Shown here piece after piece: positions 1 through 64,000 of a stretch of DNA of 64,000 nt (the stretch's first letter is position 1; the number at the start of each line of letters is the position of its first letter). The stretch is from NCBI GenBank assembly GCA_025594325.1, contig JANHCV010000001.1, positions 1,178,001 to 1,242,000 of the forward strand, in the 5' to 3' direction. The translations under genes and the position numbers were made by a program. This DNA comes from Blastocladiella emersonii ATCC 22665 (taxonomy: Eukaryota; Fungi; Blastocladiomycota). The notes beneath the pieces were generated by a model. The model ran no database searches. It saw only the letters and a list, made by a program, of their open reading frames with translations, and had not been told where the DNA came from.

Positions 1-3000
1 GCCAAGGAGGCCCTCAAGGTCTTCCGCGCGGGGCTGTCCGACAAACTCATGGCCGTGCGCCAGGCCTCGGCCGAGTGCATCGCGTGCATGGCCCGCAGCG
101 CCTCGCTCGGCCTCGTCACCGTCCCCGACTACGAGGCCTTCCTCTACCCGCTGTTCCGCGCCTTCGAGGGCACCAACTACGACGCCCGCATCGCCATTGC
201 CCGTGCCATCGCCAACGTGCTCGCCCCGACCCAGAACACGTTTGTCGCGCCCGTCGCCCCCGTCAAGACGTCCAAGAAGAAAAAGGACAAGGACAAGGAC
301 CAGGAGCAGGAGGCCGCCGCGCCGCAGCTCGAGGAGAAGACGCTGCTGACGTGCGCCGAGATGCTCGGCCTGCTGCACACGTCGCTCCTGAAATACCACG
401 CGCGCGAGTCGCGCATCGGCGTCGCCGAGGCCTACGTGTTCCTCCTGCAGATGCTCGGCCCGACCTTCATCGAGACCCAGTACCCGGCCATCGCCCTGCA
501 TTTCAACGACGAGATCCTCAACAGCCCCAAGTTCCTCACCCTGCCGCTGCCCGAGATCGTCTCCGTCAAGGAGATCCTCATCCACGTCCTGCGCAGCCTC
601 GGCCAGTCCATGACCGAGACGGGCCAGATCAACGCCATCAAGCACCTCATGGAGCGCTACGTGACGCGCTGGCCGCAGCTGCCCGAGACCCCCTGCCCGA
701 ACAAGTGGGCCCTCAGCGTCTTCCTCGCCGAAATCGCCGGCCTGCTCGACGACGTGAACGGCGTCGCCGCCACCCTGCCCGAGAGCACGCCCGACGCCCT
801 CATCAAGATCGCCGGCCACCCGTCGCACCTCGTCCAGACCGCCGCCGCCGTCGCCATCATGCGCCTCGGCCTCAACTCGCCAACAACGCTCGCTCCCATG
901 TTCACGCAGCTCCACGGCACCCTGTACCGCGAGATGCCCACCGTCACGGGCGCCGCGCTGCCCGAGGCCATGCGCCGGTACATTGGGTACTCGCTCGCCG
1001 TCGCCGGCCTGCTCGCCGTGATCCCTAAGGCCCCGCTGTACGCGCCGTCGGGCGCCGCGACCCACGTCTTCACGCTCGCGGCCAATCTGCTGCGCGCGCC
1101 GCCGCGCGACGTGCGCGTCAACCTCGTCGTCAACGAGGTGGCGTGGAACCTGCTCACGGGGCTCATGGCCGTCGGGTCGAGCGCCGTCAAGGCGCAGCTG
1201 TCGCAGTGCCTGCTGCTGTGGAAGGACGCGTTCCCCAAGAGCCCCGGGTCGACGGCCGACATGTACGAGCTGCTGCACGCCAAGGAGGCCGCGCTCAAGG
1301 CGCTGTCGGCGCTGCTCATCCACAACGACGACATTCTCAACGCCGACCTGCGCAAGCGCGTCGCCGTCCTCGTCACCAACGTCGTCCAGCTCCTCCTAAC
1401 GCACCCGGCGCTCGCGTCGCCCAGCGCCGCGCCCATGCCGCTCACCACCAAGGTCGGCCCGCTCACCGTCTCGTACGGCGAGCTCGACTCGCTGTTCCGC
1501 AAGCGCCTCTTCGACTGCATCGCCATGCTCCCGCCCGTCCAGTTCGAGAGCCTGCACGGCCAGCTCGTCAAGGCCGCCGGCGACATCTTCGCCCAGGACC
1601 CCGCCGACGCGCGCCGGTTCGACGTCGGCCAGCAGTACCAGGTGTACCACGCGTTCGAGAAGCAGGCCATGCCCGTCAACGCGCCGTTCGGCCCGCTCTT
1701 CTGGCAGTCGGCCGAGTACGGCGCCCACACGCTGCCCGTCGACGGTCACATTGACCTGCTCAGCAAGCACTCGTGCTTCCGCGACCCCGGGTTCACGGTC
1801 GCGGTCCCCGAGCCGCTCTTCGACTACGAGAAGTGGGCGCAGTTCGAGCGCCACCTGTTCCACCCGGTGCAGGGCGCGCTCGAGTACGACACGGTGACGA
1901 TCCTGCAGGCCGCCGTGCACCGGCCGCGCCCGTCGCCGCCGCAGTTTGCGCTCGTCAACTCGGCCATCGCCATGTACGGCCTGCTGTTCCCGTACGTACT
2001 CGCGGCGAGCCAGGAGGCGTACCTCGACACGTACGCACGCATCCTCAAGCAGAAGCAGGAGCGCCCGGGCAAGCGCGTCGCGCTCCTCGTCAACGTGCTC
2101 CAGGCCATGCACCTCGCCACGGGCCAGATGATGGCCCTCAACGGCGCCGCCCACGCGAAACGGTTCACACTCACCCCGCAGTCGACCAAGTCGCTCCTCG
2201 AGGTTGCCATGGCCGGCAACGGGTGCACCGACGGCGGCGTGCGGCTCGTCAGCGCGCATGTCACGGGCAAGATCGCCGAGCTCGCCGCGGGCAACGCCGC
2301 CATGGCGTCCATCTCGCAGTTCCTCGTCTCGCAGATCGTCGAGAACCGCGATCCGGATATCCGCGCCGGCGGCGCCATGGCGCTCGTCATGACGCACGTC
2401 CACACACAGTCGGGCGCGGCCATTAAGACCACAGTCGGCGTGCTGCACACGCTGTGCGCCGACACGCATGCGGGGGTCGCGGCGTGGGCCACGCTCGCGC
2501 TCGCGCACCTCATGGAGGCGCGCGGCGCCCAGGTGTACCCGCTCGTGACGCCGACGCTGTCGGTGATCTGCCGCCAGCTCATGGCCGAGTCGCGGCCGCA
2601 GTTCGTCGCGCGCGTCCTGTTCGGGTGCGTCGACACGCTCGGGCCCGAGCTGCAGGTCTCGGACAAGCTACGCGACCTGATTGTCCAGTTCACCGAGTAC
2701 CTGCTCGAGTGGGAGTCGCTCGAGGAGTGCGCCGAGGCGTGGCGCACCGTCACCCACCTGCTCCTCATGGCGCCCGGCACCTTCCCCGTCCCGCGCTACG
2801 CCGGCGTCCTCCAGGCGCTTCTCGGGTCCGACCACACCACGCTGCGCCGCGCCGTCCTCCAGTGCCTCTGCTCCATGGTCCAGCGCAGCCCCGAGACCGT
2901 GCTCGCCAACACGGACGCGCTCGAGCGCACGCTCGTCCTCCTCGCGCGCGCCGAGCCCGACCTCGTCCGCAAGTCGCTCGCGTCGCTCGTCGAGAGCGGC

Positions 3001-5442
3001 GCCGGCCCGTCGCGCTGGATCGACCTGTGCCGCACGCTGCTCAACCCGTCCACGGCTGGCACCGCCGGCGCTGCGGGCACCATGGTCGCTGGCGCGGGAG
3101 GGCTCGGTGCCGCGAGCGGCTCCGATACCGAGGACGAGGGCGACGACGTGGCCGTCGCGTCCCTCAAGCCGTCGGAGCGCAAGCGCGCCGCCGTGCAGTG
3201 GACCAGCCAGCTCGCGGCACTGCAGTCGCTGCGCCAGCTCATCACGTTCCTCGCGCAGGGCGCCGACTGCGACTGGCACCTCGACCTGTCCCGCGCGCGC
3301 GCCCGCGGCGGCGAGTGGCTCGTCAACCGGATCGGAGACGTGATCCGCGTCGCCTTCACCGCGTCCACGGCGCTCACCCAGCAGGTCCGCCGCGAGGGTC
3401 TGGGCCTTCTCGAGGACGTGCTCGACCACTTTGCGGCTGCCGAGGACCCCGATTTCGCGGGCCACCGCCTCCTCGAGCAGTACCAGGCGCAGTTCAGTTC
3501 CGCGCTGACGCCGGCGTTCACGTCCGACGCGTACCCCGAGATCGTCGCGACGGCGAGTCACGTCTGCGCGCGGTACATTAGCGCGGGGATCACCGAGGAC
3601 CTGTTCACGCTGTCGCGCATCATCAAGCTGCTGACGCAGGCGCTCACCATGGTGCAGTCGGCGGCAACGGGCGCCACGTCGGGGTCGCAGCACGCGCAGA
3701 TCATGATCGCGCTCGCGGTCCTCGGCGCGTGGGCCGAGCTCCGCCGCGCCGCGTCCACGGTCCCCGCGCTCGCGTCCGTTGTCGACCCGCAGATCGGCGT
3801 CCTGCTCCCGCTCTGGCTCACGTGTCTGTTCGAGTACTCGATCGTCAAGCAGGACGCGGACACGGCCGGGATGCTGCCGACCAAGCTCGAGGGCATCAGC
3901 CCCAACGTCGGGTACGCCATGAGCTCGCGCGAGGTCGTCCTGCCCATGTACACGGGCTGCTGGGTCCCGATCCTGTCGGCCGTCACCATCCTCGTGTCGA
4001 CGCCCGACGCCGCGCCGCACATTGCCAAGTACGGCACCGTCGCGACGCCGCTCGGAACGTTCCCCAAGATGTTCATGGTCCTGTTCGGCCTCGCGTTCGA
4101 GCCGCTCGTGTCGGTGCGCGCCTCCGAGGCCACCACGCTCGCGTGCGTCGACGCCCTCATGGCGCTCGTCACCCCGCAGCACATGCACACGCTCGCGCCG
4201 GCCTTCGCCAAGGAGCTCCTCACCATGGCCGACCGCCTGATGCAGACCGAGTCGCCCGCGGTCCAGGCGCGCGTCGTCGCGCTCATCGACGCCCTCATCA
4301 CCCGGTACCACGGCGACCTCGACAAGGACACGGCGTACCACGCGTCGCGCGTCCTGTTCCGCGCCGTCGTCCCCGTGCTCCCGCAGCTGCTCGAGGACCC
4401 GAGCGCCGCCGTGATTTTCGGGGACGTGACGGTCGAGACGACCACGATCGCCGCCTCGGCTCTCATCGCGCTCGGCAACGCCGCGGCCAAGAACCCCGCG
4501 TGGGTCCCGCTCACCCTGCACCTGTACGCCGCGGCCCTCGCGGCGCCCGCGCTCCGCCTCGTCGCGTCGCGTCTGACGGTGCTCATCAAGGGTATCTTCG
4601 ATGCATCGGCGAACGCGACGGCCGCGGGGGCCGCGCCGACAGCCGCTGACGAGGACCGCCACGAGCTCGTCGTGTCGCTCGTCGCCGGTCTGCTGTCCCA
4701 CGTCGAGGCGAACCTCGTGGTCGGCGGCGACCCCGAGATCGCCAAGCAGTGTCTCCTCGCCGCCACCGTGTGCATGACGAGCGGGCTCCCGTCCGACGGG
4801 CTCATGCGGTTGTGTGCGCGGTCTACGGCGACGATTGTGCAGTGCCTGACTTCTCCCGAGGTACGTTGTGGCGCTGATCGTTACTAGGACTTGTATACTG
4901 ACTTTGATCCCGTGTAGCTCACTCACATTGCACTGCAATGCGCCCGGTCGCTGCTACAACTCGCGAAACGGCCCGACGCGCGCGACTTTGGCGACGCGTG
5001 CATCCGGTACCTCCTGCCGCACCTCGTCACGCTGACCTTCGCCGACCCGCCCGCGCTGACGCCTGCGGCGCTCGCCGAATGTGCTGCGACCGTCGCGCTC
5101 GCGGGCGCGCTCTCGTCGCCGACCGACCCGCGGCCCGCGACCCTCGTCGCGTCGGCGCTCGTCGGGGTCCTGTCGCGGTTCCACGCCGCGCACCCGTGGG
5201 CGGGGCACCTGCGGCCCGCGGCCGTCCAGGGCGTCACGGCGCTCGCGGCCACACACCCGGACGCGTTCCGCACGGTCGTCGCGGGACTCGCGCCGGCCGC
5301 CCGCGCGGCGCTCGAGGACGCGCTGCGCGCTTCCGTTGGGACCGCGGCACCGGGCGCGGGTGCGGGCGGCGCGGGGGCAGGCGCGGCGTCGGCGGCAGTG
5401 CGCCACGACAAGCCGTCGATCCAGCTCAAGATGTCGTTCTAG
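1..5442 (+). CDS. LAA1: HEAT-repeat AP-1 accessory protein (HEATR5/Laa1 family), 5'-partial, 2 exons in window
   Basis: Frame is open from base 1 through the 1612-aa ORF. Intron 4861-4917 (gtacgt...tag, 57 nt, phase 0), then a 175-codon last exon ending ...KPSIQLKMSF*. Helical HEAT-like composition, VRREGLGLLEDVLDHFAAAEDPDFAGHRLLEQYQAQFSSALTPAF segment and C-terminal IxLKxxF resemble HEATR5/Laa1. Confidence 0.85.
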
Positions 5443-5496
5443 TCCATTTGCTTCGCTCCGTCCAAAATCGATATAACTTTGCTTGTGTTCATCAAG

Positions 5497-8400
5497 CTAG
5501 ACAATGGACCACGAGTCGTCGAGCGGGTCGTGGAACGGCGCGTCGAGCATGGCCAGCAGCGCGTCGCCGCACACGGGGCAGTCGCTCGCGCCCGCGGTCG
5601 CGCACGGGATCGTGTGCACGACGTGGTGGCACCCGAACGCCATCCACCCGGCGCCCGGGACCGCCGCGCGCGCGGCCGCCGCCTGTTTCTGCTTCCTGCC
5701 GGTGCCCGCCGACGCGAGCCCGCCGCTGCTCGCGGCGCCCACAGTGCGGATCGAGGACGCCGAGCCCAGGACGCCGCCGTTACCGTTGCCGTTAGGCGCA
5801 AACGGATCGGCCGCCGCGGACGCAGCGAGAGGCTGGTGACACACCGGGCACGGCGCGGCGGGGTCAACGACGACGGGCGGCGCGGTGCTGGCGCGCTGCT
5901 TGAGGTCGTGGAGCGAGCGGAAACTCGCGTCCATGTTGGTCTCGAGGGCGGCGAGGTCGCGGGCGTAGTCCTCGAGGACGGCGACGAGGTCGTCGCGGAA
6001 GTCGTCCATGGACGTGAGCGAGTCGGGGAACAGCGGGAACACGTCGTCGAGGCGCAGGATGGCGGACCCGCGGACGAGGCGCAGGAGCCGCGCGTGCTCG
6101 CCGCGCTCGGCGAGGTACGCAGCGATCGCGAGCCAGTGCGTGCGCAGCTCGTCCGGGTCCGTGGTCGCGTCCCTGGCGAGCGCCATGGCGTTTGCCACGT
6201 CGCCGCGCGCGAGCGAGAGACGGATCGCTTCGGCGGCCTGGTCGAGCTCCGTGAACAGGAAGATGGTCGCCTCCATGCGCTTGTGCGCGAGACACGTCCG
6301 CAGCGCGTGGTCGAGCGCGTAGTGCCGCGGCGTCGCGCGGAGGAACGTGAGCAGCTTGGTCTCGTCGGCGCCGCTGCTACCCGCCGCGTCCTTGTCCGAG
6401 GCCGAGTCGGTCGCGGCCGCCTGCGCGTACAGCTGGATCAAAAAATTGTGCAGCTCGGGGTCGGTGCGGCGCTGGATGAGGACGGCGTGCTCGAGGTACG
6501 CGATAGCGTGGCGCGCGACCGCGGCGTGGCCGCCCGACTTGATGAAGGCGGGCAGGAGGCGGCTGGCGTCGAGCTGGGTGCCCTGCGCCATGAGGATGCG
6601 CACGACGCGCGCGGGCGCCTGGTCGAGGAGCAGCGGGACGAACCGGTAGAAGATCTCGGGGTCGATCTGGCGCTCGAGGACGGCGAGCGCCGCGTCCCAG
6701 TCGCGGTGCTCGATCCAGTGGTCGAGCAGGCGCGCGTGGTCGCCCGTCACCTTGAAGAAGTGCACGAGCTCGGCGCTGCGGTTGTAGCTGATGCACAGCT
6801 GGCGCACCGTCTTGGGGTCGAGGTGCGCGTGGTACGTGGACAGGAACTCGCGGACGCTGGCCTCGAGGATCTCGCGCTCGCGCGGGTCCGCCTGCGCGGC
6901 GGGCGCGTCGGCGCTGAACTCGTTGAGGTGCTCGAGGTGCAGCTCGAGGAGCCACGTCGCGAGCATGGTGACCTGGACCGCGTCACGCGCGGGCCCCGTG
7001 GCGCGCACCTTGGCCTTCAGGAGCGCGTCGAGGTAGACGCGCAGCGCCTCGAGCTCGCCCGAGGCAATGAACTTGAGCGTGACCTGCTCGAACGGCACGC
7101 GCGCGGCCTGCGCGTAGTACTTGGCGCTCAGCACGAACCGGCGCGAGTCAAAGTAGTGGTCGGCCTGCGCTGCGGCGATCCGGTCGCGCTGGTCCTGGGT
7201 CTTGGCGCACGCCGCGGCCTGCTCAAACTTGTTCTGCGCGAGGTACACCTTCCAGATGTCGCGGTCCTCGTCCTTGACGACGAGCTCGTACAGCTGCGAC
7301 CGCGTCACGGCCCACACGGTGCCCTGCATCACGTCGTGCGACACGGCGAGGACGGGTTCGGGCAGGTGGACGCTCCACACGACGGGCAGGACGCGGCTCG
7401 AGCTGGACCCGGACTCGTCGGTCGCCGACTCGGGGATCAGCGACGAGACGACGTGGATCCCGTGCGCGCCGAGGATCGCGAGGTGGTACTTGAGCGTGAT
7501 GATGCCGCGCGCGTCGTCGGCCGTGTCGTCGTCGAGCGAGTAAGTGACGGGCGAGTCGAAGACGCAGTCGCCCGGCTGCTGCGAGCCCATGCTGATGGGA
7601 GCGAGAAACACGCCGTCGGCGGTCAGCCACGCCATGCGGCGCGGCGTGCCGATGGAAGAGCCCGAGTACACGGGAATGTCGGCCGACACGGTGGGTAGAC
7701 GTGGTGCATCGGGGGGAAGCGGGGCGGGTGCGAGGTGCTGCTGCCATGGCTTGTGGGCGGCGAGCAGGTCCTCGAGCGATCCCGGCTCGGCGGAGCGCAG
7801 GGACCCGATGAACTGCAGGAAGCGGCCCGAGGCGGTGGCGACGTAGAGAATGTACTTGCGCACGTCGGCGGGGAACGCGTCGAGGAAGAGGAAGGTAGCC
7901 GTATCCGCCGCGGGCGATGCGGCCGACGGAGCAGCCGTCGCCGCGGCGGCGCCCGCGGGGGACAGCGCGGCAATCTGCTTGATGAACTTGAGCGGGTCGC
8001 CGCCGCCCTTTCGGGAGAAGAAGCCGCCGCGCTCGTCCTCGACGTGCTCGAAAATCAGCTCCCACAGCGCGCCGTCGCCCGTGGCCACGACGATCGACCC
8101 GGACGAAGGCGAGTCGGGCGCGACGTCCTTGTTCCACGCGACGCCGGTGATGGAGCCGCCGTTGCGCAGCTTCGCGAGCGGCCGCGCGCGTTTGCTCGGT
8201 GCGCCGAGGTAGTAGGCCAGCCCGTCAGCGCAAGAAAGAAGCGCATGGCGACCCGTCGGATCGAGGTAGATGGCGCGGACAAAGGGCGGCGAGGGCGACT
8301 TTTTCGGCTGCTCGAACTCAATGTCTACACCGCGGTCGCGCCATTGAGCAATCAGCGAAGGTCTGCATGACAGAGCGGGCACACGCACCGTCCATTTCGG

Positions 8401-8746
8401 CCTGGCCGTCGAGGTGGATGCGGACGCAGCGGTGGGCCGGCTTGTCCTGGGCGAGCAGCAGGATGTTGTTGGAGACGGCGAGAGCACACCAGTTGCCCTC
8501 GGCGACGTTCTCGACGTCGACGGGCTCGAGCGCAAAGGGGCTCGCCGACTGGCCGCCGAGAAGGGCGGCAGGCGCGCTCACGGCATCTGGCGCAAACCCG
8601 GGCTGGACCTTCTGGATCGTGGTTGCGGCAGGCGCGTCCTGGAAACCACCGGCGGAGCCAGCAGCAAGGACGGCGGGTGGAGGGGCGGCCGACGCGAGCG
8701 GCGTGGCGGAGGTCGGGTTCCCTTCGAGGAGATCAAACAGGGACAT
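5497..8746 (-). CDS. VPS18: Vacuolar protein sorting 18 / Pep3 (HOPS/CORVET subunit), 2 exons
   Basis: Exon 1 MSLFDLLEG...GQAEMD, intron 8325-8388 (gtgcgt...tag, 64 nt), then beta-propeller (IYLDPTGRHALLS), EDRDIWKVYL..NKFEQA, FEQVTLKF helical region and C-terminal RING-H2 (CPVC...FGCHHVVH..C...CPVCG). Confidence 0.92.
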
Positions 8747-9139
8747 GGAGTCGGTCTAGCTAGCTCGTTGCATGGGGTCGTGCGGCCTCGGTGGGCGTGG
8801 TTACATGTGCGTGCAAGAGCAGTGGCGCAGGCGGGGCGGATCGGCGGAAGAGCAACGCGAGCTTGCCGCTGCCCTGACGTGCGTGGCAGGCGCCGCTCAC
8901 ATGATATCGAGGCGCGTCTCTCGTCTCGCGCTGCGGTCGCTGGGGGCTTCGAGCGGACATCCAGGTTTGCGAGTGAACGCGAGAACGAGGCCATGGCCGA
9001 GCGCCGGCATCATGGACGTCCGATACGGTCACCTCTCTTGCGAGCTTTCACGGCTCAACGAGTAGCCTCCTCAGGCCCTGGTACCACGCAGGCACGCATG
9101 TTGAGCCGTTTTCGATGAATCATGCTCCAAAATTTACAG

Positions 9140-9542
9140 CTACGCGCCATCCTTGCGCAGAAACTCGCGCACGCCCTCGGCGCACTCGTAGAATGCGCGC
9201 ACGTCGCCGATGCACGACTCGGGCTCGTTCGGGTTGCGGTCGAGGCAAGCCGCAAACGTCTTGTACTCCTCGGCGCACTTTTCGCGGATCATGCGGACGG
9301 ACGGAACCCTAAACGCGAAGGGTAACGCGCAGGCGAGGCAGCGCGACGTCAGCGTCTCGGTGCCCACATCACCGAGCGATCCACGGCACGATGCGTCAGG
9401 CGTACTTCTTGTCGGTGCACAGGTTGAGCTCGACGCGCGCGCGGTTGCAGTTGCTCGGGTGCGTCGTCTGGAACAGGCAGTCCTGGAAGGACTTGAGCTC
9501 CGGCCCGCAGTGCTTCTGAACGTCGTCGAGCGAGGTATCCAT
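9140..9542 (-). CDS. MIX14: Mitochondrial intermembrane-space protein with two twin-CX9C motifs (Mix14/CHCHD5-like), 2 exons, 101 aa
   Basis: Exons 9406-9542 and 9140-9308 join in frame (intron gtacgc...ttag). The product has four CX9C helices: HCGPELKSFQDC, NCNRARVELNLC, KCAEEYKTFAAC, SCIGDVRAFYEC. Confidence 0.8.
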
Positions 9543-9785
9543 GGCAGTTTCGTGTGCGTGATAGCTTTGATACACGATGCGGGAGCGCGAACGCACCACG
9601 GCCAACACCCACGAAAAACACGACCCGGGCCGACGTGCCAACCGGTCACGTGGCGGCGACGCGAACCGATCGACGCACCCCGCCGCCACGCGAGACACGA
9701 GTGTCCCGCACCTGCTCGCTACGGCCCCATTGCTCGCCTAGTGCAACGTATCGAACCCCCTATGCATCGTGCTCCGCGCACCACC

Positions 9786-12354
9786 ATGGCCAAGAAACCC
9801 GCCATCGCCAAGGCGTACAAGCGCCGCCCCGCCGGCTCGTCGGCCAAGGCCACGGCCACGTCCGGGGCCAGCGCCGGCAAGAGCAAGGGGAAACCCCTCT
9901 CGCGCAAGGACCGCGAGTACATGGCCGAGTTCGGCGTCATGGACATCAACGACATGGTCGACGGCGACGAGGACGCGGCCTCTGCCGCGATCGCTGCGCG
10001 CGTGTCCGCGAAGCGCGCCTTCACCGAGGAGGATCTCGACGCCGCTGAGCGGAAACGCGCTCGCGTCGCCGCTGATCTGCGCCGCCGCGACGCTGAGCTC
10101 GCCAACGGTGCCGACGCAGACGACGTGATCTCGGACGACGAGGACGGCAAGCCGTCCAGCTTCGAGCTCCTCGTCGGCAACGCCCAGCGCAAGAAAAAGT
10201 CGCTGCTCGCCGCCTTCAAAAAGTCGGCGCCGGCAAAACCCGATCCTGCTGCCGCTGAGCCACCACTCTCGCTCAGCTCGGACGACGACGGCGAGGGTGA
10301 CGAGGTCGTGTCCGACGGCGACGAGGACGAGGAGGCCGAGCTGCTCGACCTGGAGACCGAGGAGGCCGACCTCGCGCAGCAGGGTATGACTATGACCATC
10401 ACTCGCTTCATGCATCTCGACGCGATCAGCGACTGACCCATCGTTGTCCTACCCTCCAGGCGACTACCCGAACCACTACGACCTGCACTTTGCCGAAAAC
10501 CCGGAGCGCCAGGCCCGCGCCAAGGCGCTCGCCGACGGGCTTGCCGCCGGCACCCACGCGTGGCAGACGCTGCCGCTCGACGACGACACCACCTTCCAGC
10601 TCGTGCTCCCACGCGGCGGCTCCATCACCGCGGCCGAGCGGGACCGCCACGTCGCCGAGCTGACCCAGACCCGCGATCTCGGCGTCATGCACGTCAAGTC
10701 GCGCGTGCTCACGCCGTTCCTCGCCTCCAACCCGACGCAGTCGCCGCTGTTCATGGACCTCTTCGGCAAAATGGACCGCTACAGCGACATGCTGTTCACG
10801 GCGCCCAACTTCAACGACCAGGCCGGCCGCATCCGCCGCGCCTACGTCATGCACGCCCTCAACCACGTCTTCAAGTACCGCGACCGCATCATCCGCGGCA
10901 ACGTCAAGGTCCGCTCGGCCCAGGTCGCTGCCGACGGCGGCAAGCTGCCCGAGGTCGACCTCGAAAACCCCGAAGCCATGGCGACGCTCGAGGCCATGGA
11001 GCGCGCCAAGCTCGACAAGCTCAAGCCCAAGGCCGGCAGCCGCAACGCCGCCGCCGAGATGGCTGCCGCCGCCGACGTGGACGTGGACGTGCGCGACCAG
11101 GGCTTCACGCGGCCCAAGGTCCTGTTCCTGTGCCCGATGCGCAACGTCGCGTACGACGTGGTCTCGGCGCTCATGGACCTGAGCGGCACCGAGCAGCAGG
11201 AGAACAAGAAGCGGTTCAAGGAGGAGTACTACCAGGCCGACGACGCCGCCGACACGTCGTTTGCGTCGCGCCCCGCCGACTACCGGACCGCGTTCCGCGG
11301 CAACACGGACGACTGCTTCAAGCTCGGCATCAAGTTCTCGCGCAAGGCCATGAAGCTGTACTCGCAGTTCTACCAGTCGGACATGGTTGTGGCGAGCCCG
11401 CTCGGCCTGCGCATGATGATCGAGGGCGAAAAGGACGCGGATTTCCTGTCGTCAATCGAGCTCGTGGTCATCGACAGCGCGCACATCCTCAACATGCAGA
11501 ACTGGGACCACCTCACGTACGTGCTCGACCACATGAACCGCATCCCGCGCGCGTCGCACGACTGCGACTTTTCGCGCATCAAGGGGTGGTACCTCGACGG
11601 GCTCGCGCCCAACTACCGCCAGCTGCTCGCCTTTGCCGAGTACACGTTCCCCGAGCTGTCGTCGCTCTTCAACTCGTACTCGCGCAACGTCACGGCCGCA
11701 CGCGTGCGGTACCGCGCCCCGGTCAAGGCCGGCTCGATCGTCAAGGTCAAGTCGCCCGCGCCGCAGACGTTTGTCAAGCTCGACGCGCCGCTCGACGCCA
11801 TCGACGACGCGCGGTTCAAGCACCTGACGTCGCAGATCCTGCCCAAGTACCGGCGCCCGCGCAAGACGCCGCTCGGCGGGTCCGACATCGACTCCAAGCA
11901 TCTGATCCTGTTCGTGCCGTCGTACTTTGACTTTGTGCGGATCCGCAACCACATGGACGAGGCCGAGTACGACTTCGAGGTCGTGTCCGAGTACACGGAG
12001 CCGCGCGACAAGACGCGCGCCCGCACGCTCTTCTTCCAGGGCCGCACCCGCATCCTCGTCTACACGGAGCGCGCCCACTTCTTCCACCGCCAGGCCCTGC
12101 GCGGCGCCCTGCACGTCGTCATGTACGGCCTGCCCGACAATGCGCAGTTCTACCCCGAGCTCGTCGACCTGCTCACGCTCCCGCGGTCCGACGCCTTGCG
12201 CGCCGCGACCGCCGCCGCGCCAACGGGCGCCGCCGACGGCGACGTCACGGTGCTCTACTCCAAGTGGGACGCCCTCAAGCTCGAGCGCGTCGTCGGCCCC
12301 GCGCGCGTCGCCAAGCTCATCCAGGGTGTTGGTCCCTTTGTGTTCCGCTCATGA
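9786..12354 (+). CDS. UTP25: U3 snoRNA-associated protein 25 (Utp25/DIEXF), 2 exons
   Basis: Acidic/basic N-terminal exon 9786-10383, intron 10384-10459. Motifs RDQGFTRPKVLFLCPMRN, FRGNTDDCFKLGIKF, YSQFYQSDMVVASPLGLR, DFLSSIE, LFVPSYFDFVRIRN, YTERAHFF. Confidence 0.95.
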
Positions 12355-13147
12355 TCCTCGAAGCCATAGAATTAAGTTTGATCCCTCACGACCTCCATCG
12401 GTGCTCACGGCAGCGTGTACGGCAGCGTGAGAGCCGGGCGAAATAACCGCGACGACGGGTTGGGGATGAAGAAGAAGGACGCGGCTCACGGAGCGAGTTT
12501 TGGGGTGGCCGAGCAGCGGCGAGCTGGGGTCGCGCGGCACCCGGCCCGCGAGGCTGAGAGGGGACCTGGGCCGAGCCACCGGACCCGTTCCACGTCACGT
12601 ACGGCCTGCAGCAGCATGCGTGCGCGATAGGGCCCACGCGGGAGTCGGACGCGGCCCTCGCGGTGCTCGCGGGCGACGCGAGGCGAGCACCGGCCACCCC
12701 AACGGCGCGCTTGGGGCCATCACCCGCGAATACGAATAGGTTCCCGACCCCTTATCCCGATACCTATCACGGCCGGACGCGATCCAGCGTGGCGGACTGA
12801 GCCACCACGATCGCATCATCACCATCGGCTCGTTTTCAACACGGGTCGCCGGCGCCAGCGAACCAAGGTCCCAACAATGCGTCCGTGGCCGGGCCCGGGT
12901 GCAGCCCACTCGCTCGCCCCACGGACGCTGTGCGAGAACCCTCGGCTGGAGCCCGACGTGTCGCGTCGACCCCATCGCACAGGCCGCGGCAAGGTTGCGT
13001 TGGCGGCTCGCTGTACTTAAGAAGCCATGGCCTCCCCCCGCCATCCTCGAAGGCTCTGATCCGTCCTCACCCTCGTGTACCCTCCCTCACCTTACTCTCT
13101 CTCGGCGCTCGACGTCCGATCCAGCCTCCCACCCCACACACACTGCC

Positions 13148-14693
13148 ATGCAATACGAAATCAACTGGCCACAGGCCAGTTTCCTGACCATCACGCCGCT
13201 GCTGGCGCTCTACGGCGTTTCGACGGTCCCGCTCGAGTCAAGAACATTCACCTGGGCCTTCATCTACTACTTGATCACCGGGCTCGGCATCACGGCGGGC
13301 TACCACCGCCTGTGGGCGCACAAGTCGTACGACGCGTCGCTGCCGTACCAGCTGTGGATGGCGCTCGCCGGCGCTGGCGCGGTCGAGGGCTCGATTCGCT
13401 GGTGGTATGTAGTAGCCGTTTTCTCGCCGCTTGCTCGCCCGCTTGCTCGCTGGGGTTGTGTGCGTGATGGAGCCATGATCGCGACGCGTTCGTGTGGCGC
13501 ACGCGCGCGACCCGAAACTGTCTCGCAGTGGCGCTGCAGCCCCAAGACTTGGAGGAGGTGGCTGCACGCGCGGGACCGGGCACTCGGCTCGCGGAACGTC
13601 TCGCACCCGCAGCCCCAGCGCCCGATCGTCCCGTCCCCACGCATCCGCTAACTCGACTGCCTCGCTTTCCCCCAGGTCCCGCGGCCACCGCGCGCACCAC
13701 CGCTACACCGACACCGACAAGGACCCCTACAACGCGCACCGCGGCCTGTTCTGGGCCCACATCGGGTGGATGCTCGTCAAGGAGACGGGCCCGAGCGCCA
13801 AGGCGCTGGGCCGCGTCGAGATGACGGACCTCGACAACGACCCGCTCGTCAAGTGGCAGCACAAGAACTACGTGCCGCTCGCGCTGTTCATGGCCTTCGC
13901 GTTCCCGACGCTGGTCGCGGGGCTCGGCTGGGGTGACTGGCTCGGCGGCTTCTTCTTCGCCGGCGTCGCGCGGCTCGTGTTCGTCCACCACGCCACTTTC
14001 TGCGTCAACTCGCTCGCTCATTACCTCGGCGATGCCACGTACGACGACATCCGGTCCCCACGCGACCACTTCATTACGGCGCTGGTCACGTTCGGCGAGG
14101 GTACGCGCTCTCTGACGGCTCGGGGCGGCTCCGGTCGCTCCCCAAACCCGTTTTCGCTCTTTTTTTTCGACTCCCTAACCTCACCAATCATCGAATACGT
14201 GTCAGGTTATCACAATCTACATCATGAGTTCCCTAACGAGTTCCGCAACGCCGTCAAGTGGTACCAGTACGATCCGACCAAGTGGCTGATCTGGACCTGC
14301 TCGCTCGTCGGCCTCACGCACAACCTCAAGACGTTCCCCGACAACGAGATCCAGAAAGGCGAGCTGCTCATGACCGAGAAGCGCTGCCGCGAGTGGCGGC
14401 ACCGTTTGGACTGGGGGAAGGCGACCGAGACGCTACCCGAGTGGGACGCGACGACCTTCACCGAGGAGCTCAAGCTCAACCCGTTCATGATGGTCATCGA
14501 GGGAGTCGCCTTCGACGTCTCGCACTTCATCAAGGACCACCCGGGCGGCGTCAACTTCATCAAGTCGTACCTCGGCAAGGACGCGACCAAGGCGTTCAAC
14601 GGCGGCGTGTACCGCCACAGCACGGGCGCGCGCAACCTCATGTCGCACCTGCGCGTCGCTCGCGTCAACATGGACGATGCTCGCGAGGAGTAA
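13148..14693 (+). CDS. OLE1: Delta-9 fatty acyl-CoA desaturase with C-terminal cytochrome b5 domain, 3 exons
   Basis: His boxes GYHRLWAH, HRAHHRYTDTDKDPY and GEGYHNLHHEFP; b5 heme motif HPGG. Introns 13405-13675 and 14101-14205 join the frames. Confidence 0.95.
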
Positions 14694-15040
14694 AGAACCT
14701 CCTTGTCAATTGTTAGTATATAGTTCTTTCTACTTGATCTCGCCCGAAGCCCGTCAAATCCGAGAGCAGTTTCAGCGGCGAACCGAAGTTCCTCGCACGC
14801 AATAATGTTGCGCGTGAGAACTATTTTATAGGAGGAATCGGAGGCAAACTTTACGTTGGAAGCAAAGTCGCTGTTGGCTCAAGGTGGCGCGTCGCGACGC
14901 GTTTTGATCCAATCATGATCAAAAGTCGCTCGTGACCGATGGCGTGGCGTGGAATCCACTCGTCCTTTTGCAAGCAAGGTCTGAGACCTTGACAAAATCG
15001 GCCTACAAGCCGAAAGTGGTTGCAAGGTTGTCGCGCTTGA

Positions 15041-15196
15041 TCGCGGCAGCGCTTCTTGGTCATGAGCAGCTCGCCCTTCTGGATCTCGTTGTCGGGGAAC
15101 GTCTTGAGGTTGTGCGTGAGGCCGACGAGCGAGCAGGTCCAGATCAGCCACTTGGTCGGATCGTACTGGTACCACTTGACGGCGTTGCGGTAGGGA
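15041..15196 (-). pseudogene. Inverted partial copy of OLE1 exon 3
   Basis: 15041-15190 is the reverse complement of 14243-14392 (150 bp) with two substitutions seen (AAA>AAG; GAG>AAG). 15191-15196 matches 14230-14235 after a 7-bp deletion. Flanked by direct repeat cgcgcttg at 15032-15039 and 15198-15205. Confidence 0.9.
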
Positions 15197-17030
15197 GCGC
15201 GCTTGGTGAGTGCTCCTTGTGTCGATGCTGGGGAGATCGCGCTTTCGCGCTGTAATCGTTGACAAATTGCTGGAGGTCGGCAAGAATCCAGTCGCACACG
15301 ATCCCTTCAAGCTCATGATTTGCGCGCAACAGGCTGGGGTTGTCGGGTAGTGGTTCTGGAGTCGTTGTGCGAGAGGTGGAACTGCACTTGGCGGGGTCCT
15401 TCAACGCGACCTGGAAATCGGCGCGGCGAATCTGAGAATGAACATGTAAGCTGATGATGGTTGCGAGCATGATTGAGGTTTCCCGCGACTAAGGGTGCTA
15501 CCAGGAGTGCTACTGGTGTGTGCGAGGACCGCTGGCGGAGCAAGTCGCGTAGCGCCACTCAGCTGACTTGAAACGCCGCGCAGGCGACCCACGACACCGT
15601 GCGGGTCGGCGCCCACCCCTCTCTCCTAACAGCGACCACCACTTCTTCACCCACAACATCTTTACCTTTTGCAATGTAACTCTATCAACCTTCTTTGCGG
15701 TCGGGTCCACGAGCCGCAGCGACGGCGCGATTCTTGCTTCTTGATTTACCAGTCGAACCTGATCCATGTTGTCAAGGCGGGCCTCAATACCGGTCCCAAT
15801 CATCAGTTGCTGTCTATCACCTCGCTGCACAGCTGTCGGTTGTCCTTGCGCTATGACCACCGGGACATCCGGCCAGTCGCCCCGCTCACGAGCCAACCGT
15901 CTTTTCGCGGCATGAAACCATGCGGAGCAGCACAACAGGTAAAGGGTGCACAAAAGACTGATTTGGCCGCTGGGTCGAGAAATGAATCAGCTCCAACGGT
16001 GTTGCTCGAAGAGCAACTCGAGCTCCGCGTAGCACAATCCGTGACTTGACCGACCAGACCCTTCCTCGTCGTTGCAGTCGCATATACCAGCTTCGGCTCA
16101 CTCGCGAGAACCTGGTCGTGATTGGTTGAGGGTCAGGCACCGAAATTCACATCACCATGAAACCTCTCGCACGGACTTGCGCCGAATCGTTAACTTTATC
16201 GAGGACGAGTACACAGCTTCAATGGAAACCGTAACACTCGAGCTTTAACGAGTTTTCATGCAACAACTCTGGCAGGACCGGATCGTCCACGTCCGCGTTG
16301 GAAACGGCCTACATCATCACCTTTGCACATTGTACGAACTTCACTAAGTTTGATAAAGCTTGCCCTACGTGTTGAAGGTAGGCAACGCGTTCGTTACCAG
16401 GCTACTAAGTACGGTGCCTCTGGGCCCCCTCCACTCGTCGCTGGACCGCGCGTGAGCTTATCTTCCTTCCCGTGACGCGTTTAAATGTGACTGAATCTAA
16501 GGAAGGACCCGGTTCGTGATCTCGTGCACACGTTGTTGATATCACACTCTCTTGTTGCTCTTTCGTCCAGCCCAAAGTTCGTAGTGCGTGGTCCGACCAA
16601 TCCACGCGAGCGTTGCTTGCTCGTCTCTCCCGCCTGTTTGCGCGCCAACGGCCCCCTGATAACCCGGGCGGGAGCGGCGAGTTCTGCGTGGTAGTATCGC
16701 TTCGCCGAAACTTTCGGTGCTTACGTATGGCGTTCAACGCGTGGCTGCCGAAACGGTACGATGTACCAACGAAGGCGTGTGCGCGGGGTCGCGGATCGTT
16801 CCGCTCTTGGATTTCATTTATGGTCGCTGTTGCTTCGCGCTGATTGATACGAAACCATTTTTTGCTCCGTGTGGCCGGGTTGAGTGACGCGTTGGGTCGC
16901 GCTGCGCCACTCAGGTGACCCGGCCCCTCGCGACAGCTCATGTGACGCGCCCGCTCGAGCGCGCTGTGATCGCCGCGCCACGCGCGGCAGCCCACAGCTC
17001 TCCCCCACAAACCCAACTCGACACCTTGCA

Positions 17031-18011
17031 ATGAATCCTACTGCACCACCGGCCCTACCCAACGTGATCCAGTCGCTCCCGAGCACGGGGACGAGCGGCG
17101 GCGCCGCCGCGACGGGCGCGGCCGCGCTCGGCGCGACGTCGGGCTCGATGCGCACCAACTACGACACGCACGGCGTCGACGGGTACTACACGCAGGTGGG
17201 CGCGTCGTACCGCAACCCGCACTTCCCGGGGCTCAAGCAGTGCACGCGGGTGCTCATGGACGCGTGGGTGACGCCCGGCGCGACCAACGTGCCGCTCGAC
17301 CACGGCGTGTGGCCGGCGCCCGCGGCGGACGGCGGGCCCGCCGTGTGGCGGATGCTCGATCTCGCAGCAGGCAGCGGCGAGGCGACGGTCGCCATCGACG
17401 AGTGGCTCGCGCTGCGGTCGGGCAAGATGACCATGGGCGCGGTGCCCGGCGCCACAATCACGGTCCCGGAGCCCGCGGTCGGCGCGACGACACCCGTCCC
17501 GATGGCCCGCCCGCCCGTGGTCACGCAGACGCCCGTCCCGCGGCCCGGCGTCGCGCTCACCCGCCCGCCCGTGTCGCGGCCCGGGTCCGCGCGCCGCACG
17601 GCGGCTGCGGCGCCCGCGTTCCCCGAGAGCGGGATCGTGATCGAGTGGACGGCGGCGGACCCGTACACGCAGGAGGCGTACACGGCGCGGACGGGCCGCG
17701 AGTGCCACGACTGGTCGTTCGAGGACGTAGCGGGCGGGGTGGTGGACGAGGAGATGCCGGGGACCGTGTTCGACATTGTGGTGTTCTCGTTCGCGCTGCA
17801 CCTGCTCGACGCGTCCAAGCTGTTCGGGACGCTCGACCCGCTGGCGCGGCGGGCAAAGTACCTGGTGGTGCTGTCGCCGCACAAGAAGCCCGATATCAGC
17901 GAGACGACCGGGTGGGCGCTCGTGCACGAGGCCTACTCGGGCGGCGCGGGCAACAACCGCGTGCACGGGCGGCTGTTCCAGTCGCTCCTCTTCTCGGGCG
18001 GCGACGAGTAG
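17031..18011 (+). CDS. Uncharacterised SAM-dependent methyltransferase-like protein
   Basis: Intronless ORF with strong GC3 bias. Motif-I-like MLDLAAGSGEAT, later FDIVVFSFALHL and VVLSPHKKP, N-terminal YDTHGVDGYYTQVGASYRNPH; Pro-rich insert in the middle. Confidence 0.7.
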   Translation: MNPTAPPALPNVIQSLPSTGTSGGAAATGAAALGATSGSMRTNYDTHGVDGYYTQVGASYRNPHFPGLKQCTRVLMDAWVTPGATNVPLDHGVWPAPAADGGPAVWRMLDLAAGSGEATVAIDEWLALRSGKMTMGAVPGATITVPEPAVGATTPVPMARPPVVTQTPVPRPGVALTRPPVSRPGSARRTAAAAPAFPESGIVIEWTAADPYTQEAYTARTGRECHDWSFEDVAGGVVDEEMPGTVFDIVVFSFALHLLDASKLFGTLDPLARRAKYLVVLSPHKKPDISETTGWALVHEAYSGGAGNNRVHGRLFQSLLFSGGDE

Positions 18012-18161
18012 CGGCGGCGGTGGCGGCGTGCGTGGTATGAGAATATATTAGAAACGTGTTTGGCAACAGCAGCAGCGACCGGTGGGCCGCGCCATTTCGG
18101 TACGGCAGGGAAGAGAGAAGTGTAATCAGAGTACAGCGGACATGGAACATCTCGGCGACCA

Positions 18162-19103
18162 TCACTCGTCGCGGTGGGCCGAGCGCGCCGACACGACCGA
18201 GCTGACGAGCGAAAAGTCGGACACGACGGACCGTGCGTCGTCCTCGGGCACAGGCACGAGCGGGGCGTGGCCGTGGGCCCACTCGTTGCCGAAGAGCACG
18301 TCGCGGTCCTCGGGGTGCAGGGCGGCGGCGGGACCAGCGTCCTCGCTCGCGTGCTCGGCGGCCAGCGCAGCGGTGGTGGCGGGCGACTCGGCAAAGGCCG
18401 ACTCGACGAGCTTGGACTGCTCGTAGACGGCGTCGAGGTGGACCTGGCGCTCGAGGGCCTCGCGCTTCTCGAGCAGGGCGCGGATCTCCTCGTTGATGGA
18501 CTGGAACTGGGCCGTCACCTCCTCGGAGAGCGGCACGTCGTCGGGGATGTAGCTGACCATGGGCTGGTGGTCGCGGCGCGAGCGGCGGCGGTTGCGGCGA
18601 CTGCTGGTGGTAGTGCCGGTGCCGGAGCTGGACGAGCACGACGAGGATGTGGCGGTGGTGCCCGAGATGACCGAGTGCGAGTCCGAGCGGGCCGGGGACG
18701 GCGAGCGCGAGCGGGTCTGCGTGTGCGTGCGCGCCGCGCTCGATGGGGCGGCGACGGCGGGCGCGATGGGGGCGCGCACGTCGGGAGCGGGCGCGGCGGT
18801 AGCGGGGGCCTCGAGGCGGCGGATACGCAGGCCAGCAGCAGCGTCGGGGCGCGCCGTGGTCGAGGCCGAGGGCGACGTTGAGCGGGCCGGCTTGGCGTCC
18901 TTGGTATCACGCTCGTCATCACTGGCGTCGTCGCGGAAGCGGGCGTCGGGCTCGTAGGGCGGGCAGTCGACGCGGTGGGCGTGCGACTCGTAGACAAACT
19001 CCTTGGCAAAGTCGTCCTGCATCGACACGACCACGGCGCTGACGACGACCGCGGCGGCCACGATGCCGATGACGCCGAGCACGACGGGGTTGAACAGCGG
19101 CAT
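18162..19103 (-). CDS. Hypothetical protein with N-terminal TM/signal anchor, Ser/Pro-rich linker and short coiled coil
   Basis: ATG in gccATG context. VVLGVIGIVAAAVVVSAVVVSM hydrophobic helix, coding-like codon bias, QFQSINEEIRALLEKREALERQ coiled coil. Confidence 0.65.
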   Translation of the reverse strand: MPLFNPVVLGVIGIVAAAVVVSAVVVSMQDDFAKEFVYESHAHRVDCPPYEPDARFRDDASDDERDTKDAKPARSTSPSASTTARPDAAAGLRIRRLEAPATAAPAPDVRAPIAPAVAAPSSAARTHTQTRSRSPSPARSDSHSVISGTTATSSSCSSSSGTGTTTSSRRNRRRSRRDHQPMVSYIPDDVPLSEEVTAQFQSINEEIRALLEKREALERQVHLDAVYEQSKLVESAFAESPATTAALAAEHASEDAGPAAALHPEDRDVLFGNEWAHGHAPLVPVPEDDARSVVSDFSLVSSVVSARSAHRDE

Positions 19104-19380
19104 GGCGGAGCCAGGTGCGTCGCTGCAGAGAGTGTTGGTGGTGGTGGCGGCCCGTGGGAAGCGAGTGTGCGGCGTGCGATGGACGATGCGGGCAGCGGGC
19201 GGGGGGAGCGAGAGCGAGAGAGCGCACGCAGCGAACAAACGCGCCTCGGACAGCGGCCGGCAGCCGCACGTGGCCGCGTTGCGCCGCCAAGTCGACGTCG
19301 CACCGCCTTCACATGCTCTCTCGCAACGAACCCTCCCATCCATGAATCCGTGAACGCATCGAGTATCCACTCGCTGCAAC

Positions 19381-21492
19381 ATGACCGCCGTCATCGACAA
19401 TGGTACCGTGCCTGGCGCCGCGGGGCTGCTCGATCACATCGGTTGAACCTAGCCGCATTCTGACCAAGCGCCGTTCACCACAGGCTCGGGCCTCTTCAAG
19501 GCCGGCTGGGCCACGGACGATGCGCCGATTGGTATGCATTTTTCATCCTATGTGCCGCACGCAAGCCGAGCGCTCACCGCCGTCCCCGCGCTAGTCATGA
19601 CCGACCCGACCGTCAACAAGCTCCGCGACCGCCACACCGCCGTCAACACGGTCCACGTCGGCTACCTCGGTGGTCAGCGCGCGCGCACACCCTTTGACGA
19701 CGGCGTCGTGATCAGCTCCGATCTCATGGTACGCTGAACCGTCGCTACAGGCGCGAGCGTACGCGACTCACACTCCATTCGCTTGCTCTCTGTAGGAGAC
19801 CATCTTCGACTACGGGTTCATCAACCTAGGCGCGACCCCGGACAACCTCGAACGCGTCGTCCTCACCGAGCCCGCCACGAACCCGCCGCTGAGCCGAGCC
19901 ATCGTGCAGGAGCTCATGTACGAGGCCTACAACGTGCCCGAGCTCGCCATCGGCGTCGACGGCCTCCTCTCGCTCTACCGCAACGCACCCAACGCGTTCC
20001 CCGCCACGCCGACACCAAACCACATGGCCGTCGCCGTCTCGGTTGGCCACAGCAGCACCACCGTCATCCCCGTGGACCCGTCGGGCTCGCCCGACTTTTC
20101 GGCCGCGCAGCGGTACGCCGCATCTGGTACGGAAACTGTCGGTGCCACTGATTGACACCTCGCGCCGTCCCACGTAGGCTCTCGGTCGGCTGGGAGAAGC
20201 TGCACGGCTACATGCAGCACCTGGTCCAGACAAAGTACTGGGACTTCCCGCACATTTTCGGCTTCCGCGACCATGAGGACTTCATCCGCCACCACTGCTA
20301 CGTCGCCCAGTCGTTCCCGGCCGAGCTGCACCGCCTCCTCGCCGACCCAGCCGCCGACGTGGTAGTTCAGTACCCCGTCACCTCAACAGTACGCGTCCCC
20401 CAAACCACCACGCGATACCCCAAATCCTGCTGACTCTGCGCGCACTGTGTAGCACACTCAAGCGATCCTCGAGCGCGTTACCCTCACCGCCGAGGAGCAG
20501 GCCAAGCTAGCCGCCGACAGGCCGAAATGGATCGCCGAGCTCGTCTCGGCCCGCGCCAAGCTCGCGGAAAAGGCCAACCGCCAGAGCGCCGGATCAGCCG
20601 CACGGAAAAAGTCGGAGACCGCGACGCGGATGCGCGTCATGGCCTCGCTGCTCGACGAGGACGAGGAGGATACCGGCAAGGGGCGCCGGCGAAAGCGCGC
20701 TCGTGCGACTGGTACGTACCGCTGTCGCTGATACTTTCGAAATGCCGACCCACTCACGAATGGATTTCCGCTGTTTGTAGAGGATCGGTTCGGCGACGAC
20801 ACGGCCGGGTGGCAAGTCTACACCTCCCTGGTACGATTTCCACGCGGATATGCAGCAAAGGAACAACTGACACGGCCTGTTGAATATAGTCCAAGGACTC
20901 GCCCGACGACATCGACGACGACGCATCCGCCGCACTCGCTCGACTAGACCGACTGCTCGCCGAATACGACCCGCTGCGCCTGCACCGCGTTAGGGACCAG
21001 ACCACGGTGCTGCACCGCCTGTCCCGCGGCGCGCCCATCGCACCGGACACACCCGACGACGAGCGTTTCCTTCGTGCGCACCAGGTCCGGCTGAACGTGG
21101 AACGCGTGCGCGTGCCCGAGGCGCTGTTCCACCCGTCGCTGGTGGGCGTGGACGAGGCGGGCCTACAGGACCTGGTCCTCTCGGCGGTGCAGGCGGTGCG
21201 CCGTCGCTGCGACAACGACAACTCGAGAACGAGTCCGATCACGGCAGCGACGGTCGTGTGCAGCGGCGGCGGCGCGACAATCCCAGGGCTCGCGGACCGA
21301 CTCGGGCTCGAGCTGACGCGCGAGCTGCCACAGGCCTTTTCGCTCGACGTGCGGCGCGCGGCGGACCCGGTCGTGGACGCGTGGCGCGGCGCGGCGACGG
21401 CGCCCGTGGCGTACGTGTCGCGCGCCGAGTACTTTGAGCACGGCGCGGGGTGGTTCCGCGACCACCGGTTCGGCAACCCGGCCGAGTGGTGA
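19381..21492 (+). CDS. ARP5: Actin-related protein 5 (INO80 complex), multi-exon
   Basis: Actin-fold motifs VIDN|GSGLFKAGWA, VVLTEPATNP, QELMYEAYNVP, VGHSSTTVIPV, charged insertion, RVRVPEALFHPSLVGVDEAGL, DAWRGAA, SRAEYFEHG. Several gtac../..ag introns. Confidence 0.88.
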
Positions 21493-21745
21493 CGCGGTAG
21501 TGATGTGACGAATACAGGACCAGTTGATGGCACGGTTGATTGCGCGGGAGAGTCTTGCGCGGGAGCCCTGCGCGCGGATAGACCCGCAGAGAAGGGACGC
21601 GTTGTTCATGCGCGTGGACGTGATCGCGCGCGTCTCGCGTGTCTCCCGAATACAGCAACGTGAGGGCAACGCCGAACACACACACGTTTACTGAACCTCA
21701 CACACAACAACGAAACGAATGTAAAGGCGACTCGCTGCAACGCAC

Positions 21746-23269
21746 ATGAAAATGAATGACAAAGGAGCACTCGTCGACGCATGGATCTCGCTGTCGGTGT
21801 ACTCGGCCACGCTGCCCATCAACCTGTACTTTGCGCGCAAGTTCTGGCGCGAGTGGACCCTCGCTGGCCGCCGCCGCGCTGGGCTCGAGCACCAGCAGTA
21901 TGTTCTGTGGGTGTCGTTTTCGGCCGTCCACGCGCTGCACATGGCGAGCTCGGCGGCGCGGATCCTCGAGGAGCAGGCTGGCATGGTCCAGTGCCCGTCA
22001 GGACCGAGCGCCTCGCTGTGCTGGCTCGGGGCTGCGCGAGCGAGCACGCTGATCCTTGACGCAGCGTGTCTGGGCGAGGTGCTGGCGCTCCCCGTGTACC
22101 CGGTCCTCCTGCTTGGCACGGCACTCGACGCGCTGCCTCGGCTGCAGCTGACTCGCCACGTTTTTACGGGTTGCAAGGCGCTGCTCCTCGTCCTGACGGC
22201 CGTCCTCGCGACGCTGATCCCGCTGCGCACGGCGCTCCGCCTGATCGGGCCGGGCGCGTGGCTCGGGCTGGGCACCTTTTTCGGCGTATACGGACTGGTC
22301 TTCAACCTCTACTTTGGGATGCTCGTGGTCCTGGCCACCATGGCGCTCGCGGGCATCTTTTGGATCATTGCGCGGTCGCGTCCTGGCGCTGCGGCGCGCA
22401 CTAGCATTCGTGCCTCTCGACCCACTTTACAGCAGCAGCACGACCGAGATCAGGCCACTGCAGCGGCACCTACTCGGCTGCACTTGTCTCCCGGTACCGC
22501 CACAACACCTGCCGTTGTGGGCGAGAACAGCCCTTCGTGCGAGCCATCACTGCCCAAGTCTCGCAGCGGCGAGCGTCCAAAACGCACATCCTCATTCTCG
22601 CGTGCCAAGCTCCTCGTATCATTGAAGCGCGCTTGCGGCCGACCGCACACGGTTGAACCACTGAACGACACCGTGGTCGACCCGAGGACCAGCGACGGTT
22701 CGAGCGATACCCAGTACCAGCGGTGCTTTGTTCGACTCGCCGTGCTCGTGGCGTGGACGGTACTGCTCCTTGGCGGGAACGCCTACTTGGTTTCAGGCGC
22801 TGCAGGGCTCTCGGCGCAGCTCAACGACGTGATCGGATGGGTGAGCGCGCGCTTGATCACCGTCAGCTTCTACCGCGCGCGAAAGTTGCTGCGCGACGTG
22901 ATGATTCTTTGGCGCCGGCTTCCAAACGCCGAGGCGGGGACGCTCCTCGCGAGCGCGTGGAATCCGCAACAACAACAACAACAGCAGCAGCAGAAGCAGT
23001 CGGGCAACATGACTGCGTTGTCGTCGCACCATCACGCTGCGACTTCGTCGACTCGACCAACGACGTTGGCGTCTGCGACGGAAAATTGGAGCACGCTTGG
23101 CCGTAGTTCGAGCAACCACCATCAGCACCAAAGCCGCGATGATGCTCATGAGATTGGAGACCATTCCAGCGACAATGATGCAGCAGCCTCCTATTACGTG
23201 ATGAGCCTTGCGCGGAGTGGACAACGGGACGACGAGGGGAAGAGTGACGCGCTCCCCTTGCCAACTTGA
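21746..23269 (+). CDS. Orphan 7-TM GPCR-like protein, paralog A copy 1 (507 aa, intronless)
   Basis: Seven hydrophobic segments with a long Ser/Pro/Arg-rich loop between TM5 and TM6. Motifs EVLALPVYP and IGWVSARLI shared with 57045-58493 and 58739-59806. PolyQ in the tail. Confidence 0.75.
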   Translation: MKMNDKGALVDAWISLSVYSATLPINLYFARKFWREWTLAGRRRAGLEHQQYVLWVSFSAVHALHMASSAARILEEQAGMVQCPSGPSASLCWLGAARASTLILDAACLGEVLALPVYPVLLLGTALDALPRLQLTRHVFTGCKALLLVLTAVLATLIPLRTALRLIGPGAWLGLGTFFGVYGLVFNLYFGMLVVLATMALAGIFWIIARSRPGAAARTSIRASRPTLQQQHDRDQATAAAPTRLHLSPGTATTPAVVGENSPSCEPSLPKSRSGERPKRTSSFSRAKLLVSLKRACGRPHTVEPLNDTVVDPRTSDGSSDTQYQRCFVRLAVLVAWTVLLLGGNAYLVSGAAGLSAQLNDVIGWVSARLITVSFYRARKLLRDVMILWRRLPNAEAGTLLASAWNPQQQQQQQQQKQSGNMTALSSHHHAATSSTRPTTLASATENWSTLGRSSSNHHQHQSRDDAHEIGDHSSDNDAAASYYVMSLARSGQRDDEGKSDALPLPT

Positions 23270-24495
23270 AGGCGCGACGCTCACGCGCGCGTCTAGGAAA
23301 TACAAACAGTTTTGGGAACGTGATGCAAGTAGTCCATGCCGAGAAACTCAAGCGCACACGCCGGCCGGCTTGCCGTGAGCGACGCGGGACGCCATCAAGT
23401 GAGCGATCAGACTCGACGCGTTTCAGGCTGCGTGCGCCACAGTGGCTGAGTGGCGCGACGCGCGAGCGCATGCTAGGCGGTAATCCGATCCCCTGGGCGC
23501 GTTCTCGGGGCGCAGGTTTGTCAAACTCGCTCGCTCGACTCAGAAAGGACTGCGGAGCACGCACAGCCACGGGCGAGCTAGATGATGGCCATTTGTGGGC
23601 GGGAGCACCACGTTCAGGCAGGAACTCATCATCGGGTGTTGAGCTGTGCAGGTCAAGCGAGAGGAGGCCACGATACAGCTAGTCAGGGTGGTGTATTCCT
23701 GCTTCGGCACTGAACCAGGGCTGGGTGAGTGAGGGAGACTAACAGAAGCGGGGAGCGCCGCCGCGGGAGTGCGGCAGGCGGCGAGGCGGGATGCGGACAA
23801 ACCACGCGAGATCAAGGTGGATGATGACTCCGATCACCACTGCATGAACGACGTGTAACAGAGGGTCCCCGACCGAGAACGCCGCGACAAGCGTGCGCCA
23901 GAAGATAACCATGTTGGATCCCACAAGCAATATGTTGACGGAATCGGACACCACGCTTGGTTCGACAAGCTGGTAAGCGTTGACAATGGTTCGAGAGTGC
24001 CGCGGGAGCGCAACTGGCCGTTGTGGTCAGTGTAATCGGAGTCGGAGAGATATGCTCAGCATGACGGACTCAAGCGGTGAACTACTCCGCAAACAAGAGG
24101 ATGATGTGGTACACGCAGGAACAACCCTTCAAAAGCGAATGCGGCTCAACCGCTGCTTCTGCATGTCGTCGCACAGAGCGAGGTTCTCCGCCAGGGCCAG
24201 GGACGCGTGCTACACGACGGCAATGCGAGACTGTCGGCCATGTATAGTTGCGACGTGTGAAGCAGTTCCATTTGATGATAGTTTGAGTGACGCTAACGTT
24301 AAGAGCATCGATAAAGGTCCAGTACCACTAGCGCAGGGAGCAAACGGGAGGCTGCGTGCGCGGCTCGGAGGGAAGCCTGCTCCGTAACCCCAGCAGGAGC
24401 CTCGCAAACCGGAAAAGGGTAAGAACAGCGAGCTGGAACGAGGAGATTGACCAGGCCGGAACGGCCTGGTCAGGGGCACAAGAAAAAAAAAGAAA

Positions 24496-24577
24496 CGACA
24501 ACGACAGGGTTCGAACCTGTGAGCGACTAGCGCAACTGATTAGTAGTCAGTCCCCTTAACCACTCGGGCACGTTGCC
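24496..24577 (-). tRNA. tRNA-Ser, anticodon ACT (copy 1)
   Basis: Reverse complement of 31879-31960; same cloverleaf with long variable arm and G73. Confidence 0.88.
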
Positions 24578-24956
24578 GTCAATTTTTGGACACATTTCCT
24601 ACCCCCGCTACGAGATTTATGAACTCTTCTCTCCTTCAAGTCCGCTCTCGGACCCTTGGCACAAAATATGAGTTTAATAGGCCAGGACTAGTCCAAATAC
24701 TACCAGATAATCATCAAATGATTGGCAGGCTTACTGGGCACCATTAGAGGTCTTGAAATACATTACAATATTACTCGCTGATTAGATGCGTTAAACCAAG
24801 CTATCCCTTTAGCGACGACACAATGTGTTCACGCGCGTGCCCGACCCGGAACATCAAAAGTCGCTGCACACCTCGGCGTTCCAGGCTTCAAAAACAAAGG
24901 GGAGCAAGCGTGAGGCTATTCCAGGGCAAAAACACTTTGCCACCAGGATGCAAAAG

Positions 24957-25028
24957 GGGCTCGTCCGGGGATTGAACCCGGGACCTCGCACACCCGAAGC
25001 GCGAATCATACCACTAGACCAACGAGCC
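24957..25028 (-). tRNA. tRNA-Pro(CGG) (copy 1)
   Basis: Reverse complement of 31428-31499. Confidence 0.92.
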
Positions 25029-26470
25029 TTGAGGACAGGCCGCTTCATAAAACCCATATTGGCCCGTCTGGACTGGTCGCACTGTCCCGAGTGCGGAGGT
25101 GCGCGCTCCACTCCCCGTCCCCGTCAGTTGGGCGACGGCGACCACCGGGAGCGGATAGAGATACCAAGCATCGAGGAGTCGCATCCCATGCCTGTCGTGC
25201 ATTGCTCTAAAACACCGCGCAAGGCCATGGCTGCGTCGGAGAAGAGGTTTCGGCGAGCCCCGGGTCGGAGGCGAATTAGAGCACTAAGTTCCCGACCCCT
25301 CCCACACCCGTAAATTAATTCTGATAATTGCCGGAGCACCACTAAAATTGCTCATTTGACATATCTGAGCCGTATGTGCAATATCAGCCCGGACCAATAT
25401 GCCACTCAATTCAAGAAGCTAAGCCTTAAGTCCGTTTTTCGTCCGAGCGACCAAACCGAAAGTTTTTTTCAACTTTGCACGGTCGGACGAGTTCTCGATA
25501 CCCCGACACCCCGACTCGCAGGTTTTCACATATTCCGGACCTCTGAAGGTCGCTGATCACGAATCTGCCTTCAGAAAAATGTTTCCGATGCATCTTGAAT
25601 TTAGACAGCTAAGTCGTGTCACGTGAGCCGAGGCCTCGAGGCGCGGCCAGCGACGCGTCGTTCACCTCCGCGTGACCACGAAGCACGCGTTGGATCACTG
25701 CGCGGGTTGGTTTGCTCCCGCCCCTGTCCGACGAGTGAAAGGGTAGCATCCGCAACAGAACCTTGCACAGACAATCGCGCGGAACAACGAATGAGATGCT
25801 CACTCGCCCAGGCGACTGTCACTTGGTACTTGGTGGCGCAGACGCGGCAACGCGCACGCGTCTGCTTCATACCACATCGCTGCGAGTGCAACTGGTTATC
25901 CAGCTGTACGAACAGCCGCGCGTTGGGGGCTACTCCCAACCACCAGTTCTGGACGATCCCTCGCAGCTCAAAGCTCAACATGCACGCGAAGCTGGCGCGT
26001 AGCGTGCTAGATTAGGCACATGGTGCGACCGTTATCGCGACTCGATGGCCCAGGTGCCATCGCGCGAGCGCGCGGGCATCACGGTTTGAATCAAGGGCAC
26101 TACTACCACGTCGACTTGCCCGTTTCGCTCACCCGTACTGAAACTGCGGAGCGGTTGACAGACTTCGCGAGCAACCGTTCGAGGAGACCCGTGAAAGCGA
26201 CGAGCGTGGTGCCAAACCTTTGAAAGCTGACTCGCTTCAGCGTCAAGGATGAGGGGGATCACTTGCCTGTCAAAAGGAGTTTTTGCAGAAGCGCGGTTTT
26301 TATCTCAAATCAATCATCGAGCGGGGACAAGATGGTCGAGGAGAACGGCGCAACAAGAGATGGAAGGGAGAGGGAAGAGCAAATCGAACGAGTTCAACGA
26401 GAAAGAGGAACAGGGGGACAGGGAGACGAGAAAGGCAAACAACGAGGAGGGAAGAAGCACATCGGCGGAG

Positions 26471-27560
26471 TCAGCGATGTCGAGGCAGGATGATCGGGCC
26501 GCACGCAGCAAGCCGTACCTCAGCAACGCGAATCCACTTCTGGACCACGGCGTCGCAGTGCGTCTTGGTCCCGTGGAGCGAGCCCTTGACAATCGCGTAG
26601 ATCCGGTTGTAGATAACCGGCGCGTTGGCCTGGAGGATCGCGGCGACAGCGGCGCCCACGACCTCGGGTTCCTCGGACTGGATCTTGCGGATGGCCGCGC
26701 GGACCTTCTTGACCAGGTCGCCGAGCTGCAGCGACGCCAGCGCCGCCAGGTCCGTGGCCAGGTCTGCGCGACCGGTACTCGAGGATCACGCGGGCCGTTG
26801 CGGCGGCGGCCGAGTAGTCGCGCGAGTCGATCGCGTTGGCGCGGGTCGCGAGTCCCGTGCACTGGTTATACACGGTGCGCGAGACACGGCGGATGGCCGA
26901 TTTCTTGGGACCCTTGAGGACCTTGGCCGGCTTGACCTTCTTGGGGGTGGTCGAGGTGACGGCGGGCGTGAGGCCCGCGGTGTCGACTTTGACCTGCAGC
27001 TGCTGGTGCTCGGGAGCGACGGGGGTCTGTCGGGTGGTTTGGTTCGTCGTGAGTCGTGGATCAGTGAGCGAGGGAGAGCTGAGACAAGACGTACCCCGCC
27101 GAGACTGAGCTGCGACGCGGACTTGTGGAGGCGCCTTGAGCGGCGCCTTGAGCGCGCCGACGACCTTGTCGAGGAACGACGGCGAGGACGGCTTGAGCGT
27201 CGACTTGGAGGCCGCCGAAGGCTTGGACACGGGAACGAGGTGCTCCTCGGAGCCCGAGTTAGCGACGGCGACGGCGTGGTCGGCCGCCGGCGTCTCGACC
27301 GACTCGTCGTGGGCGAGCGCGGGAGCGGGAGCGGGAGCGGGAGCCGGGCTGGCGGCGGCGACCACGGTGGAGTTGATCTGGAGCTGGGCGAGGGCCGAGA
27401 ACGTGTCGGGGACGGCCGTAGCCGTCGACGGGAGCGGCGCGGCCTCGTGCAGCTTGATGGCGGCGGCGGGCGCGGACGTCGCCGAGATCGACTCGTACAT
27501 GGCGCAGAGTCGGGCGATGCGGCCGCGGCTGCGCATGAGGGGCACCTCGAGCGACACCAT
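26471..27560 (-). CDS. Hypothetical protein starting in the IR spacer and ending in the left arm; reading frame apparently interrupted (possible pseudogene)
   Basis: Strong GC3 bias from ATG 27560. Canonical-looking 68-nt intron 27027-27094. Codon bias switches to the +1 frame at about 26765 (DLATDLAALASLQLGDLVKKVRAAIRKIQSEEPEVVG...). The 3' end is uncertain. Confidence 0.55.
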
Positions 27561-29617
27561 GATGCGGATGGTGATGATGGTGAGCTTGAGGTCGAAGACG
27601 ACTGACGGACTGGCCTGGAACAGGGCCGGTCGGGTCGGTGGGGTCGGGTCGGATGCAGGTGGCGCAGGAGCGGCGGTGCCGAGATGCTGAGCCGTTCAGA
27701 TCGGGCCGTAGTCGAGCGTCGCGAAGATGACGGCGCGGTAGACGTCGATGGCGGAGGCGAGCGTGAACGGGAGCGGGCGGGCGATGCCGATGTGCGCAGG
27801 ATGCAGCCGGGGGTGGTGCAAATCCAGGATAGGACGTGCGGGAAGCTCGGTCAAGATGTTGCAGTGCGGGATACGGGTGGGACTGTAGTCAGCAGGGCAG
27901 CGCGATGGACGGGCAGGGGTATGAGGAAGAGCGAGCGGGGATGGCGGGGCTTCCGGCCGCCTTCATAGTTCCAGTCCGTTGCATGAAGAAAGGTCGTCGC
28001 TGTCAAGCCGATTCAGTCACGACGGCAGACTGACTGGTTCGTCGTCGACGGGCCGTGGTGGCGGAGCGGGAGCAGGATGAAAACCAGTCGGAAAGCACGC
28101 GCGACTGGCCACCTGACCCGAGCTGACCCTTGACCTGCTTTCACCGCTCGCTGGAGGTGTGATCGCGGTGCAGGGGTGACGTCGATGGCGCGGATGCGAA
28201 GAACGTGATGTATCGCACTTTTGGTGTGTATCGAAAGCGCGGGGAGTGTTGCAGCTGCAAAAAGGGATCGACAGCGGAGCGCATAGAAAGCTTGCCAAGG
28301 TCAATCGGACCGTCGCTAGGGTGCAACGGGACTGCGACCCCGACGCCGCGGCAGTCGCCCCGAGCGAGCACCGGGTTGAGAGTTTAGAGGCGATGGTGCG
28401 ACCGACGCAAGGGCGAGAACCTGCGGAAAGCCGCCGTGACGCCCGAGTCGCGCCGCGACGCTCTAGGAAGGTAGGAAACGACGCGGTACAGCTCGAGGAA
28501 GCGCGTAAGCGCGAGTATATACGAAAGCAGCTACCGAGCGAGCGCCACCGGTGCGTCTTCGCGAAGGATCGAGCCGGCGGTGTTTGTGCGTGTCGAGGAA
28601 CGACCGGGGAGGGGTTGCGCGTGTCGGGGAGAGTGGTGACGAGGCGGCGGCGGGCGGAGGCGCGCAGTGGAGGAGGTTCGCATGGTCGGTGCGGCATAGG
28701 TTCAGCAAGTCGTGTCGAGCGGGATACATGGGTTTCGGGACAGGCGGTTAGCGCGGGCAGCGGGAGTGCGATCAGCGACGACGCACATGGGTGGCCGGTG
28801 GCGTCGTCGGGCCGTGTGGCGGCGCCACGTTGGGACCGCGGAGAACGCGCACGCGGGGCACGTCGACGGCTGAGATGAGACACGACGCGGTGCGCGTGCG
28901 AGCCCGCCGAGTCGACCACCACTCGCTGAATCTGCGGGTCGGGCTACAGAGCGCGTCGAAGCGAGTCAGTCTGTCAGTGAGGCGTGTCCGACAGCGCGGA
29001 CGTCCCGTTGCACGGCCTCGATGCTGTGCAGCCGTGGAGAGTGCGACCGCTTGGCGCCCGAGACCGACGGCCGCCGCGAGCTCGTTGTTCCACTCTACAA
29101 CAGTTCCACTCTACGACAGAGGCAGTTCGGTAAGGTCGCGGCCGTGACGGCGGCAGCGGATCCGTGAGCTCCGAGCGCGGCGGGGATTGCTGATGTCTCG
29201 CGTGATGTTCTGCGCGATCGGCGCGAGGTCTGCCGCGTCGCGGGAGCACCGGAGCGCTCACGCGAGTGCTCTCGGCGCACGTTGCAGTCACTCGATGACA
29301 TCTTTGCACCGAATCATCATCGGGGTTGGTTTCATCTCGGGCGGGTGAGGATGGCGAAGAAGAGAGGGAGAGCCAGCGGAAAGAGCGACGCGTTCTGGAG
29401 TGCAACAGGCCGCCGCTCGCTCGCTCACTTTCCGCCGTGGCCTCTCTCACTTACGCTCTCCAACGAAGACTATCATGGCGCACTACTTGATGCAATTGCT
29501 TCGACGGTGAAACTGGTGCTCGGCCGCGCGCCGTGCAGTCTGCTGTCAACTCGGGGGGGCACTTGGCAGCAGCGGCGCACCGCACTCCGAGTCGTCGCGC
29601 CTCATTGCCAGCCTAGA

Positions 29618-29985
29618 CAACGCGATCGACTCGCGCGACTACTCGGCCGCCGCCGCAACGGCCCGCGTGATCCTCGAGTACCGGTCGCGCAGACCTGGCC
29701 ACGGACCTGGCGGCGCTGGCGTCGCTGCAGCTCGGCGACCTGGTCAAGAAGGTCCGCGCGGCCATCCGCAAGATCCAGTCCGAGGAACCCGAGGTCGTGG
29801 GCGCCGCTGTCGCCGCGATCCTCCAGGCCAACGCGCCGGTTATCTACAACCGGATCTACGCGATTGTCAAGGGCTCGCTCCACGGGACCAAGACGCACTG
29901 CGACGCCGTGGTCCAGAAGTGGATTCGCGTTGCTGAGGTACGGCTTGCTGCGTGCGGCCCGATCATCCTGCCTCGACATCGCTGA
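29618..29985 (+). pseudogene. 5'-truncated copy of the spacer gene's 3' end (in right arm)
   Basis: Begins mid-ORF at the inner junction (...gcctaga|caacgcgatcgac...); lacks the start and first exon. Confidence 0.8.
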
Positions 29986-31427
29986 CTCCGCCGATGTGCT
30001 TCTTCCCTCCTCGTTGTTTGCCTTTCTCGTCTCCCTGTCCCCCTGTTCCTCTTTCTCGTTGAACTCGTTCGATTTGCTCTTCCCTCTCCCTTCCATCTCT
30101 TGTTGCGCCGTTCTCCTCGACCATCTTGTCCCCGCTCGATGATTGATTTGAGATAAAAACCGCGCTTCTGCAAAAACTCCTTTTGACAGGCAAGTGATCC
30201 CCCTCATCCTTGACGCTGAAGCGAGTCAGCTTTCAAAGGTTTGGCACCACGCTCGTCGCTTTCACGGGTCTCCTCGAACGGTTGCTCGCGAAGTCTGTCA
30301 ACCGCTCCGCAGTTTCAGTACGGGTGAGCGAAACGGGCAAGTCGACGTGGTAGTAGTGCCCTTGATTCAAACCGTGATGCCCGCGCGCTCGCGCGATGGC
30401 ACCTGGGCCATCGAGTCGCGATAACGGTCGCACCATGTGCCTAATCTAGCACGCTACGCGCCAGCTTCGCGTGCATGTTGAGCTTTGAGCTGCGAGGGAT
30501 CGTCCAGAACTGGTGGTTGGGAGTAGCCCCCAACGCGCGGCTGTTCGTACAGCTGGATAACCAGTTGCACTCGCAGCGATGTGGTATGAAGCAGACGCGT
30601 GCGCGTTGCCGCGTCTGCGCCACCAAGTACCAAGTGACAGTCGCCTGGGCGAGTGAGCATCTCATTCGTTGTTCCGCGCGATTGTCTGTGCAAGGTTCTG
30701 TTGCGGATGCTACCCTTTCACTCGTCGGACAGGGGCGGGAGCAAACCAACCCGCGCAGTGATCCAACGCGTGCTTCGTGGTCACGCGGAGGTGAACGACG
30801 CGTCGCTGGCCGCGCCTCGAGGCCTCGGCTCACGTGACACGACTTAGCTGTCTAAATTCAAGATGCATCGGAAACATTTTTCTGAAGGCAGATTCGTGAT
30901 CAGCGACCTTCAGAGGTCCGGAATATGTGAAAACCTGCGAGTCGGGGTGTCGGGGTATCGAGAACTCGTCCGACCGTGCAAAGTTGAAAAAAACTTTCGG
31001 TTTGGTCGCTCGGACGAAAAACGGACTTAAGGCTTAGCTTCTTGAATTGAGTGGCATATTGGTCCGGGCTGATATTGCACATACGGCTCAGATATGTCAA
31101 ATGAGCAATTTTAGTGGTGCTCCGGCAATTATCAGAATTAATTTACGGGTGTGGGAGGGGTCGGGAACTTAGTGCTCTAATTCGCCTCCGACCCGGGGCT
31201 CGCCGAAACCTCTTCTCCGACGCAGCCATGGCCTTGCGCGGTGTTTTAGAGCAATGCACGACAGGCATGGGATGCGACTCCTCGATGCTTGGTATCTCTA
31301 TCCGCTCCCGGTGGTCGCCGTCGCCCAACTGACGGGGACGGGGAGTGGAGCGCGCACCTCCGCACTCGGGACAGTGCGACCAGTCCAGACGGGCCAATAT
31401 GGGTTTTATGAAGCGGCCTGTCCTCAA

Positions 31428-31499
31428 GGCTCGTTGGTCTAGTGGTATGATTCGCGCTTCGGGTGTGCGAGGTCCCGGGTTCAATCCCCGGACGAGCCC
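31428..31499 (+). tRNA. tRNA-Pro(CGG) (copy 2)
   Basis: GGCTCGT/ACGAGCC acceptor, TGGTCTAGTGGTATGAT A-box, anticodon loop TT-CGG-GT, CCGGG-TTCAATC-CCCGG T-arm, followed by a TTTTT terminator. Confidence 0.92.
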
Positions 31500-31878
31500 C
31501 TTTTGCATCCTGGTGGCAAAGTGTTTTTGCCCTGGAATAGCCTCACGCTTGCTCCCCTTTGTTTTTGAAGCCTGGAACGCCGAGGTGTGCAGCGACTTTT
31601 GATGTTCCGGGTCGGGCACGCGCGTGAACACATTGTGTCGTCGCTAAAGGGATAGCTTGGTTTAACGCATCTAATCAGCGAGTAATATTGTAATGTATTT
31701 CAAGACCTCTAATGGTGCCCAGTAAGCCTGCCAATCATTTGATGATTATCTGGTAGTATTTGGACTAGTCCTGGCCTATTAAACTCATATTTTGTGCCAA
31801 GGGTCCGAGAGCGGACTTGAAGGAGAGAAGAGTTCATAAATCTCGTAGCGGGGGTAGGAAATGTGTCCAAAAATTGAC

Positions 31879-31960
31879 GGCAACGTGCCCGAGTGGTTAA
31901 GGGGACTGACTACTAATCAGTTGCGCTAGTCGCTCACAGGTTCGAACCCTGTCGTTGTCG
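31879..31960 (+). tRNA. tRNA-Ser, anticodon ACT (copy 2)
   Basis: GGCAACG/CGTTGTC acceptor stem, D-arm CCCGAGTGGTTAAGGG, anticodon stem ACTGA/TCAGT with loop CT-ACT-AA (anticodon 31912-31914), long variable arm GCG-CTAGT-CGC, T-arm ACAGG-TTCGAAC-CCTGT, discriminator G, T-run terminator immediately downstream. Confidence 0.88.
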
Positions 31961-33186
31961 TTTCTTTTTTTTTCTTGTGCCCCTGACCAGGCCGTTCCGG
32001 CCTGGTCAATCTCCTCGTTCCAGCTCGCTGTTCTTACCCTTTTCCGGTTTGCGAGGCTCCTGCTGGGGTTACGGAGCAGGCTTCCCTCCGAGCCGCGCAC
32101 GCAGCCTCCCGTTTGCTCCCTGCGCTAGTGGTACTGGACCTTTATCGATGCTCTTAACGTTAGCGTCACTCAAACTATCATCAAATGGAACTGCTTCACA
32201 CGTCGCAACTATACATGGCCGACAGTCTCGCATTGCCGTCGTGTAGCACGCGTCCCTGGCCCTGGCGGAGAACCTCGCTCTGTGCGACGACATGCAGAAG
32301 CAGCGGTTGAGCCGCATTCGCTTTTGAAGGGTTGTTCCTGCGTGTACCACATCATCCTCTTGTTTGCGGAGTAGTTCACCGCTTGAGTCCGTCATGCTGA
32401 GCATATCTCTCCGACTCCGATTACACTGACCACAACGGCCAGTTGCGCTCCCGCGGCACTCTCGAACCATTGTCAACGCTTACCAGCTTGTCGAACCAAG
32501 CGTGGTGTCCGATTCCGTCAACATATTGCTTGTGGGATCCAACATGGTTATCTTCTGGCGCACGCTTGTCGCGGCGTTCTCGGTCGGGGACCCTCTGTTA
32601 CACGTCGTTCATGCAGTGGTGATCGGAGTCATCATCCACCTTGATCTCGCGTGGTTTGTCCGCATCCCGCCTCGCCGCCTGCCGCACTCCCGCGGCGGCG
32701 CTCCCCGCTTCTGTTAGTCTCCCTCACTCACCCAGCCCTGGTTCAGTGCCGAAGCAGGAATACACCACCCTGACTAGCTGTATCGTGGCCTCCTCTCGCT
32801 TGACCTGCACAGCTCAACACCCGATGATGAGTTCCTGCCTGAACGTGGTGCTCCCGCCCACAAATGGCCATCATCTAGCTCGCCCGTGGCTGTGCGTGCT
32901 CCGCAGTCCTTTCTGAGTCGAGCGAGCGAGTTTGACAAACCTGCGCCCCGAGAACGCGCCCAGGGGATCGGATTACCGCCTAGCATGCGCTCGCGCGTCG
33001 CGCCACTCAGCCACTGTGGCGCACGCAGCCTGAAACGCGTCGAGTCTGATCGCTCACTTGATGGCGTCCCGCGTCGCTCACGGCAAGCCGGCCGGCGTGT
33101 GCGCTTGAGTTTCTCGGCATGGACTACTTGCATCACGTTCCCAAAACTGTTTGTATTTCCTAGACGCGCGCGTGAGCGTCGCGCCT

Positions 33187-34710
33187 TCAAGTTGGCAAGG
33201 GGAGCGCGTCACTCTTCCCCTCGTCGTCCCGTTGTCCACTCCGCGCAAGGCTCATCACGTAATAGGAGGCTGCTGCATCATTGTCGCTGGAATGGTCTCC
33301 AATCTCATGAGCATCATCGCGGCTTTGGTGCTGATGGTGGTTGCTCGAACTACGGCCAAGCGTGCTCCAATTTTCCGTCGCAGACGCCAACGTCGTTGGT
33401 CGAGTCGACGAAGTCGCAGCGTGATGGTGCGACGACAACGCAGTCATGTTGCCCGACTGCTTCTGCTGCTGCTGTTGTTGTTGTTGTTGCGGATTCCACG
33501 CGCTCGCGAGGAGCGTCCCCGCCTCGGCGTTTGGAAGCCGGCGCCAAAGAATCATCACGTCGCGCAGCAACTTTCGCGCGCGGTAGAAGCTGACGGTGAT
33601 CAAGCGCGCGCTCACCCATCCGATCACGTCGTTGAGCTGCGCCGAGAGCCCTGCAGCGCCTGAAACCAAGTAGGCGTTCCCGCCAAGGAGCAGTACCGTC
33701 CACGCCACGAGCACGGCGAGTCGAACAAAGCACCGCTGGTACTGGGTATCGCTCGAACCGTCGCTGGTCCTCGGGTCGACCACGGTGTCGTTCAGTGGTT
33801 CAACCGTGTGCGGTCGGCCGCAAGCGCGCTTCAATGATACGAGGAGCTTGGCACGCGAGAATGAGGATGTGCGTTTTGGACGCTCGCCGCTGCGAGACTT
33901 GGGCAGTGATGGCTCGCACGAAGGGCTGTTCTCGCCCACAACGGCAGGTGTTGTGGCGGTACCGGGAGACAAGTGCAGCCGAGTAGGTGCCGCTGCAGTG
34001 GCCTGATCTCGGTCGTGCTGCTGCTGTAAAGTGGGTCGAGAGGCACGAATGCTAGTGCGCGCCGCAGCGCCAGGACGCGACCGCGCAATGATCCAAAAGA
34101 TGCCCGCGAGCGCCATGGTGGCCAGGACCACGAGCATCCCAAAGTAGAGGTTGAAGACCAGTCCGTATACGCCGAAAAAGGTGCCCAGCCCGAGCCACGC
34201 GCCCGGCCCGATCAGGCGGAGCGCCGTGCGCAGCGGGATCAGCGTCGCGAGGACGGCCGTCAGGACGAGGAGCAGCGCCTTGCAACCCGTAAAAACGTGG
34301 CGAGTCAGCTGCAGCCGAGGCAGCGCGTCGAGTGCCGTGCCAAGCAGGAGGACCGGGTACACGGGGAGCGCCAGCACCTCGCCCAGACACGCTGCGTCAA
34401 GGATCAGCGTGCTCGCTCGCGCAGCCCCGAGCCAGCACAGCGAGGCGCTCGGTCCTGACGGGCACTGGACCATGCCAGCCTGCTCCTCGAGGATCCGCGC
34501 CGCCGAGCTCGCCATGTGCAGCGCGTGGACGGCCGAAAACGACACCCACAGAACATACTGCTGGTGCTCGAGCCCAGCGCGGCGGCGGCCAGCGAGGGTC
34601 CACTCGCGCCAGAACTTGCGCGCAAAGTACAGGTTGATGGGCAGCGTGGCCGAGTACACCGACAGCGAGATCCATGCGTCGACGAGTGCTCCTTTGTCAT
34701 TCATTTTCAT
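33187..34710 (-). CDS. Orphan 7-TM GPCR-like protein, paralog A copy 2 (identical, in right arm)
   Basis: Identical 507-aa translation to 21746-23269; the upstream intergenic region is also duplicated. Confidence 0.75.
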   Translation of the reverse strand: MKMNDKGALVDAWISLSVYSATLPINLYFARKFWREWTLAGRRRAGLEHQQYVLWVSFSAVHALHMASSAARILEEQAGMVQCPSGPSASLCWLGAARASTLILDAACLGEVLALPVYPVLLLGTALDALPRLQLTRHVFTGCKALLLVLTAVLATLIPLRTALRLIGPGAWLGLGTFFGVYGLVFNLYFGMLVVLATMALAGIFWIIARSRPGAAARTSIRASRPTLQQQHDRDQATAAAPTRLHLSPGTATTPAVVGENSPSCEPSLPKSRSGERPKRTSSFSRAKLLVSLKRACGRPHTVEPLNDTVVDPRTSDGSSDTQYQRCFVRLAVLVAWTVLLLGGNAYLVSGAAGLSAQLNDVIGWVSARLITVSFYRARKLLRDVMILWRRLPNAEAGTLLASAWNPQQQQQQQQQKQSGNMTALSSHHHAATSSTRPTTLASATENWSTLGRSSSNHHQHQSRDDAHEIGDHSSDNDAAASYYVMSLARSGQRDDEGKSDALPLPT

Positions 34711-34963
34711 GTGCGTTGCAGCGAGTCGCCTTTACATTCGTTTCGTTGTTGTGTGTGAGGTTCAGTAAACGTGTGTGTGTTCGGCGTTGCCCTCACGTTG
34801 CTGTATTCGGGAGACACGCGAGACGCGCGCGATCACGTCCACGCGCATGAACAACGCGTCCCTTCTCTGCGGGTCTATCCGCGCGCAGGGCTCCCGCGCA
34901 AGACTCTCCCGCGCAATCAACCGTGCCATCAACTGGTCCTGTATTCGTCACATCACTACCGCG

Positions 34964-35394
34964 TCACCACTCGGCCGGGTTGCCGAACCGGTGGTCGCGG
35001 AACCACCCCGCGCCGTGCTCAAAGTACTCGGCGCGCGACACGTACGCCACGGGCGCCGTCGCCGCGCCGCGCCACGCGTCCACGACCGGGTCCGCCGCGC
35101 GCCGCACGTCGAGCGAAAAGGCCTGTGGCAGCTCGCGCGTCAGCTCGAGCCCGAGTCGGTCCGCGAGCCCTGGGATTGTCGCGCCGCCGCCGCTGCACAC
35201 GACCGTCGCTGCCGTGATCGGACTCGTTCTCGAGTTGTCGTTGTCGCAGCGACGGCGCACCGCCTGCACCGCCGAGAGGACCAGGTCCTGTAGGCCCGCC
35301 TCGTCCACGCCCACCAGCGACGGGTGGAACAGCGCCTCGGGCACGCGCACGCGTTCCACGTTCAGCCGGACCTGGTGCGCACGAAGGAAACGCT
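34964..35394 (-). pseudogene. ARP5: 5'-truncated ARP5 3'-end fragment (in right arm)
   Basis: Identical to 21062-21492 (RFLRAHQVRLNVERVRVPEALF...GNPAEW*), cut at the outer junction. Confidence 0.85.
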
Positions 35395-35453
35395 TCCCCT
35401 CGCGTTGACAGCGCAGGGGAATCTTTGAGTTCAAGCAAGTCAATGCTGTGTAT

Positions 35454-37440
35454 TCATGGCAAGTAGACGAAATTCCGAGGTAGGCCGGAGACGTGGCGGT
35501 TAGTGATCTGACTGTTGATTCTTGATAAGCTCAGAGCGGAGGCACTCGATGAGCAGCGTTTCCAGCTCCTCCTTCGTTACGGTCTAGATAGGACGCGGGG
35601 TTAATACACACGGTCGTTACTCGACGACACGCGGACGTACCCGTTCTTGCTGCTTGAGCTCCTCGAGTTCCTTTTCCAGCGCGCGGAGCTTGGCCATCTC
35701 CGCCTCGAGCGCCGTACCCGACCGCTCGGGCTGCGTTCCAGCGCGACTCGCCACTACCGATCGCTCGGAAGGCGCGAGACTCGGAAGCGACGGAACGTTC
35801 GACGGCGTCGGCGAGGCCCAGCCGGACACGGGAAGCGACCAGGCCGCGATCTTGGACTGCCACTCGTTGGGCGGGACGAGCTCGGTCAGTTTCCTACGAG
35901 TTGGTAGGGTCGTTAGATGCTCATTTACCGTGCAACTCCATCGTGAGCTAAAAGCGCACCGATGAATGTCGTCGAGACGTCGCGAATCGTATTCATCGAG
36001 CGAGTACGCGGTCCGAACCGACACGTCGCTGCGAGGGCCGGGCCGGCTCGAGAGCTTGGCTGTTGCGTCACGCTCACGGCTCTTCGCCTACACGTTCGCG
36101 AGATTCATGGAGTGAGCATTACATTCATTTCTCGCGACTGAGGTGGTTCGAGGACAAGGCAGGGACATTCAACAGCGGCCATCGAGGTCCAGCTTTCAAA
36201 TGTATTGCGTCGGTGTCATCGCGAACGGGATCATCGGGGGAGCGGAGCGGAAAGAGAGCGAGGGGCGGGGAGGTGACGTAGGGTAGCAGAAGGAGCGGGA
36301 AGGCTGGATCCGGATCGACTTCCACGGTCGAGCCGTATCACTGGTCGGAAGTCGGCGGCGGGTTCGCGAGGTCGCGACTGGCGCGCTCGGCGCGGATCTT
36401 CTGCTCCTCCTCCATCATGGCAAGTACCTGGCCGTAGGGCATGTCCGTGTCGAGGCCGTCGTCGCTCGAGTCGTCACCATCGTCGGCGCCCGAGCCCGCC
36501 ACGTCCTCGTCGCTGTCGTCCTGCATGATCTGGTCGACGCGGTCCTGCTCCTTGGGAGTCAGGGCCGAGTAGTAGCGCGCCTCGGGCCCGAGCTACACGG
36601 AGGCGAAGGTCAGTCGCGATCATGAGCGTAGTCGGCGTGGATGGTGCGCACCTCCTTGTTCCGCGTGATGAAGTTGTTGCTGCCCTGGTCGAAGATGCGC
36701 TGGATGCGAACGAGGTGCTCGATCGACGACGACACCTCGCTGTCCTTGTTGCGCTCGATCTTGGGGCGCGGGATGGGCGGGAACTGGGGCATGCCGTCGT
36801 CGACCTCGGAATCGTCGTCGTCGGAGTCTACACAAGTTGCGCGCACCGTGTGTCAGGTTCGCGGATCTCGTTCGAAGACCAAACGCGGGACCGTACCGGC
36901 CAGGTCGGCACCGGGGAGCTGCGTCAGGAACGCCGTCGACGCGCGGGCCTCCTCGTTCTTGGTCGGGGCCGACTCCTTGGGCGCGAGGCGGTGCATGGAC
37001 GAGGAACTGCCCGTCGGGCGCTTGTCGGCCGCGGTGGCGGCGGGCGCGGCGAGGGCCATGTTGGACCCGCTCGCGCGCTCGAGATCGTGGCGCTTGCGGA
37101 CGAGGTCGTTGAGGTACTTTTGCTTGGCGTTGAACATGTTGTCGAGCTCGCCGATCTCGCCGAGCGCCGACTTGAGCTGGTCGATGGACAGCGACCCGTC
37201 CTTGGTGCGGCCGCCGTCGAGCGGCGTCGTGTCGGCGAGCACGCCGAGGTCGTCGACGAGGCTCTCGTCCGAGCCCGTGCTGGCCATGCGCGTGCCCGCG
37301 GGCGTGGTGGCGTGCTCGGACGTGGCGTGCGGCATGATCTTGATGTGGACGTGGTGCGGCACGTCGACGAGGGTGTCGGTGGAAGAGGTCACGGCGGACT
37401 TTGGCGTCAGTGCGGGAGAAGTCCAGCTTTCCGTTGCCAT
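35454..37440 (-). CDS. FSIP1-like (fibrous sheath-interacting protein 1 family) coiled-coil protein, multi-exon; splicing at 36090-36340 unresolved
   Basis: Exons encode NNFITRNKE|LGPEARYYSALTPKEQDRVDQIM, RRLDDIHR|KLTELVP (66-nt intron with ctaac branch point) and LEKELEELKQQER|TVTKEELETLLIE, resembling FSIP1-family motifs as I recall them. An in-frame TGA lies at 36338-36340. Confidence 0.5.
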
Positions 37441-38143
37441 GGTGAAGAGCGAGAGGGAGAGGAAGCGCGCGCGTCGAGGTCTACACGATGCGGAGACGCG
37501 CGCGAGCACAGCGGCGTGCGAGTCGAGCACTAGTCAGCAACGTCCCGCGGAGTCTCGCTGCGCCGCCACCGAGCCCGATGCCGATGCGCACCGTGAGGGT
37601 GAAGCCACCGGATTGCGAGGCGAGGCGAAACGGCAAGTAGCGCGCTCAAGATTGTCGTTGGCAGGGCAGAGACAGAGCGCGCTCGGTCGGGAGAGAGGAG
37701 GCGGGTGGGGGGTGAGAGGCCGACACGTCACGATGAGGTGTCCTGGGAGAGCGAGCCACCGGTTCGGGAGGCGGGGTGTTGCGGGCTGTTACATACAGTG
37801 CGCGGCGTGCGACACGAGCGAACAAGCACACGAGATGCGTTGTGCGGGTCCGATGCACACAGACCGAGGGCGTGCCGATCGCGAGGCGACGGGCGGGCGG
37901 GTGGGCGGGTGGGCGGGGGGCGTGAGACTTTTCGCACCGGGCGGGCGACGCGACGCGCGACGTGCCGCATCACGTGCGCCGGGTGCGAGACACTGAAACG
38001 CCGCGCACGTGGGCGCGCCGACGCGACTGCGAGACGCGTTTCGTCGCACCGGCCGCCTCCCTCGCGCTGTCAGCAGCACTGCACGAAATCAGTGACCGCA
38101 AAGTGGCACCCATGAAGCGTGATACCACTCCATGCAACGCAGA

Positions 38144-40877
38144 ATGACGGAATCCGGCTCGAACGTGAATCTGGCCCAGGCGCCCTCGCACAGCGCCCGC
38201 GGCGGCGATGCTGGGACTGGCACGAGCATCAGTGGCCATGGTTCTGGCCAGGGTGCCTCGAAGGGCGACGGCGAGTCACAGCTCGACACGCGGGAGCAGC
38301 GTATCCAAGCGCGCCGTGCTCGCATCGATAACACGCGTGCAGCGAATGCCAGCCGTGTGCAGGGTGCGCCAAGGTCCTCGGAGCTCCGCGCTAGACGAGT
38401 GCTGACAGTTGGGATTCTCTAGAGAATGCGACGACTCGGCGGATCAAAAAGGATACGGAGAAGGTCGAGCCGAGCAAGTCGGTGAACCAGATGAAGGAGA
38501 GCAAGGAGCGCATCACCTACGTCAAGGTACGCCCGTGTATCAACTCAAAGCAGCTCATGAAGCTGATCACCTCACTGACACCCGCTTCTCGCATGGTTTC
38601 GTAGCGCAAGGGCGTCGAGGACGTGTCGCAGGTCCGCACCAACGCGATGCAGCGCGAGCAAAAGCGACGAAACGACGAGATGCAGCGCGCCGAGATCCTC
38701 GGCCACAAGGCCAAGAAGACCCAGGAAGCCGGCGACCAGCTCGAGTCGCAGATCACTGACGCGTGGAACAAGTGCATGACCATGTCCAACTCGCTCTCGA
38801 CGCCGCACGAGTTGCACAAGGTATGCGTTGCCCCGACCGACCTTCACGGCTTCGCAGCTGACTCGCGCGTCCGATTTGTAGATGCTCGTCGACCAGCGCA
38901 AGCTGTGCGAGGCCCTGCTCAACGCCAAGGAGAACCTCCTCGTCGAGTACAACGCCGAACTCAAGCGCAAGGACGACGAGTACGTCAAGGAGCTCAAGCG
39001 CCAAGCGGACGAGATCGGTACGCCGTGTTCGCTTTGCGTTCCATGTCCCGCGCAGACTGATGACGCGCCCGTCACGCGAGTCTAGACCAGCTGCTCCAGC
39101 GCATGGACCAGCAGTACGTGGCGTTCAAAAAGTCGCTGCGCGACGAGCTCATCCAGATCGAGCGCGCCTTCATGGAGGAGCGCGGCGAGATGATCGACAA
39201 GAACATCAAGGAGATTGAGGCGCTGTTCCAGTCGCGCAAGGACAGCGAGATGCGGTACCTCGAGGAGCGCAGCAAGCGGATCCAGGACAACGGCGACGCC
39301 CTCGAGGAGCTGCGCGTCCAAGACGCCGAGGAGTACAACCTCGTCAAGATCAAGCTCGAGACCGACGTCCAGGTCCTCGAGCAGCAGCTGCAGCAGATGA
39401 AGGCCACGTACCAGCTCAACACCGAAAAACTCGAGTACAACTACCAGGTGCTCAAGAAGCGCGACGACGAGAACTCGATCACCATCAACCAGCAGAAGCG
39501 CCGCATCACCCGCATGACCGACATCGTCAACAACCTCAAGGCCAAGCTCGCCAAGCAGGAGAAGCTCTTCTCGAGCGAGAACTCGGCGCTGCAGGAGGAC
39601 TTCAACCGCATTTCGTCGCAGTACCAGGAGCTGACCAAGAAGTTCAAGCACTTCCAGGTCAACGACGAGGTCAAGTTCCGCGAGCTCTGGGAAATGAACC
39701 AGGAAAACATCAAGAACCTCGCCGCCAAGGTGCTCATGGCCGACTCGGTCATCCATCAGCAGCAGCTCGGCCTCCCGTGGGAGCCACCGCTCATGGACGC
39801 GCTCGGCACCGGCGCGACCGTCGAGCACGCCGCCGCGACATCCAGTACGCCCGTGCCTGCGGACGGCTCGACCTCGGGCCCGCTCGGCGCATCGGCCAAC
39901 GGCGGCCCAGGTCTAAGCGGCAGCGGCGACGAGGTGCCCATCTCGATGCTGCTCCTCTCGTCCAAGAACTCGGTCGTGCAGTCGATTCTCGGCATGCTGT
40001 CGACCGAGGCGAGCTTCCTGCTCGACGACAAGCTGACGCGGCTGCTCGCGCCGCTCCCGGCGCACGAGCGCGCGCTGCTCAAGCTCGACACGATCCTCAA
40101 GGCGCTCGATGTCGGTTCCGCGTCCGACCTCGTCCTGTTCCTCGAGCTGTTCCTCCAGCCCAAGTTCCACGGCAGCGCGCCGAACCTCGCGGCCGCCGTC
40201 ATGTACAACCAGGAGGAGGTCGACCCGCCCGTCGTCGAGAGCATGCTCATCCACCCGAACCAGGTGACCAAGGTCCTGATGCAGTACATGCGCGAGCGCG
40301 AGCGCCAGGCCAAGCACGGCGCGGCTGCCGCCGGCCACCACCACGCGTCCGCGACGGGTGGGGCCGACGGCAGCGGCGAGGGCGGCGGCAGCGGCAAGGA
40401 GACGCGGCAGCTCGACCGCAAGGAGAGCGACGCGGCCAAGGACGGGCTCAAGGCGCACTGGAACCAGATCATCAGCATGCTCGACGGCAGCCGGTTCAAG
40501 AACTGGGAGACGATCCTGCAGTGCATGGAGGCGTACCACCTGCTCCTGTCCGCGCGCCACGAGCTGACCAACGAGGTACGCGGCCGCCGCCGCCTCGAGT
40601 CGTCGCGGACGCCGAGCTGCTCACGCGTATCGCGCCGTTTGTGTAGGTCGCGGATCTGGAGACGCAGAACGCCGAGCTCAAACACCTCCTGCGCGAGTAC
40701 ATGTCGGCCGATGTGAACAAGAGCCTGCAGATCCCGCCGAGCCAGGTCATTCTCAGCCATATCCAGCACCAGACCCAGCAGAAGCAGCAGCAACAGCAGC
40801 AGCAGAAGGCGCACTACGCGGCGAGCCCAAGCCCAGCGCCGGGCGGCATGGTGGCGAGCAAGGACCAACAGTCGTGA
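38144..40877 (+). CDS. DRC1: Dynein regulatory complex subunit 1 (DRC1/CCDC164), multi-exon
   Basis: REQRIQARRARI N-terminus; LKRKDDEYVKELKRQADEI|DQLLQRM; IKLETDVQVLEQQLQQMKATYQLNTEKLEYNYQVLKKRDDEN; C-terminal QNAELKHLLREYMSADVNKSLQIPP; gtac donor introns. Confidence 0.92.
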
Positions 40878-40914
40878 TCAATTATATACATTGTATGCTA
40901 AGTTGCACGTCGCG

Positions 40915-43900
40915 TCACGGCTGATAGTGGTCGAGGGGCGTGATCTTGTGGCTGCGCATCGTCTGGACAATCTCCCGATTCAGCTTGTCAACCTGCTCGC
41001 GAAGTCCGGGCACGGACACGAACGCGCGAGCCGGTGGTCGGGCAGATACTGGCCTTGGGCTTCGGCGACGCGTCGCGCGGGCGGAAGCGAAGCTGGTTGG
41101 TTCGAAATCCAAGTCCGAGTCGGGATCTGAGTCGGAGTTGGCCGAGTTTGACGACGAAGACGAGGAGGATGCCATCGAGTCACCACGCGCCCACGTCCGC
41201 CGCGGCGCGCTCGTCAGCTCCTCATCGGCGGCGATCTCGGAATGGGCGGTCATGTTCCCGTCGTCGTAGCTGTGCAGCGCGAGCGACTCGACCGCCGTGC
41301 GAGGCGAAGCGTGACGGTGATCCGAATCGAGCAGACTGGCGTGGACGGGCTCTTGTGACGGCGGCAGCGAGCCGACCGAGTCCTGGCTCGCGCGTCGCGA
41401 GGGCCGGCCGAGGACTGGGGTGATCTGAGCGCTGAGTGCGAGGTCGAAGATGGACATGTCAGATGGCATGGGTGGTGGGCTCGAAGCGGGCGGAAGTAGC
41501 GGTTCAGCGAGGGTGTGCAGCAACGGCGACGCTGGAGGAGGCTCTTGGACGGCAGGCGGGAGCCACGAGTGTTCGGGATCCACTAGACAGCGGCGGGCGA
41601 GGAGGTGTGCGTGAGTACAGGTCGATGGTCGCGCACGAGACACAGTAACGTACCTGGTATCGAGTCGGGAGCCGTCAGCGGGCGGTACAGCGTCCCTTCG
41701 GACGCCGTATCCTCGTCGACGCTGTCGCGGCGGGCCGTTGCTGCGCTCGAAGTCGAGGACGAGAGATCCGCGTGTGCGAGAGTCAGGTCGATCTCGTTCG
41801 CCGCGGCCACGTCGCGCTGGTACTCGTACTCTTCAACGGACGGCGGATCGGCGGTGAGCAGGTCGAGCGAGAGCGAGGTGGACGAGGACATGGTCGATGG
41901 CGGGCTCGGCTCGCTCGCGGAAACGGATCGGCCGTGACCGTAACTCGAAGCACCACGAGCGACCGAGCCGTGGTCACACGTCCGCGCAAAATCACGCAGC
42001 GGGGGCGTCGCGGCAGGCGACGGCGTGAGCGAGGCCGCGTCGGGGACCGGGTCGCGCGGCGAGAACCGGACGTGGACCTGGCCGCACGTCTGGCCGCGGT
42101 AGTCGGTGAGGTTGTACCACCCGTCGATCTCGCCGAGCCCGTTGACGAGGGGCGAGATGTCGACCTTGGCGAACGCGATCAGGCGGTCGTCGCTCCCGGG
42201 CAGCGCCGCGGGGCCGCGGACGGACTGCTCAGGCCGCTGCACCGTCTCCCACAGCTTGACGACCACGACTTTCTTGCGCTGGAGGCGGCGCAGCGCAGCG
42301 GGCTCGACCGACTGCGCGACCTCGAATGCGGCGTTCCACGTCGCGTCGGCCGCCGAACCTGCAGCGTCATGGAGATCCGGCTCGGCGCACGGCGTCGTGA
42401 AGGTGCGCTTATCGAGGCCGTTCCCGTCGCCGCTCGCCATGGTCATGACGGACGAGGCGAACGGGTGCACGAGGTGCTCGTCCGTGGACCACACAAACGA
42501 CGCAAGGACCGTGGTCGACAAGGCGCCGCCGTGGCGGAGGAGCGAGAAGCCGCACGCGGCGACGATGGCGGCCTGGATGCGGATCGTCGGGCGCACGGGC
42601 TGCTGCTCGGGCGCGAGTGCGGCGGCAGCGGCGTGCTGCGGCAGTTGCACGCCGCGGAACGGCTCGGCAGGTGAGTCGCGCGCGGTAACCGAAACTGCGA
42701 ACGGGCCAGGCGCAGCGATCGAAGCGGCGAATGCGGCCGAAGGAACAGGCGCGGAAACATCCTGTTCGACCGCGGCGACGCGGGCAACGACCGAGCCCGA
42801 GACGACGAGATTAGAGCCGACCGGCGACTCGGGGGTGAGGACGGGCACGCGGAACGGGCAGCGCTCGGTCCCCTGCCTGCGGTTCACCAGCCGGAGCAGG
42901 GCATGGGCGAGCGAGAACGTGTCGACGACCGCGAGACCGACGGGCTGGACGCCCTCGCCGCCGTCAGCGTCGGCGTGGTTGGACTCGTCGATGCGGAACC
43001 GCAGCTTGCCGTTGAGCGACTCCTGCAACGCCGCCGCGTCGACAGCCATGGTGCCGTTCCAGACGAGCGGCGCGGGGGCAGCGGTAACATCGTCGCTGGA
43101 CTGGTCTCCGAGGAGCGTCCCCGCGTCGAGAGAGACCTGGAACGACCGCCCAATCAGCGCACCCGTGGCTTCCGAGCGCACGTCGGCGAGCAGCTCGATC
43201 TCGATGGAGACGGGCGCGAACGGCGCGAGCGGCTGCGCGACCGTGTCGGTGAAGCACATGTCGAGGTGAACGTGACCGTGCGTGGGCGCGCGCGGGATCG
43301 CGATGCCCGACCCGAACCCGGTGATCCCATGCTCGGGCCCGAGAACCGCGGGCACATGCACGGCGGCCCAGGTATCGCGCAGACCCGTCGAGCGCTTGAC
43401 GAGGCGCGCGAGCTCGATGCGGAACTCGCCGACGAGGAGGTCCGGGATCCGCATGCGGCCTTGCACCGCGCCGTCGTTCTCGTCCTCGTCGGAACCGGCA
43501 AACTGGTGCCAGACGCGCCCGTGGGCGACGGCCTTGGCGGACTCCATCCATCGGAGAAAGTGGTCGTCGAGGTTTTGCAGCGGCACGACGAGCCCCGCCC
43601 CGCCGTCGGTCCAGCTCGGCACCGCCGTATCCCACGCGACCTTGGTGCGCAGCGGCGCCGCGTCGCACCCGACGGCGCGCGCGATCGACCGCGGGAACAG
43701 CTTGATCTCGACGTACAGGTTGAGCGAGCGCGAGTCGAGGAGGTGGCGAAGCGCAGCGTCGAGGTCGGTCGGCAGGGCGGTGGGCGGCGAGAGCTGAGTC
43801 GCAGTGCTGCGCGGCCAGTCGAACGGCGCCGAGTCGTTGAGCGGCTGCGGCGGGCGCATCGCCTGGCCCGACGCGGCGAGCAGCTCACGGGCAACGTGTT

Positions 43901-46428
43901 CGGCGAGCGACCACATCCCGCCGGCCTCGTGCACGGCGACGAGGAGCTCGGCCGATGGAGCGGCGGCATGAGCAACAGGTCGCGGCGGCGATCTGGCCGG
44001 TGCCGGGGTCGCTGCAGTCTCGGTCCGCGCCGGCTCGGGTGGTGGTGGAGCAGCGGCCGCGTTACGGGGCTCGATGCCGACGCTCGCAGTGAGCCACCCG
44101 CGCGAGTCACCCGTGAGCGGGTCGACGACGGGGCAGTCGACGTCGGTGAGGGCGAGCGGGATGAGTTGGGTCCAACCGAGGCTGGCTGACGTGCGAACGA
44201 GCGTCTGCAGGAGCTGGTGCAGCGGGACCTTGACGATCCCGAGCAGCTCGCGCGCAGTGGACGGGTCCGACGACGAGTCGAGCGCCTCGGGCGGCTCGAG
44301 GAAGGTGTCAGCGCGCAGCGGCTGGTCGCGCGTGGCGGCGGGCTTCTGGTCGAGGACGTGGTGCCACGTCGTGCGCGAGGTGTGCGACCAGACCTCGACG
44401 ACGAGCGGCGCGTCGAGCCAGGGCGCGAGGAGGTTGACCGAGGTCGGGACGGCGAAGTGGGCGCCGAAATCGATCGGGCGGACCTGCGCCTGGACCTGCA
44501 CCTGGTCCATGACCAGGCCGGCGGTCTGGTCGACGCGGCGGTGGACCCACGGGATGGGCGTGGTCTCGAGCGGGACGTGGCCGCGCACGACGAGCCCGAG
44601 CCGCTGCACGATCTGCACCTGCATGTTGTGGCTGTGGCGGTCCGCGGGGTACGTCTTGTACGAGGACACGGGGACCGCGAGCGCCGTGAACACGCCGAGA
44701 TCGAGGACCAGCTGGACCGGGAACGGCGGTTCGGGCAGGGTCGGGCGCGGGGACGGTGCCGGCGTCACGAGCGCAGTGTGCGAGCCCTCGGGCGGATCGG
44801 CACCTTTGGCCGAGGGCGAGAAGGACGGCAGCAGCGCAAAGGCGATCTGGACGGTGCCGAGAAACTGCGTGTCCTCGGCGAAGAAGGGGACCTCGGCCGT
44901 CGCGGCGAAGCGGTCTGCGCGCATAATGTCGACGAGGCGGACCGAGCCCTCACCGACCATCTCGACGACGGGGTCAGGTCGAGTGGCGAGACGCGCCATA
45001 CCGCGCCCGAACGTGCGCGTCGGCTTGGCGCAGAGCGCGAGGCGGAGCGACACGGTGCTCTGCATGAAGACCTGCACGACACGGGCATTGAAGTGGACGG
45101 GGAGCGCGTCGAACTTGTTCCACGGCACCGCGAGGCTCGGCACGCCGAGGGCGAGCGCAGCGCCGTCGGCGGATCCTGCTGCTGGCTCGTCGTCGACGAG
45201 CGCGCCATCCTTGGCGACGGAGGCGCGGCGCTGGGCGCGCATCAGCGTGCTGTTGCGCACGTCGAGCGAGAAGGTGCGCTCGCCGAGGTCGCCGGGCATG
45301 TCGAGGCCGAGTTGGACCTGGATCGACTCGGCGAGCGCCGCCGACGAGGTTGGGCCCGGAAGCACGGAGCCCATGCCGGCGTCCTTGCGCAGTCGGACGA
45401 GCGCGGCGGTCGCGATGTGGACCGAGTTGACCTTGACGGACAGGCCGTGCACCTTGGCGAGGTGGGCCAGGTGCGCGGCGTCCATGACCTCGAGCGGCGA
45501 GACGAGCGGCGCGGACGCGGCACCCGGAGGGTCCGAGGCAGATGGTGGTGGCGGTGCGGCCGAGGATGATGGTTTAAGCGGAGAATCTTGAGACGCCGAT
45601 AGTGCAGCAGCGGCAGGTTTTGGTCGAGGGATGCGCGACGGGCCTTGTGGGCGAGCAGCAGCGGCAGCGTCCTTGGATGCGTCCGAGGGCAACGTTGACG
45701 CGGTGCGTGGCCCAAGATTGCCGCGATTTCGCACAAGAAGGCCCATGGTCTCGAGCTCGAGCCCGTGGACGCCGTTGAGAGCCTCGATGAGGGCGTACTC
45801 CTCGAGGTCGAGCTGGTCGGGTGAGTCGACGCCGTCCATGTCGTCGACGAGCAGGCTCGTGAAACTGGTGAGGTCGGCGTCGGTCGAGCTCGCAACGCTG
45901 ATCGAGTCGGCGTCGTCGTCATTTTCGCGCAGCGGCGAGTTGAGCAGGCGGATGCGCTCGCGGGCGCGGGCACGCGCAGCCACCCAGCTCGCCGAGCGAT
46001 CGGTAGCCGGGGCCGTGGGAGGCGAGGTGGGGGCGCTCAGGTCGCTGGCTACACCGGTTACGGGTGCGTCGGTGCACTGGTCGTGACGGCGAAAGACAAC
46101 GAGGGTACGGACATGTGGTGCTCAACCGAGCCTGTCGCCGCAAAGCGACCTCGGCGGGCGGAAGTTCCCGTAGCCGGCTCTTGGCGATGCGGACGCGGGT
46201 GCCGCCGGGCGTGTGCGTGGCGGCGCGCGAGTGCGGGAACGAGGCCGGCGTGCGCCGCGCGGGCGTGGCAAAGGGGTCGACGGCGGCGAGGGGGCGGCCG
46301 GGTGGGGTGGTCGCGTTGGGCCGCGGCGGCGAGAGCGGCTCGAGGTCGGCGTCGAGCGTGACGCCGCGACGGCGGGTCTGACTCCGCGGCGGGGTCATGT
46401 CGGAGGGCGGGATCGATTCATTGTCCAT
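40915..46428 (-). CDS. Multi-C2-domain centriolar protein, C2CD3-like, at least 3 exons
   Basis: 1466-aa central ORF with several C2-like beta-rich blocks (LVVEVWS..LLGIVKVPL; LNLYVEIKLF..RTKV.W; VVVVKLWE..LIAFAKVDISPLVNGLGEIDGWYNLTDYRGQTCGQVHVRFSP). Intron 41583-41651 links to the last exon. Probable first exon from ATG about 46428. Confidence 0.6.
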
Positions 46429-47265
46429 GGCAGTTATTGTTGCATGATGTCGCAGAGGACGAAGCGGGTTGCATGCGATGAAGCGCGGGAGAGGGGGCCT
46501 TCGAGGTCGGCACCGCTCCGCGCTGATCTCAGGGGTCCAGCAAGGCCGTGGAGCTCGCGCACCTCTCCCTGACAACTGACAGCGGCACCCTGAATGAGCG
46601 AGCAACTCGGCCGGACCTCACAACGTCGAGGAAGAATAGCGACACGGCGCGCTCGACACTGAGTGCGCGACCCGCGTCCGAGACCAAATACGCGACGCCC
46701 GCTGCCCAAACACGCCGAACTGCAGCCATGGGTCGTCGCTCGAAGACGAGCCGCGGTCGCCGTCAACGGCAGGCAGTCGAGAACACGCGTCGGAGAATCA
46801 CGTGTGGGCTGCGGGACACGCCGCGAGACAGCCGTCGCGGCGACCGCGAAGCCGCCCCACCTTCGTGCGTCACGGACGAGATCCAACTCAGGCGACGCGA
46901 GCACGCTCACAGGGACTGAGATGGAGCGAGCGAGTGACCATTGCCATCATCGCTGAAGAGGAAGGGAGGGCGAGCGCTGCGGCCGGGAAGCGGCGCGCGA
47001 CGTGCCGCTGCGCGAACGTGGGGACCCCGCTCGCGGCCATGTCCGTGGTCGCCACCGGGCTGATCCGCCTGTGTGGTGGGCAGGTGGGGGCCGGAAATGG
47101 CCACACTTTCTTCGCGCCGAGTGCCGTTGCGTGCCGGAGAAGAGAAGCGGCTGCGGTCGGCGGTCGGCGCCCCCTACCGCCGACCAGTGCGGTGCGTCGC
47201 GTTTCGAGAAGTCGCTGAACGCCCCCCTCGCCTCGTCATCCCGTTCAGCTCGACAGCTCGGCCCC

Positions 47266-47271
47266 TATAAA
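47266..47271 (+). promoter_or_regulatory. Candidate TATA box of the metacaspase-like gene
   Basis: TATAAA in an otherwise GC-rich promoter, about 93 nt upstream of ATG 47364. Confidence 0.4.
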
Positions 47272-47363
47272 GTCGGCCCGCCGCCCGCGTTCCCCTCTCT
47301 CTGCCAGCATCAACCAAGCATCCTTGCGACGTACCAACCCCCTCCCCCATCAACCACTTCATC

Positions 47364-48515
47364 ATGCCCTCTGCTTTCGTCGGTGTCGGTCTCGACTACA
47401 ACAACACCATGCCCGGCTGCGCGGCCGACGCCAACAACATGGCCGACCTGGCCGCCAGCATGGGCATCGACAACATCAACACGTTCACGGACGCGGGCGG
47501 CTCGGCCGTGACGTGCAACGACGTGCTCGGCGCGCTGCGCAACATGGTCAACAACGCGCAGCCCGGCGACAACCTCATCTTCTCCTTCTCGGGCATGGCG
47601 GGCCAGGCGGCCGACGCGACGGGTGCCGAGGCCGACGGCCAGAACGAGTTCCTGCAGCTCAGCGACGGCGCCATCACCGACGACCAGATCCGCGAGATCC
47701 TCGCCGGCCTGCCCGAGGGCGCCAACCTGACCATGGCGTTCGACGCCTCGTCGTCGGGCACCATGGCCGACCTCGACCTGTCGGGCTGCGACATCGCGGG
47801 CAACGTGGTGACGCTGTCGGCGGCGGCCGACGGCGCCGACGCCTTCTCGGGCGACGCCAGCGGCAGCCCCTTCACCAACGCCCTGATCCGCGTCATGCAG
47901 CAGAACGAGGGCATCTCGTTCGCCGACGCGGCCGCGGCGATCGACGCCGAGCTCGGCGTGTCGCCCGACTCGCCCATGACGGTGGCCTCGGCCAACCGGC
48001 CCGAGCTGCTGTTCGAGCCCGCCTTCAACTCGGAGCCGGCGGCGGCCGACGACCACGACGCGGCGCGCGCGGGGCAGCACCCGGGCAACGTGGTGACGCT
48101 CGACCAGAACCAGGACGGCATCGACGACTACATTGCCGTGACGACGGGTCCCGGGCGCGTCGTGGAGCAGGGCATCGACGCGGACCAGGACGGGTACCTC
48201 GAGACCATCACCAACCGCCCCGACATCACGACCAACGTGACGGCGACGGACGCCGACGCGTCGGGCACCTTCGAGCGCCTCGAGATCGTCAACTACGGCG
48301 AGAACACGCTGACGACGACGCTGATTGACGCGGACGAGGACGGCATCATCGACTCGTCGCGCATCGTCGACGCGGCCGGCAACGTGGTCGACGACAACGG
48401 GCTCGTCGGCCAGTCCATGAACGAGGCCCTCGACGCCTTCAACATGAACGCCGTCGCCGACGACCTCCAGACCAAGTTCGACGAGTTCGCCGTGACCGAC
48501 GACGCCTGCTGCTAA
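47364..48515 (+). CDS. Catalytically inactive metacaspase-like protein (peptidase C14 fold) with C-terminal DxDxDG repeats, 383 aa, intronless
   Basis: AFVGVGLDY..MPGCAADANNM, AQPGDNLIFSFSGMAGQ..D..G.EADG.NE, LTMAFDASSSGT and SPFTNALI align with metacaspase motifs, but His>Met78 and Cys>Ser129. Repeats DQNQDG, DADQDG, DADASG, DADEDG. Confidence 0.85.
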   Translation: MPSAFVGVGLDYNNTMPGCAADANNMADLAASMGIDNINTFTDAGGSAVTCNDVLGALRNMVNNAQPGDNLIFSFSGMAGQAADATGAEADGQNEFLQLSDGAITDDQIREILAGLPEGANLTMAFDASSSGTMADLDLSGCDIAGNVVTLSAAADGADAFSGDASGSPFTNALIRVMQQNEGISFADAAAAIDAELGVSPDSPMTVASANRPELLFEPAFNSEPAAADDHDAARAGQHPGNVVTLDQNQDGIDDYIAVTTGPGRVVEQGIDADQDGYLETITNRPDITTNVTATDADASGTFERLEIVNYGENTLTTTLIDADEDGIIDSSRIVDAAGNVVDDNGLVGQSMNEALDAFNMNAVADDLQTKFDEFAVTDDACC

Positions 48516-48822
48516 GCGCGCGGGCGAGGCGCGCGCGAGTCGCCTCGATTTTTGTACATAAATAGCGATGTTGCTTCTTCAAACCCCTGTCTCTCGTCGC
48601 CATGAGCTCGCTCGTGTCTATGAGCTTGGTTGTCCCCATACGCTCGCTCGCCTCCGAGCGGGGCTTCAGGCGGTGCACGCTTCCACAGCGCGACGTGGCG
48701 CCTCAGTTCAGGGCGCCGTCGACGCGCTTCCGCTCTCTCTCCCCCTCACGCCCGCTAAACATCTCATGTAACTTGGCCCGAACCCCCACACGCACGCCTC
48801 GACTCCCAGCAACACCGTCACC

Positions 48823-50118
48823 ATGTCCGAACCCAGCTCGCCCACGACGGCGGCGGCGCTGCTCGCGATCCCGGCCGACGACGCCGACAAGAACCCGCTG
48901 ATCATCGAGTGTCTGTGGGAGGGGTGCACCGAGACCTTCACGGACCTCGAGTACCTGGTATCGCACCTGACGGACGTGCACGTCGGCCCGCTGAAGCGGA
49001 CGGCCGCGCCCGCGCCGACGACCACGCAGACGCAGACGCCCGAGACGACCGTCGCGTCGGCCGTTGCCGCGATCCACTCGGCCGCGGCAGCGTCAGCGGC
49101 CGCGGTGCTGAGCGACAGCTCGCCCTCGGCTGCCGCGGAACCCGCGGACGGCGCCGGGTCGGGCGCCGCGACGCCCGCCGGGATCACGGTGCTCCCGACG
49201 GGCCCCATTGCGTACAAGTGCCACTGGCGGACGTGCGCGCGCAAGGGCGTCGTGCAGCAGTCGCGCTTCTCGCTGCTCGCGCACATGTACGCTCTCGCTT
49301 CGCCCCCATCCCACCTTTACGCTCACCTCCGCTCCCGCACGCGTAGCCGAAGCCACACGGGCGAGCGCCCATACGACTGCCCGATCCCGGAGTGCGACAA
49401 GTCGTTCACGCGGTCCGACGCCATGGCCAAGCACATCAAGCTGCACCACCCGGACCAGGTCCTGGTCGACGGCCGCTGGCAGTGGCTGTCGCCCAAGCTC
49501 GCGCGGGAACTCGGTGCCGCGGCCGCTGCCGCTGCTGCTGCCGCGGCGGCAGCCCCGCCACCGCCGCAGGATGCCGACGAGCGCGAGGAGGAGCCCGCGG
49601 CCGGAACGGGCAAAAGGGGCCGCGACCGCGACAAGCCGACCAAGCGCAAGAAGAAGGGCGCCGCCGCCGCTGCTGCGCCCGCCGAGGACGAGGACGCGGA
49701 CGACCCGATGGACGAGGACGCGCCACCCACTGCATCCGCCCCCGCGAAACGCGACCTCGGGATGGTCGGGTCCGAGAGCATGGCGGACCTGGTCGCGTAC
49801 CTGGGCGAGGTGGGCGGGCTCCCCGCGAGCGGCGCCGACGAGGACGCGTACCTGGCGCGGGTCCCCGAGCTCGCGGGGAAAGTGCGGGTGCTCGAGGGCC
49901 GGCTCGCGCTGGTGACGGCCGAGGTGACACGCAACCGCGACAGCGTCGCGAGCCTCCTCGACGAGTACGCGGCCGAGCTCGCGGCCAAGGACGCGCTGGT
50001 CGCGCAGGTCGCGGCGCAGGAGGCCGGGCTGGCGGACGCGGGCGCGAGCGGTGGCGGGGAGAGCGCCAGGGCGCATCGTCGGTCGGCGTCGGTCGTGTCG
50101 TCTGCGTCGGCGCGGTGA
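48823..50118 (+). CDS. C2H2 zinc-finger protein, Iec1-like (INO80-associated)/GLI-type, probably 2 exons
   Basis: CLWEGC..F.DLEYLVSHLTDVH, CHWRTCARKGVVQQSRFSLLAHM|RSHTGERPYDCPIPECDKSFTRSDAMAKHIKLHH; probable intron about 49287-49346; C-terminal coiled coil. Confidence 0.75.
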   Translation: MSEPSSPTTAAALLAIPADDADKNPLIIECLWEGCTETFTDLEYLVSHLTDVHVGPLKRTAAPAPTTTQTQTPETTVASAVAAIHSAAAASAAAVLSDSSPSAAAEPADGAGSGAATPAGITVLPTGPIAYKCHWRTCARKGVVQQSRFSLLAHMYALASPPSHLYAHLRSRTRSRSHTGERPYDCPIPECDKSFTRSDAMAKHIKLHHPDQVLVDGRWQWLSPKLARELGAAAAAAAAAAAAAPPPPQDADEREEEPAAGTGKRGRDRDKPTKRKKKGAAAAAAPAEDEDADDPMDEDAPPTASAPAKRDLGMVGSESMADLVAYLGEVGGLPASGADEDAYLARVPELAGKVRVLEGRLALVTAEVTRNRDSVASLLDEYAAELAAKDALVAQVAAQEAGLADAGASGGGESARAHRRSASVVSSASAR

Positions 50119-50183
50119 GTGATAGGAAAGTGTATAAACTCGTGAATCGACGACAACATCGCGCCTCGCGCTCGCTCGCTCGC

Positions 50184-53100
50184 TCAGAAAAAGTTGGCCA
50201 GCCACTGGTACACCTTGCTGACGCCGCGGTCGCCGCGCTTCTTGTTGGCGCCGGCCTTGTACGCGCGGTGCGGCGGGAGGGGCCAGTCCGCGTCGCCCTG
50301 CTGCTGCTGATGCTGCGGGTGCTGGGCCGCGCCGGACCCGTTGCCCGTACCCACAGCGGCCGTCGGCGCGGGCCGCCGTCCCGCATTTGGTGCCGGGCTC
50401 CACGCAGCCGACGACGACGTGGGCCACGGCGCCGACGCGCTACGGTACCGGTCGTGCGGGTTGGCGCCGAGCATGCGCGGCGACTGCAGCTGCGCCATGA
50501 CGTCGCTCGACGGGCCCATCATGGCAGCCATGGCGCGCGCGAGGGTTTCGACGGGGTTGGGTGTCGCGGACGCGGGAACGCCGATCCCAGCGCCGCCGCC
50601 GTTACTCGCGCCGGTCCCGGACATGGCGGCAGCGACGGCCGCAGCAGCCGCGACCACGGCGTTCGCGCCCGTCGCGTTGGCGACGCCGGCGCCAGTCGCA
50701 AAAGGCAGCGGGATGGGTTTCGGCGATGCGCCGAGCGTGTAGATGAGAAACGCGTACTCCTGGGCGAGATCCTCGAGGTACGAGTACTGTCCGCTGCTGC
50801 CGCAGTGTCCGACGTCGTCGACGCGGAGGAGGAGGAGGCGGTCGTCCTCGGGCGGTTTGGACGCGCGGAGCTTGGCGACGTACTTGACGGGCTCGAAGAA
50901 GGAGACGCGCGGGTCGTTCATGCCGCCGACGACCATCATGTGCGGGTACGGTGTGTCGTTGCGGACGTTGGTGTACGGGCAGTAGGCGCGCATCACGTCG
51001 TAGATGGCGCGGTCGTTCGGGTCGCCCCACTCCTCGTACTCGAACGTGGTCCACGGGATCGACGTGTCGAACATCGTGTTAATCACGTCGACGAAGGGCA
51101 CCTCGGTCAGCGCGGCGCGGACCAGGTGCGGGACCGCGTTGACGACGGCGCCGATCAGCAGGCCGCCGGCGGACCGCCCGTAGATGGCGAGCAGGTCGGG
51201 CGTCGTGTACCCCTCGGCGAGGAGGAACGAGATGCACGAGATAAAGTCCTTGAAGGTGTTGGGCTTCTTGTCGTTCTTGCCGTCCTCGTACCACGCGTTG
51301 CCGAGGTCGGCGCCGCCGCGGACGTGCGCGATGGCGAAGATGAACCCGCGGTCGAGCAGCGAGAGCCGCTGGGTCGAGAAGATGGGGTTGACGCAGCTGC
51401 CGTAGGCGCCGTACGCGTGCAGGAGGAGCGGGTTGGGCACGCGGCGGCCCGTGGCCGGGTTGACGGTGACGAGGTCGCGGCGGAACACGAGCGAGAGCGG
51501 GATCGCGGTGCCGTCCTCGCCGATCGGGAACAGCCGCACGCTCGCGTACAGGTCGGGCGAGTAGGGCGTGGGCCCGCACACGCGCTCCTCGTGGACGATC
51601 GTAAACGTGCGCGCGTCCATGTCGTAGTCGACGACCTGCTTGGGCTGCACGAAGCTCGTGTACGTGTAGCGCAGGGTGGCGGTCGGGAATAGGACCTGCT
51701 TGGACAGGTCGGCCACCTCCTCGCTGACGGTCATGGGCCACAGCGAGTAGACGGGGTCCGAGAAGGAGATGTAGTGGAAGGTCTGGAGCGACTCGTCGGC
51801 GAGGTCGATGACGCGCACGTTCTGGAGGCAGTTGGACCGCTCGAAGACGACCAGGTGCCGCGCGCGCACCGTGCAGTCCTCGATGAGCACAAAGTCGCGC
51901 GCCGCGATCACCGTGTCGCGGCCGTCGAGCGGGATCGTCGACCGCGACGCGAGGTGCGGCAGGCGGCCCGCGTCGGCGGCCTCGGTTGGCACCGCGGCCG
52001 TCTTGTCGACGCGGAACAGCCAGTTGTTGCGGTGGGTGCCCTCGTTGGTCAGCACGTACAGGTGGTCGCCGCGCGATTTCACCGTGTACTGGACGCCCTC
52101 GGTGCGCGGGAACACGACGCGCGGCCACGCGAGCCCGCGGCCGGCGGGGCCGGGCGAGGTCGGCGACACGGCGTGCACCTCGTCGAGGTCAATGTACCGC
52201 GTCTCGGAGGTGACCTGGGCGCCGCTGTTGACAAAGACGTAGCGGCCGTCGCCCGACTTGGTCATGGTGAGGTAGAAAGAGTCGTCTGTGTCCTCCCACA
52301 GGACCACGTCGCGGACCGGGTCTTGGTCGGCCATGGCGTGGCGCATGACGCGGTAGGCGCGGTCGTTGGCGTCGAGGGCGAGGTAGTAGGCGTGGTCGCC
52401 GTCGGCGGAAAACTCCCAGTCCTCCCAGCACCCGGGGATGCGTTTGGGCTGGACCGTGTGCGTTTGCAGGTCGAGGATCAGGAACGTGTACCGCTCGTCG
52501 CCGCGCGAGTCGATGCCAAAGGCGACCCACCGGCCGCACGGCGAGTGGCGGAGGCAGCCGAGGCGGAAGAAGGTGGCGTCGGCAAACTCGGGCAGGTCGG
52601 CGATCACGTTCTCGTCGAGGTAGACTTCGACCTCGAGCTCGTCGGCGCCGGCGGCGGCGTTGGCGGCGGTGGTCGAGATGGACGGCGGGAGCGTCGCCGT
52701 CGCGTCTGCATCGGCTCCTGCTTCGGGTGCCGTCGCGGCGGCCTCGGGGGCGGGCACCGTGCGGCGCGGGCGCTCGCGGACGTGCTGGCGGTACTCTTGG
52801 CCAGCGACCTTGCGTGCGTAGTAGGTCCACCCGTCGCTGAGGGTGACGCGGGCCGTGGCCTCGTCCTCGTCGGTGCGGGCGACAAACTCGCGGTAGAGGT
52901 GGCGCTGCAGGGTGGCGGTGGGTTTCAGGGACGCGGTGGTGTAGGCGTTCTCGGCGGCAATGTAGGCGAGGACGTCGGGGTCGTCGCGGTCGTGCAGCCA
53001 GGCGTAGTCGTCGTGCCACTCGTCGCCGTGCACGTTGGTCCACGCCTTGCGGCGGGCGGGCGCGTGCGGCGGCGGGGTCGGGCAGGCCGCGGCCGAGGGC

Positions 53101-53607
53101 GGGTCGAGATGCAGCGCGGCCTGGCCGTAGACGTGCTTCCTGTTGTTTGACGGGTTAGTGGGCGGGTCGAGCGACGAGTGAGAGTAAAGAAAAGTACTCG
53201 ATGGTGACGAGCAGCGGGGCCAGCGCGCGCCAGACGTGCAGGTAGGCCTCGGGGAAGAAGCGGACGTAGTGGGTGAGGAGGTCGGCGAGCGACGGGAAGC
53301 GAGCGATCAGGTCGTCGGCGTTGGCGGGCGCGGGCAGCGTGTCGATGGGCGACGGCAGGGCGTCGGACCCGGCGGTGCCCGTGGCGGCGAACGCGGCGGG
53401 GGCGAACAGCGACGAGGCGGACCCGAGCGAGTGGGTGCGCGACCCGTCGAGGCCGAGCGACAGCATGTGGTTGATGAGGACGCGCAGGTCGCGCGCCGGC
53501 GCCGGCTGCGCGGCCGGCTCCTCGCCACCGCTGGCGAGCGTCGCCGACTCGGCGCCGGTGAGCCCCGGCGGGTCGCCGAGGGCGACGTGATTGCTCGAAG
53601 TGCTCAT
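50184..53607 (-). CDS. Oligopeptidase B / protease II (S9A prolyl-oligopeptidase family), 2 exons
   Basis: HGDEWHDDYAWL, beta-propeller, LLHAYGAYG, HVRGGADLGNAWYEDGK, GRSAGG (Ser), NDPRV (Asp), DVGHCG (His), EEWGDP. Intron 53140-53197 joins an upstream exon starting MSTSSNH (53607). Confidence 0.9.
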
Positions 53608-53836
53608 GGGTGCGGCGGCGGCCGATGCATGGGGATGTACCAAGAGGAGGGAGGCGAAGCGCGCAGCCAAAGTGGCGCAACGCGACGCACGCCGCGCAGC
53701 CGTCAGCCGCCGCGCACGTGAGCGCTCCCACTTGCGTTCTGGAGCCAGGGCCTTTCTGCAGGTTTTCACGCCGCGTCCGCGGTTTCCTCTTCCTCTCTCC
53801 ACCGTCGCCCTCACGGAACGCATCACCACCACCGCC

Positions 53837-54463
53837 ATGTATCGACCCGACCCCGCACGCAGCAAACCGCCGCGCGCGTCGGCCGTCGCCACCTTCACGC
53901 GCCGCACGCTGCGCCTGGCCGCGTCGTCGGCGCTCGCCGCCACGGTCCTGTGCGCCGTCGCCAACGTCGTGTGGGCCTCGTACCTGATCAAGGCCCTCCA
54001 CGACGCCCACGCCCTCGTCGCCCGCGCACGCACGCGTGTCCGCACCTCGCGCTCGCGCGTCCGCAACTGGGCCGCCGCCACGCGCGCCTGGGTCATCGCC
54101 ATGCTGCAGGCCGTGCTGCTGCCGCTCGCCATGGTCGTGGCACCCGACGCGGCGCGCCGCGCGGCTGAGCGACGCGGGCGGTACGCGGCGGGGTCGCGCG
54201 ATCGCGCGGGCGTCGGCGGGACCGGCACCGGTGCGAGCAAGTCACCAACATCGTCGCCCAAGTCCGGGTTCGCATCGGGATCGGGCTCGGCCAGTCCACC
54301 GCTCGGTCGCAGCAGTCGCCGCCCGTCGCCGCTCTTCACCGCCAAGCACGCACCACGGGGAAGCACCGTCGACTCGGGCCGCACCTCGCCCGTCGACTCG
54401 GCCTTTTCCGGCGGGCCGCCAAGTCCGGCGCGCGGCGGGGCTGACCCCCTGTTCGGCTTCTGA
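53837..54463 (+). CDS. Hypothetical small membrane protein, divergent from oligopeptidase B
   Basis: accgccATG context, GC3-biased 5' half, two hydrophobic stretches (LAASSALAATVLCAVANVVWASYLI; WVIAMLQAVLLPLAMVVA), Ser/Pro-rich tail. Confidence 0.5.
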   Translation: MYRPDPARSKPPRASAVATFTRRTLRLAASSALAATVLCAVANVVWASYLIKALHDAHALVARARTRVRTSRSRVRNWAAATRAWVIAMLQAVLLPLAMVVAPDAARRAAERRGRYAAGSRDRAGVGGTGTGASKSPTSSPKSGFASGSGSASPPLGRSSRRPSPLFTAKHAPRGSTVDSGRTSPVDSAFSGGPPSPARGGADPLFGF

Positions 54464-54540
54464 TCGCGTCGTCCGCGTCCCTGTCGCCCCCCGCTCTGGC
54501 TGGTCCACGGGTGTGTGGGTGGGCAAACTCGGGCGAGCGA

Positions 54541-54638
54541 GCGTGCGTGCGTGCGTGCGTGCGTGTGTGTGCATATTAGAACTTATATCCGACTCCATTC
54601 TTATCATCAGCTGCGCAATCAATCAGTCAGTCAGTCAG
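54541..54638. repeat. Microsatellites (GCGT)6/(GT)n and (AATC)2(AGTC)4
   Basis: Read directly between the convergent 3' ends of the small ORF and ISN1. Confidence 0.85.
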
Positions 54639-54680
54639 TGGGGGTGGACGCCCGCTCGGCTCCGTGCGACGCGAGCTCGC

Positions 54681-56475
54681 TCACGCCAGCGTGCGGCCCG
54701 CCTTCTTCATCTCGGCCAGCAGCTCGACCAGCGCGTCGGCCGTCTCGGCCGGGCTCGTGATCCACAGCGTCGGGCACCCGCGCCGCGCCGCGTGGTCGTT
54801 GCCCGTCGACAGGAACTGGTCGCCGACATGCAGCGTCTCGGCCTGCTTGGCCCCAATGTACTCGTTGAGGATCCGCACCCCGATCAGCTTGTTCCCGATA
54901 TCGACCCACACGTCGTTGCCGCCGTTGAAGGCGCAGTACGGCAGCGGCGCCGTGTCGCGCGGATGCGACCGCTGGTACTGCGACAGCCCGTGCTGCAGCG
55001 CGAGCACGCACTCGTCGAGCTGCTCGCGCGACAGCTTCTGCCCCGCCGTCGCCGCCACGATCCCGACCGCGCGGTCCTTGCGGATCACCTTGGCCGCGAG
55101 ACGCATCTGCTCCTGCGACGTGCGCAGGATCCGCTCCGCCACGTCCAGCAGACCCGTCACCGCCTCCTGCGTGTACACGGGCTCGAGCTCCTTGAGCGCC
55201 GACGGCGCCGCCGAGGCGGTCGACGCCAGGTTCACGGCGTTGCCGAGGTTGGCCTCGCTTGCCTGCCGCGTCAGCGTGAAGTGGAAGTACGACTCGGGCA
55301 GGAACGGCAGCGTGATGCGCTCCAGGTGGTAGTCGGCGCGGCAACGGAAGAGGTAGTTGCACTCGCTACACGGAGGGCAGCGTTCGTGAGTATAGGGCTC
55401 GCCCTGTCGCACATTCGCGAGTCAAGCGTACCCGCCCATAACCCAGAACTTGGTCACGGCCTCGGCCGACAGCTTGTGGTTGGCGAACCCCTTGAGCAGC
55501 CCGCTCAGGCGGTGCTCGTACCGCTCCGCCTCCGTGTACCCCGCCGCCGTCACTACACCGCCGCGGAGTGTTAGCGCTTGGCACCGCTAGACGTGTCGGC
55601 AAGCCAAGGAGCGTACCGATGGCGACGTTGAGGTCCGAGTACTGGATCAGGTCGACCAGCAGCTTGACCAGGCGCGAGTCCTCCTCAAAGTTGGCGCCGT
55701 CGTCGTCTACAAACCTCCGAGGGTTAGTGCCGATACTCAGTCGTATCCACGATCGCTCACAACGTACACAGCGTCATATCACCATCGCTACACGTCGAGA
55801 AAGCTGTCCAGTCAGTCGAGAACCCCACCACCAAGTCAACCCGAGCAAACGTACAAGGTGATGAGCTTGAGGTCAGGCGCGAGCGCCATGATCTGCGCCG
55901 TGTTGAGAATCCCGCGGATCTCGTTGAACGACGGCGGCACGTGGCGGCGAGCCGACAGCGCGAGCCGCTCGTCGTGCGCCGCGAACGCGTCGCGCAGCGG
56001 CAGCGGCGTGAAGAACTTGCCGAGCGTCGGTACCAGCATCTGCAGGCGCGACTCGGGGCGGCCTAAAGGTGTGGGAGAGGTGAGTGAGGGCCAAGGGGTA
56101 GGGTTGGCGTCGCGAACCGCCGGCGAGCCGTACGCTTGTCCTGCTCGAGCATGTGCTCGCGGATGAGCTTCTCGATCGAGCCGAAGATGTCCAGGTAGTG
56201 CTGCTGCATCGCCGACGTCATCTGCACGCCGTTGGCCGCCGCATCGGCCGAGTTCGCGCCCACCTCAGCCAGCGTCAACGGGCGGGCATGCAGCGCGAAG
56301 GGGCTCAGCAGCTGATTCTTAATGCATTCGATCATAGCGTCGCGCTCGCCGATGCGGAAACCGCATGTTAGTTGAATCGTGGTCGTGGTGGTGATAGTCG
56401 GCAACGCGAGGTGCAAGGTACCTTGTGGCTGCGGAGCGCGTAGTTGATGCGGTACTTGGAAAAGTGGTCGGACAT
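54681..56475 (-). CDS. ISN1: IMP-specific 5'-nucleotidase, multi-exon
   Basis: MSDHFSKYRINYALRSHK|RDAMIECIKNQLLSPFALHA; LVPTLGKFFTPLPLRDAF..D..LALSARRHVPPSFNEIRGILNTAQ; LKLITF|DGD.TLY; PYCAFNGGNDVWVDIGNKLIG; LHVGDQFLSTGNDHAAR. Confidence 0.93.
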
Positions 56476-57044
56476 GGTGCTGTGTGCAAGTGCTACGAGT
56501 TGCAAAGAGTGCAAGAAGTTGTACGTGAGGGCTTTGATAAGCGGAGAGGGAGCGTGAGAGCGCGCGCGAGACAGCTGCAAGGGACCGATCGGTCAAGCCA
56601 CCGCCTGAGCCACACGACATGAGAGTCACGAAAGAACAATAAACGCCGATGTCCTTTCTGCTGTGGGTGCCCGATCCTCGGCATTGACGCGCACCTGGCG
56701 ACGATGGACCGGTACTCGTCGTCCAAGCTCAACCACTGCCGCGACTGCGTGGTCGCGTACGAGCGCTCGCGGCAGGCCAAGCTCGTCCCGCTGCGCGAGC
56801 TGCTCCCCGCCCACATCGAGCGCCAGGTGAGGTGGCACCCGACGAACGCATGAGCGAGGGACGCGTCGCGACTTCTACACAGACGCAGCAACGCGTTCCT
56901 CTAATGCACCAGTGATCGGTTTACTCGAGATCGTGACGCACGGCGTCGAACTTCCACGCCAACGCGAGGAACGGTCTGTCTCGCGAGTATCTCGCACCTC
57001 ACGTGATAGTTCGACGCGTCGCTCATCTCGAGGGGACAATCCAC

Positions 57045-58493
57045 CTATATTCGAGGCGTCAACACCGCCTCCTCGGACCGAGCGACGCCCGGCCGCGGGA
57101 CGCCCGAGAACCCGATCGTCGTGCGCCGCCGCTCCCACGACCCGTCGTCGATGTCGGTCGCGGCCAAGCGCTCGCCCGTTAACATGGTCTCACGGCGCTT
57201 GCCGCTGCCGAGATCGGCGCCCTCGCTCCCCGTCTTCTTGAGCGTGAGCCCGAGCTGCAGCGTGCCGTTGACGTCGCGGCGCCCGATCGTCGGCGGCGCC
57301 CACTCGGTCGCGAGCGTTCCCGCGTCGGCGTTGGGCAGCTGCCGCCGCAGCTTCATGATGCGCTTGAGCTCGCGCATCGACAGGAAGAAGTTGGCCGTGA
57401 TGACGCGCGCAAAGGTCCAGCCGATGGCGTTGAGCAATACCACCGTCAGCTGGTCGGTTCCGAGCGACAGGATCGCCGTGATGATGACCAGGACCACGGT
57501 CGTGACCGTGTAGATCCACAGCCGCCGGATCGCGATGCGGTACCGGTCGGCCGGCGACGGCGCCGAAGTCGAGTGCGGTCGGTGGCCCGGGAGACGCGAC
57601 TTGAGCGAGGTGAAGGACGACGTCGCGCGCGCGGGTGAGGTTGGCGTGGACAGCATCGCGGCGGACCCGTTGGCCGCGGCCGAGGTCCCCGAATGCGTGG
57701 CGCCCGACTGCGCGGCGCCCGATGGGCCGTGGATCGAGACGGCGGACGCTGTAGCGTTGCTGGCCGTCACGTACGAGTCGGTGGTCGTTTCCTGCAGGCT
57801 CGGCGACTCGACGGGCAGGAGCGTCTTGCGGCGTTTAAACAGTTCGCGCATGTTCATGCTCGCGAGCTGGCCGCGCTTGCGGCCGGGCCCGCCGATCGAC
57901 CCGCCACCCGCCATGGCGAGCAGGACCACAATGTACCCGACGGCCCACAGCGCGACGGCCGAGACGAGGAAAAAGTAGGTAATGGTGACCGTGTTGATGA
58001 TGAGGGCCTCGGCGGCGAGGATCTCGAACCCAAAGTGGATGAGCGCCGTCTGCCACGACGTGGCGACGACCTGGGCGAGCGTCGCGAGCCCCGTGAGGTA
58101 CAGGACAAACTTGCGGAACCGCTTCATGGCCGGGCGCGAGTGGTTGAACTGGCCGGCCATGGCGAGGATCGCGGCCGGGTACACGGGAATCCCGGCCGTC
58201 TCGAGCAGCACGCCCACGTTCTTGGTCAGCGAGATGGGGCAGCTGCCGAGATCGTTGCCCGAGTGGTTGGACGGCACGCCGTTGCATTGCTCGGTGGTGA
58301 TGGCGAGGCAGGCGTAGGTGGTGTGGACGAGCTGGGCCGACGTGAAGATGATCCAGACGAAGACGTTGACCCGCGTCTTGGAGTCGGGCCGCCTCGCGAG
58401 CTGCTTCGCAAAGTCGCTGAGGAAGTAGATGCAGACCGGGATCCCGGCCACGAAGATGACGAGCGAGACCCACGCGCTAGCAAGCGGGTCCAT
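57045..58493 (-). CDS. Orphan 7-TM GPCR-like protein, paralog B (482 aa, intronless)
   Basis: Seven hydrophobic segments, long TM5-TM6 loop, ETAGIPVYP, IGWTFARVI, LPNADAGTLATEW; two Cys in the first extracellular loop. Confidence 0.75.
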   Translation of the reverse strand: MDPLASAWVSLVIFVAGIPVCIYFLSDFAKQLARRPDSKTRVNVFVWIIFTSAQLVHTTYACLAITTEQCNGVPSNHSGNDLGSCPISLTKNVGVLLETAGIPVYPAAILAMAGQFNHSRPAMKRFRKFVLYLTGLATLAQVVATSWQTALIHFGFEILAAEALIINTVTITYFFLVSAVALWAVGYIVVLLAMAGGGSIGGPGRKRGQLASMNMRELFKRRKTLLPVESPSLQETTTDSYVTASNATASAVSIHGPSGAAQSGATHSGTSAAANGSAAMLSTPTSPARATSSFTSLKSRLPGHRPHSTSAPSPADRYRIAIRRLWIYTVTTVVLVIITAILSLGTDQLTVVLLNAIGWTFARVITANFFLSMRELKRIMKLRRQLPNADAGTLATEWAPPTIGRRDVNGTLQLGLTLKKTGSEGADLGSGKRRETMLTGERLAATDIDDGSWERRRTTIGFSGVPRPGVARSEEAVLTPRI

Positions 58494-58738
58494 GGTTTCA
58501 TGTTTTGCGCAGATCTGCGACTGACGATCTCATTGTGTTCGAGCGCAAGGAGGGAGCGAGAGCAGCCGAATCGCCGGGGCACTCTGGCCCCGATCCAGAA
58601 CGGAGATATCGCATCACGTGATTGTTCGACGCGTCGAGCATCGCGTCTCCCGCGTGTCTCGCATCTCCCGCATACCGTGCATCGCCACCGCCACCGCAAC
58701 CACACCACCGCAACTTAATTTGGTATTTACCCATGTAT

Positions 58739-59806
58739 TCATGACCGTCTCCCACCCGTACGGCCACTGTGCGGTACGGCTGCTGCCCGGCTCCCCGCAG
58801 CCGCGTTGCCCACTTGCCGCAACGTGTCGAGGTCGCGAACCGCTTCGACAGAGTACGTGAAGCAGACCTCCATGATCCGCACGCACACCCAGCCGACCGA
58901 GTTGAACATAATGTGCGGCAGCTGGTACACGCTCGCGATCGCAGCCACGGCCACGGCGAAGGCGAGCGACGCGTACCCGGTGAAGAGCCGGAGGCGGAAC
59001 ATGGTAATTTCAAACTGCTTCTCGGCGCCGTCAACCGCGTCCTTGTCCGACGAGTCGTCCAGCTTCTCGACGCCGACCGCGGCCAGCGACGTGAACAGAG
59101 CACGGACCTTGGCCACCATCCCGCGCGCGGTGCGCTTGCGCCGCCGGAACAGCTTGAGCGAGGAGACGCCAAAGTAGATCGACCGCGCCTCGCCCTTGAA
59201 GTTGAGCGAAAAGCGCAGGACGAACATGAGCGACGCGAGCCCGAGCGCGAGCAGGGACACAAAGACGCCGAGGAAGAGTGGGTGCGCAAACTCGTCAATG
59301 AGGTACCGCGCCGATGCCGTCAGCGTGGTCCAGCTCGGGTCCGTAAAGTAGCCGACCTTGATTGCAAACTCGGCAATCTCGGTCGCGGCCTGGAGCAGCG
59401 CGAGCGCCGCCAGCAGCGTGCCCGCGGCGATCTTGGACCGCCGGACCGACAGCCCGCAGATGTCGGCGACGGCGCCGACCAGGAGCGCCGGGTAGACGGG
59501 CAGCGCGAGCGTCTCCAGTACATCGCCGGCGACACGAAGCACGCTGCCGGCGCGATAGTCGAAGGCCGCGCGCGTGAAGCCGTCGTACAGGTCGCCGCTG
59601 ACCACGTCGTCGGTGGTCACGGCCAGCGCGTAGCCAAAATGCGCAAGTTGAGCGAGCAGGATGAGGAGCCAAGCAAAGAGGTTGGTCCGGGCCCCGGATC
59701 GGCGGTGATAGCACCGTCGCCCGAACCGAATGACGAGGTAGATGGGGACCGGCAGCGTGACGGCGTGTAGGGCCACGGCCAGGTGCGCGCTGATGCGAGA
59801 TTCCAT
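58739..59806 (-). CDS. Orphan 7-TM GPCR-like protein, paralog C (about 355 aa, intronless)
   Basis: Probable ATG 59806 (MESRISAHL); ETLALPVYP, VGWVCVRIM, VGNAAAG; tandem upstream of paralog B. Confidence 0.72.
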   Translation of the reverse strand: MESRISAHLAVALHAVTLPVPIYLVIRFGRRCYHRRSGARTNLFAWLLILLAQLAHFGYALAVTTDDVVSGDLYDGFTRAAFDYRAGSVLRVAGDVLETLALPVYPALLVGAVADICGLSVRRSKIAAGTLLAALALLQAATEIAEFAIKVGYFTDPSWTTLTASARYLIDEFAHPLFLGVFVSLLALGLASLMFVLRFSLNFKGEARSIYFGVSSLKLFRRRKRTARGMVAKVRALFTSLAAVGVEKLDDSSDKDAVDGAEKQFEITMFRLRLFTGYASLAFAVAVAAIASVYQLPHIMFNSVGWVCVRIMEVCFTYSVEAVRDLDTLRQVGNAAAGSRAAAVPHSGRTGGRRS

Positions 59807-60008
59807 TGCAGAGACGTGGATCGTGGTCGCGACCACCGCCGAGGAGAGAGGGTCCTCGGCTTTGGTCGGTGGGCGAGGGATTCCGTGGTCGCGGGCAGGC
59901 CCGAATGTCTCCCACTATCGCACTTTCACGCAGCTCGGATTGATCTAGCAAAGCAAGGATTGGGATATGCATTGGTACAGGTCAAAAACGAGGAACAGGT
60001 GAGCAGCG

Positions 60009-62122
60009 CTATGCCAGCGTCATGAGGAGGGCTATCACGGCGGCCGTGATCCACGACCCGACCATAGCCAGGTTGGACGTCGCCGCCGCTCCCGGCGCTG
60101 CACGACTGGTCGTGTTCTTGGCGCCCTCGGCCGACAGCGCGTCCATGTCCTTGCGCGAGACGCCGTACAGGTGGATCGACCACGACGCCCAGTTGCCGAA
60201 ATGCGTGGTGTTGGCGTCGATGATCTCGAGGGTCCAGTCGCCCGCGACCTGCTCCTCGTCCCAGAACCGGACCGTGGTGAAGTTCCACGTGAACCAGTTG
60301 GTCAGCTTGGTCTTGTCGTCGTGGTACCGGACCGAGGTGAGGCGCGACGCGGCGCCCGACGGGCTGCGCAGCGTGTACACGAGGTACCCGAGCGCCGTCG
60401 ACGACACGTTGACCGAGACCTGGACCTGTTCGATGCGCGCGACGCCGGCGGACGCGGGCACCGTGAGCGTCGACGCGATCTTGGTCCCAGCGGGGATCGG
60501 CCGGTTCACGTCGACGGTCGGCGAGTGGTACTCGGACATGGTGGCGGGGATCTTCTTGAAGGTGCGCGCCACCTCGACAAGCTTGGCCGCGTCGAGCTTG
60601 CCGAACCCGTACCGCGGCGAGTACATGAGGTCGCCGTACGTGCGCTGCCACGACGGGTCGTTGGTGTCGATGGGCGTCGCGTGGTGCACAAGCAGCGACA
60701 TGACGTCGCGCCAGCCGAGGTCGGGGCGGACCTGTAGGATCAGGGCGACGATGCCCGCGGCGATGGGCGTCGCGGCCGAGGTCCCGCCGAACGTGGCGGT
60801 GCACCCGTCAACGCCCGTCGACGTGGTCGTCATGGCGGTCACGTCGTCCATGTAGTTGTAGCTCGAGTAGGTCGAGACGAGGATGCTCGGGCACTCCTCG
60901 GCGTAGTCGGCGGCCTTGTTGCCCATGTGGATGGCCGAAACCGCGATCGTGTAAATCGAGCTCACATAGCCATCGAATGCACTAATTGATCGAGCGGCAG
61001 TTTAGCATATATCCGTGTGTAGAGGACGTTTCAGAGCGTACCAGTTGTCGTACTCGAGCCGGCCGTTCCCGGCGGCGAACATGTAGATGCTCCCCTTGCC
61101 GCCGCGTCCCTTTCGCACGTTCTCGGCCAATGCTTTGGACAATAGCGGCCCTGGGCCGCGTGAGACGGAACCCGAGTCACTTGGGCCCCAACTACGGTTA
61201 GGCCCGTAAAAATAACATAATAATAGCGATAGCCGTTAGTGGAGGGTGTCCGACGCAGGTATGACATGAGACCGTACGAGTTCGAGTAAACGTGAACCTT
61301 GTCGATATACGCAGACAGGGCGGCGGCCTCGCGTGGATCGGCGGGCGCCGTATCGCGCTCGTTGTTGAGAATGCGAGCGCCGACGAGTTTGGCCGACGGC
61401 GCGACCCCCACCCCACAAAAGTTGTTCCGGCGCGCGAGGACCAGCCCCGCGGCCTTGGTCCCGTGGGCCTGCGTGCCGCGCGGGCGCGGCTCGGGCGTGT
61501 TGGTCACGTAGTCGTACGAGAGCTCGGGGATATACGCCTCGGCGAGGTCGCGATTCGTGAAATCGACGCCATCATCCGCAACCTGCACGACGATCCCCTG
61601 GCCGGTGATGTTCTGCGCCCACACGGGTAGCACGTTGATGTGCGTATTCGAAATGTTCTGCGTGAGGTGCCACTGCTCGCCGAACCGCGCGTCCTTGATC
61701 GACGACAGCACCGCGTTGATGGCCGGGTCGCCCGCGCGCGGCACCGACAGCGTGTCGCGGTGGACCATGCCGGGCGCCGTGGCCGGGTGCAGCGTCGCAT
61801 CGCGGACGTGCGGCAGCGACTCGAGCACGGGTTTCGCCCAGCCCTCGACGGGCGAGCCGGCCACCGACCACGGGTGCGGGACCAGGTACACGTCGTCGAG
61901 GATGCGGTGCGCCGCGACGCCGAGGCGCGAGCGGACGGCCGCGGTGAAGGCCGGAACGTCGGCGCCCGCGTCGAGCTGCACGACCCAGTCGACCTCGGCG
62001 TCCGGGCCCGTGAGAGGCGGGAGGGGCGACGGGTTGAGGGCCGCAGAGACGGACACGAGGGCGAGGAGCAGCGCGAGCAGCGTCGTCAGGCGGTTCAGGG
62101 ACCGCTGCGGCGCCGGCGCCAT
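60009..62122 (-). CDS. Kexin/furin-type subtilase (S8B) with P-domain and GPI-signal-like C-terminus, 3 exons
   Basis: Signal peptide, prodomain, VADDGVD (Asp), HGTKAAG (His), NS|WGPSD, FAAGNG (oxyanion Asn), DNC|AFDGY, FGGTSAATP (Ser), WRDV, YGFGKLDA, P-domain (IEQVQVSVN..GDWTLEIID). Two gtacg...tag introns join the frames. Confidence 0.88.
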
Positions 62123-62467
62123 GGTGCGAGTAACGTCGGTGATGGTGATGATGGTGTAGGGGCGGTCTATTGCGGCAAGTGCGGGCTCGCTATCTCTAGC
62201 GCTCGCCGTGAATCAAGTTGCATCAAGCGTAGCATGCGATACATGGCGGAAGTCGGACTGAAGGGTAGAGCGAATCCGCCAAGGTGGGACGAAGTGGCGT
62301 TGCTGTGGCGGAGGAGGCGCCGCTGCGGCTCGCTGCGTCATGAAGTCCGACTGAGGTCGATGACCTGCACGGAGACGTTGCAAACCAGCGAAACTGAGTG
62401 ATTAATGGACTAGTTCATATTACGACGGGGGGAGGGTGCAGGGTTCATGAGGTAGACGCGGGATCCG

Positions 62468-63460
62468 CTACTGCGTCTTGCCCTTGCCCTTGCCCTTACC
62501 CTTGGCGGCAGCGGCAGCAGGTACTCCCCGCTCCTCCTCGAGAGCGATATCGCGCATGAGCTGCTCGACCTGCTGCTGCTTGCCGGCGGCGTCGCGCTTC
62601 TTGCGCTCCTCCATGAGGCGCTCGAGTTCGGGGCGGTAGTCGTCCTCGTACTGCTTGCGCGCAGTGTCGAAGGCGTCGAGGACGTCGCGAGCGCCGAGCC
62701 CGGTCACGGCCGAGAACTTGACGGGGGTGAGGATGCTGTAGAACTCGTCGAGGACGAGCGACATGCTCTGGACGAACGAATGCATGTACGGCGGGTCGGC
62801 GCCCTCGGGGGTCGATGCGTGCAGGGCGGCCTGGAACGCCTCGAAATCGCGCATCCACTCCATGGCAAACTCGCACGACGTCACGTCCGACTTGTTGAAC
62901 AGCACCACGAACGGCAGCCGCGTGCGGTACAGGATCGAGCATGCGTACAGCATGTTGGACATGAAGGTCGCGGGGTTGGCGGTGCGCGGCGTGTCGACGA
63001 CAAAGGCGACGACCGTCGGGTACGTCGCAGCCAGCGTGTCGGTGATGATGGTGCCCGACGCGGACCACGTGAACACCTCGATCTGGCCGGGGGTGTCGAT
63101 GAGCACGTAGTCGACTGAGTCGGCGCGCTTGTCGAGCAGGCTGAGGACCTGGTCGAACTTGGTGGTGAACAGGTTGAGCGACGTCAGGATGGCGCCGTTC
63201 GGGCCCAGCTTGTACTGCTTCATGACCTCGCTGTACTGGACCGTGTCGCGGATGTCGATGTTGGGCGTGTACGGCAGGTGCGTCACGGCCGGGTCCAGGT
63301 TCACAATGTACGGCTTCTTGCCCTCGGCGTGCAGGTGCGAGTGCATGCGCTGCATCGTGGCCGTCTTGCCCGACCCGGCCATGCCGATGAGCAGCACGCA
63401 CGTCGGCTTCTTGCGCTCGGCACCGGGCGCGGTGGTGGCGGTGGCGGCGGTCTGCTCCAT
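62468..63460 (-). CDS. GPN1: GPN-loop GTPase 1 (Npa3/XAB1), RNA polymerase II assembly
   Basis: GMAGSGKT P-loop, [47 protein letters not shown]. Confidence 0.95.
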
Positions 63461-63662
63461 GGTAGTGCGGCAAGTGGTGGGGCGATTCAAGGGTCCCTTG
63501 CTTGGCGAGGAGTGTGTTCGGGGGAGGAAGGACGACGGCTTCGAGGTCGGCCGGTCGTCGGTGGCCGCTGACACAGCTGCTCAGTCTGCCAGCTCGCGGT
63601 CGTGGAGGAAACGTGTCTATCGATTGATGCCAATGGAATAACAACACAAAAATACACTACTA

Positions 63663-64000
63663 TCACTGGTGGTGGACCGGGTGGATCTGGCGCAGCGGGA
63701 TCTCGCCCGAGCTCGCGGCCAAGTTGGCGGACGAGTCGACCATGCGCTGTGCCGGGGTCCGACTGTCGACGTAGAGGACGATGCCGCGGGATCCGGCGCG
63801 CGAGCCGTTGGCGAGATCGCGGTCGGCGCCCGAGTAGTGAGACGGGAGCACCTCGAGGTCGCGCGCGCTGGTGATCCCGGCGACCGAGATGGTCACCCCG
63901 GCGAAGCCCTTGATGTACACTTTTGCGCAGAGGAAGGCGATGTAGGTGCCGAGAAGCATTCCGGCCGTAATGTCGAGGTAGGAGTGCCTGTTATCTAGGA
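63663..64000 (-). CDS. PAP2/lipid-phosphate phosphatase family protein, 3' end only
   Basis: ...LDNRHSYLDITAGMLLGTYIAFLC matches the PAP2 C3 motif (R.xDxxHxxxDVxxG..LG) plus the last TM; the gene runs off the window. Confidence 0.65.
   Translation of the reverse strand, partial: LDNRHSYLDITAGMLLGTYIAFLCAKVYIKGFAGVTISVAGITSARDLEVLPSHYSGADRDLANGSRAGSRGIVLYVDSRTPAQRMVDSSANLAASSGEIPLRQIHPVHHQ

Follow-up and report, generated by a model that had tools for sequence, protein, structure and literature searches.

A 5,777-bp sequence is present twice, in opposite orientations and around a unique spacer, in a chromosome of Blastocladiella emersonii ATCC 22665, and, on balance, we consider this locus to be an inverted insertional duplication that is real, fixed and probably young. 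Within the window, the whole stretch of 64,000 nucleotides that was analysed and that agrees in every base with contig JANHCV010000001.1 of assembly GCA_025594325.1, the left arm occupies positions 21062-26838, the spacer of 2,779 bp positions 26839-29617, and the right arm, which is the exact reverse complement of the left, positions 29618-35394. An exact comparison that paired position x with position 56456-x revealed 5,777 identical positions out of 5,777, with no mismatches and no indels, and thus bore out the apparently perfect inverted repeat described in an initial annotation of this DNA. The chance per-base match rate at the locus is 0.275, and a perfect match over 5.8 kb cannot be due to chance. 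The first bases beyond both arm ends mismatch, identity drops from 100% to background within one base, and 7 of the 20 bases beyond each end match, which is near the chance rate. A repeat finder returned the same arm pair, extended by 11 loosely matching bases at each end. Neither diverged collinear inverted homology beyond the arm ends (sensitive blastn) nor inverted self-homology between the two halves of the spacer was detected.

The genes at the arm ends indicate the direction of the duplication. The left arm contains the last 143 codons of an ARP5-like actin-related protein gene, a gene for a seven-helix membrane protein, two tRNA genes, a dispersed repeat and the 3' part of a gene that starts in the spacer. 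The ARP5-like gene (19381-21492, plus strand; GenBank model of 501 aa, PF00022) crosses the outer end of the left arm with its last exon; the exon at 20890-21489 is unbroken across 21061/21062, and matches to the Pfam Actin family were found on both sides of this boundary (3.2e-13 and 5.1e-10 for the exon ORFs). In the right arm, the gene is represented by a truncated 3' fragment (34964-35394, minus strand), which GenBank fuses with exons of the flank into a 212-aa "Actin" model (34964-36182). Since an intact ARP5 is present on the left side alone, the outer end identifies the left arm as the original and the right arm as the derived one. The initial annotation had drawn the same conclusion from both ends of the left arm; the argument from ARP5 stands, and the one from the spacer gene is uninformative, since that gene would cross into either arm. 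The spacer gene itself (26129-27560, minus strand; GenBank model of 278 aa) has its 5' part, like its upstream region, in the spacer, and the 710 bp at its 3' end belong to the arm. Codon periodicity from 26480 to about 27800 agrees with the GenBank model that the gene spans the inner arm end, and the coding signal in the spacer is weak from 27850 on. The product is a low-complexity protein, for which Pfam and Atlas gave no lead.

Only the seven-helix gene, tRNA-Pro(CGG) and tRNA-Ser(ACT) were doubled as complete genes, as the initial annotation had listed, ARP5 and the 278-aa gene being those that cross the ends of the left arm. The seven-helix gene is a 507-codon ORF, complete in both arms and identical between them (left copy, 21746-23269, plus strand, H9P43_000416; right copy, 33187-34710, minus strand, H9P43_000423), and the GenBank model of the left copy covers only 219 aa. 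GenBank annotation errors in this region include two truncated seven-helix models, one fused paralog pair and one chimeric "actin" model. The gene had been described as an orphan, which is too strong: an exhaustive HMMER search placed it in a small family of Blastocladiomycota, with two tandem paralogs in the same window and a homolog in Catenaria. A word-index search for homologs and an exact look-up of the 507-aa ORF were both blank, and no synteny was found at the Catenaria homolog, which lies in an unrelated neighbourhood. The description of the product as a receptor has the predicted seven-helix topology behind it, and topology alone. The AF2 model consists of seven long helices with a long loop between helices 5 and 6, at a mean pLDDT of only 56.6; the top Foldseek matches were GPCRs and TMEM87A, with TM-scores of at most 0.35 on the query and at most 0.47 when normalised to the hit, and with weak E-values. 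No Pfam family matched the protein, and no RNA runs containing the gene were listed. The tRNA-Ser(ACT) gene (55.2 bits) is located at 24495-24578 on the minus strand of the left arm and at 31878-31961 on the plus strand of the right arm, and the tRNA-Pro(CGG) gene (50.4 bits) at 24956-25028 on the minus strand and at 31428-31500 on the plus strand, respectively. The summed contig depth over the tRNA-Pro stretch (bin 31306-31505) is about 8 times the arm depth; similar sequences must therefore be numerous elsewhere, a single additional copy contributes little, and the earlier suggestion of a benefit from raised receptor and tRNA dosage is speculation. No small RNA matching Rfam was found in the high-depth 170-bp repeat.

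Both new joints can be placed to the base. The inner junction (29617/29618), where the end of the spacer meets the inverted arm, and the outer junction (35394/35395), where the inverted ARP5 fragment meets the right flank, are both blunt, with 0 bp shared and no microhomology, microhomeology or filler beyond chance at either joint. The outer junction abuts a stem-loop at the insertion point (35395-35420), which has a 10-bp stem interrupted by one bulge and a folding energy of -11.0 kcal/mol (z -3.4 relative to shuffled sequences). This stem lies entirely within the right flank, and reconstruction of the empty site would lengthen it by about 3 bp. A target-site duplication was not seen, as the insertion lacks any direct repeat of 1-14 bp, and none of the ORFs scanned had a significant match to a transposase (best matches, hAT dimerisation, E 0.16, and IS66 zinc finger, E 0.075). 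The absence of transposase and of outer target-site duplication noted in the initial annotation thus holds in the ORF scans and the junction comparison, and a transposon-borne duplication was rejected on these grounds. Microhomology-mediated replicative rearrangement (MMBIR/FoSTeS) found no support either, as the joints carry neither microhomology nor templated filler.

Based on these features, the following course of events may be proposed. The ancestral order would have been ARP5, seven-helix gene, tRNA genes, spacer gene and FSIP1-like gene. A break would have occurred at the foot of the small stem-loop, which lies in the intergenic stretch that separates the upstream region of the spacer gene from the 3' end of the FSIP1-like gene. 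Its repair may have used a copy of 5,777 bp, taken from the sequence starting 2.8 kb away and inserted in reverse orientation. Both ends would have been joined without homology, either by end-joining or by homology-free template switching. The outcome is an identical pair of lineage-specific seven-helix genes, a doubled pair of tRNA genes and two dead 3' remnants, one from ARP5 and one from the spacer gene, and the arms could from then on recombine with each other, flipping the spacer and keeping the arms alike. The choice of repair route is a guess, because double blunt joints are rare in replicative template switching, in which blunt joints make up about 6% of the join-points (PMC6902434). 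Foldback may also have been involved, since at the inner joint the arm itself would conceal any short inverted repeat that existed beforehand and primed it, and sequence at the insertion point may have been lost.

The perfect identity of the arms can also be explained by age combined with homogenisation: the palindrome may be old, with gene conversion between the arms holding them identical, and selection may have favoured the presence of two membrane-protein genes. We regard this as the less probable explanation, though one that deserves serious weight. The 0 differences over 5.8 kb, which include intergenic DNA and dead gene fragments, fit efficient conversion equally well, and the locus shares with conversion-maintained palindromes an arm identity above 99.9% around a unique spacer. 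A second, smaller event of the same signature lies in the window, 7 kb from the palindrome, where a 150-bp piece of a desaturase exon was re-inserted in inverted orientation 648 bp away, with blunt ends, and this resemblance speaks for the duplication reading. On the other hand, the small copy differs from its source by 1.3% (2 mismatches) and is probably below the length at which conversion works efficiently, which would fit conversion of the long arms. An old palindrome is, however, expected to erode from its edges, and neither arm end has a decayed fringe. In the one isolate analysed, signs of age together with homogenisation were absent, with no decayed homology outside the identical core. 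Because no diverged homology extends beyond them, the arm ends are taken to be the original, uneroded breakpoints, and the blunt joints, the abrupt end of homology and the missing fringe favour a young duplication over an old converted palindrome. A broader proposal is that B. emersonii is unusually active in the homology-free pasting of inverted nearby DNA, that the palindrome and the 150-bp event would be its freshest scars, and that this activity would be a main route by which sensory and membrane-protein families expand; at present this is doubtful and is offered as a speculation.

Once formed, such arms can serve as substrates for inversion. Flipping of the spacer is plausible from the arrangement of the repeats, and short contigs are blind to the spacer orientation because the arm/spacer junction sequences are identical in both isomers. 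It might be supposed that the flip is a programmed switch, in which recombination between the arms inverts the 2.8-kb spacer and regulates the spacer gene or its neighbours, and the locus has the layout for it, since its inverted repeats are long and perfect and enclose a short unique stretch that includes a promoter and the 5' portion of a gene. We consider it very improbable: sequence comparison indicated that the flip leaves the coding sequence of the spacer gene, its upstream 2 kb and at least 5.8 kb on either side unchanged, which makes a role as a switch unlikely; the ORFs scanned contained no recombinase or mating-type domain; and the assembler kept one orientation through a 5.1-Mb contig. 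Flipping, where it occurs, would rather be a passive by-product of the duplication than a regulated switch.

The palindrome is real and not an artefact of the assembler. Evidence from reads was obtained from sequencing runs (X1, X2 and X3) analysed as k-mer contigs built from the reads; all four runs derive from one sample of one strain, and they support the presence of the duplication for that culture. By its flank depth of about 29, X1 appears to fit the 65-bp Illumina library, and by its long contigs X2 appears to fit the HiFi library, a separate DNA preparation (PMC9730499). The initial annotation had named reads across the two right-arm junctions and a doubled arm depth as checks of the duplication, and both were found. 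The inner junction is crossed by an X1 contig (29506-29647, with 30 arm letters) and an X2 contig (29506-29654, with 37). The outer junction is crossed by a 2.5-kb contig of X1 and a 33-kb contig of X2, both of which start at 35365 and hold exactly 30 arm letters, the k-1 overlap, one letter below the bridging criterion. At 35394, a 703-letter contig of X3 leaves the arm and continues in a different sequence, which is what the original ARP5 side should give. The arm contig 31480-35394 has depths of 68.4, 254 and 11.1 in X1, X2 and X3, respectively, against flank depths of 28.5-29.9, 108-138 and 4.1-4.6; the resulting arm/flank ratios of 2.3-2.4, 1.8-2.35 and 2.4-2.7 are rough measures of copy number, as contig depth is itself rough and the GC content of the arm is lower than that of the flanks. 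Among the run contigs, there was no empty-site joint that led from 29617 to 35395 past the arm, and the arm showed no variant letters in X1-X3. That the genome holds a single arm, the second being a fold-back chimera or a mis-joined haplotig, is highly unlikely: an artefact would be expected to give perfect identity, the assembly was made from a low-input HiFi library with haplotig purging (PMC9730499), and a single sample stands behind all the read evidence, but contigs built from the reads of two runs, which differ greatly in depth, contain both new junctions, three runs show the arm at about twice the flank depth where mis-joined allelic copies would give 1x, a contig joining 29617 to 35395 is absent, and two coordinated false joints returning to the correct right flank would be required.

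In this early-diverging, flagellated fungus, the locus is a perfect palindrome that carries genes, is verified by reads and has both breakpoints defined at single-base level. The published description of the B. emersonii genome reports tandem duplication and mentions no inverted duplication or palindrome (PMC9730499), and our literature search found no statement of the ploidy of this species. Because its joints are unworn, the locus is suited to the study of how palindromes are born. It is also a possible site of instability in a strain that is under development as an optogenetic model.

Several known systems resemble this locus in part. Sex-chromosome palindromes, such as P1-P8 of the human Y, range from 9 kb to 1.45 Mb, are conserved across species and undergo demonstrated gene conversion. 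The Blastocladiella locus shares with them near-identical mirror arms, a unique spacer and genes in two copies, whereas its sharp ends argue for youth. In the methylotrophic yeasts Ogataea and Komagataella, few-kb inverted repeats likewise flank a segment, which is invertible in these yeasts; the flip places MAT genes beside silencing chromatin, and both orientations are documented. The Blastocladiella locus, in contrast, has no mating-type genes, and its context within 5.8 kb is the same in either orientation. In Candida albicans, gene-bearing long inverted repeats of up to 6.5 kb with kilobase spacers were reported, and inversion was shown by PCR, e.g., a 3.1-kb flip at CEN4; most of these repeats are less than 100% identical (median about 94%), and the median spacer is tens of kb (Todd et al., 2019, eLife, PMC6591007). 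Those repeats are also gene-bearing inverted repeats in a fungal chromosome and act as passive substrates of rearrangement, but the Blastocladiella arms are perfect, the spacer is 2.8 kb, and the locus is known from sequence, while inversion was shown in Candida. Foldback and template-switch duplications, which are products of break repair or fork switching, resemble our locus in that a normal-copy segment lies between the inverted copy and its source and that two new join-points are present (PMC10622511, PMC6902434). In yeast, foldback leads to dicentrics and terminal loss (Al-Zain et al., 2023, PMC10622511), whereas the Blastocladiella chromosome simply continues past the duplication. The human DUP-NML-INV/DUP and related rearrangements usually carry microhomology or microhomeology at their joints, of which only about 6% are blunt (PMC6902434); in Blastocladiella, by contrast, both joints are blunt and only one segment was gained.

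The two arms of the inverted repeat (21062-26838 on the left and 29618-35394 on the right) enclose a spacer at 26839-29617. A position-by-position script comparing each base x with the complement of 56456-x found all 5,777 positions matching and the first base beyond either arm end mismatching, which bears out the perfect repeat described in the initial annotation. A repeat search recovered the same pair with 11 loosely matching bases of padding. The whole 64-kb window contains only one other true inverted repeat and no direct repeats of at least 40 bp. Both arm loci are identical to the GenBank record JANHCV010000001.1 (a 5.14 Mb contig). The published genome, 21 contigs totaling 34.27 Mb, was assembled with LJA from PacBio HiFi reads (mean 10.5 kb), cleaned with purge_dups and polished with 65-bp Illumina reads, for which DNA had been prepared separately, and neither "inverted" nor "palindrom" occurs in the text of the paper (PMC9730499).

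The locus is a real, passive and probably young inverted duplication, and the interpretation in the initial annotation holds in part. Its youth is favored with modest confidence, because erosion of an old palindrome should start at the arm ends and show there as a fringe of decayed homology, whereas identity here falls to chance inside one base at both ends. An old palindrome whose arms were kept alike by conversion is therefore considered less likely. If conversion is set aside, zero differences place the age ceiling at about 3/(2 x 5777 x mu). At fungal mutation rates (2e-10 to 1e-9 per base and division), this ceiling would be a few hundred thousand to about 1 million nuclear divisions.

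The junctions and the arm depth, which the initial annotation had proposed to check, were assessed with Logan contigs from four sequencing runs of one sample (X1 to X4) over 29506-35505. The inner joint between spacer and right arm (29617/29618) is crossed by a 452-letter X1 contig spanning 29506-29647 (depth 28.5) and by an X2 contig spanning 29506-29654 (depth 108). At the outer joint between right arm and right flank (35394/35395), a 2.5-kb X1 contig (depth 29.9) and a 33-kb X2 contig (depth 138) both start at 35365; their 30 arm letters are the k-1 overlap expected at a de Bruijn graph branch, and therefore all 31-mers over this joint occur in the reads. The arm contig at 31480-35394 has depths of 68.4, 254 and 11.1 in X1, X2 and X3, against flank depths of 28.5-29.9, 108-138 and 4.1-4.6, which puts the arm at about 2x. 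One X3 contig passes at 35394 from the arm into different sequence, which is what the original ARP5 side should give, and the contigs on 29506-35505 included none that skipped the arm and no variant letters within it. The duplication is thus very probably real in the sequenced culture; an assembly artefact is hard to sustain, as an allele mis-join predicts 1x arm depth and a false insertion would require two coordinated joints. By its flank depth X1 is presumably the 65-bp Illumina library, whose 64x would give about 34x for 31-mers, and X2 is presumably the HiFi library. In X4, the loose ends at 30895 and 32452 read as loxP linker sequence and T-insertion errors occur, so that this run of the sample resembles a Cre-lox paired-end library of 454 style.

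Gene content was taken from GenBank gene calls, Pfam and codon-position periodicity, and all three agree with the initial annotation. The last exon of ARP5 (501 aa, Actin domain, 19381-21492, + strand) crosses 21061/21062, and the right arm therefore has only the last 143 codons. Over the new junction, a 212-aa "Actin" GenBank model (34964-36182, - strand) combines this truncated fragment with right-flank exons; it reflects a chimeric transcript or else an error of gene prediction. The 278-aa spacer gene (26129-27560, - strand) begins within the spacer and runs into the arm, where it ends; it encodes a low-complexity protein for which neither Pfam nor the Atlas gave a lead. Its coding phase changes at 26720-26790, where the third-position GC peak goes from phase 0 to 2, a shift that would fit a short intron or an apparent frameshift. 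The left arm had been called ancestral because both genes cross its ends. The intact ARP5 upholds this at the outer end; the spacer gene would be completed by either arm, so polarity is read from the outer end only. No arm or spacer ORF significantly matched transposase, recombinase or mating-type domains, in keeping with the reported absence of a transposase.

The seven-helix gene is a 507-codon ORF present in the left (+) and right (-) arms, and GenBank calls no further genes there. Used as query in exhaustive HMMER searching, the 507-aa ORF retrieved a 219-aa protein (99% identity over residues 3-218), which by cluster look-up is two GenBank entries on JANHCV010000001.1, H9P43_000416 (21752-22664) and H9P43_000423 (33792-34704). 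The 804-aa model H9P43_000433 (57048-59806, - strand) consists of two fused tandem paralogs, and the family therefore has four members within the 64-kb window. An "integral membrane protein" of Catenaria anguillulae, with unrelated neighboring genes, shares 24-28% identity with the ORF. Since this homolog and the paralogs match the uninterrupted 507-codon ORF to residue ~408, the 219-aa models are probably truncated. The gene, labelled an orphan in the initial annotation, is accordingly not a strict one. Of its designation as a receptor, the seven-helix topology finds support: an AlphaFold model from six sequences shows seven long helices with a disordered loop at 212-317, though its mean pLDDT is 56.6. 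Receptor function does not follow from the best Foldseek matches, GPCRs and TMEM87A, at TM-scores of at most 0.35 on the query. The run look-up listed no RNA runs for this gene.

Both tRNAs are doubled, as claimed, with one tRNA-Ser(ACT) and one tRNA-Pro(CGG) per arm by ARAGORN and Rfam. The tRNA-Ser copies lie at 24495-24578 and 31878-31961 (Rfam 55 bits), and their anticodon loop, CTACTAA, bears out the ACT assignment; ACT is an anticodon normally avoided. Over the tRNA-Pro bin (31306-31505), summed X1 contig depth is 535.7 versus 68.4 for the arm, about 8-fold, which indicates many look-alikes elsewhere, and one more copy is therefore a small change. Within the arm there is also a dispersed, roughly 170-bp repeat (30831-31000, mirror 25456-25625) without an Rfam match, at both ends of which contigs branch; its summed X1 depth of about 690 versus 68 corresponds to roughly 20 genome copies.

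Recombination of perfect 5.8-kb arms over 2.8 kb would be expected. The junction sequence is equal in both isomers, and k-mer contigs are therefore blind to orientation. The predicted flip preserves the spacer gene, its 2-kb upstream region and 5.8 kb per side, which makes a regulated switch by spacer inversion unlikely. Flips between inverted repeats occur in Candida albicans, where they have been shown (PMC6591007), whereas in B. emersonii the flip is predicted from architecture.

Both joints are blunt, with 0 bases common to donor and acceptor and no filler. Past the arm ends, 7 of 20 bases match on either side, close to the 0.275 expected by chance, and sensitive blastn detected collinear inverted homology neither outside the arms nor between the two halves of the spacer. 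The insertion lacks any 1-14 bp direct repeat, which confirms the lack of a target-site duplication. The inserted copy broke no gene, since it sits between the FSIP1-like gene's 3' end and the spacer-gene upstream region. A stem-loop (35395-35420; -11 kcal/mol, z -3.4) adjoins the insertion point, and reconstruction of the empty site lengthens its stem by about 3 bp. In the simplest reading, DNA would have broken at or near this hairpin and been repaired by an inverted copy of adjacent DNA, attached through two homology-free joints. In the other inverted repeat of the window, a 150-bp piece of the OLE1-like desaturase exon (14243-14392) recurs in reverse orientation 648 bp downstream, beyond the stop codon (15041-15190). 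The two copies differ at 2 positions, their ends are sharp and microhomology is absent; this event shares the signature of the 5.8-kb one but is smaller and older. Foldback priming of the yeast type usually results in dicentrics and terminal loss (PMC10622511), which are not seen at this locus, and blunt join-points make up only ~6% of those in human replicative rearrangements (PMC6902434), whereas both joints of this locus are blunt.

Follow-up and report, generated by a model that had tools for sequence, protein, structure and literature searches.

Four open reading frames for putative seven-transmembrane (7TM) proteins, representing the three paralogs A, B and C, were found in the window (the whole stretch of 64,000 nt of Blastocladiella emersonii DNA that was analyzed; Table 1). 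The frames listed in the initial annotation were recovered at the same positions, with the two copies of A giving identical translations, and the absence of introns that it had proposed for A, B and C was also borne out, each frame being uninterrupted. Gene A is doubled by a perfect inverted repeat whose arms are separated by 2,757 nt, and C and B are the upstream and the downstream member of one tandem pair. A fourth, more divergent copy, paralog D, lies on the same contig at a distance of about 300 kb (G000:C1:875379-877040). A, B, C and D are intact single-exon genes, and the public annotation, which was made ab initio and places introns in these genes, is probably wrong. Its models H9P43_000416 and H9P43_000423 of gene A are truncations of 219 aa that end after TM5, and its model H9P43_000433 fuses C with B by calling a GT..AG intron at approximately 58481-58823. 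A real C-B fusion protein with 14 helices is unlikely, because, with the cytosolic TM7 end of C joined directly to TM1 of B, B would lie in the membrane the wrong way round for its charge bias and its cysteine loop.

Table 1. Positions in the window of the receptor-like genes, their motifs and the inverted repeat.
Feature	Position	Strand	Description
Inverted repeat, left arm	21051..26849	.	5,799 nt, 100% complementary to right arm
Paralog A, copy 1	21746..23269	+	Uninterrupted ORF, 507-aa 7TM protein, family profile match E 7e-91
A, TM3 motif (residues 110-119, Glu111)	22073..22102	+	
A, TM7 motif (residues 363-370, Arg369)	22832..22855	+	
A, post-TM7 hallmark (residues 389-405)	22910..22960	+	
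Inverted repeat, right arm	29607..35405	.	5,799 nt, 100% complementary to left arm
Paralog A, copy 2	33187..34710	-	Protein identical to copy 1, other inverted-repeat arm
Paralog B	57045..58493	-	Uninterrupted ORF, 482-aa 7TM protein, family profile match E 1.7e-97
B, post-TM7 hallmark R-R-Q-L-P-N-A-D-A-G-T-L-A-T-E-W (residues 383-398)	57300..57347	-	Predicted cytosolic side
B, TM7 motif I-G-W-x3-R-V (residues 357-364, Arg363)	57402..57425	-	
B, TM3 motif L-E-x3-I-P-V-Y-P (residues 97-106, Glu98)	58176..58205	-	
B, outer loop 1 (TM2-TM3): Cys70, Cys85, N-H-S sequon	58239..58286	-	Small beta hairpin in model
C-B spacer (C stop to B start)	58494..58738	-	245 nt
Paralog C	58739..59806	-	Uninterrupted ORF, 355-aa 7TM protein, AlphaFold pLDDT 78.5, pTM 0.76
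C, degenerate post-TM7 motif (residues 329-339)	58790..58822	-	Spliced out in public fused model

A, B and C aligned across their whole cores at 23-30% identity and share motifs in TM3, in TM7 and after TM7, in agreement with the paralogy first proposed for them. The TM3 motif, E-x3-[LI]-P-V-Y-P, occupies residues 111-119 in A and 98-106 in both B and C, and in B its prolines are the source of a mid-helix kink. The TM7 motif is [IV]-G-W-x3-R, with the Arg at positions 369 (A), 363 (B) and 310 (C), and the motif common to the three proteins after TM7 is [LV]-[PG]-N-A-x-A-G, degenerate in C. The TM1 motif that had been described was found in the paralogs generally, except that C has A-H and not A-W. 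C is the most degenerate of the three and has also lost both cysteines of the outer-loop-1 pair, which is present in 16 of 19 family members.

When 21 sequences were aligned, the best-conserved block was the tail motif after TM7, with the near-invariant consensus R-R-Q-[LIV]-P-[NT]-x-[DE]-A-G-T-L-A-x-x-W and an invariant Gly. Of 18 members, 11 have the TM3 Glu and seven lack it; the TM7 Arg occurs in 16 of 21 and is kept by four of the five B. britannica clade members without the Glu. The conserved Glu/Arg pair of the initial annotation is thus not a constant of the whole family, and the tail motif is better conserved. According to the sequences and the helix limits, the two sit at the same depth, each 12 residues inward from the outer end of its helix.

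Seven helices were obtained by the hydropathy scan and in the AlphaFold models of both B and C, and the same two sources gave a very short N-terminus of <12 residues, both as anticipated. The expansion of the TM5-TM6 loop was likewise seen in A (about 117 aa) and in B (118 aa), the loop of C having 41-70 aa. In the model of B (pTM 0.62, core blocks mostly with pLDDT 70-97) the helices span residues 3-34, 38-66, 86-116, 121-153, 158-195, 314-344 and 351-385. The density of Lys plus Arg over 19 members was 0.168 in the proposed inner loops vs 0.053 in the outer loops. From these loop charges, and from the position of the cysteine pair in a proposed outer loop, the predicted topology is that of a GPCR, with the N-terminus outside and the C-terminus inside.

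The predicted fold is a GPCR-like seven-helix bundle, the nearest solved match being Ste2. In Foldseek the best 50 matches were all GPCRs (classes A, T, F and C) with E values of 0.02-0.16. In the exhaustive structural search the model of C matched Ste2 (PDB 7ad3) with Z 16.8 over 252 aligned residues at an rmsd of 4.5, followed by TAS2R14 (Z 15.1) and class A receptors (12-14); a second Ste2 entry (7qbc) gave Z 16.4 with an rmsd of 3.9. The model of B gave Z 15.7 with Ste2 and 15.2 with TAS2R14, so that Ste2 ranked first for both models (VIA; Z 15.7-16.8), at a margin of 0.5-1.7 over the second rank. Among 7TM folds other than GPCRs, microbial rhodopsins reached Z 13-14, TMEM87A 13.8-14.5 and adiponectin receptors 12.7-13.4. 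The lead of Ste2 and the GPCRs over these is only 1.5-3 Z, in a range that, by the tool's own warning, is common for helical bundles. The fold check thus agrees with the GPCR bundle that had been proposed, at a small lead over other 7TM folds.

To establish the range of the family, a profile built from the three sequences A, B and C was run against 1.84 billion protein representatives. At E<=1e-3 there were 21 matches, 20 of them from B. emersonii, B. britannica and Catenaria anguillulae PL171, and the remaining one was discarded as a low-complexity false hit. This profile drew 17 further family members at E 1e-23 to 1e-4, and the similarity among members, judged by these sequence scores, is far beyond chance. 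Allomyces, Sorochytrium and Paraphysoderma yielded no relatives to the profile, although proteomes of all three are part of the parent collection; as a positive control, a search with the neighboring S9 peptidase returned Allomyces, Sorochytrium, Paraphysoderma and chytrid proteins from the same collection. Word-indexed protein searches, which are insensitive for this family, gave no matches with C alone and two with a 19-sequence profile. Within the genome of B. emersonii, the family profile matched none of the other orphan 7TM loci, and kinship with an orphan 7TM array 156 kb downstream was rejected (hhalign probability 0.1%). As far as these searches reach, the family appears small and unnamed, with all its detected members in two blastoclad genera, Blastocladiella and Catenaria, and the claim of a lineage-specific family was upheld.

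The family has grown by local duplication, as seen in the tandem C-B pair, in the inverted duplicate of A, in six members on one 115-kb contig of Catenaria and in four members on one 12.2-kb contig of B. britannica. The family tree consists of species-specific clades, its terminal branches measure 0.6-2.6 changes per site, and it holds no one-to-one orthologs within the genus Blastocladiella. Duplication together with species-specific clades is a pattern typical of environment-facing receptor families.

The comparison with known families was made first by sequence. Searches of Pfam with A, B, C and all 19 members, and of NCBIfam, gave scattered chance matches only. No Pfam family, including Ste3, Git3/Gpr1, the cAMP receptor, 7tm_1/2/3 and Frizzled, was matched by more than one of the 19 members even at E<=10, and none of the 19 matched PF02116 (STE2), PF06454 (THH1/TOM1/TOM3) or PF20684 (Fung_rhodopsin). 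The initial remark that the motifs were not recognizable from the Ste2, Ste3, Gpr1/Git3, cAMP-receptor or opsin families therefore held, with no match beyond chance to any other Pfam model, and there was no strong match to a characterized family. Six-frame searches of the genome gave no match to PF02116 or PF20684 (both run without a positive control) and no canonical PF06454 gene. Among PDB sequences, the 3- and 21-sequence profiles retrieved no GPCR, only chance helix-pair matches to cytochrome oxidase, these being the only entries below E 10 with the 21-sequence profile in a set that includes Ste2. No member was found fused to a signalling domain. A microbial rhodopsin (PF01036) was rejected because the retinal-binding Lys of TM7 is missing: the conserved residue is Arg (16 of 21), His or Gln, with Lys only in D, and there was no Pfam match. 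A PAQR/AdipoR-type protein was rejected because its topology is opposite.

Four known groups resemble the family in part. Like the class D receptor Ste2, with which 249-257 residues were aligned, its members have seven helices, a predicted N-terminus outside and C-terminus inside, a Ser/Thr-rich tail predicted to be cytosolic, a fungal host and no class A motifs. Unlike Ste2, to which identity in the structural alignments was 9-12% with no detectable sequence similarity, they have a much shorter N-terminus, a much longer third inner loop and their own TM3, TM7 and tail motifs, and they are multi-copy and tandemly duplicated. The TAS2R receptors (class T; PDB 8xql, 8rql), which are chemoreceptors, were the second-best structural match (Z 14.6-15.2) and share the very short N-terminus, the lack of class A motifs, the fast evolution and the tandem duplication, but they show no sequence similarity, have a short third inner loop and occur in vertebrates only. 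GPR137 and THH1/TOM1/TOM3 (PF27607, PF06454) resemble the family in length and in being 7TM proteins with no other domain, but are widespread in eukaryotes and located in lysosomal or vacuolar membranes, whereas the present family is amplified and found in two genera only. Finally, Pth11-type receptors (PF20684), also a lineage-specific expanded fungal 7TM family, came out as the top match for the Atlas model of a Catenaria member, over TM1-TM5 only (TM-score 0.66 by target, 0.40 by query); unlike the present family they belong to Pezizomycotina.

The reading that we favor, with a probability of roughly 0.55, is that these proteins are a new, fast-evolving and tandemly duplicating family of GPCR fold that acts as surface receptors for an external cue. 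The results themselves establish that the genes are intact, who belongs to the family and where it occurs, the topology, the fold class, the conservation of the motifs and the growth by local duplication; that the proteins sit in the plasma membrane, bind a ligand and couple to G proteins, and what the Glu, the Arg and the tail motif do, we infer. The receptors would probably be displayed on zoospores or germlings, where polar, bundle-facing residues at one depth (the TM3 Glu, the TM7 Gly-Trp and the Arg) may form or gate a ligand pocket, and outer loop 1 would be able to form a disulfide. On the inner side, the third loop is predicted to be long, disordered and Ser/Thr-rich, and the tail would be cytosolic. 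The basic membrane-proximal ends of this loop and the tail motif may serve as docking sites for a cytosolic protein, for which the many G-alpha subunits of the organism are the likeliest candidates; in its genome G-alpha matches above the Pfam cut-off were found at about 8-10 separate loci.

A distinctly less probable reading, though the strongest of the alternatives, is that the proteins are GPCR-shaped but not coupled to G proteins, and act in an internal membrane (vacuole or lysosome) as scaffolds or regulators, as GPR137 and plant TOM1/THH1 do, or as carriers. GPR137 and TOM1 are GPCR-shaped, and no evidence for G-protein signalling by either is known to us. The ESM feature search with C and the Catenaria protein P0003 points weakly in this direction, the nearest named clusters being THH1/TOM1/TOM3 and GPR137_N (0.86-0.91); the missing canonical PF06454 gene and the scores of TMEM87A, rhodopsins and AdipoR slightly under those of GPCRs are also consistent with it. 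However, the shared ESM features numbered 142-161, below the level of 170 that this tool names as typical for true members, the absence of PF06454 from all 19 members argues against it, and the family is tandemly amplified, species-specific and not detected in sister genera. By contrast, organellar proteins with a housekeeping role usually exist in one copy and evolve slowly.

True, though very remote, homology with the class D (Ste2-type) peptide-pheromone receptors is unlikely; it would carry that class beyond Ascomycota. Ste2 was the top match for both models and in two entries (Z 16.8, 16.7, 16.4 and 15.7), and a Kex2-type protease gene (Peptidase_S8 plus P-domain, 60012-60965) adjoins C. 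Against this, no sexual cycle of B. emersonii is known to us, TAS2R14 scores only slightly lower than Ste2, and neither the PF02116 model nor the family profile connects the members with Ste2. The host belongs to Blastocladiomycota, where Ste2 is unreported, and the class has been reported from Ascomycota only (PMC12842992). Equally doubtful is the more elaborate proposal of an undescribed fungal GPCR class of Blastocladiella and Catenaria that shares its stock with Ste2, serves as zoospore chemoreceptors, is held by an ionic lock between the TM3 Glu and the TM7 Arg and signals through the tail motif. If it were true, the origin of Ste2-type receptors would move from Ascomycota to early-diverging fungi. 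The proposed lock has an analogy in visual rhodopsin, where Glu113 and Lys296 form one.

Chance open frames or dead genes are highly improbable. The DNA has 66% GC, with long spurious ORFs common on every strand, and C has lost its cysteine pair and part of its tail motif, but homologs of the same architecture exist beyond B. emersonii, the fold predictions are confident and the charge bias tracks the topology; conservation across genera excludes this explanation for A and B, and C alone could be decaying. The suggestion that sirenin and parisin, the sex attractants of Allomyces, are perceived by these candidate receptors or by orthologs of them agrees with orphan proteins of predicted GPCR fold, a blastoclad host and a modelled polar pocket, and with nothing more specific; it is unsupported and very improbable, the host being B. 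emersonii and not Allomyces, and the profile search finding no member in A. macrogynus or A. javanicus, both of whose proteomes are in the collection covered by the S9 peptidase control.

Zoosporic fungi steer by chemical cues, and we know of no chemoreceptor that has been identified for any blastoclad. The survey of GPCRs in B. emersonii used Pfam and InterPro domains (PMC9730499) and presumably missed this orphan family, since no such domain matches it. The value of the finding is tempered by the tiny size of the family, by a function that is wholly inferred and by several other orphan 7TM families in the same genome. The family is a data point on how often GPCR folds arise, or diverge past recognition, in early fungi, and it offers short, intron-free receptor candidates with obvious target residues for mutagenesis, in a host that is under development as a sensory model.

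The four uninterrupted open reading frames (ORFs) described initially for the paralogous predicted 7TM proteins A (two copies), B and C were recovered in the window, and the motifs claimed for these proteins were confirmed by alignment to be common to all three. Pairwise identity between A, B and C was 23–30%, with alignments spanning the entire cores. C and B lie head to tail with 245 nt between them. A is doubled by an inverted repeat; either the duplication is very recent, or the repeat is an artefact introduced in HiFi assembly. A fourth paralog, D, keeps the motif that follows TM7 (the tail motif), but carries Asp at the position of the TM3 Glu and Lys at that of the TM7 Arg, lacks the TM7 Gly-Trp and has an inner loop 3 of about 180 aa. 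A 384-aa ORF on contig 18 resembles the family in TM1-TM2 only (hhalign probability 82%, E 1e-5) and has no tail motif; it could be related more remotely.

Features of the window and related loci. Positions are those of the window, except those beginning with G000 (the B. emersonii genome assembly; C1 and C18 are its contigs).
Feature	Position	Strand	Description
A, copy 1	21746-23269	+	uninterrupted ORF, 507 aa
A, copy 2	33187-34710	-	uninterrupted ORF, same 507-aa protein as copy 1
B	57045-58493	-	uninterrupted ORF, 482 aa
C	58739-59806	-	uninterrupted ORF, 355 aa
Inverted repeat	21051-26849 / 29607-35405		arms of 5,799 nt each, 100% complementary; 2,757-nt spacer; one copy of A per arm
D (H9P43_000299)	G000:C1:875379-877040		554 aa; ~300 kb upstream of the window genes, same contig; family profile match
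Contig 18 ORF	G000:C18:1895795-1896949		384 aa; multi-helix protein, no Pfam match; weak family-profile match
S9 peptidase (H9P43_000430)	50187-53033	-	prolyl-oligopeptidase/oligopeptidase B-like; single ORF
537-aa ORF	39103-40713	+	sperm-tail NYD-SP28-associated C-terminal domain, weak (E 2.7e-4, below cut-off)
Kexin-type (Kex2-type) proprotein convertase gene, 3' part	60012-60965	-	Peptidase_S8 and P-domain; directly upstream of C
Orphan 7TM array, one member	G000:C1:1398218-1399321	-	array 156 kb downstream

No match to A, B or C was obtained in Pfam, NCBIfam or the PDB sequences, and a word-indexed protein search returned no relatives. An exhaustive HMMER search of 1.84 billion representative proteins with a profile of these three sequences detected 21 proteins at E<=1e-3, one of them a low-complexity false match. 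The remaining 20 were all "hypothetical proteins" from B. emersonii, Blastocladiella britannica or Catenaria anguillulae PL171. As a positive control for the collection, a search with the nearby S9 peptidase gene recovered orthologs from Allomyces javanicus, A. macrogynus, Sorochytrium and Paraphysoderma, as well as from dozens of chytrids and Mucoromycota; these proteomes are therefore present in it. None of them yielded a family match, an absence to be read as "not detected", since the family evolves very fast and only three of its sequences went into the profile. The confinement of all matches to Blastocladiella and Catenaria agrees with the lineage-specific family proposed in the initial annotation.

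Local arrays of family genes occur in the other two species as well: six family accessions of Catenaria lie on a single 115-kb contig and four of B. britannica on a single 12.2-kb contig, and a further pair of family genes has adjacent accession numbers. The maximum-likelihood tree resolved species-specific clades (Catenaria, 99/94; a five-member B. britannica clade, 100/99) with terminal branches of 0.6–2.6 changes per site and without one-to-one orthologs, even between B. emersonii and B. britannica.

Seven helices were obtained both by a hydropathy scan and in the AlphaFold models of B (pLDDT 67 overall, with the helical core blocks mostly at 70–97) and C (pLDDT 78.5, pTM 0.76). Across 19 members, the density of Lys and Arg was 0.168 in loops 1-2 and 3-4 and the proximal tail, and 0.053 in the N-terminus and loops 2-3, 4-5 and 6-7. 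Under the positive-inside rule, this distribution places the N-terminus outside and the tail in the cytosol, which is the orientation of GPCRs and the opposite of that of PAQR/AdipoR proteins. The 2-3 loop holds a cysteine pair in 16 of the 19 members and, in B, an N-x-S sequon. The expansion of the TM5-TM6 loop beyond 100 aa in A and B was also found (about 117 and 118 aa, respectively); this loop is disordered, with a Ser/Thr content of 23–30%. Inner loop 3 is flanked by basic stretches, L-F-[KR]-R-R-K after TM5, common to B and C, and R-L before TM6. In the models of both proteins, TM3 has a kink at its P-V-Y-P motif.

The public annotation does not agree with these ORFs. H9P43_000433 (804 aa) fuses residues 1-328 of C to B from residue 7 across some 343 nt taken as a GT..AG "intron", so that the tail motif of C, the spacer and the start of B are lost, while H9P43_000416 and H9P43_000423 correspond to A cut to 219 aa, ending past helix 5. 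The B. emersonii annotation was produced ab initio with funannotate, transcript data are unmentioned in the text of the genome paper, and about 24% of the annotated gene models are single-exon (PMC9730499). The full ORFs stay in frame across helices 6 and 7 and the most conserved motif of the family, and each of the relatives in other species is one seven-helix unit of about 330–500 aa. Moreover, a direct C-B fusion would place B upside down in the membrane, contrary to its charge bias and cysteine loop. Therefore, A, B and C are best read as three separate intron-free genes, as had been proposed, and the three public models look wrong.

The fold was compared with known structures. The top 50 Foldseek matches in the PDB were all GPCRs, with weak scores (E 0.02–0.16). 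In an exhaustive structural search with the model of C, the fungal class D pheromone receptor Ste2 (7ad3) ranked first (Z 16.8, 252 residues aligned, rmsd 4.5), followed by TAS2R14 (Z 15.1) and class A receptors (12–14), with microbial rhodopsins (13–14) and AdipoR2 (12.7) as the non-GPCR comparisons; a second Ste2 entry, 7qbc, gave Z 16.4 and rmsd 3.9 when the Foldseek list was re-aligned. The model of B, an independent prediction, again placed Ste2 first (Z 15.7), tied with TAS2R14 (15.2) and followed by TMEM87A (13.8). The outcome named initially as refuting, a fold other than a seven-helix GPCR bundle, was thus not obtained, and Ste2 and other GPCRs ranked best; on these predicted models, the lead over other seven-helix folds is small and near the Z range flagged as common for helical bundles. 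The leads from ESM Atlas were weak and disagreed with one another: the feature comparison pointed to clusters of TOM1/THH1 and GPR137 (0.86–0.91, with fewer shared features than is usual in true members), and the structural one, for a Catenaria member, to a Pth11-type "fungal rhodopsin" over helices 1-5 only. No sequence match to TOM1/THH1 (PF06454), Ste2 (PF02116) or Pth11-type (PF20684) proteins was found among the family members or in the six-frame genome.

As for the surrounding genes, orthologs of the S9 peptidase occur across zoosporic fungi and Mortierellomycetes, and the contigs that carry them in B. britannica and Catenaria differ in size from those bearing the listed family members; at contig level, nothing therefore points to linkage with the receptor family. 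The position of the Kex2-type gene beside C is suggestive, given that the best fold match of C is a peptide-pheromone receptor, and is perhaps a mere coincidence. Kinship with the orphan 7TM array downstream was rejected by profile comparison of one array member (hhalign probability 0.1%), and the present family is therefore distinct from it.

The TM3 Glu and TM7 Arg, put forward as the defining pair of the family, fitted this role only in part. Glu was present in 11 of 18 members; the five-member B. britannica clade has Ala or Gly instead, one Catenaria protein Asn, and D Asp. Arg was present in 16 of 21 members and is kept by four of the five in that clade, all of which lack the Glu; D has Lys at this position, three members have His and one has Gln. 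Gly-Trp in TM7 was absent from the same clade and from one further relative (P0014), which retains the Glu. The tail motif, R-R-Q-[LIV]-P-[NT]-x-[DE]-A-G-T-L-A-x-x-W, was near-universal, with an invariant Gly, and degenerate in C. In the model of B, Glu and Arg lie at the same depth, each 12 residues in from the outer end of its helix; since TM3 and TM7 adjoin in the GPCR fold, a Glu-Arg pair would be geometrically plausible. Such a putative pair recalls the Glu113-Lys296 lock of rhodopsin.

The suggestion that these proteins are sirenin or parisin receptors was not upheld: the host is not Allomyces, and no family member was found in the two Allomyces proteomes of the collection. To our knowledge, no sexual stage has been described for B. 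emersonii. Of the initial interpretation, the lineage-specific GPCR-fold family stands, its definition by Glu and Arg holds only partly, and the pheromone receptor does not.

G-alpha domains (PF00503) were detected above the cut-off at about 8–10 separate places, on contigs 4, 7, 11, 15, 16, 18 and 19 and mostly split among exons, a predicted complement that is large for a fungus. Together with the receptor-like combination of features, these many G-alpha subunits make chemoreception through G-protein coupling the favoured reading (probability about 0.55), one in which the tail motif would serve docking or sorting; all of its functional steps are ones that we infer. The inward face of TM3 and TM7 would be polar and conserved at pocket depth, inner loop 3 and the tail would be phosphorylatable, and the near-invariant tail motif could act as the docking or sorting element. 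The main rival, a GPCR-shaped protein without G-protein coupling, is rather unlikely. A true, very divergent Ste2 homolog, to which the first structural rank would point and the lack of a PF02116 match would not, is improbable, and it would be notable if true, since Ste2-class receptors have been reported from Ascomycota only (PMC12842992).

The initial observation is confirmed. The GPCR orientation and fold, the putative polar face of TM3 and TM7, the phosphorylatable loop and tail, the basic flanks of inner loop 3, the tail motif and rapid birth-and-death in tandem arrays together make up the feature set expected of an environment-facing receptor family.
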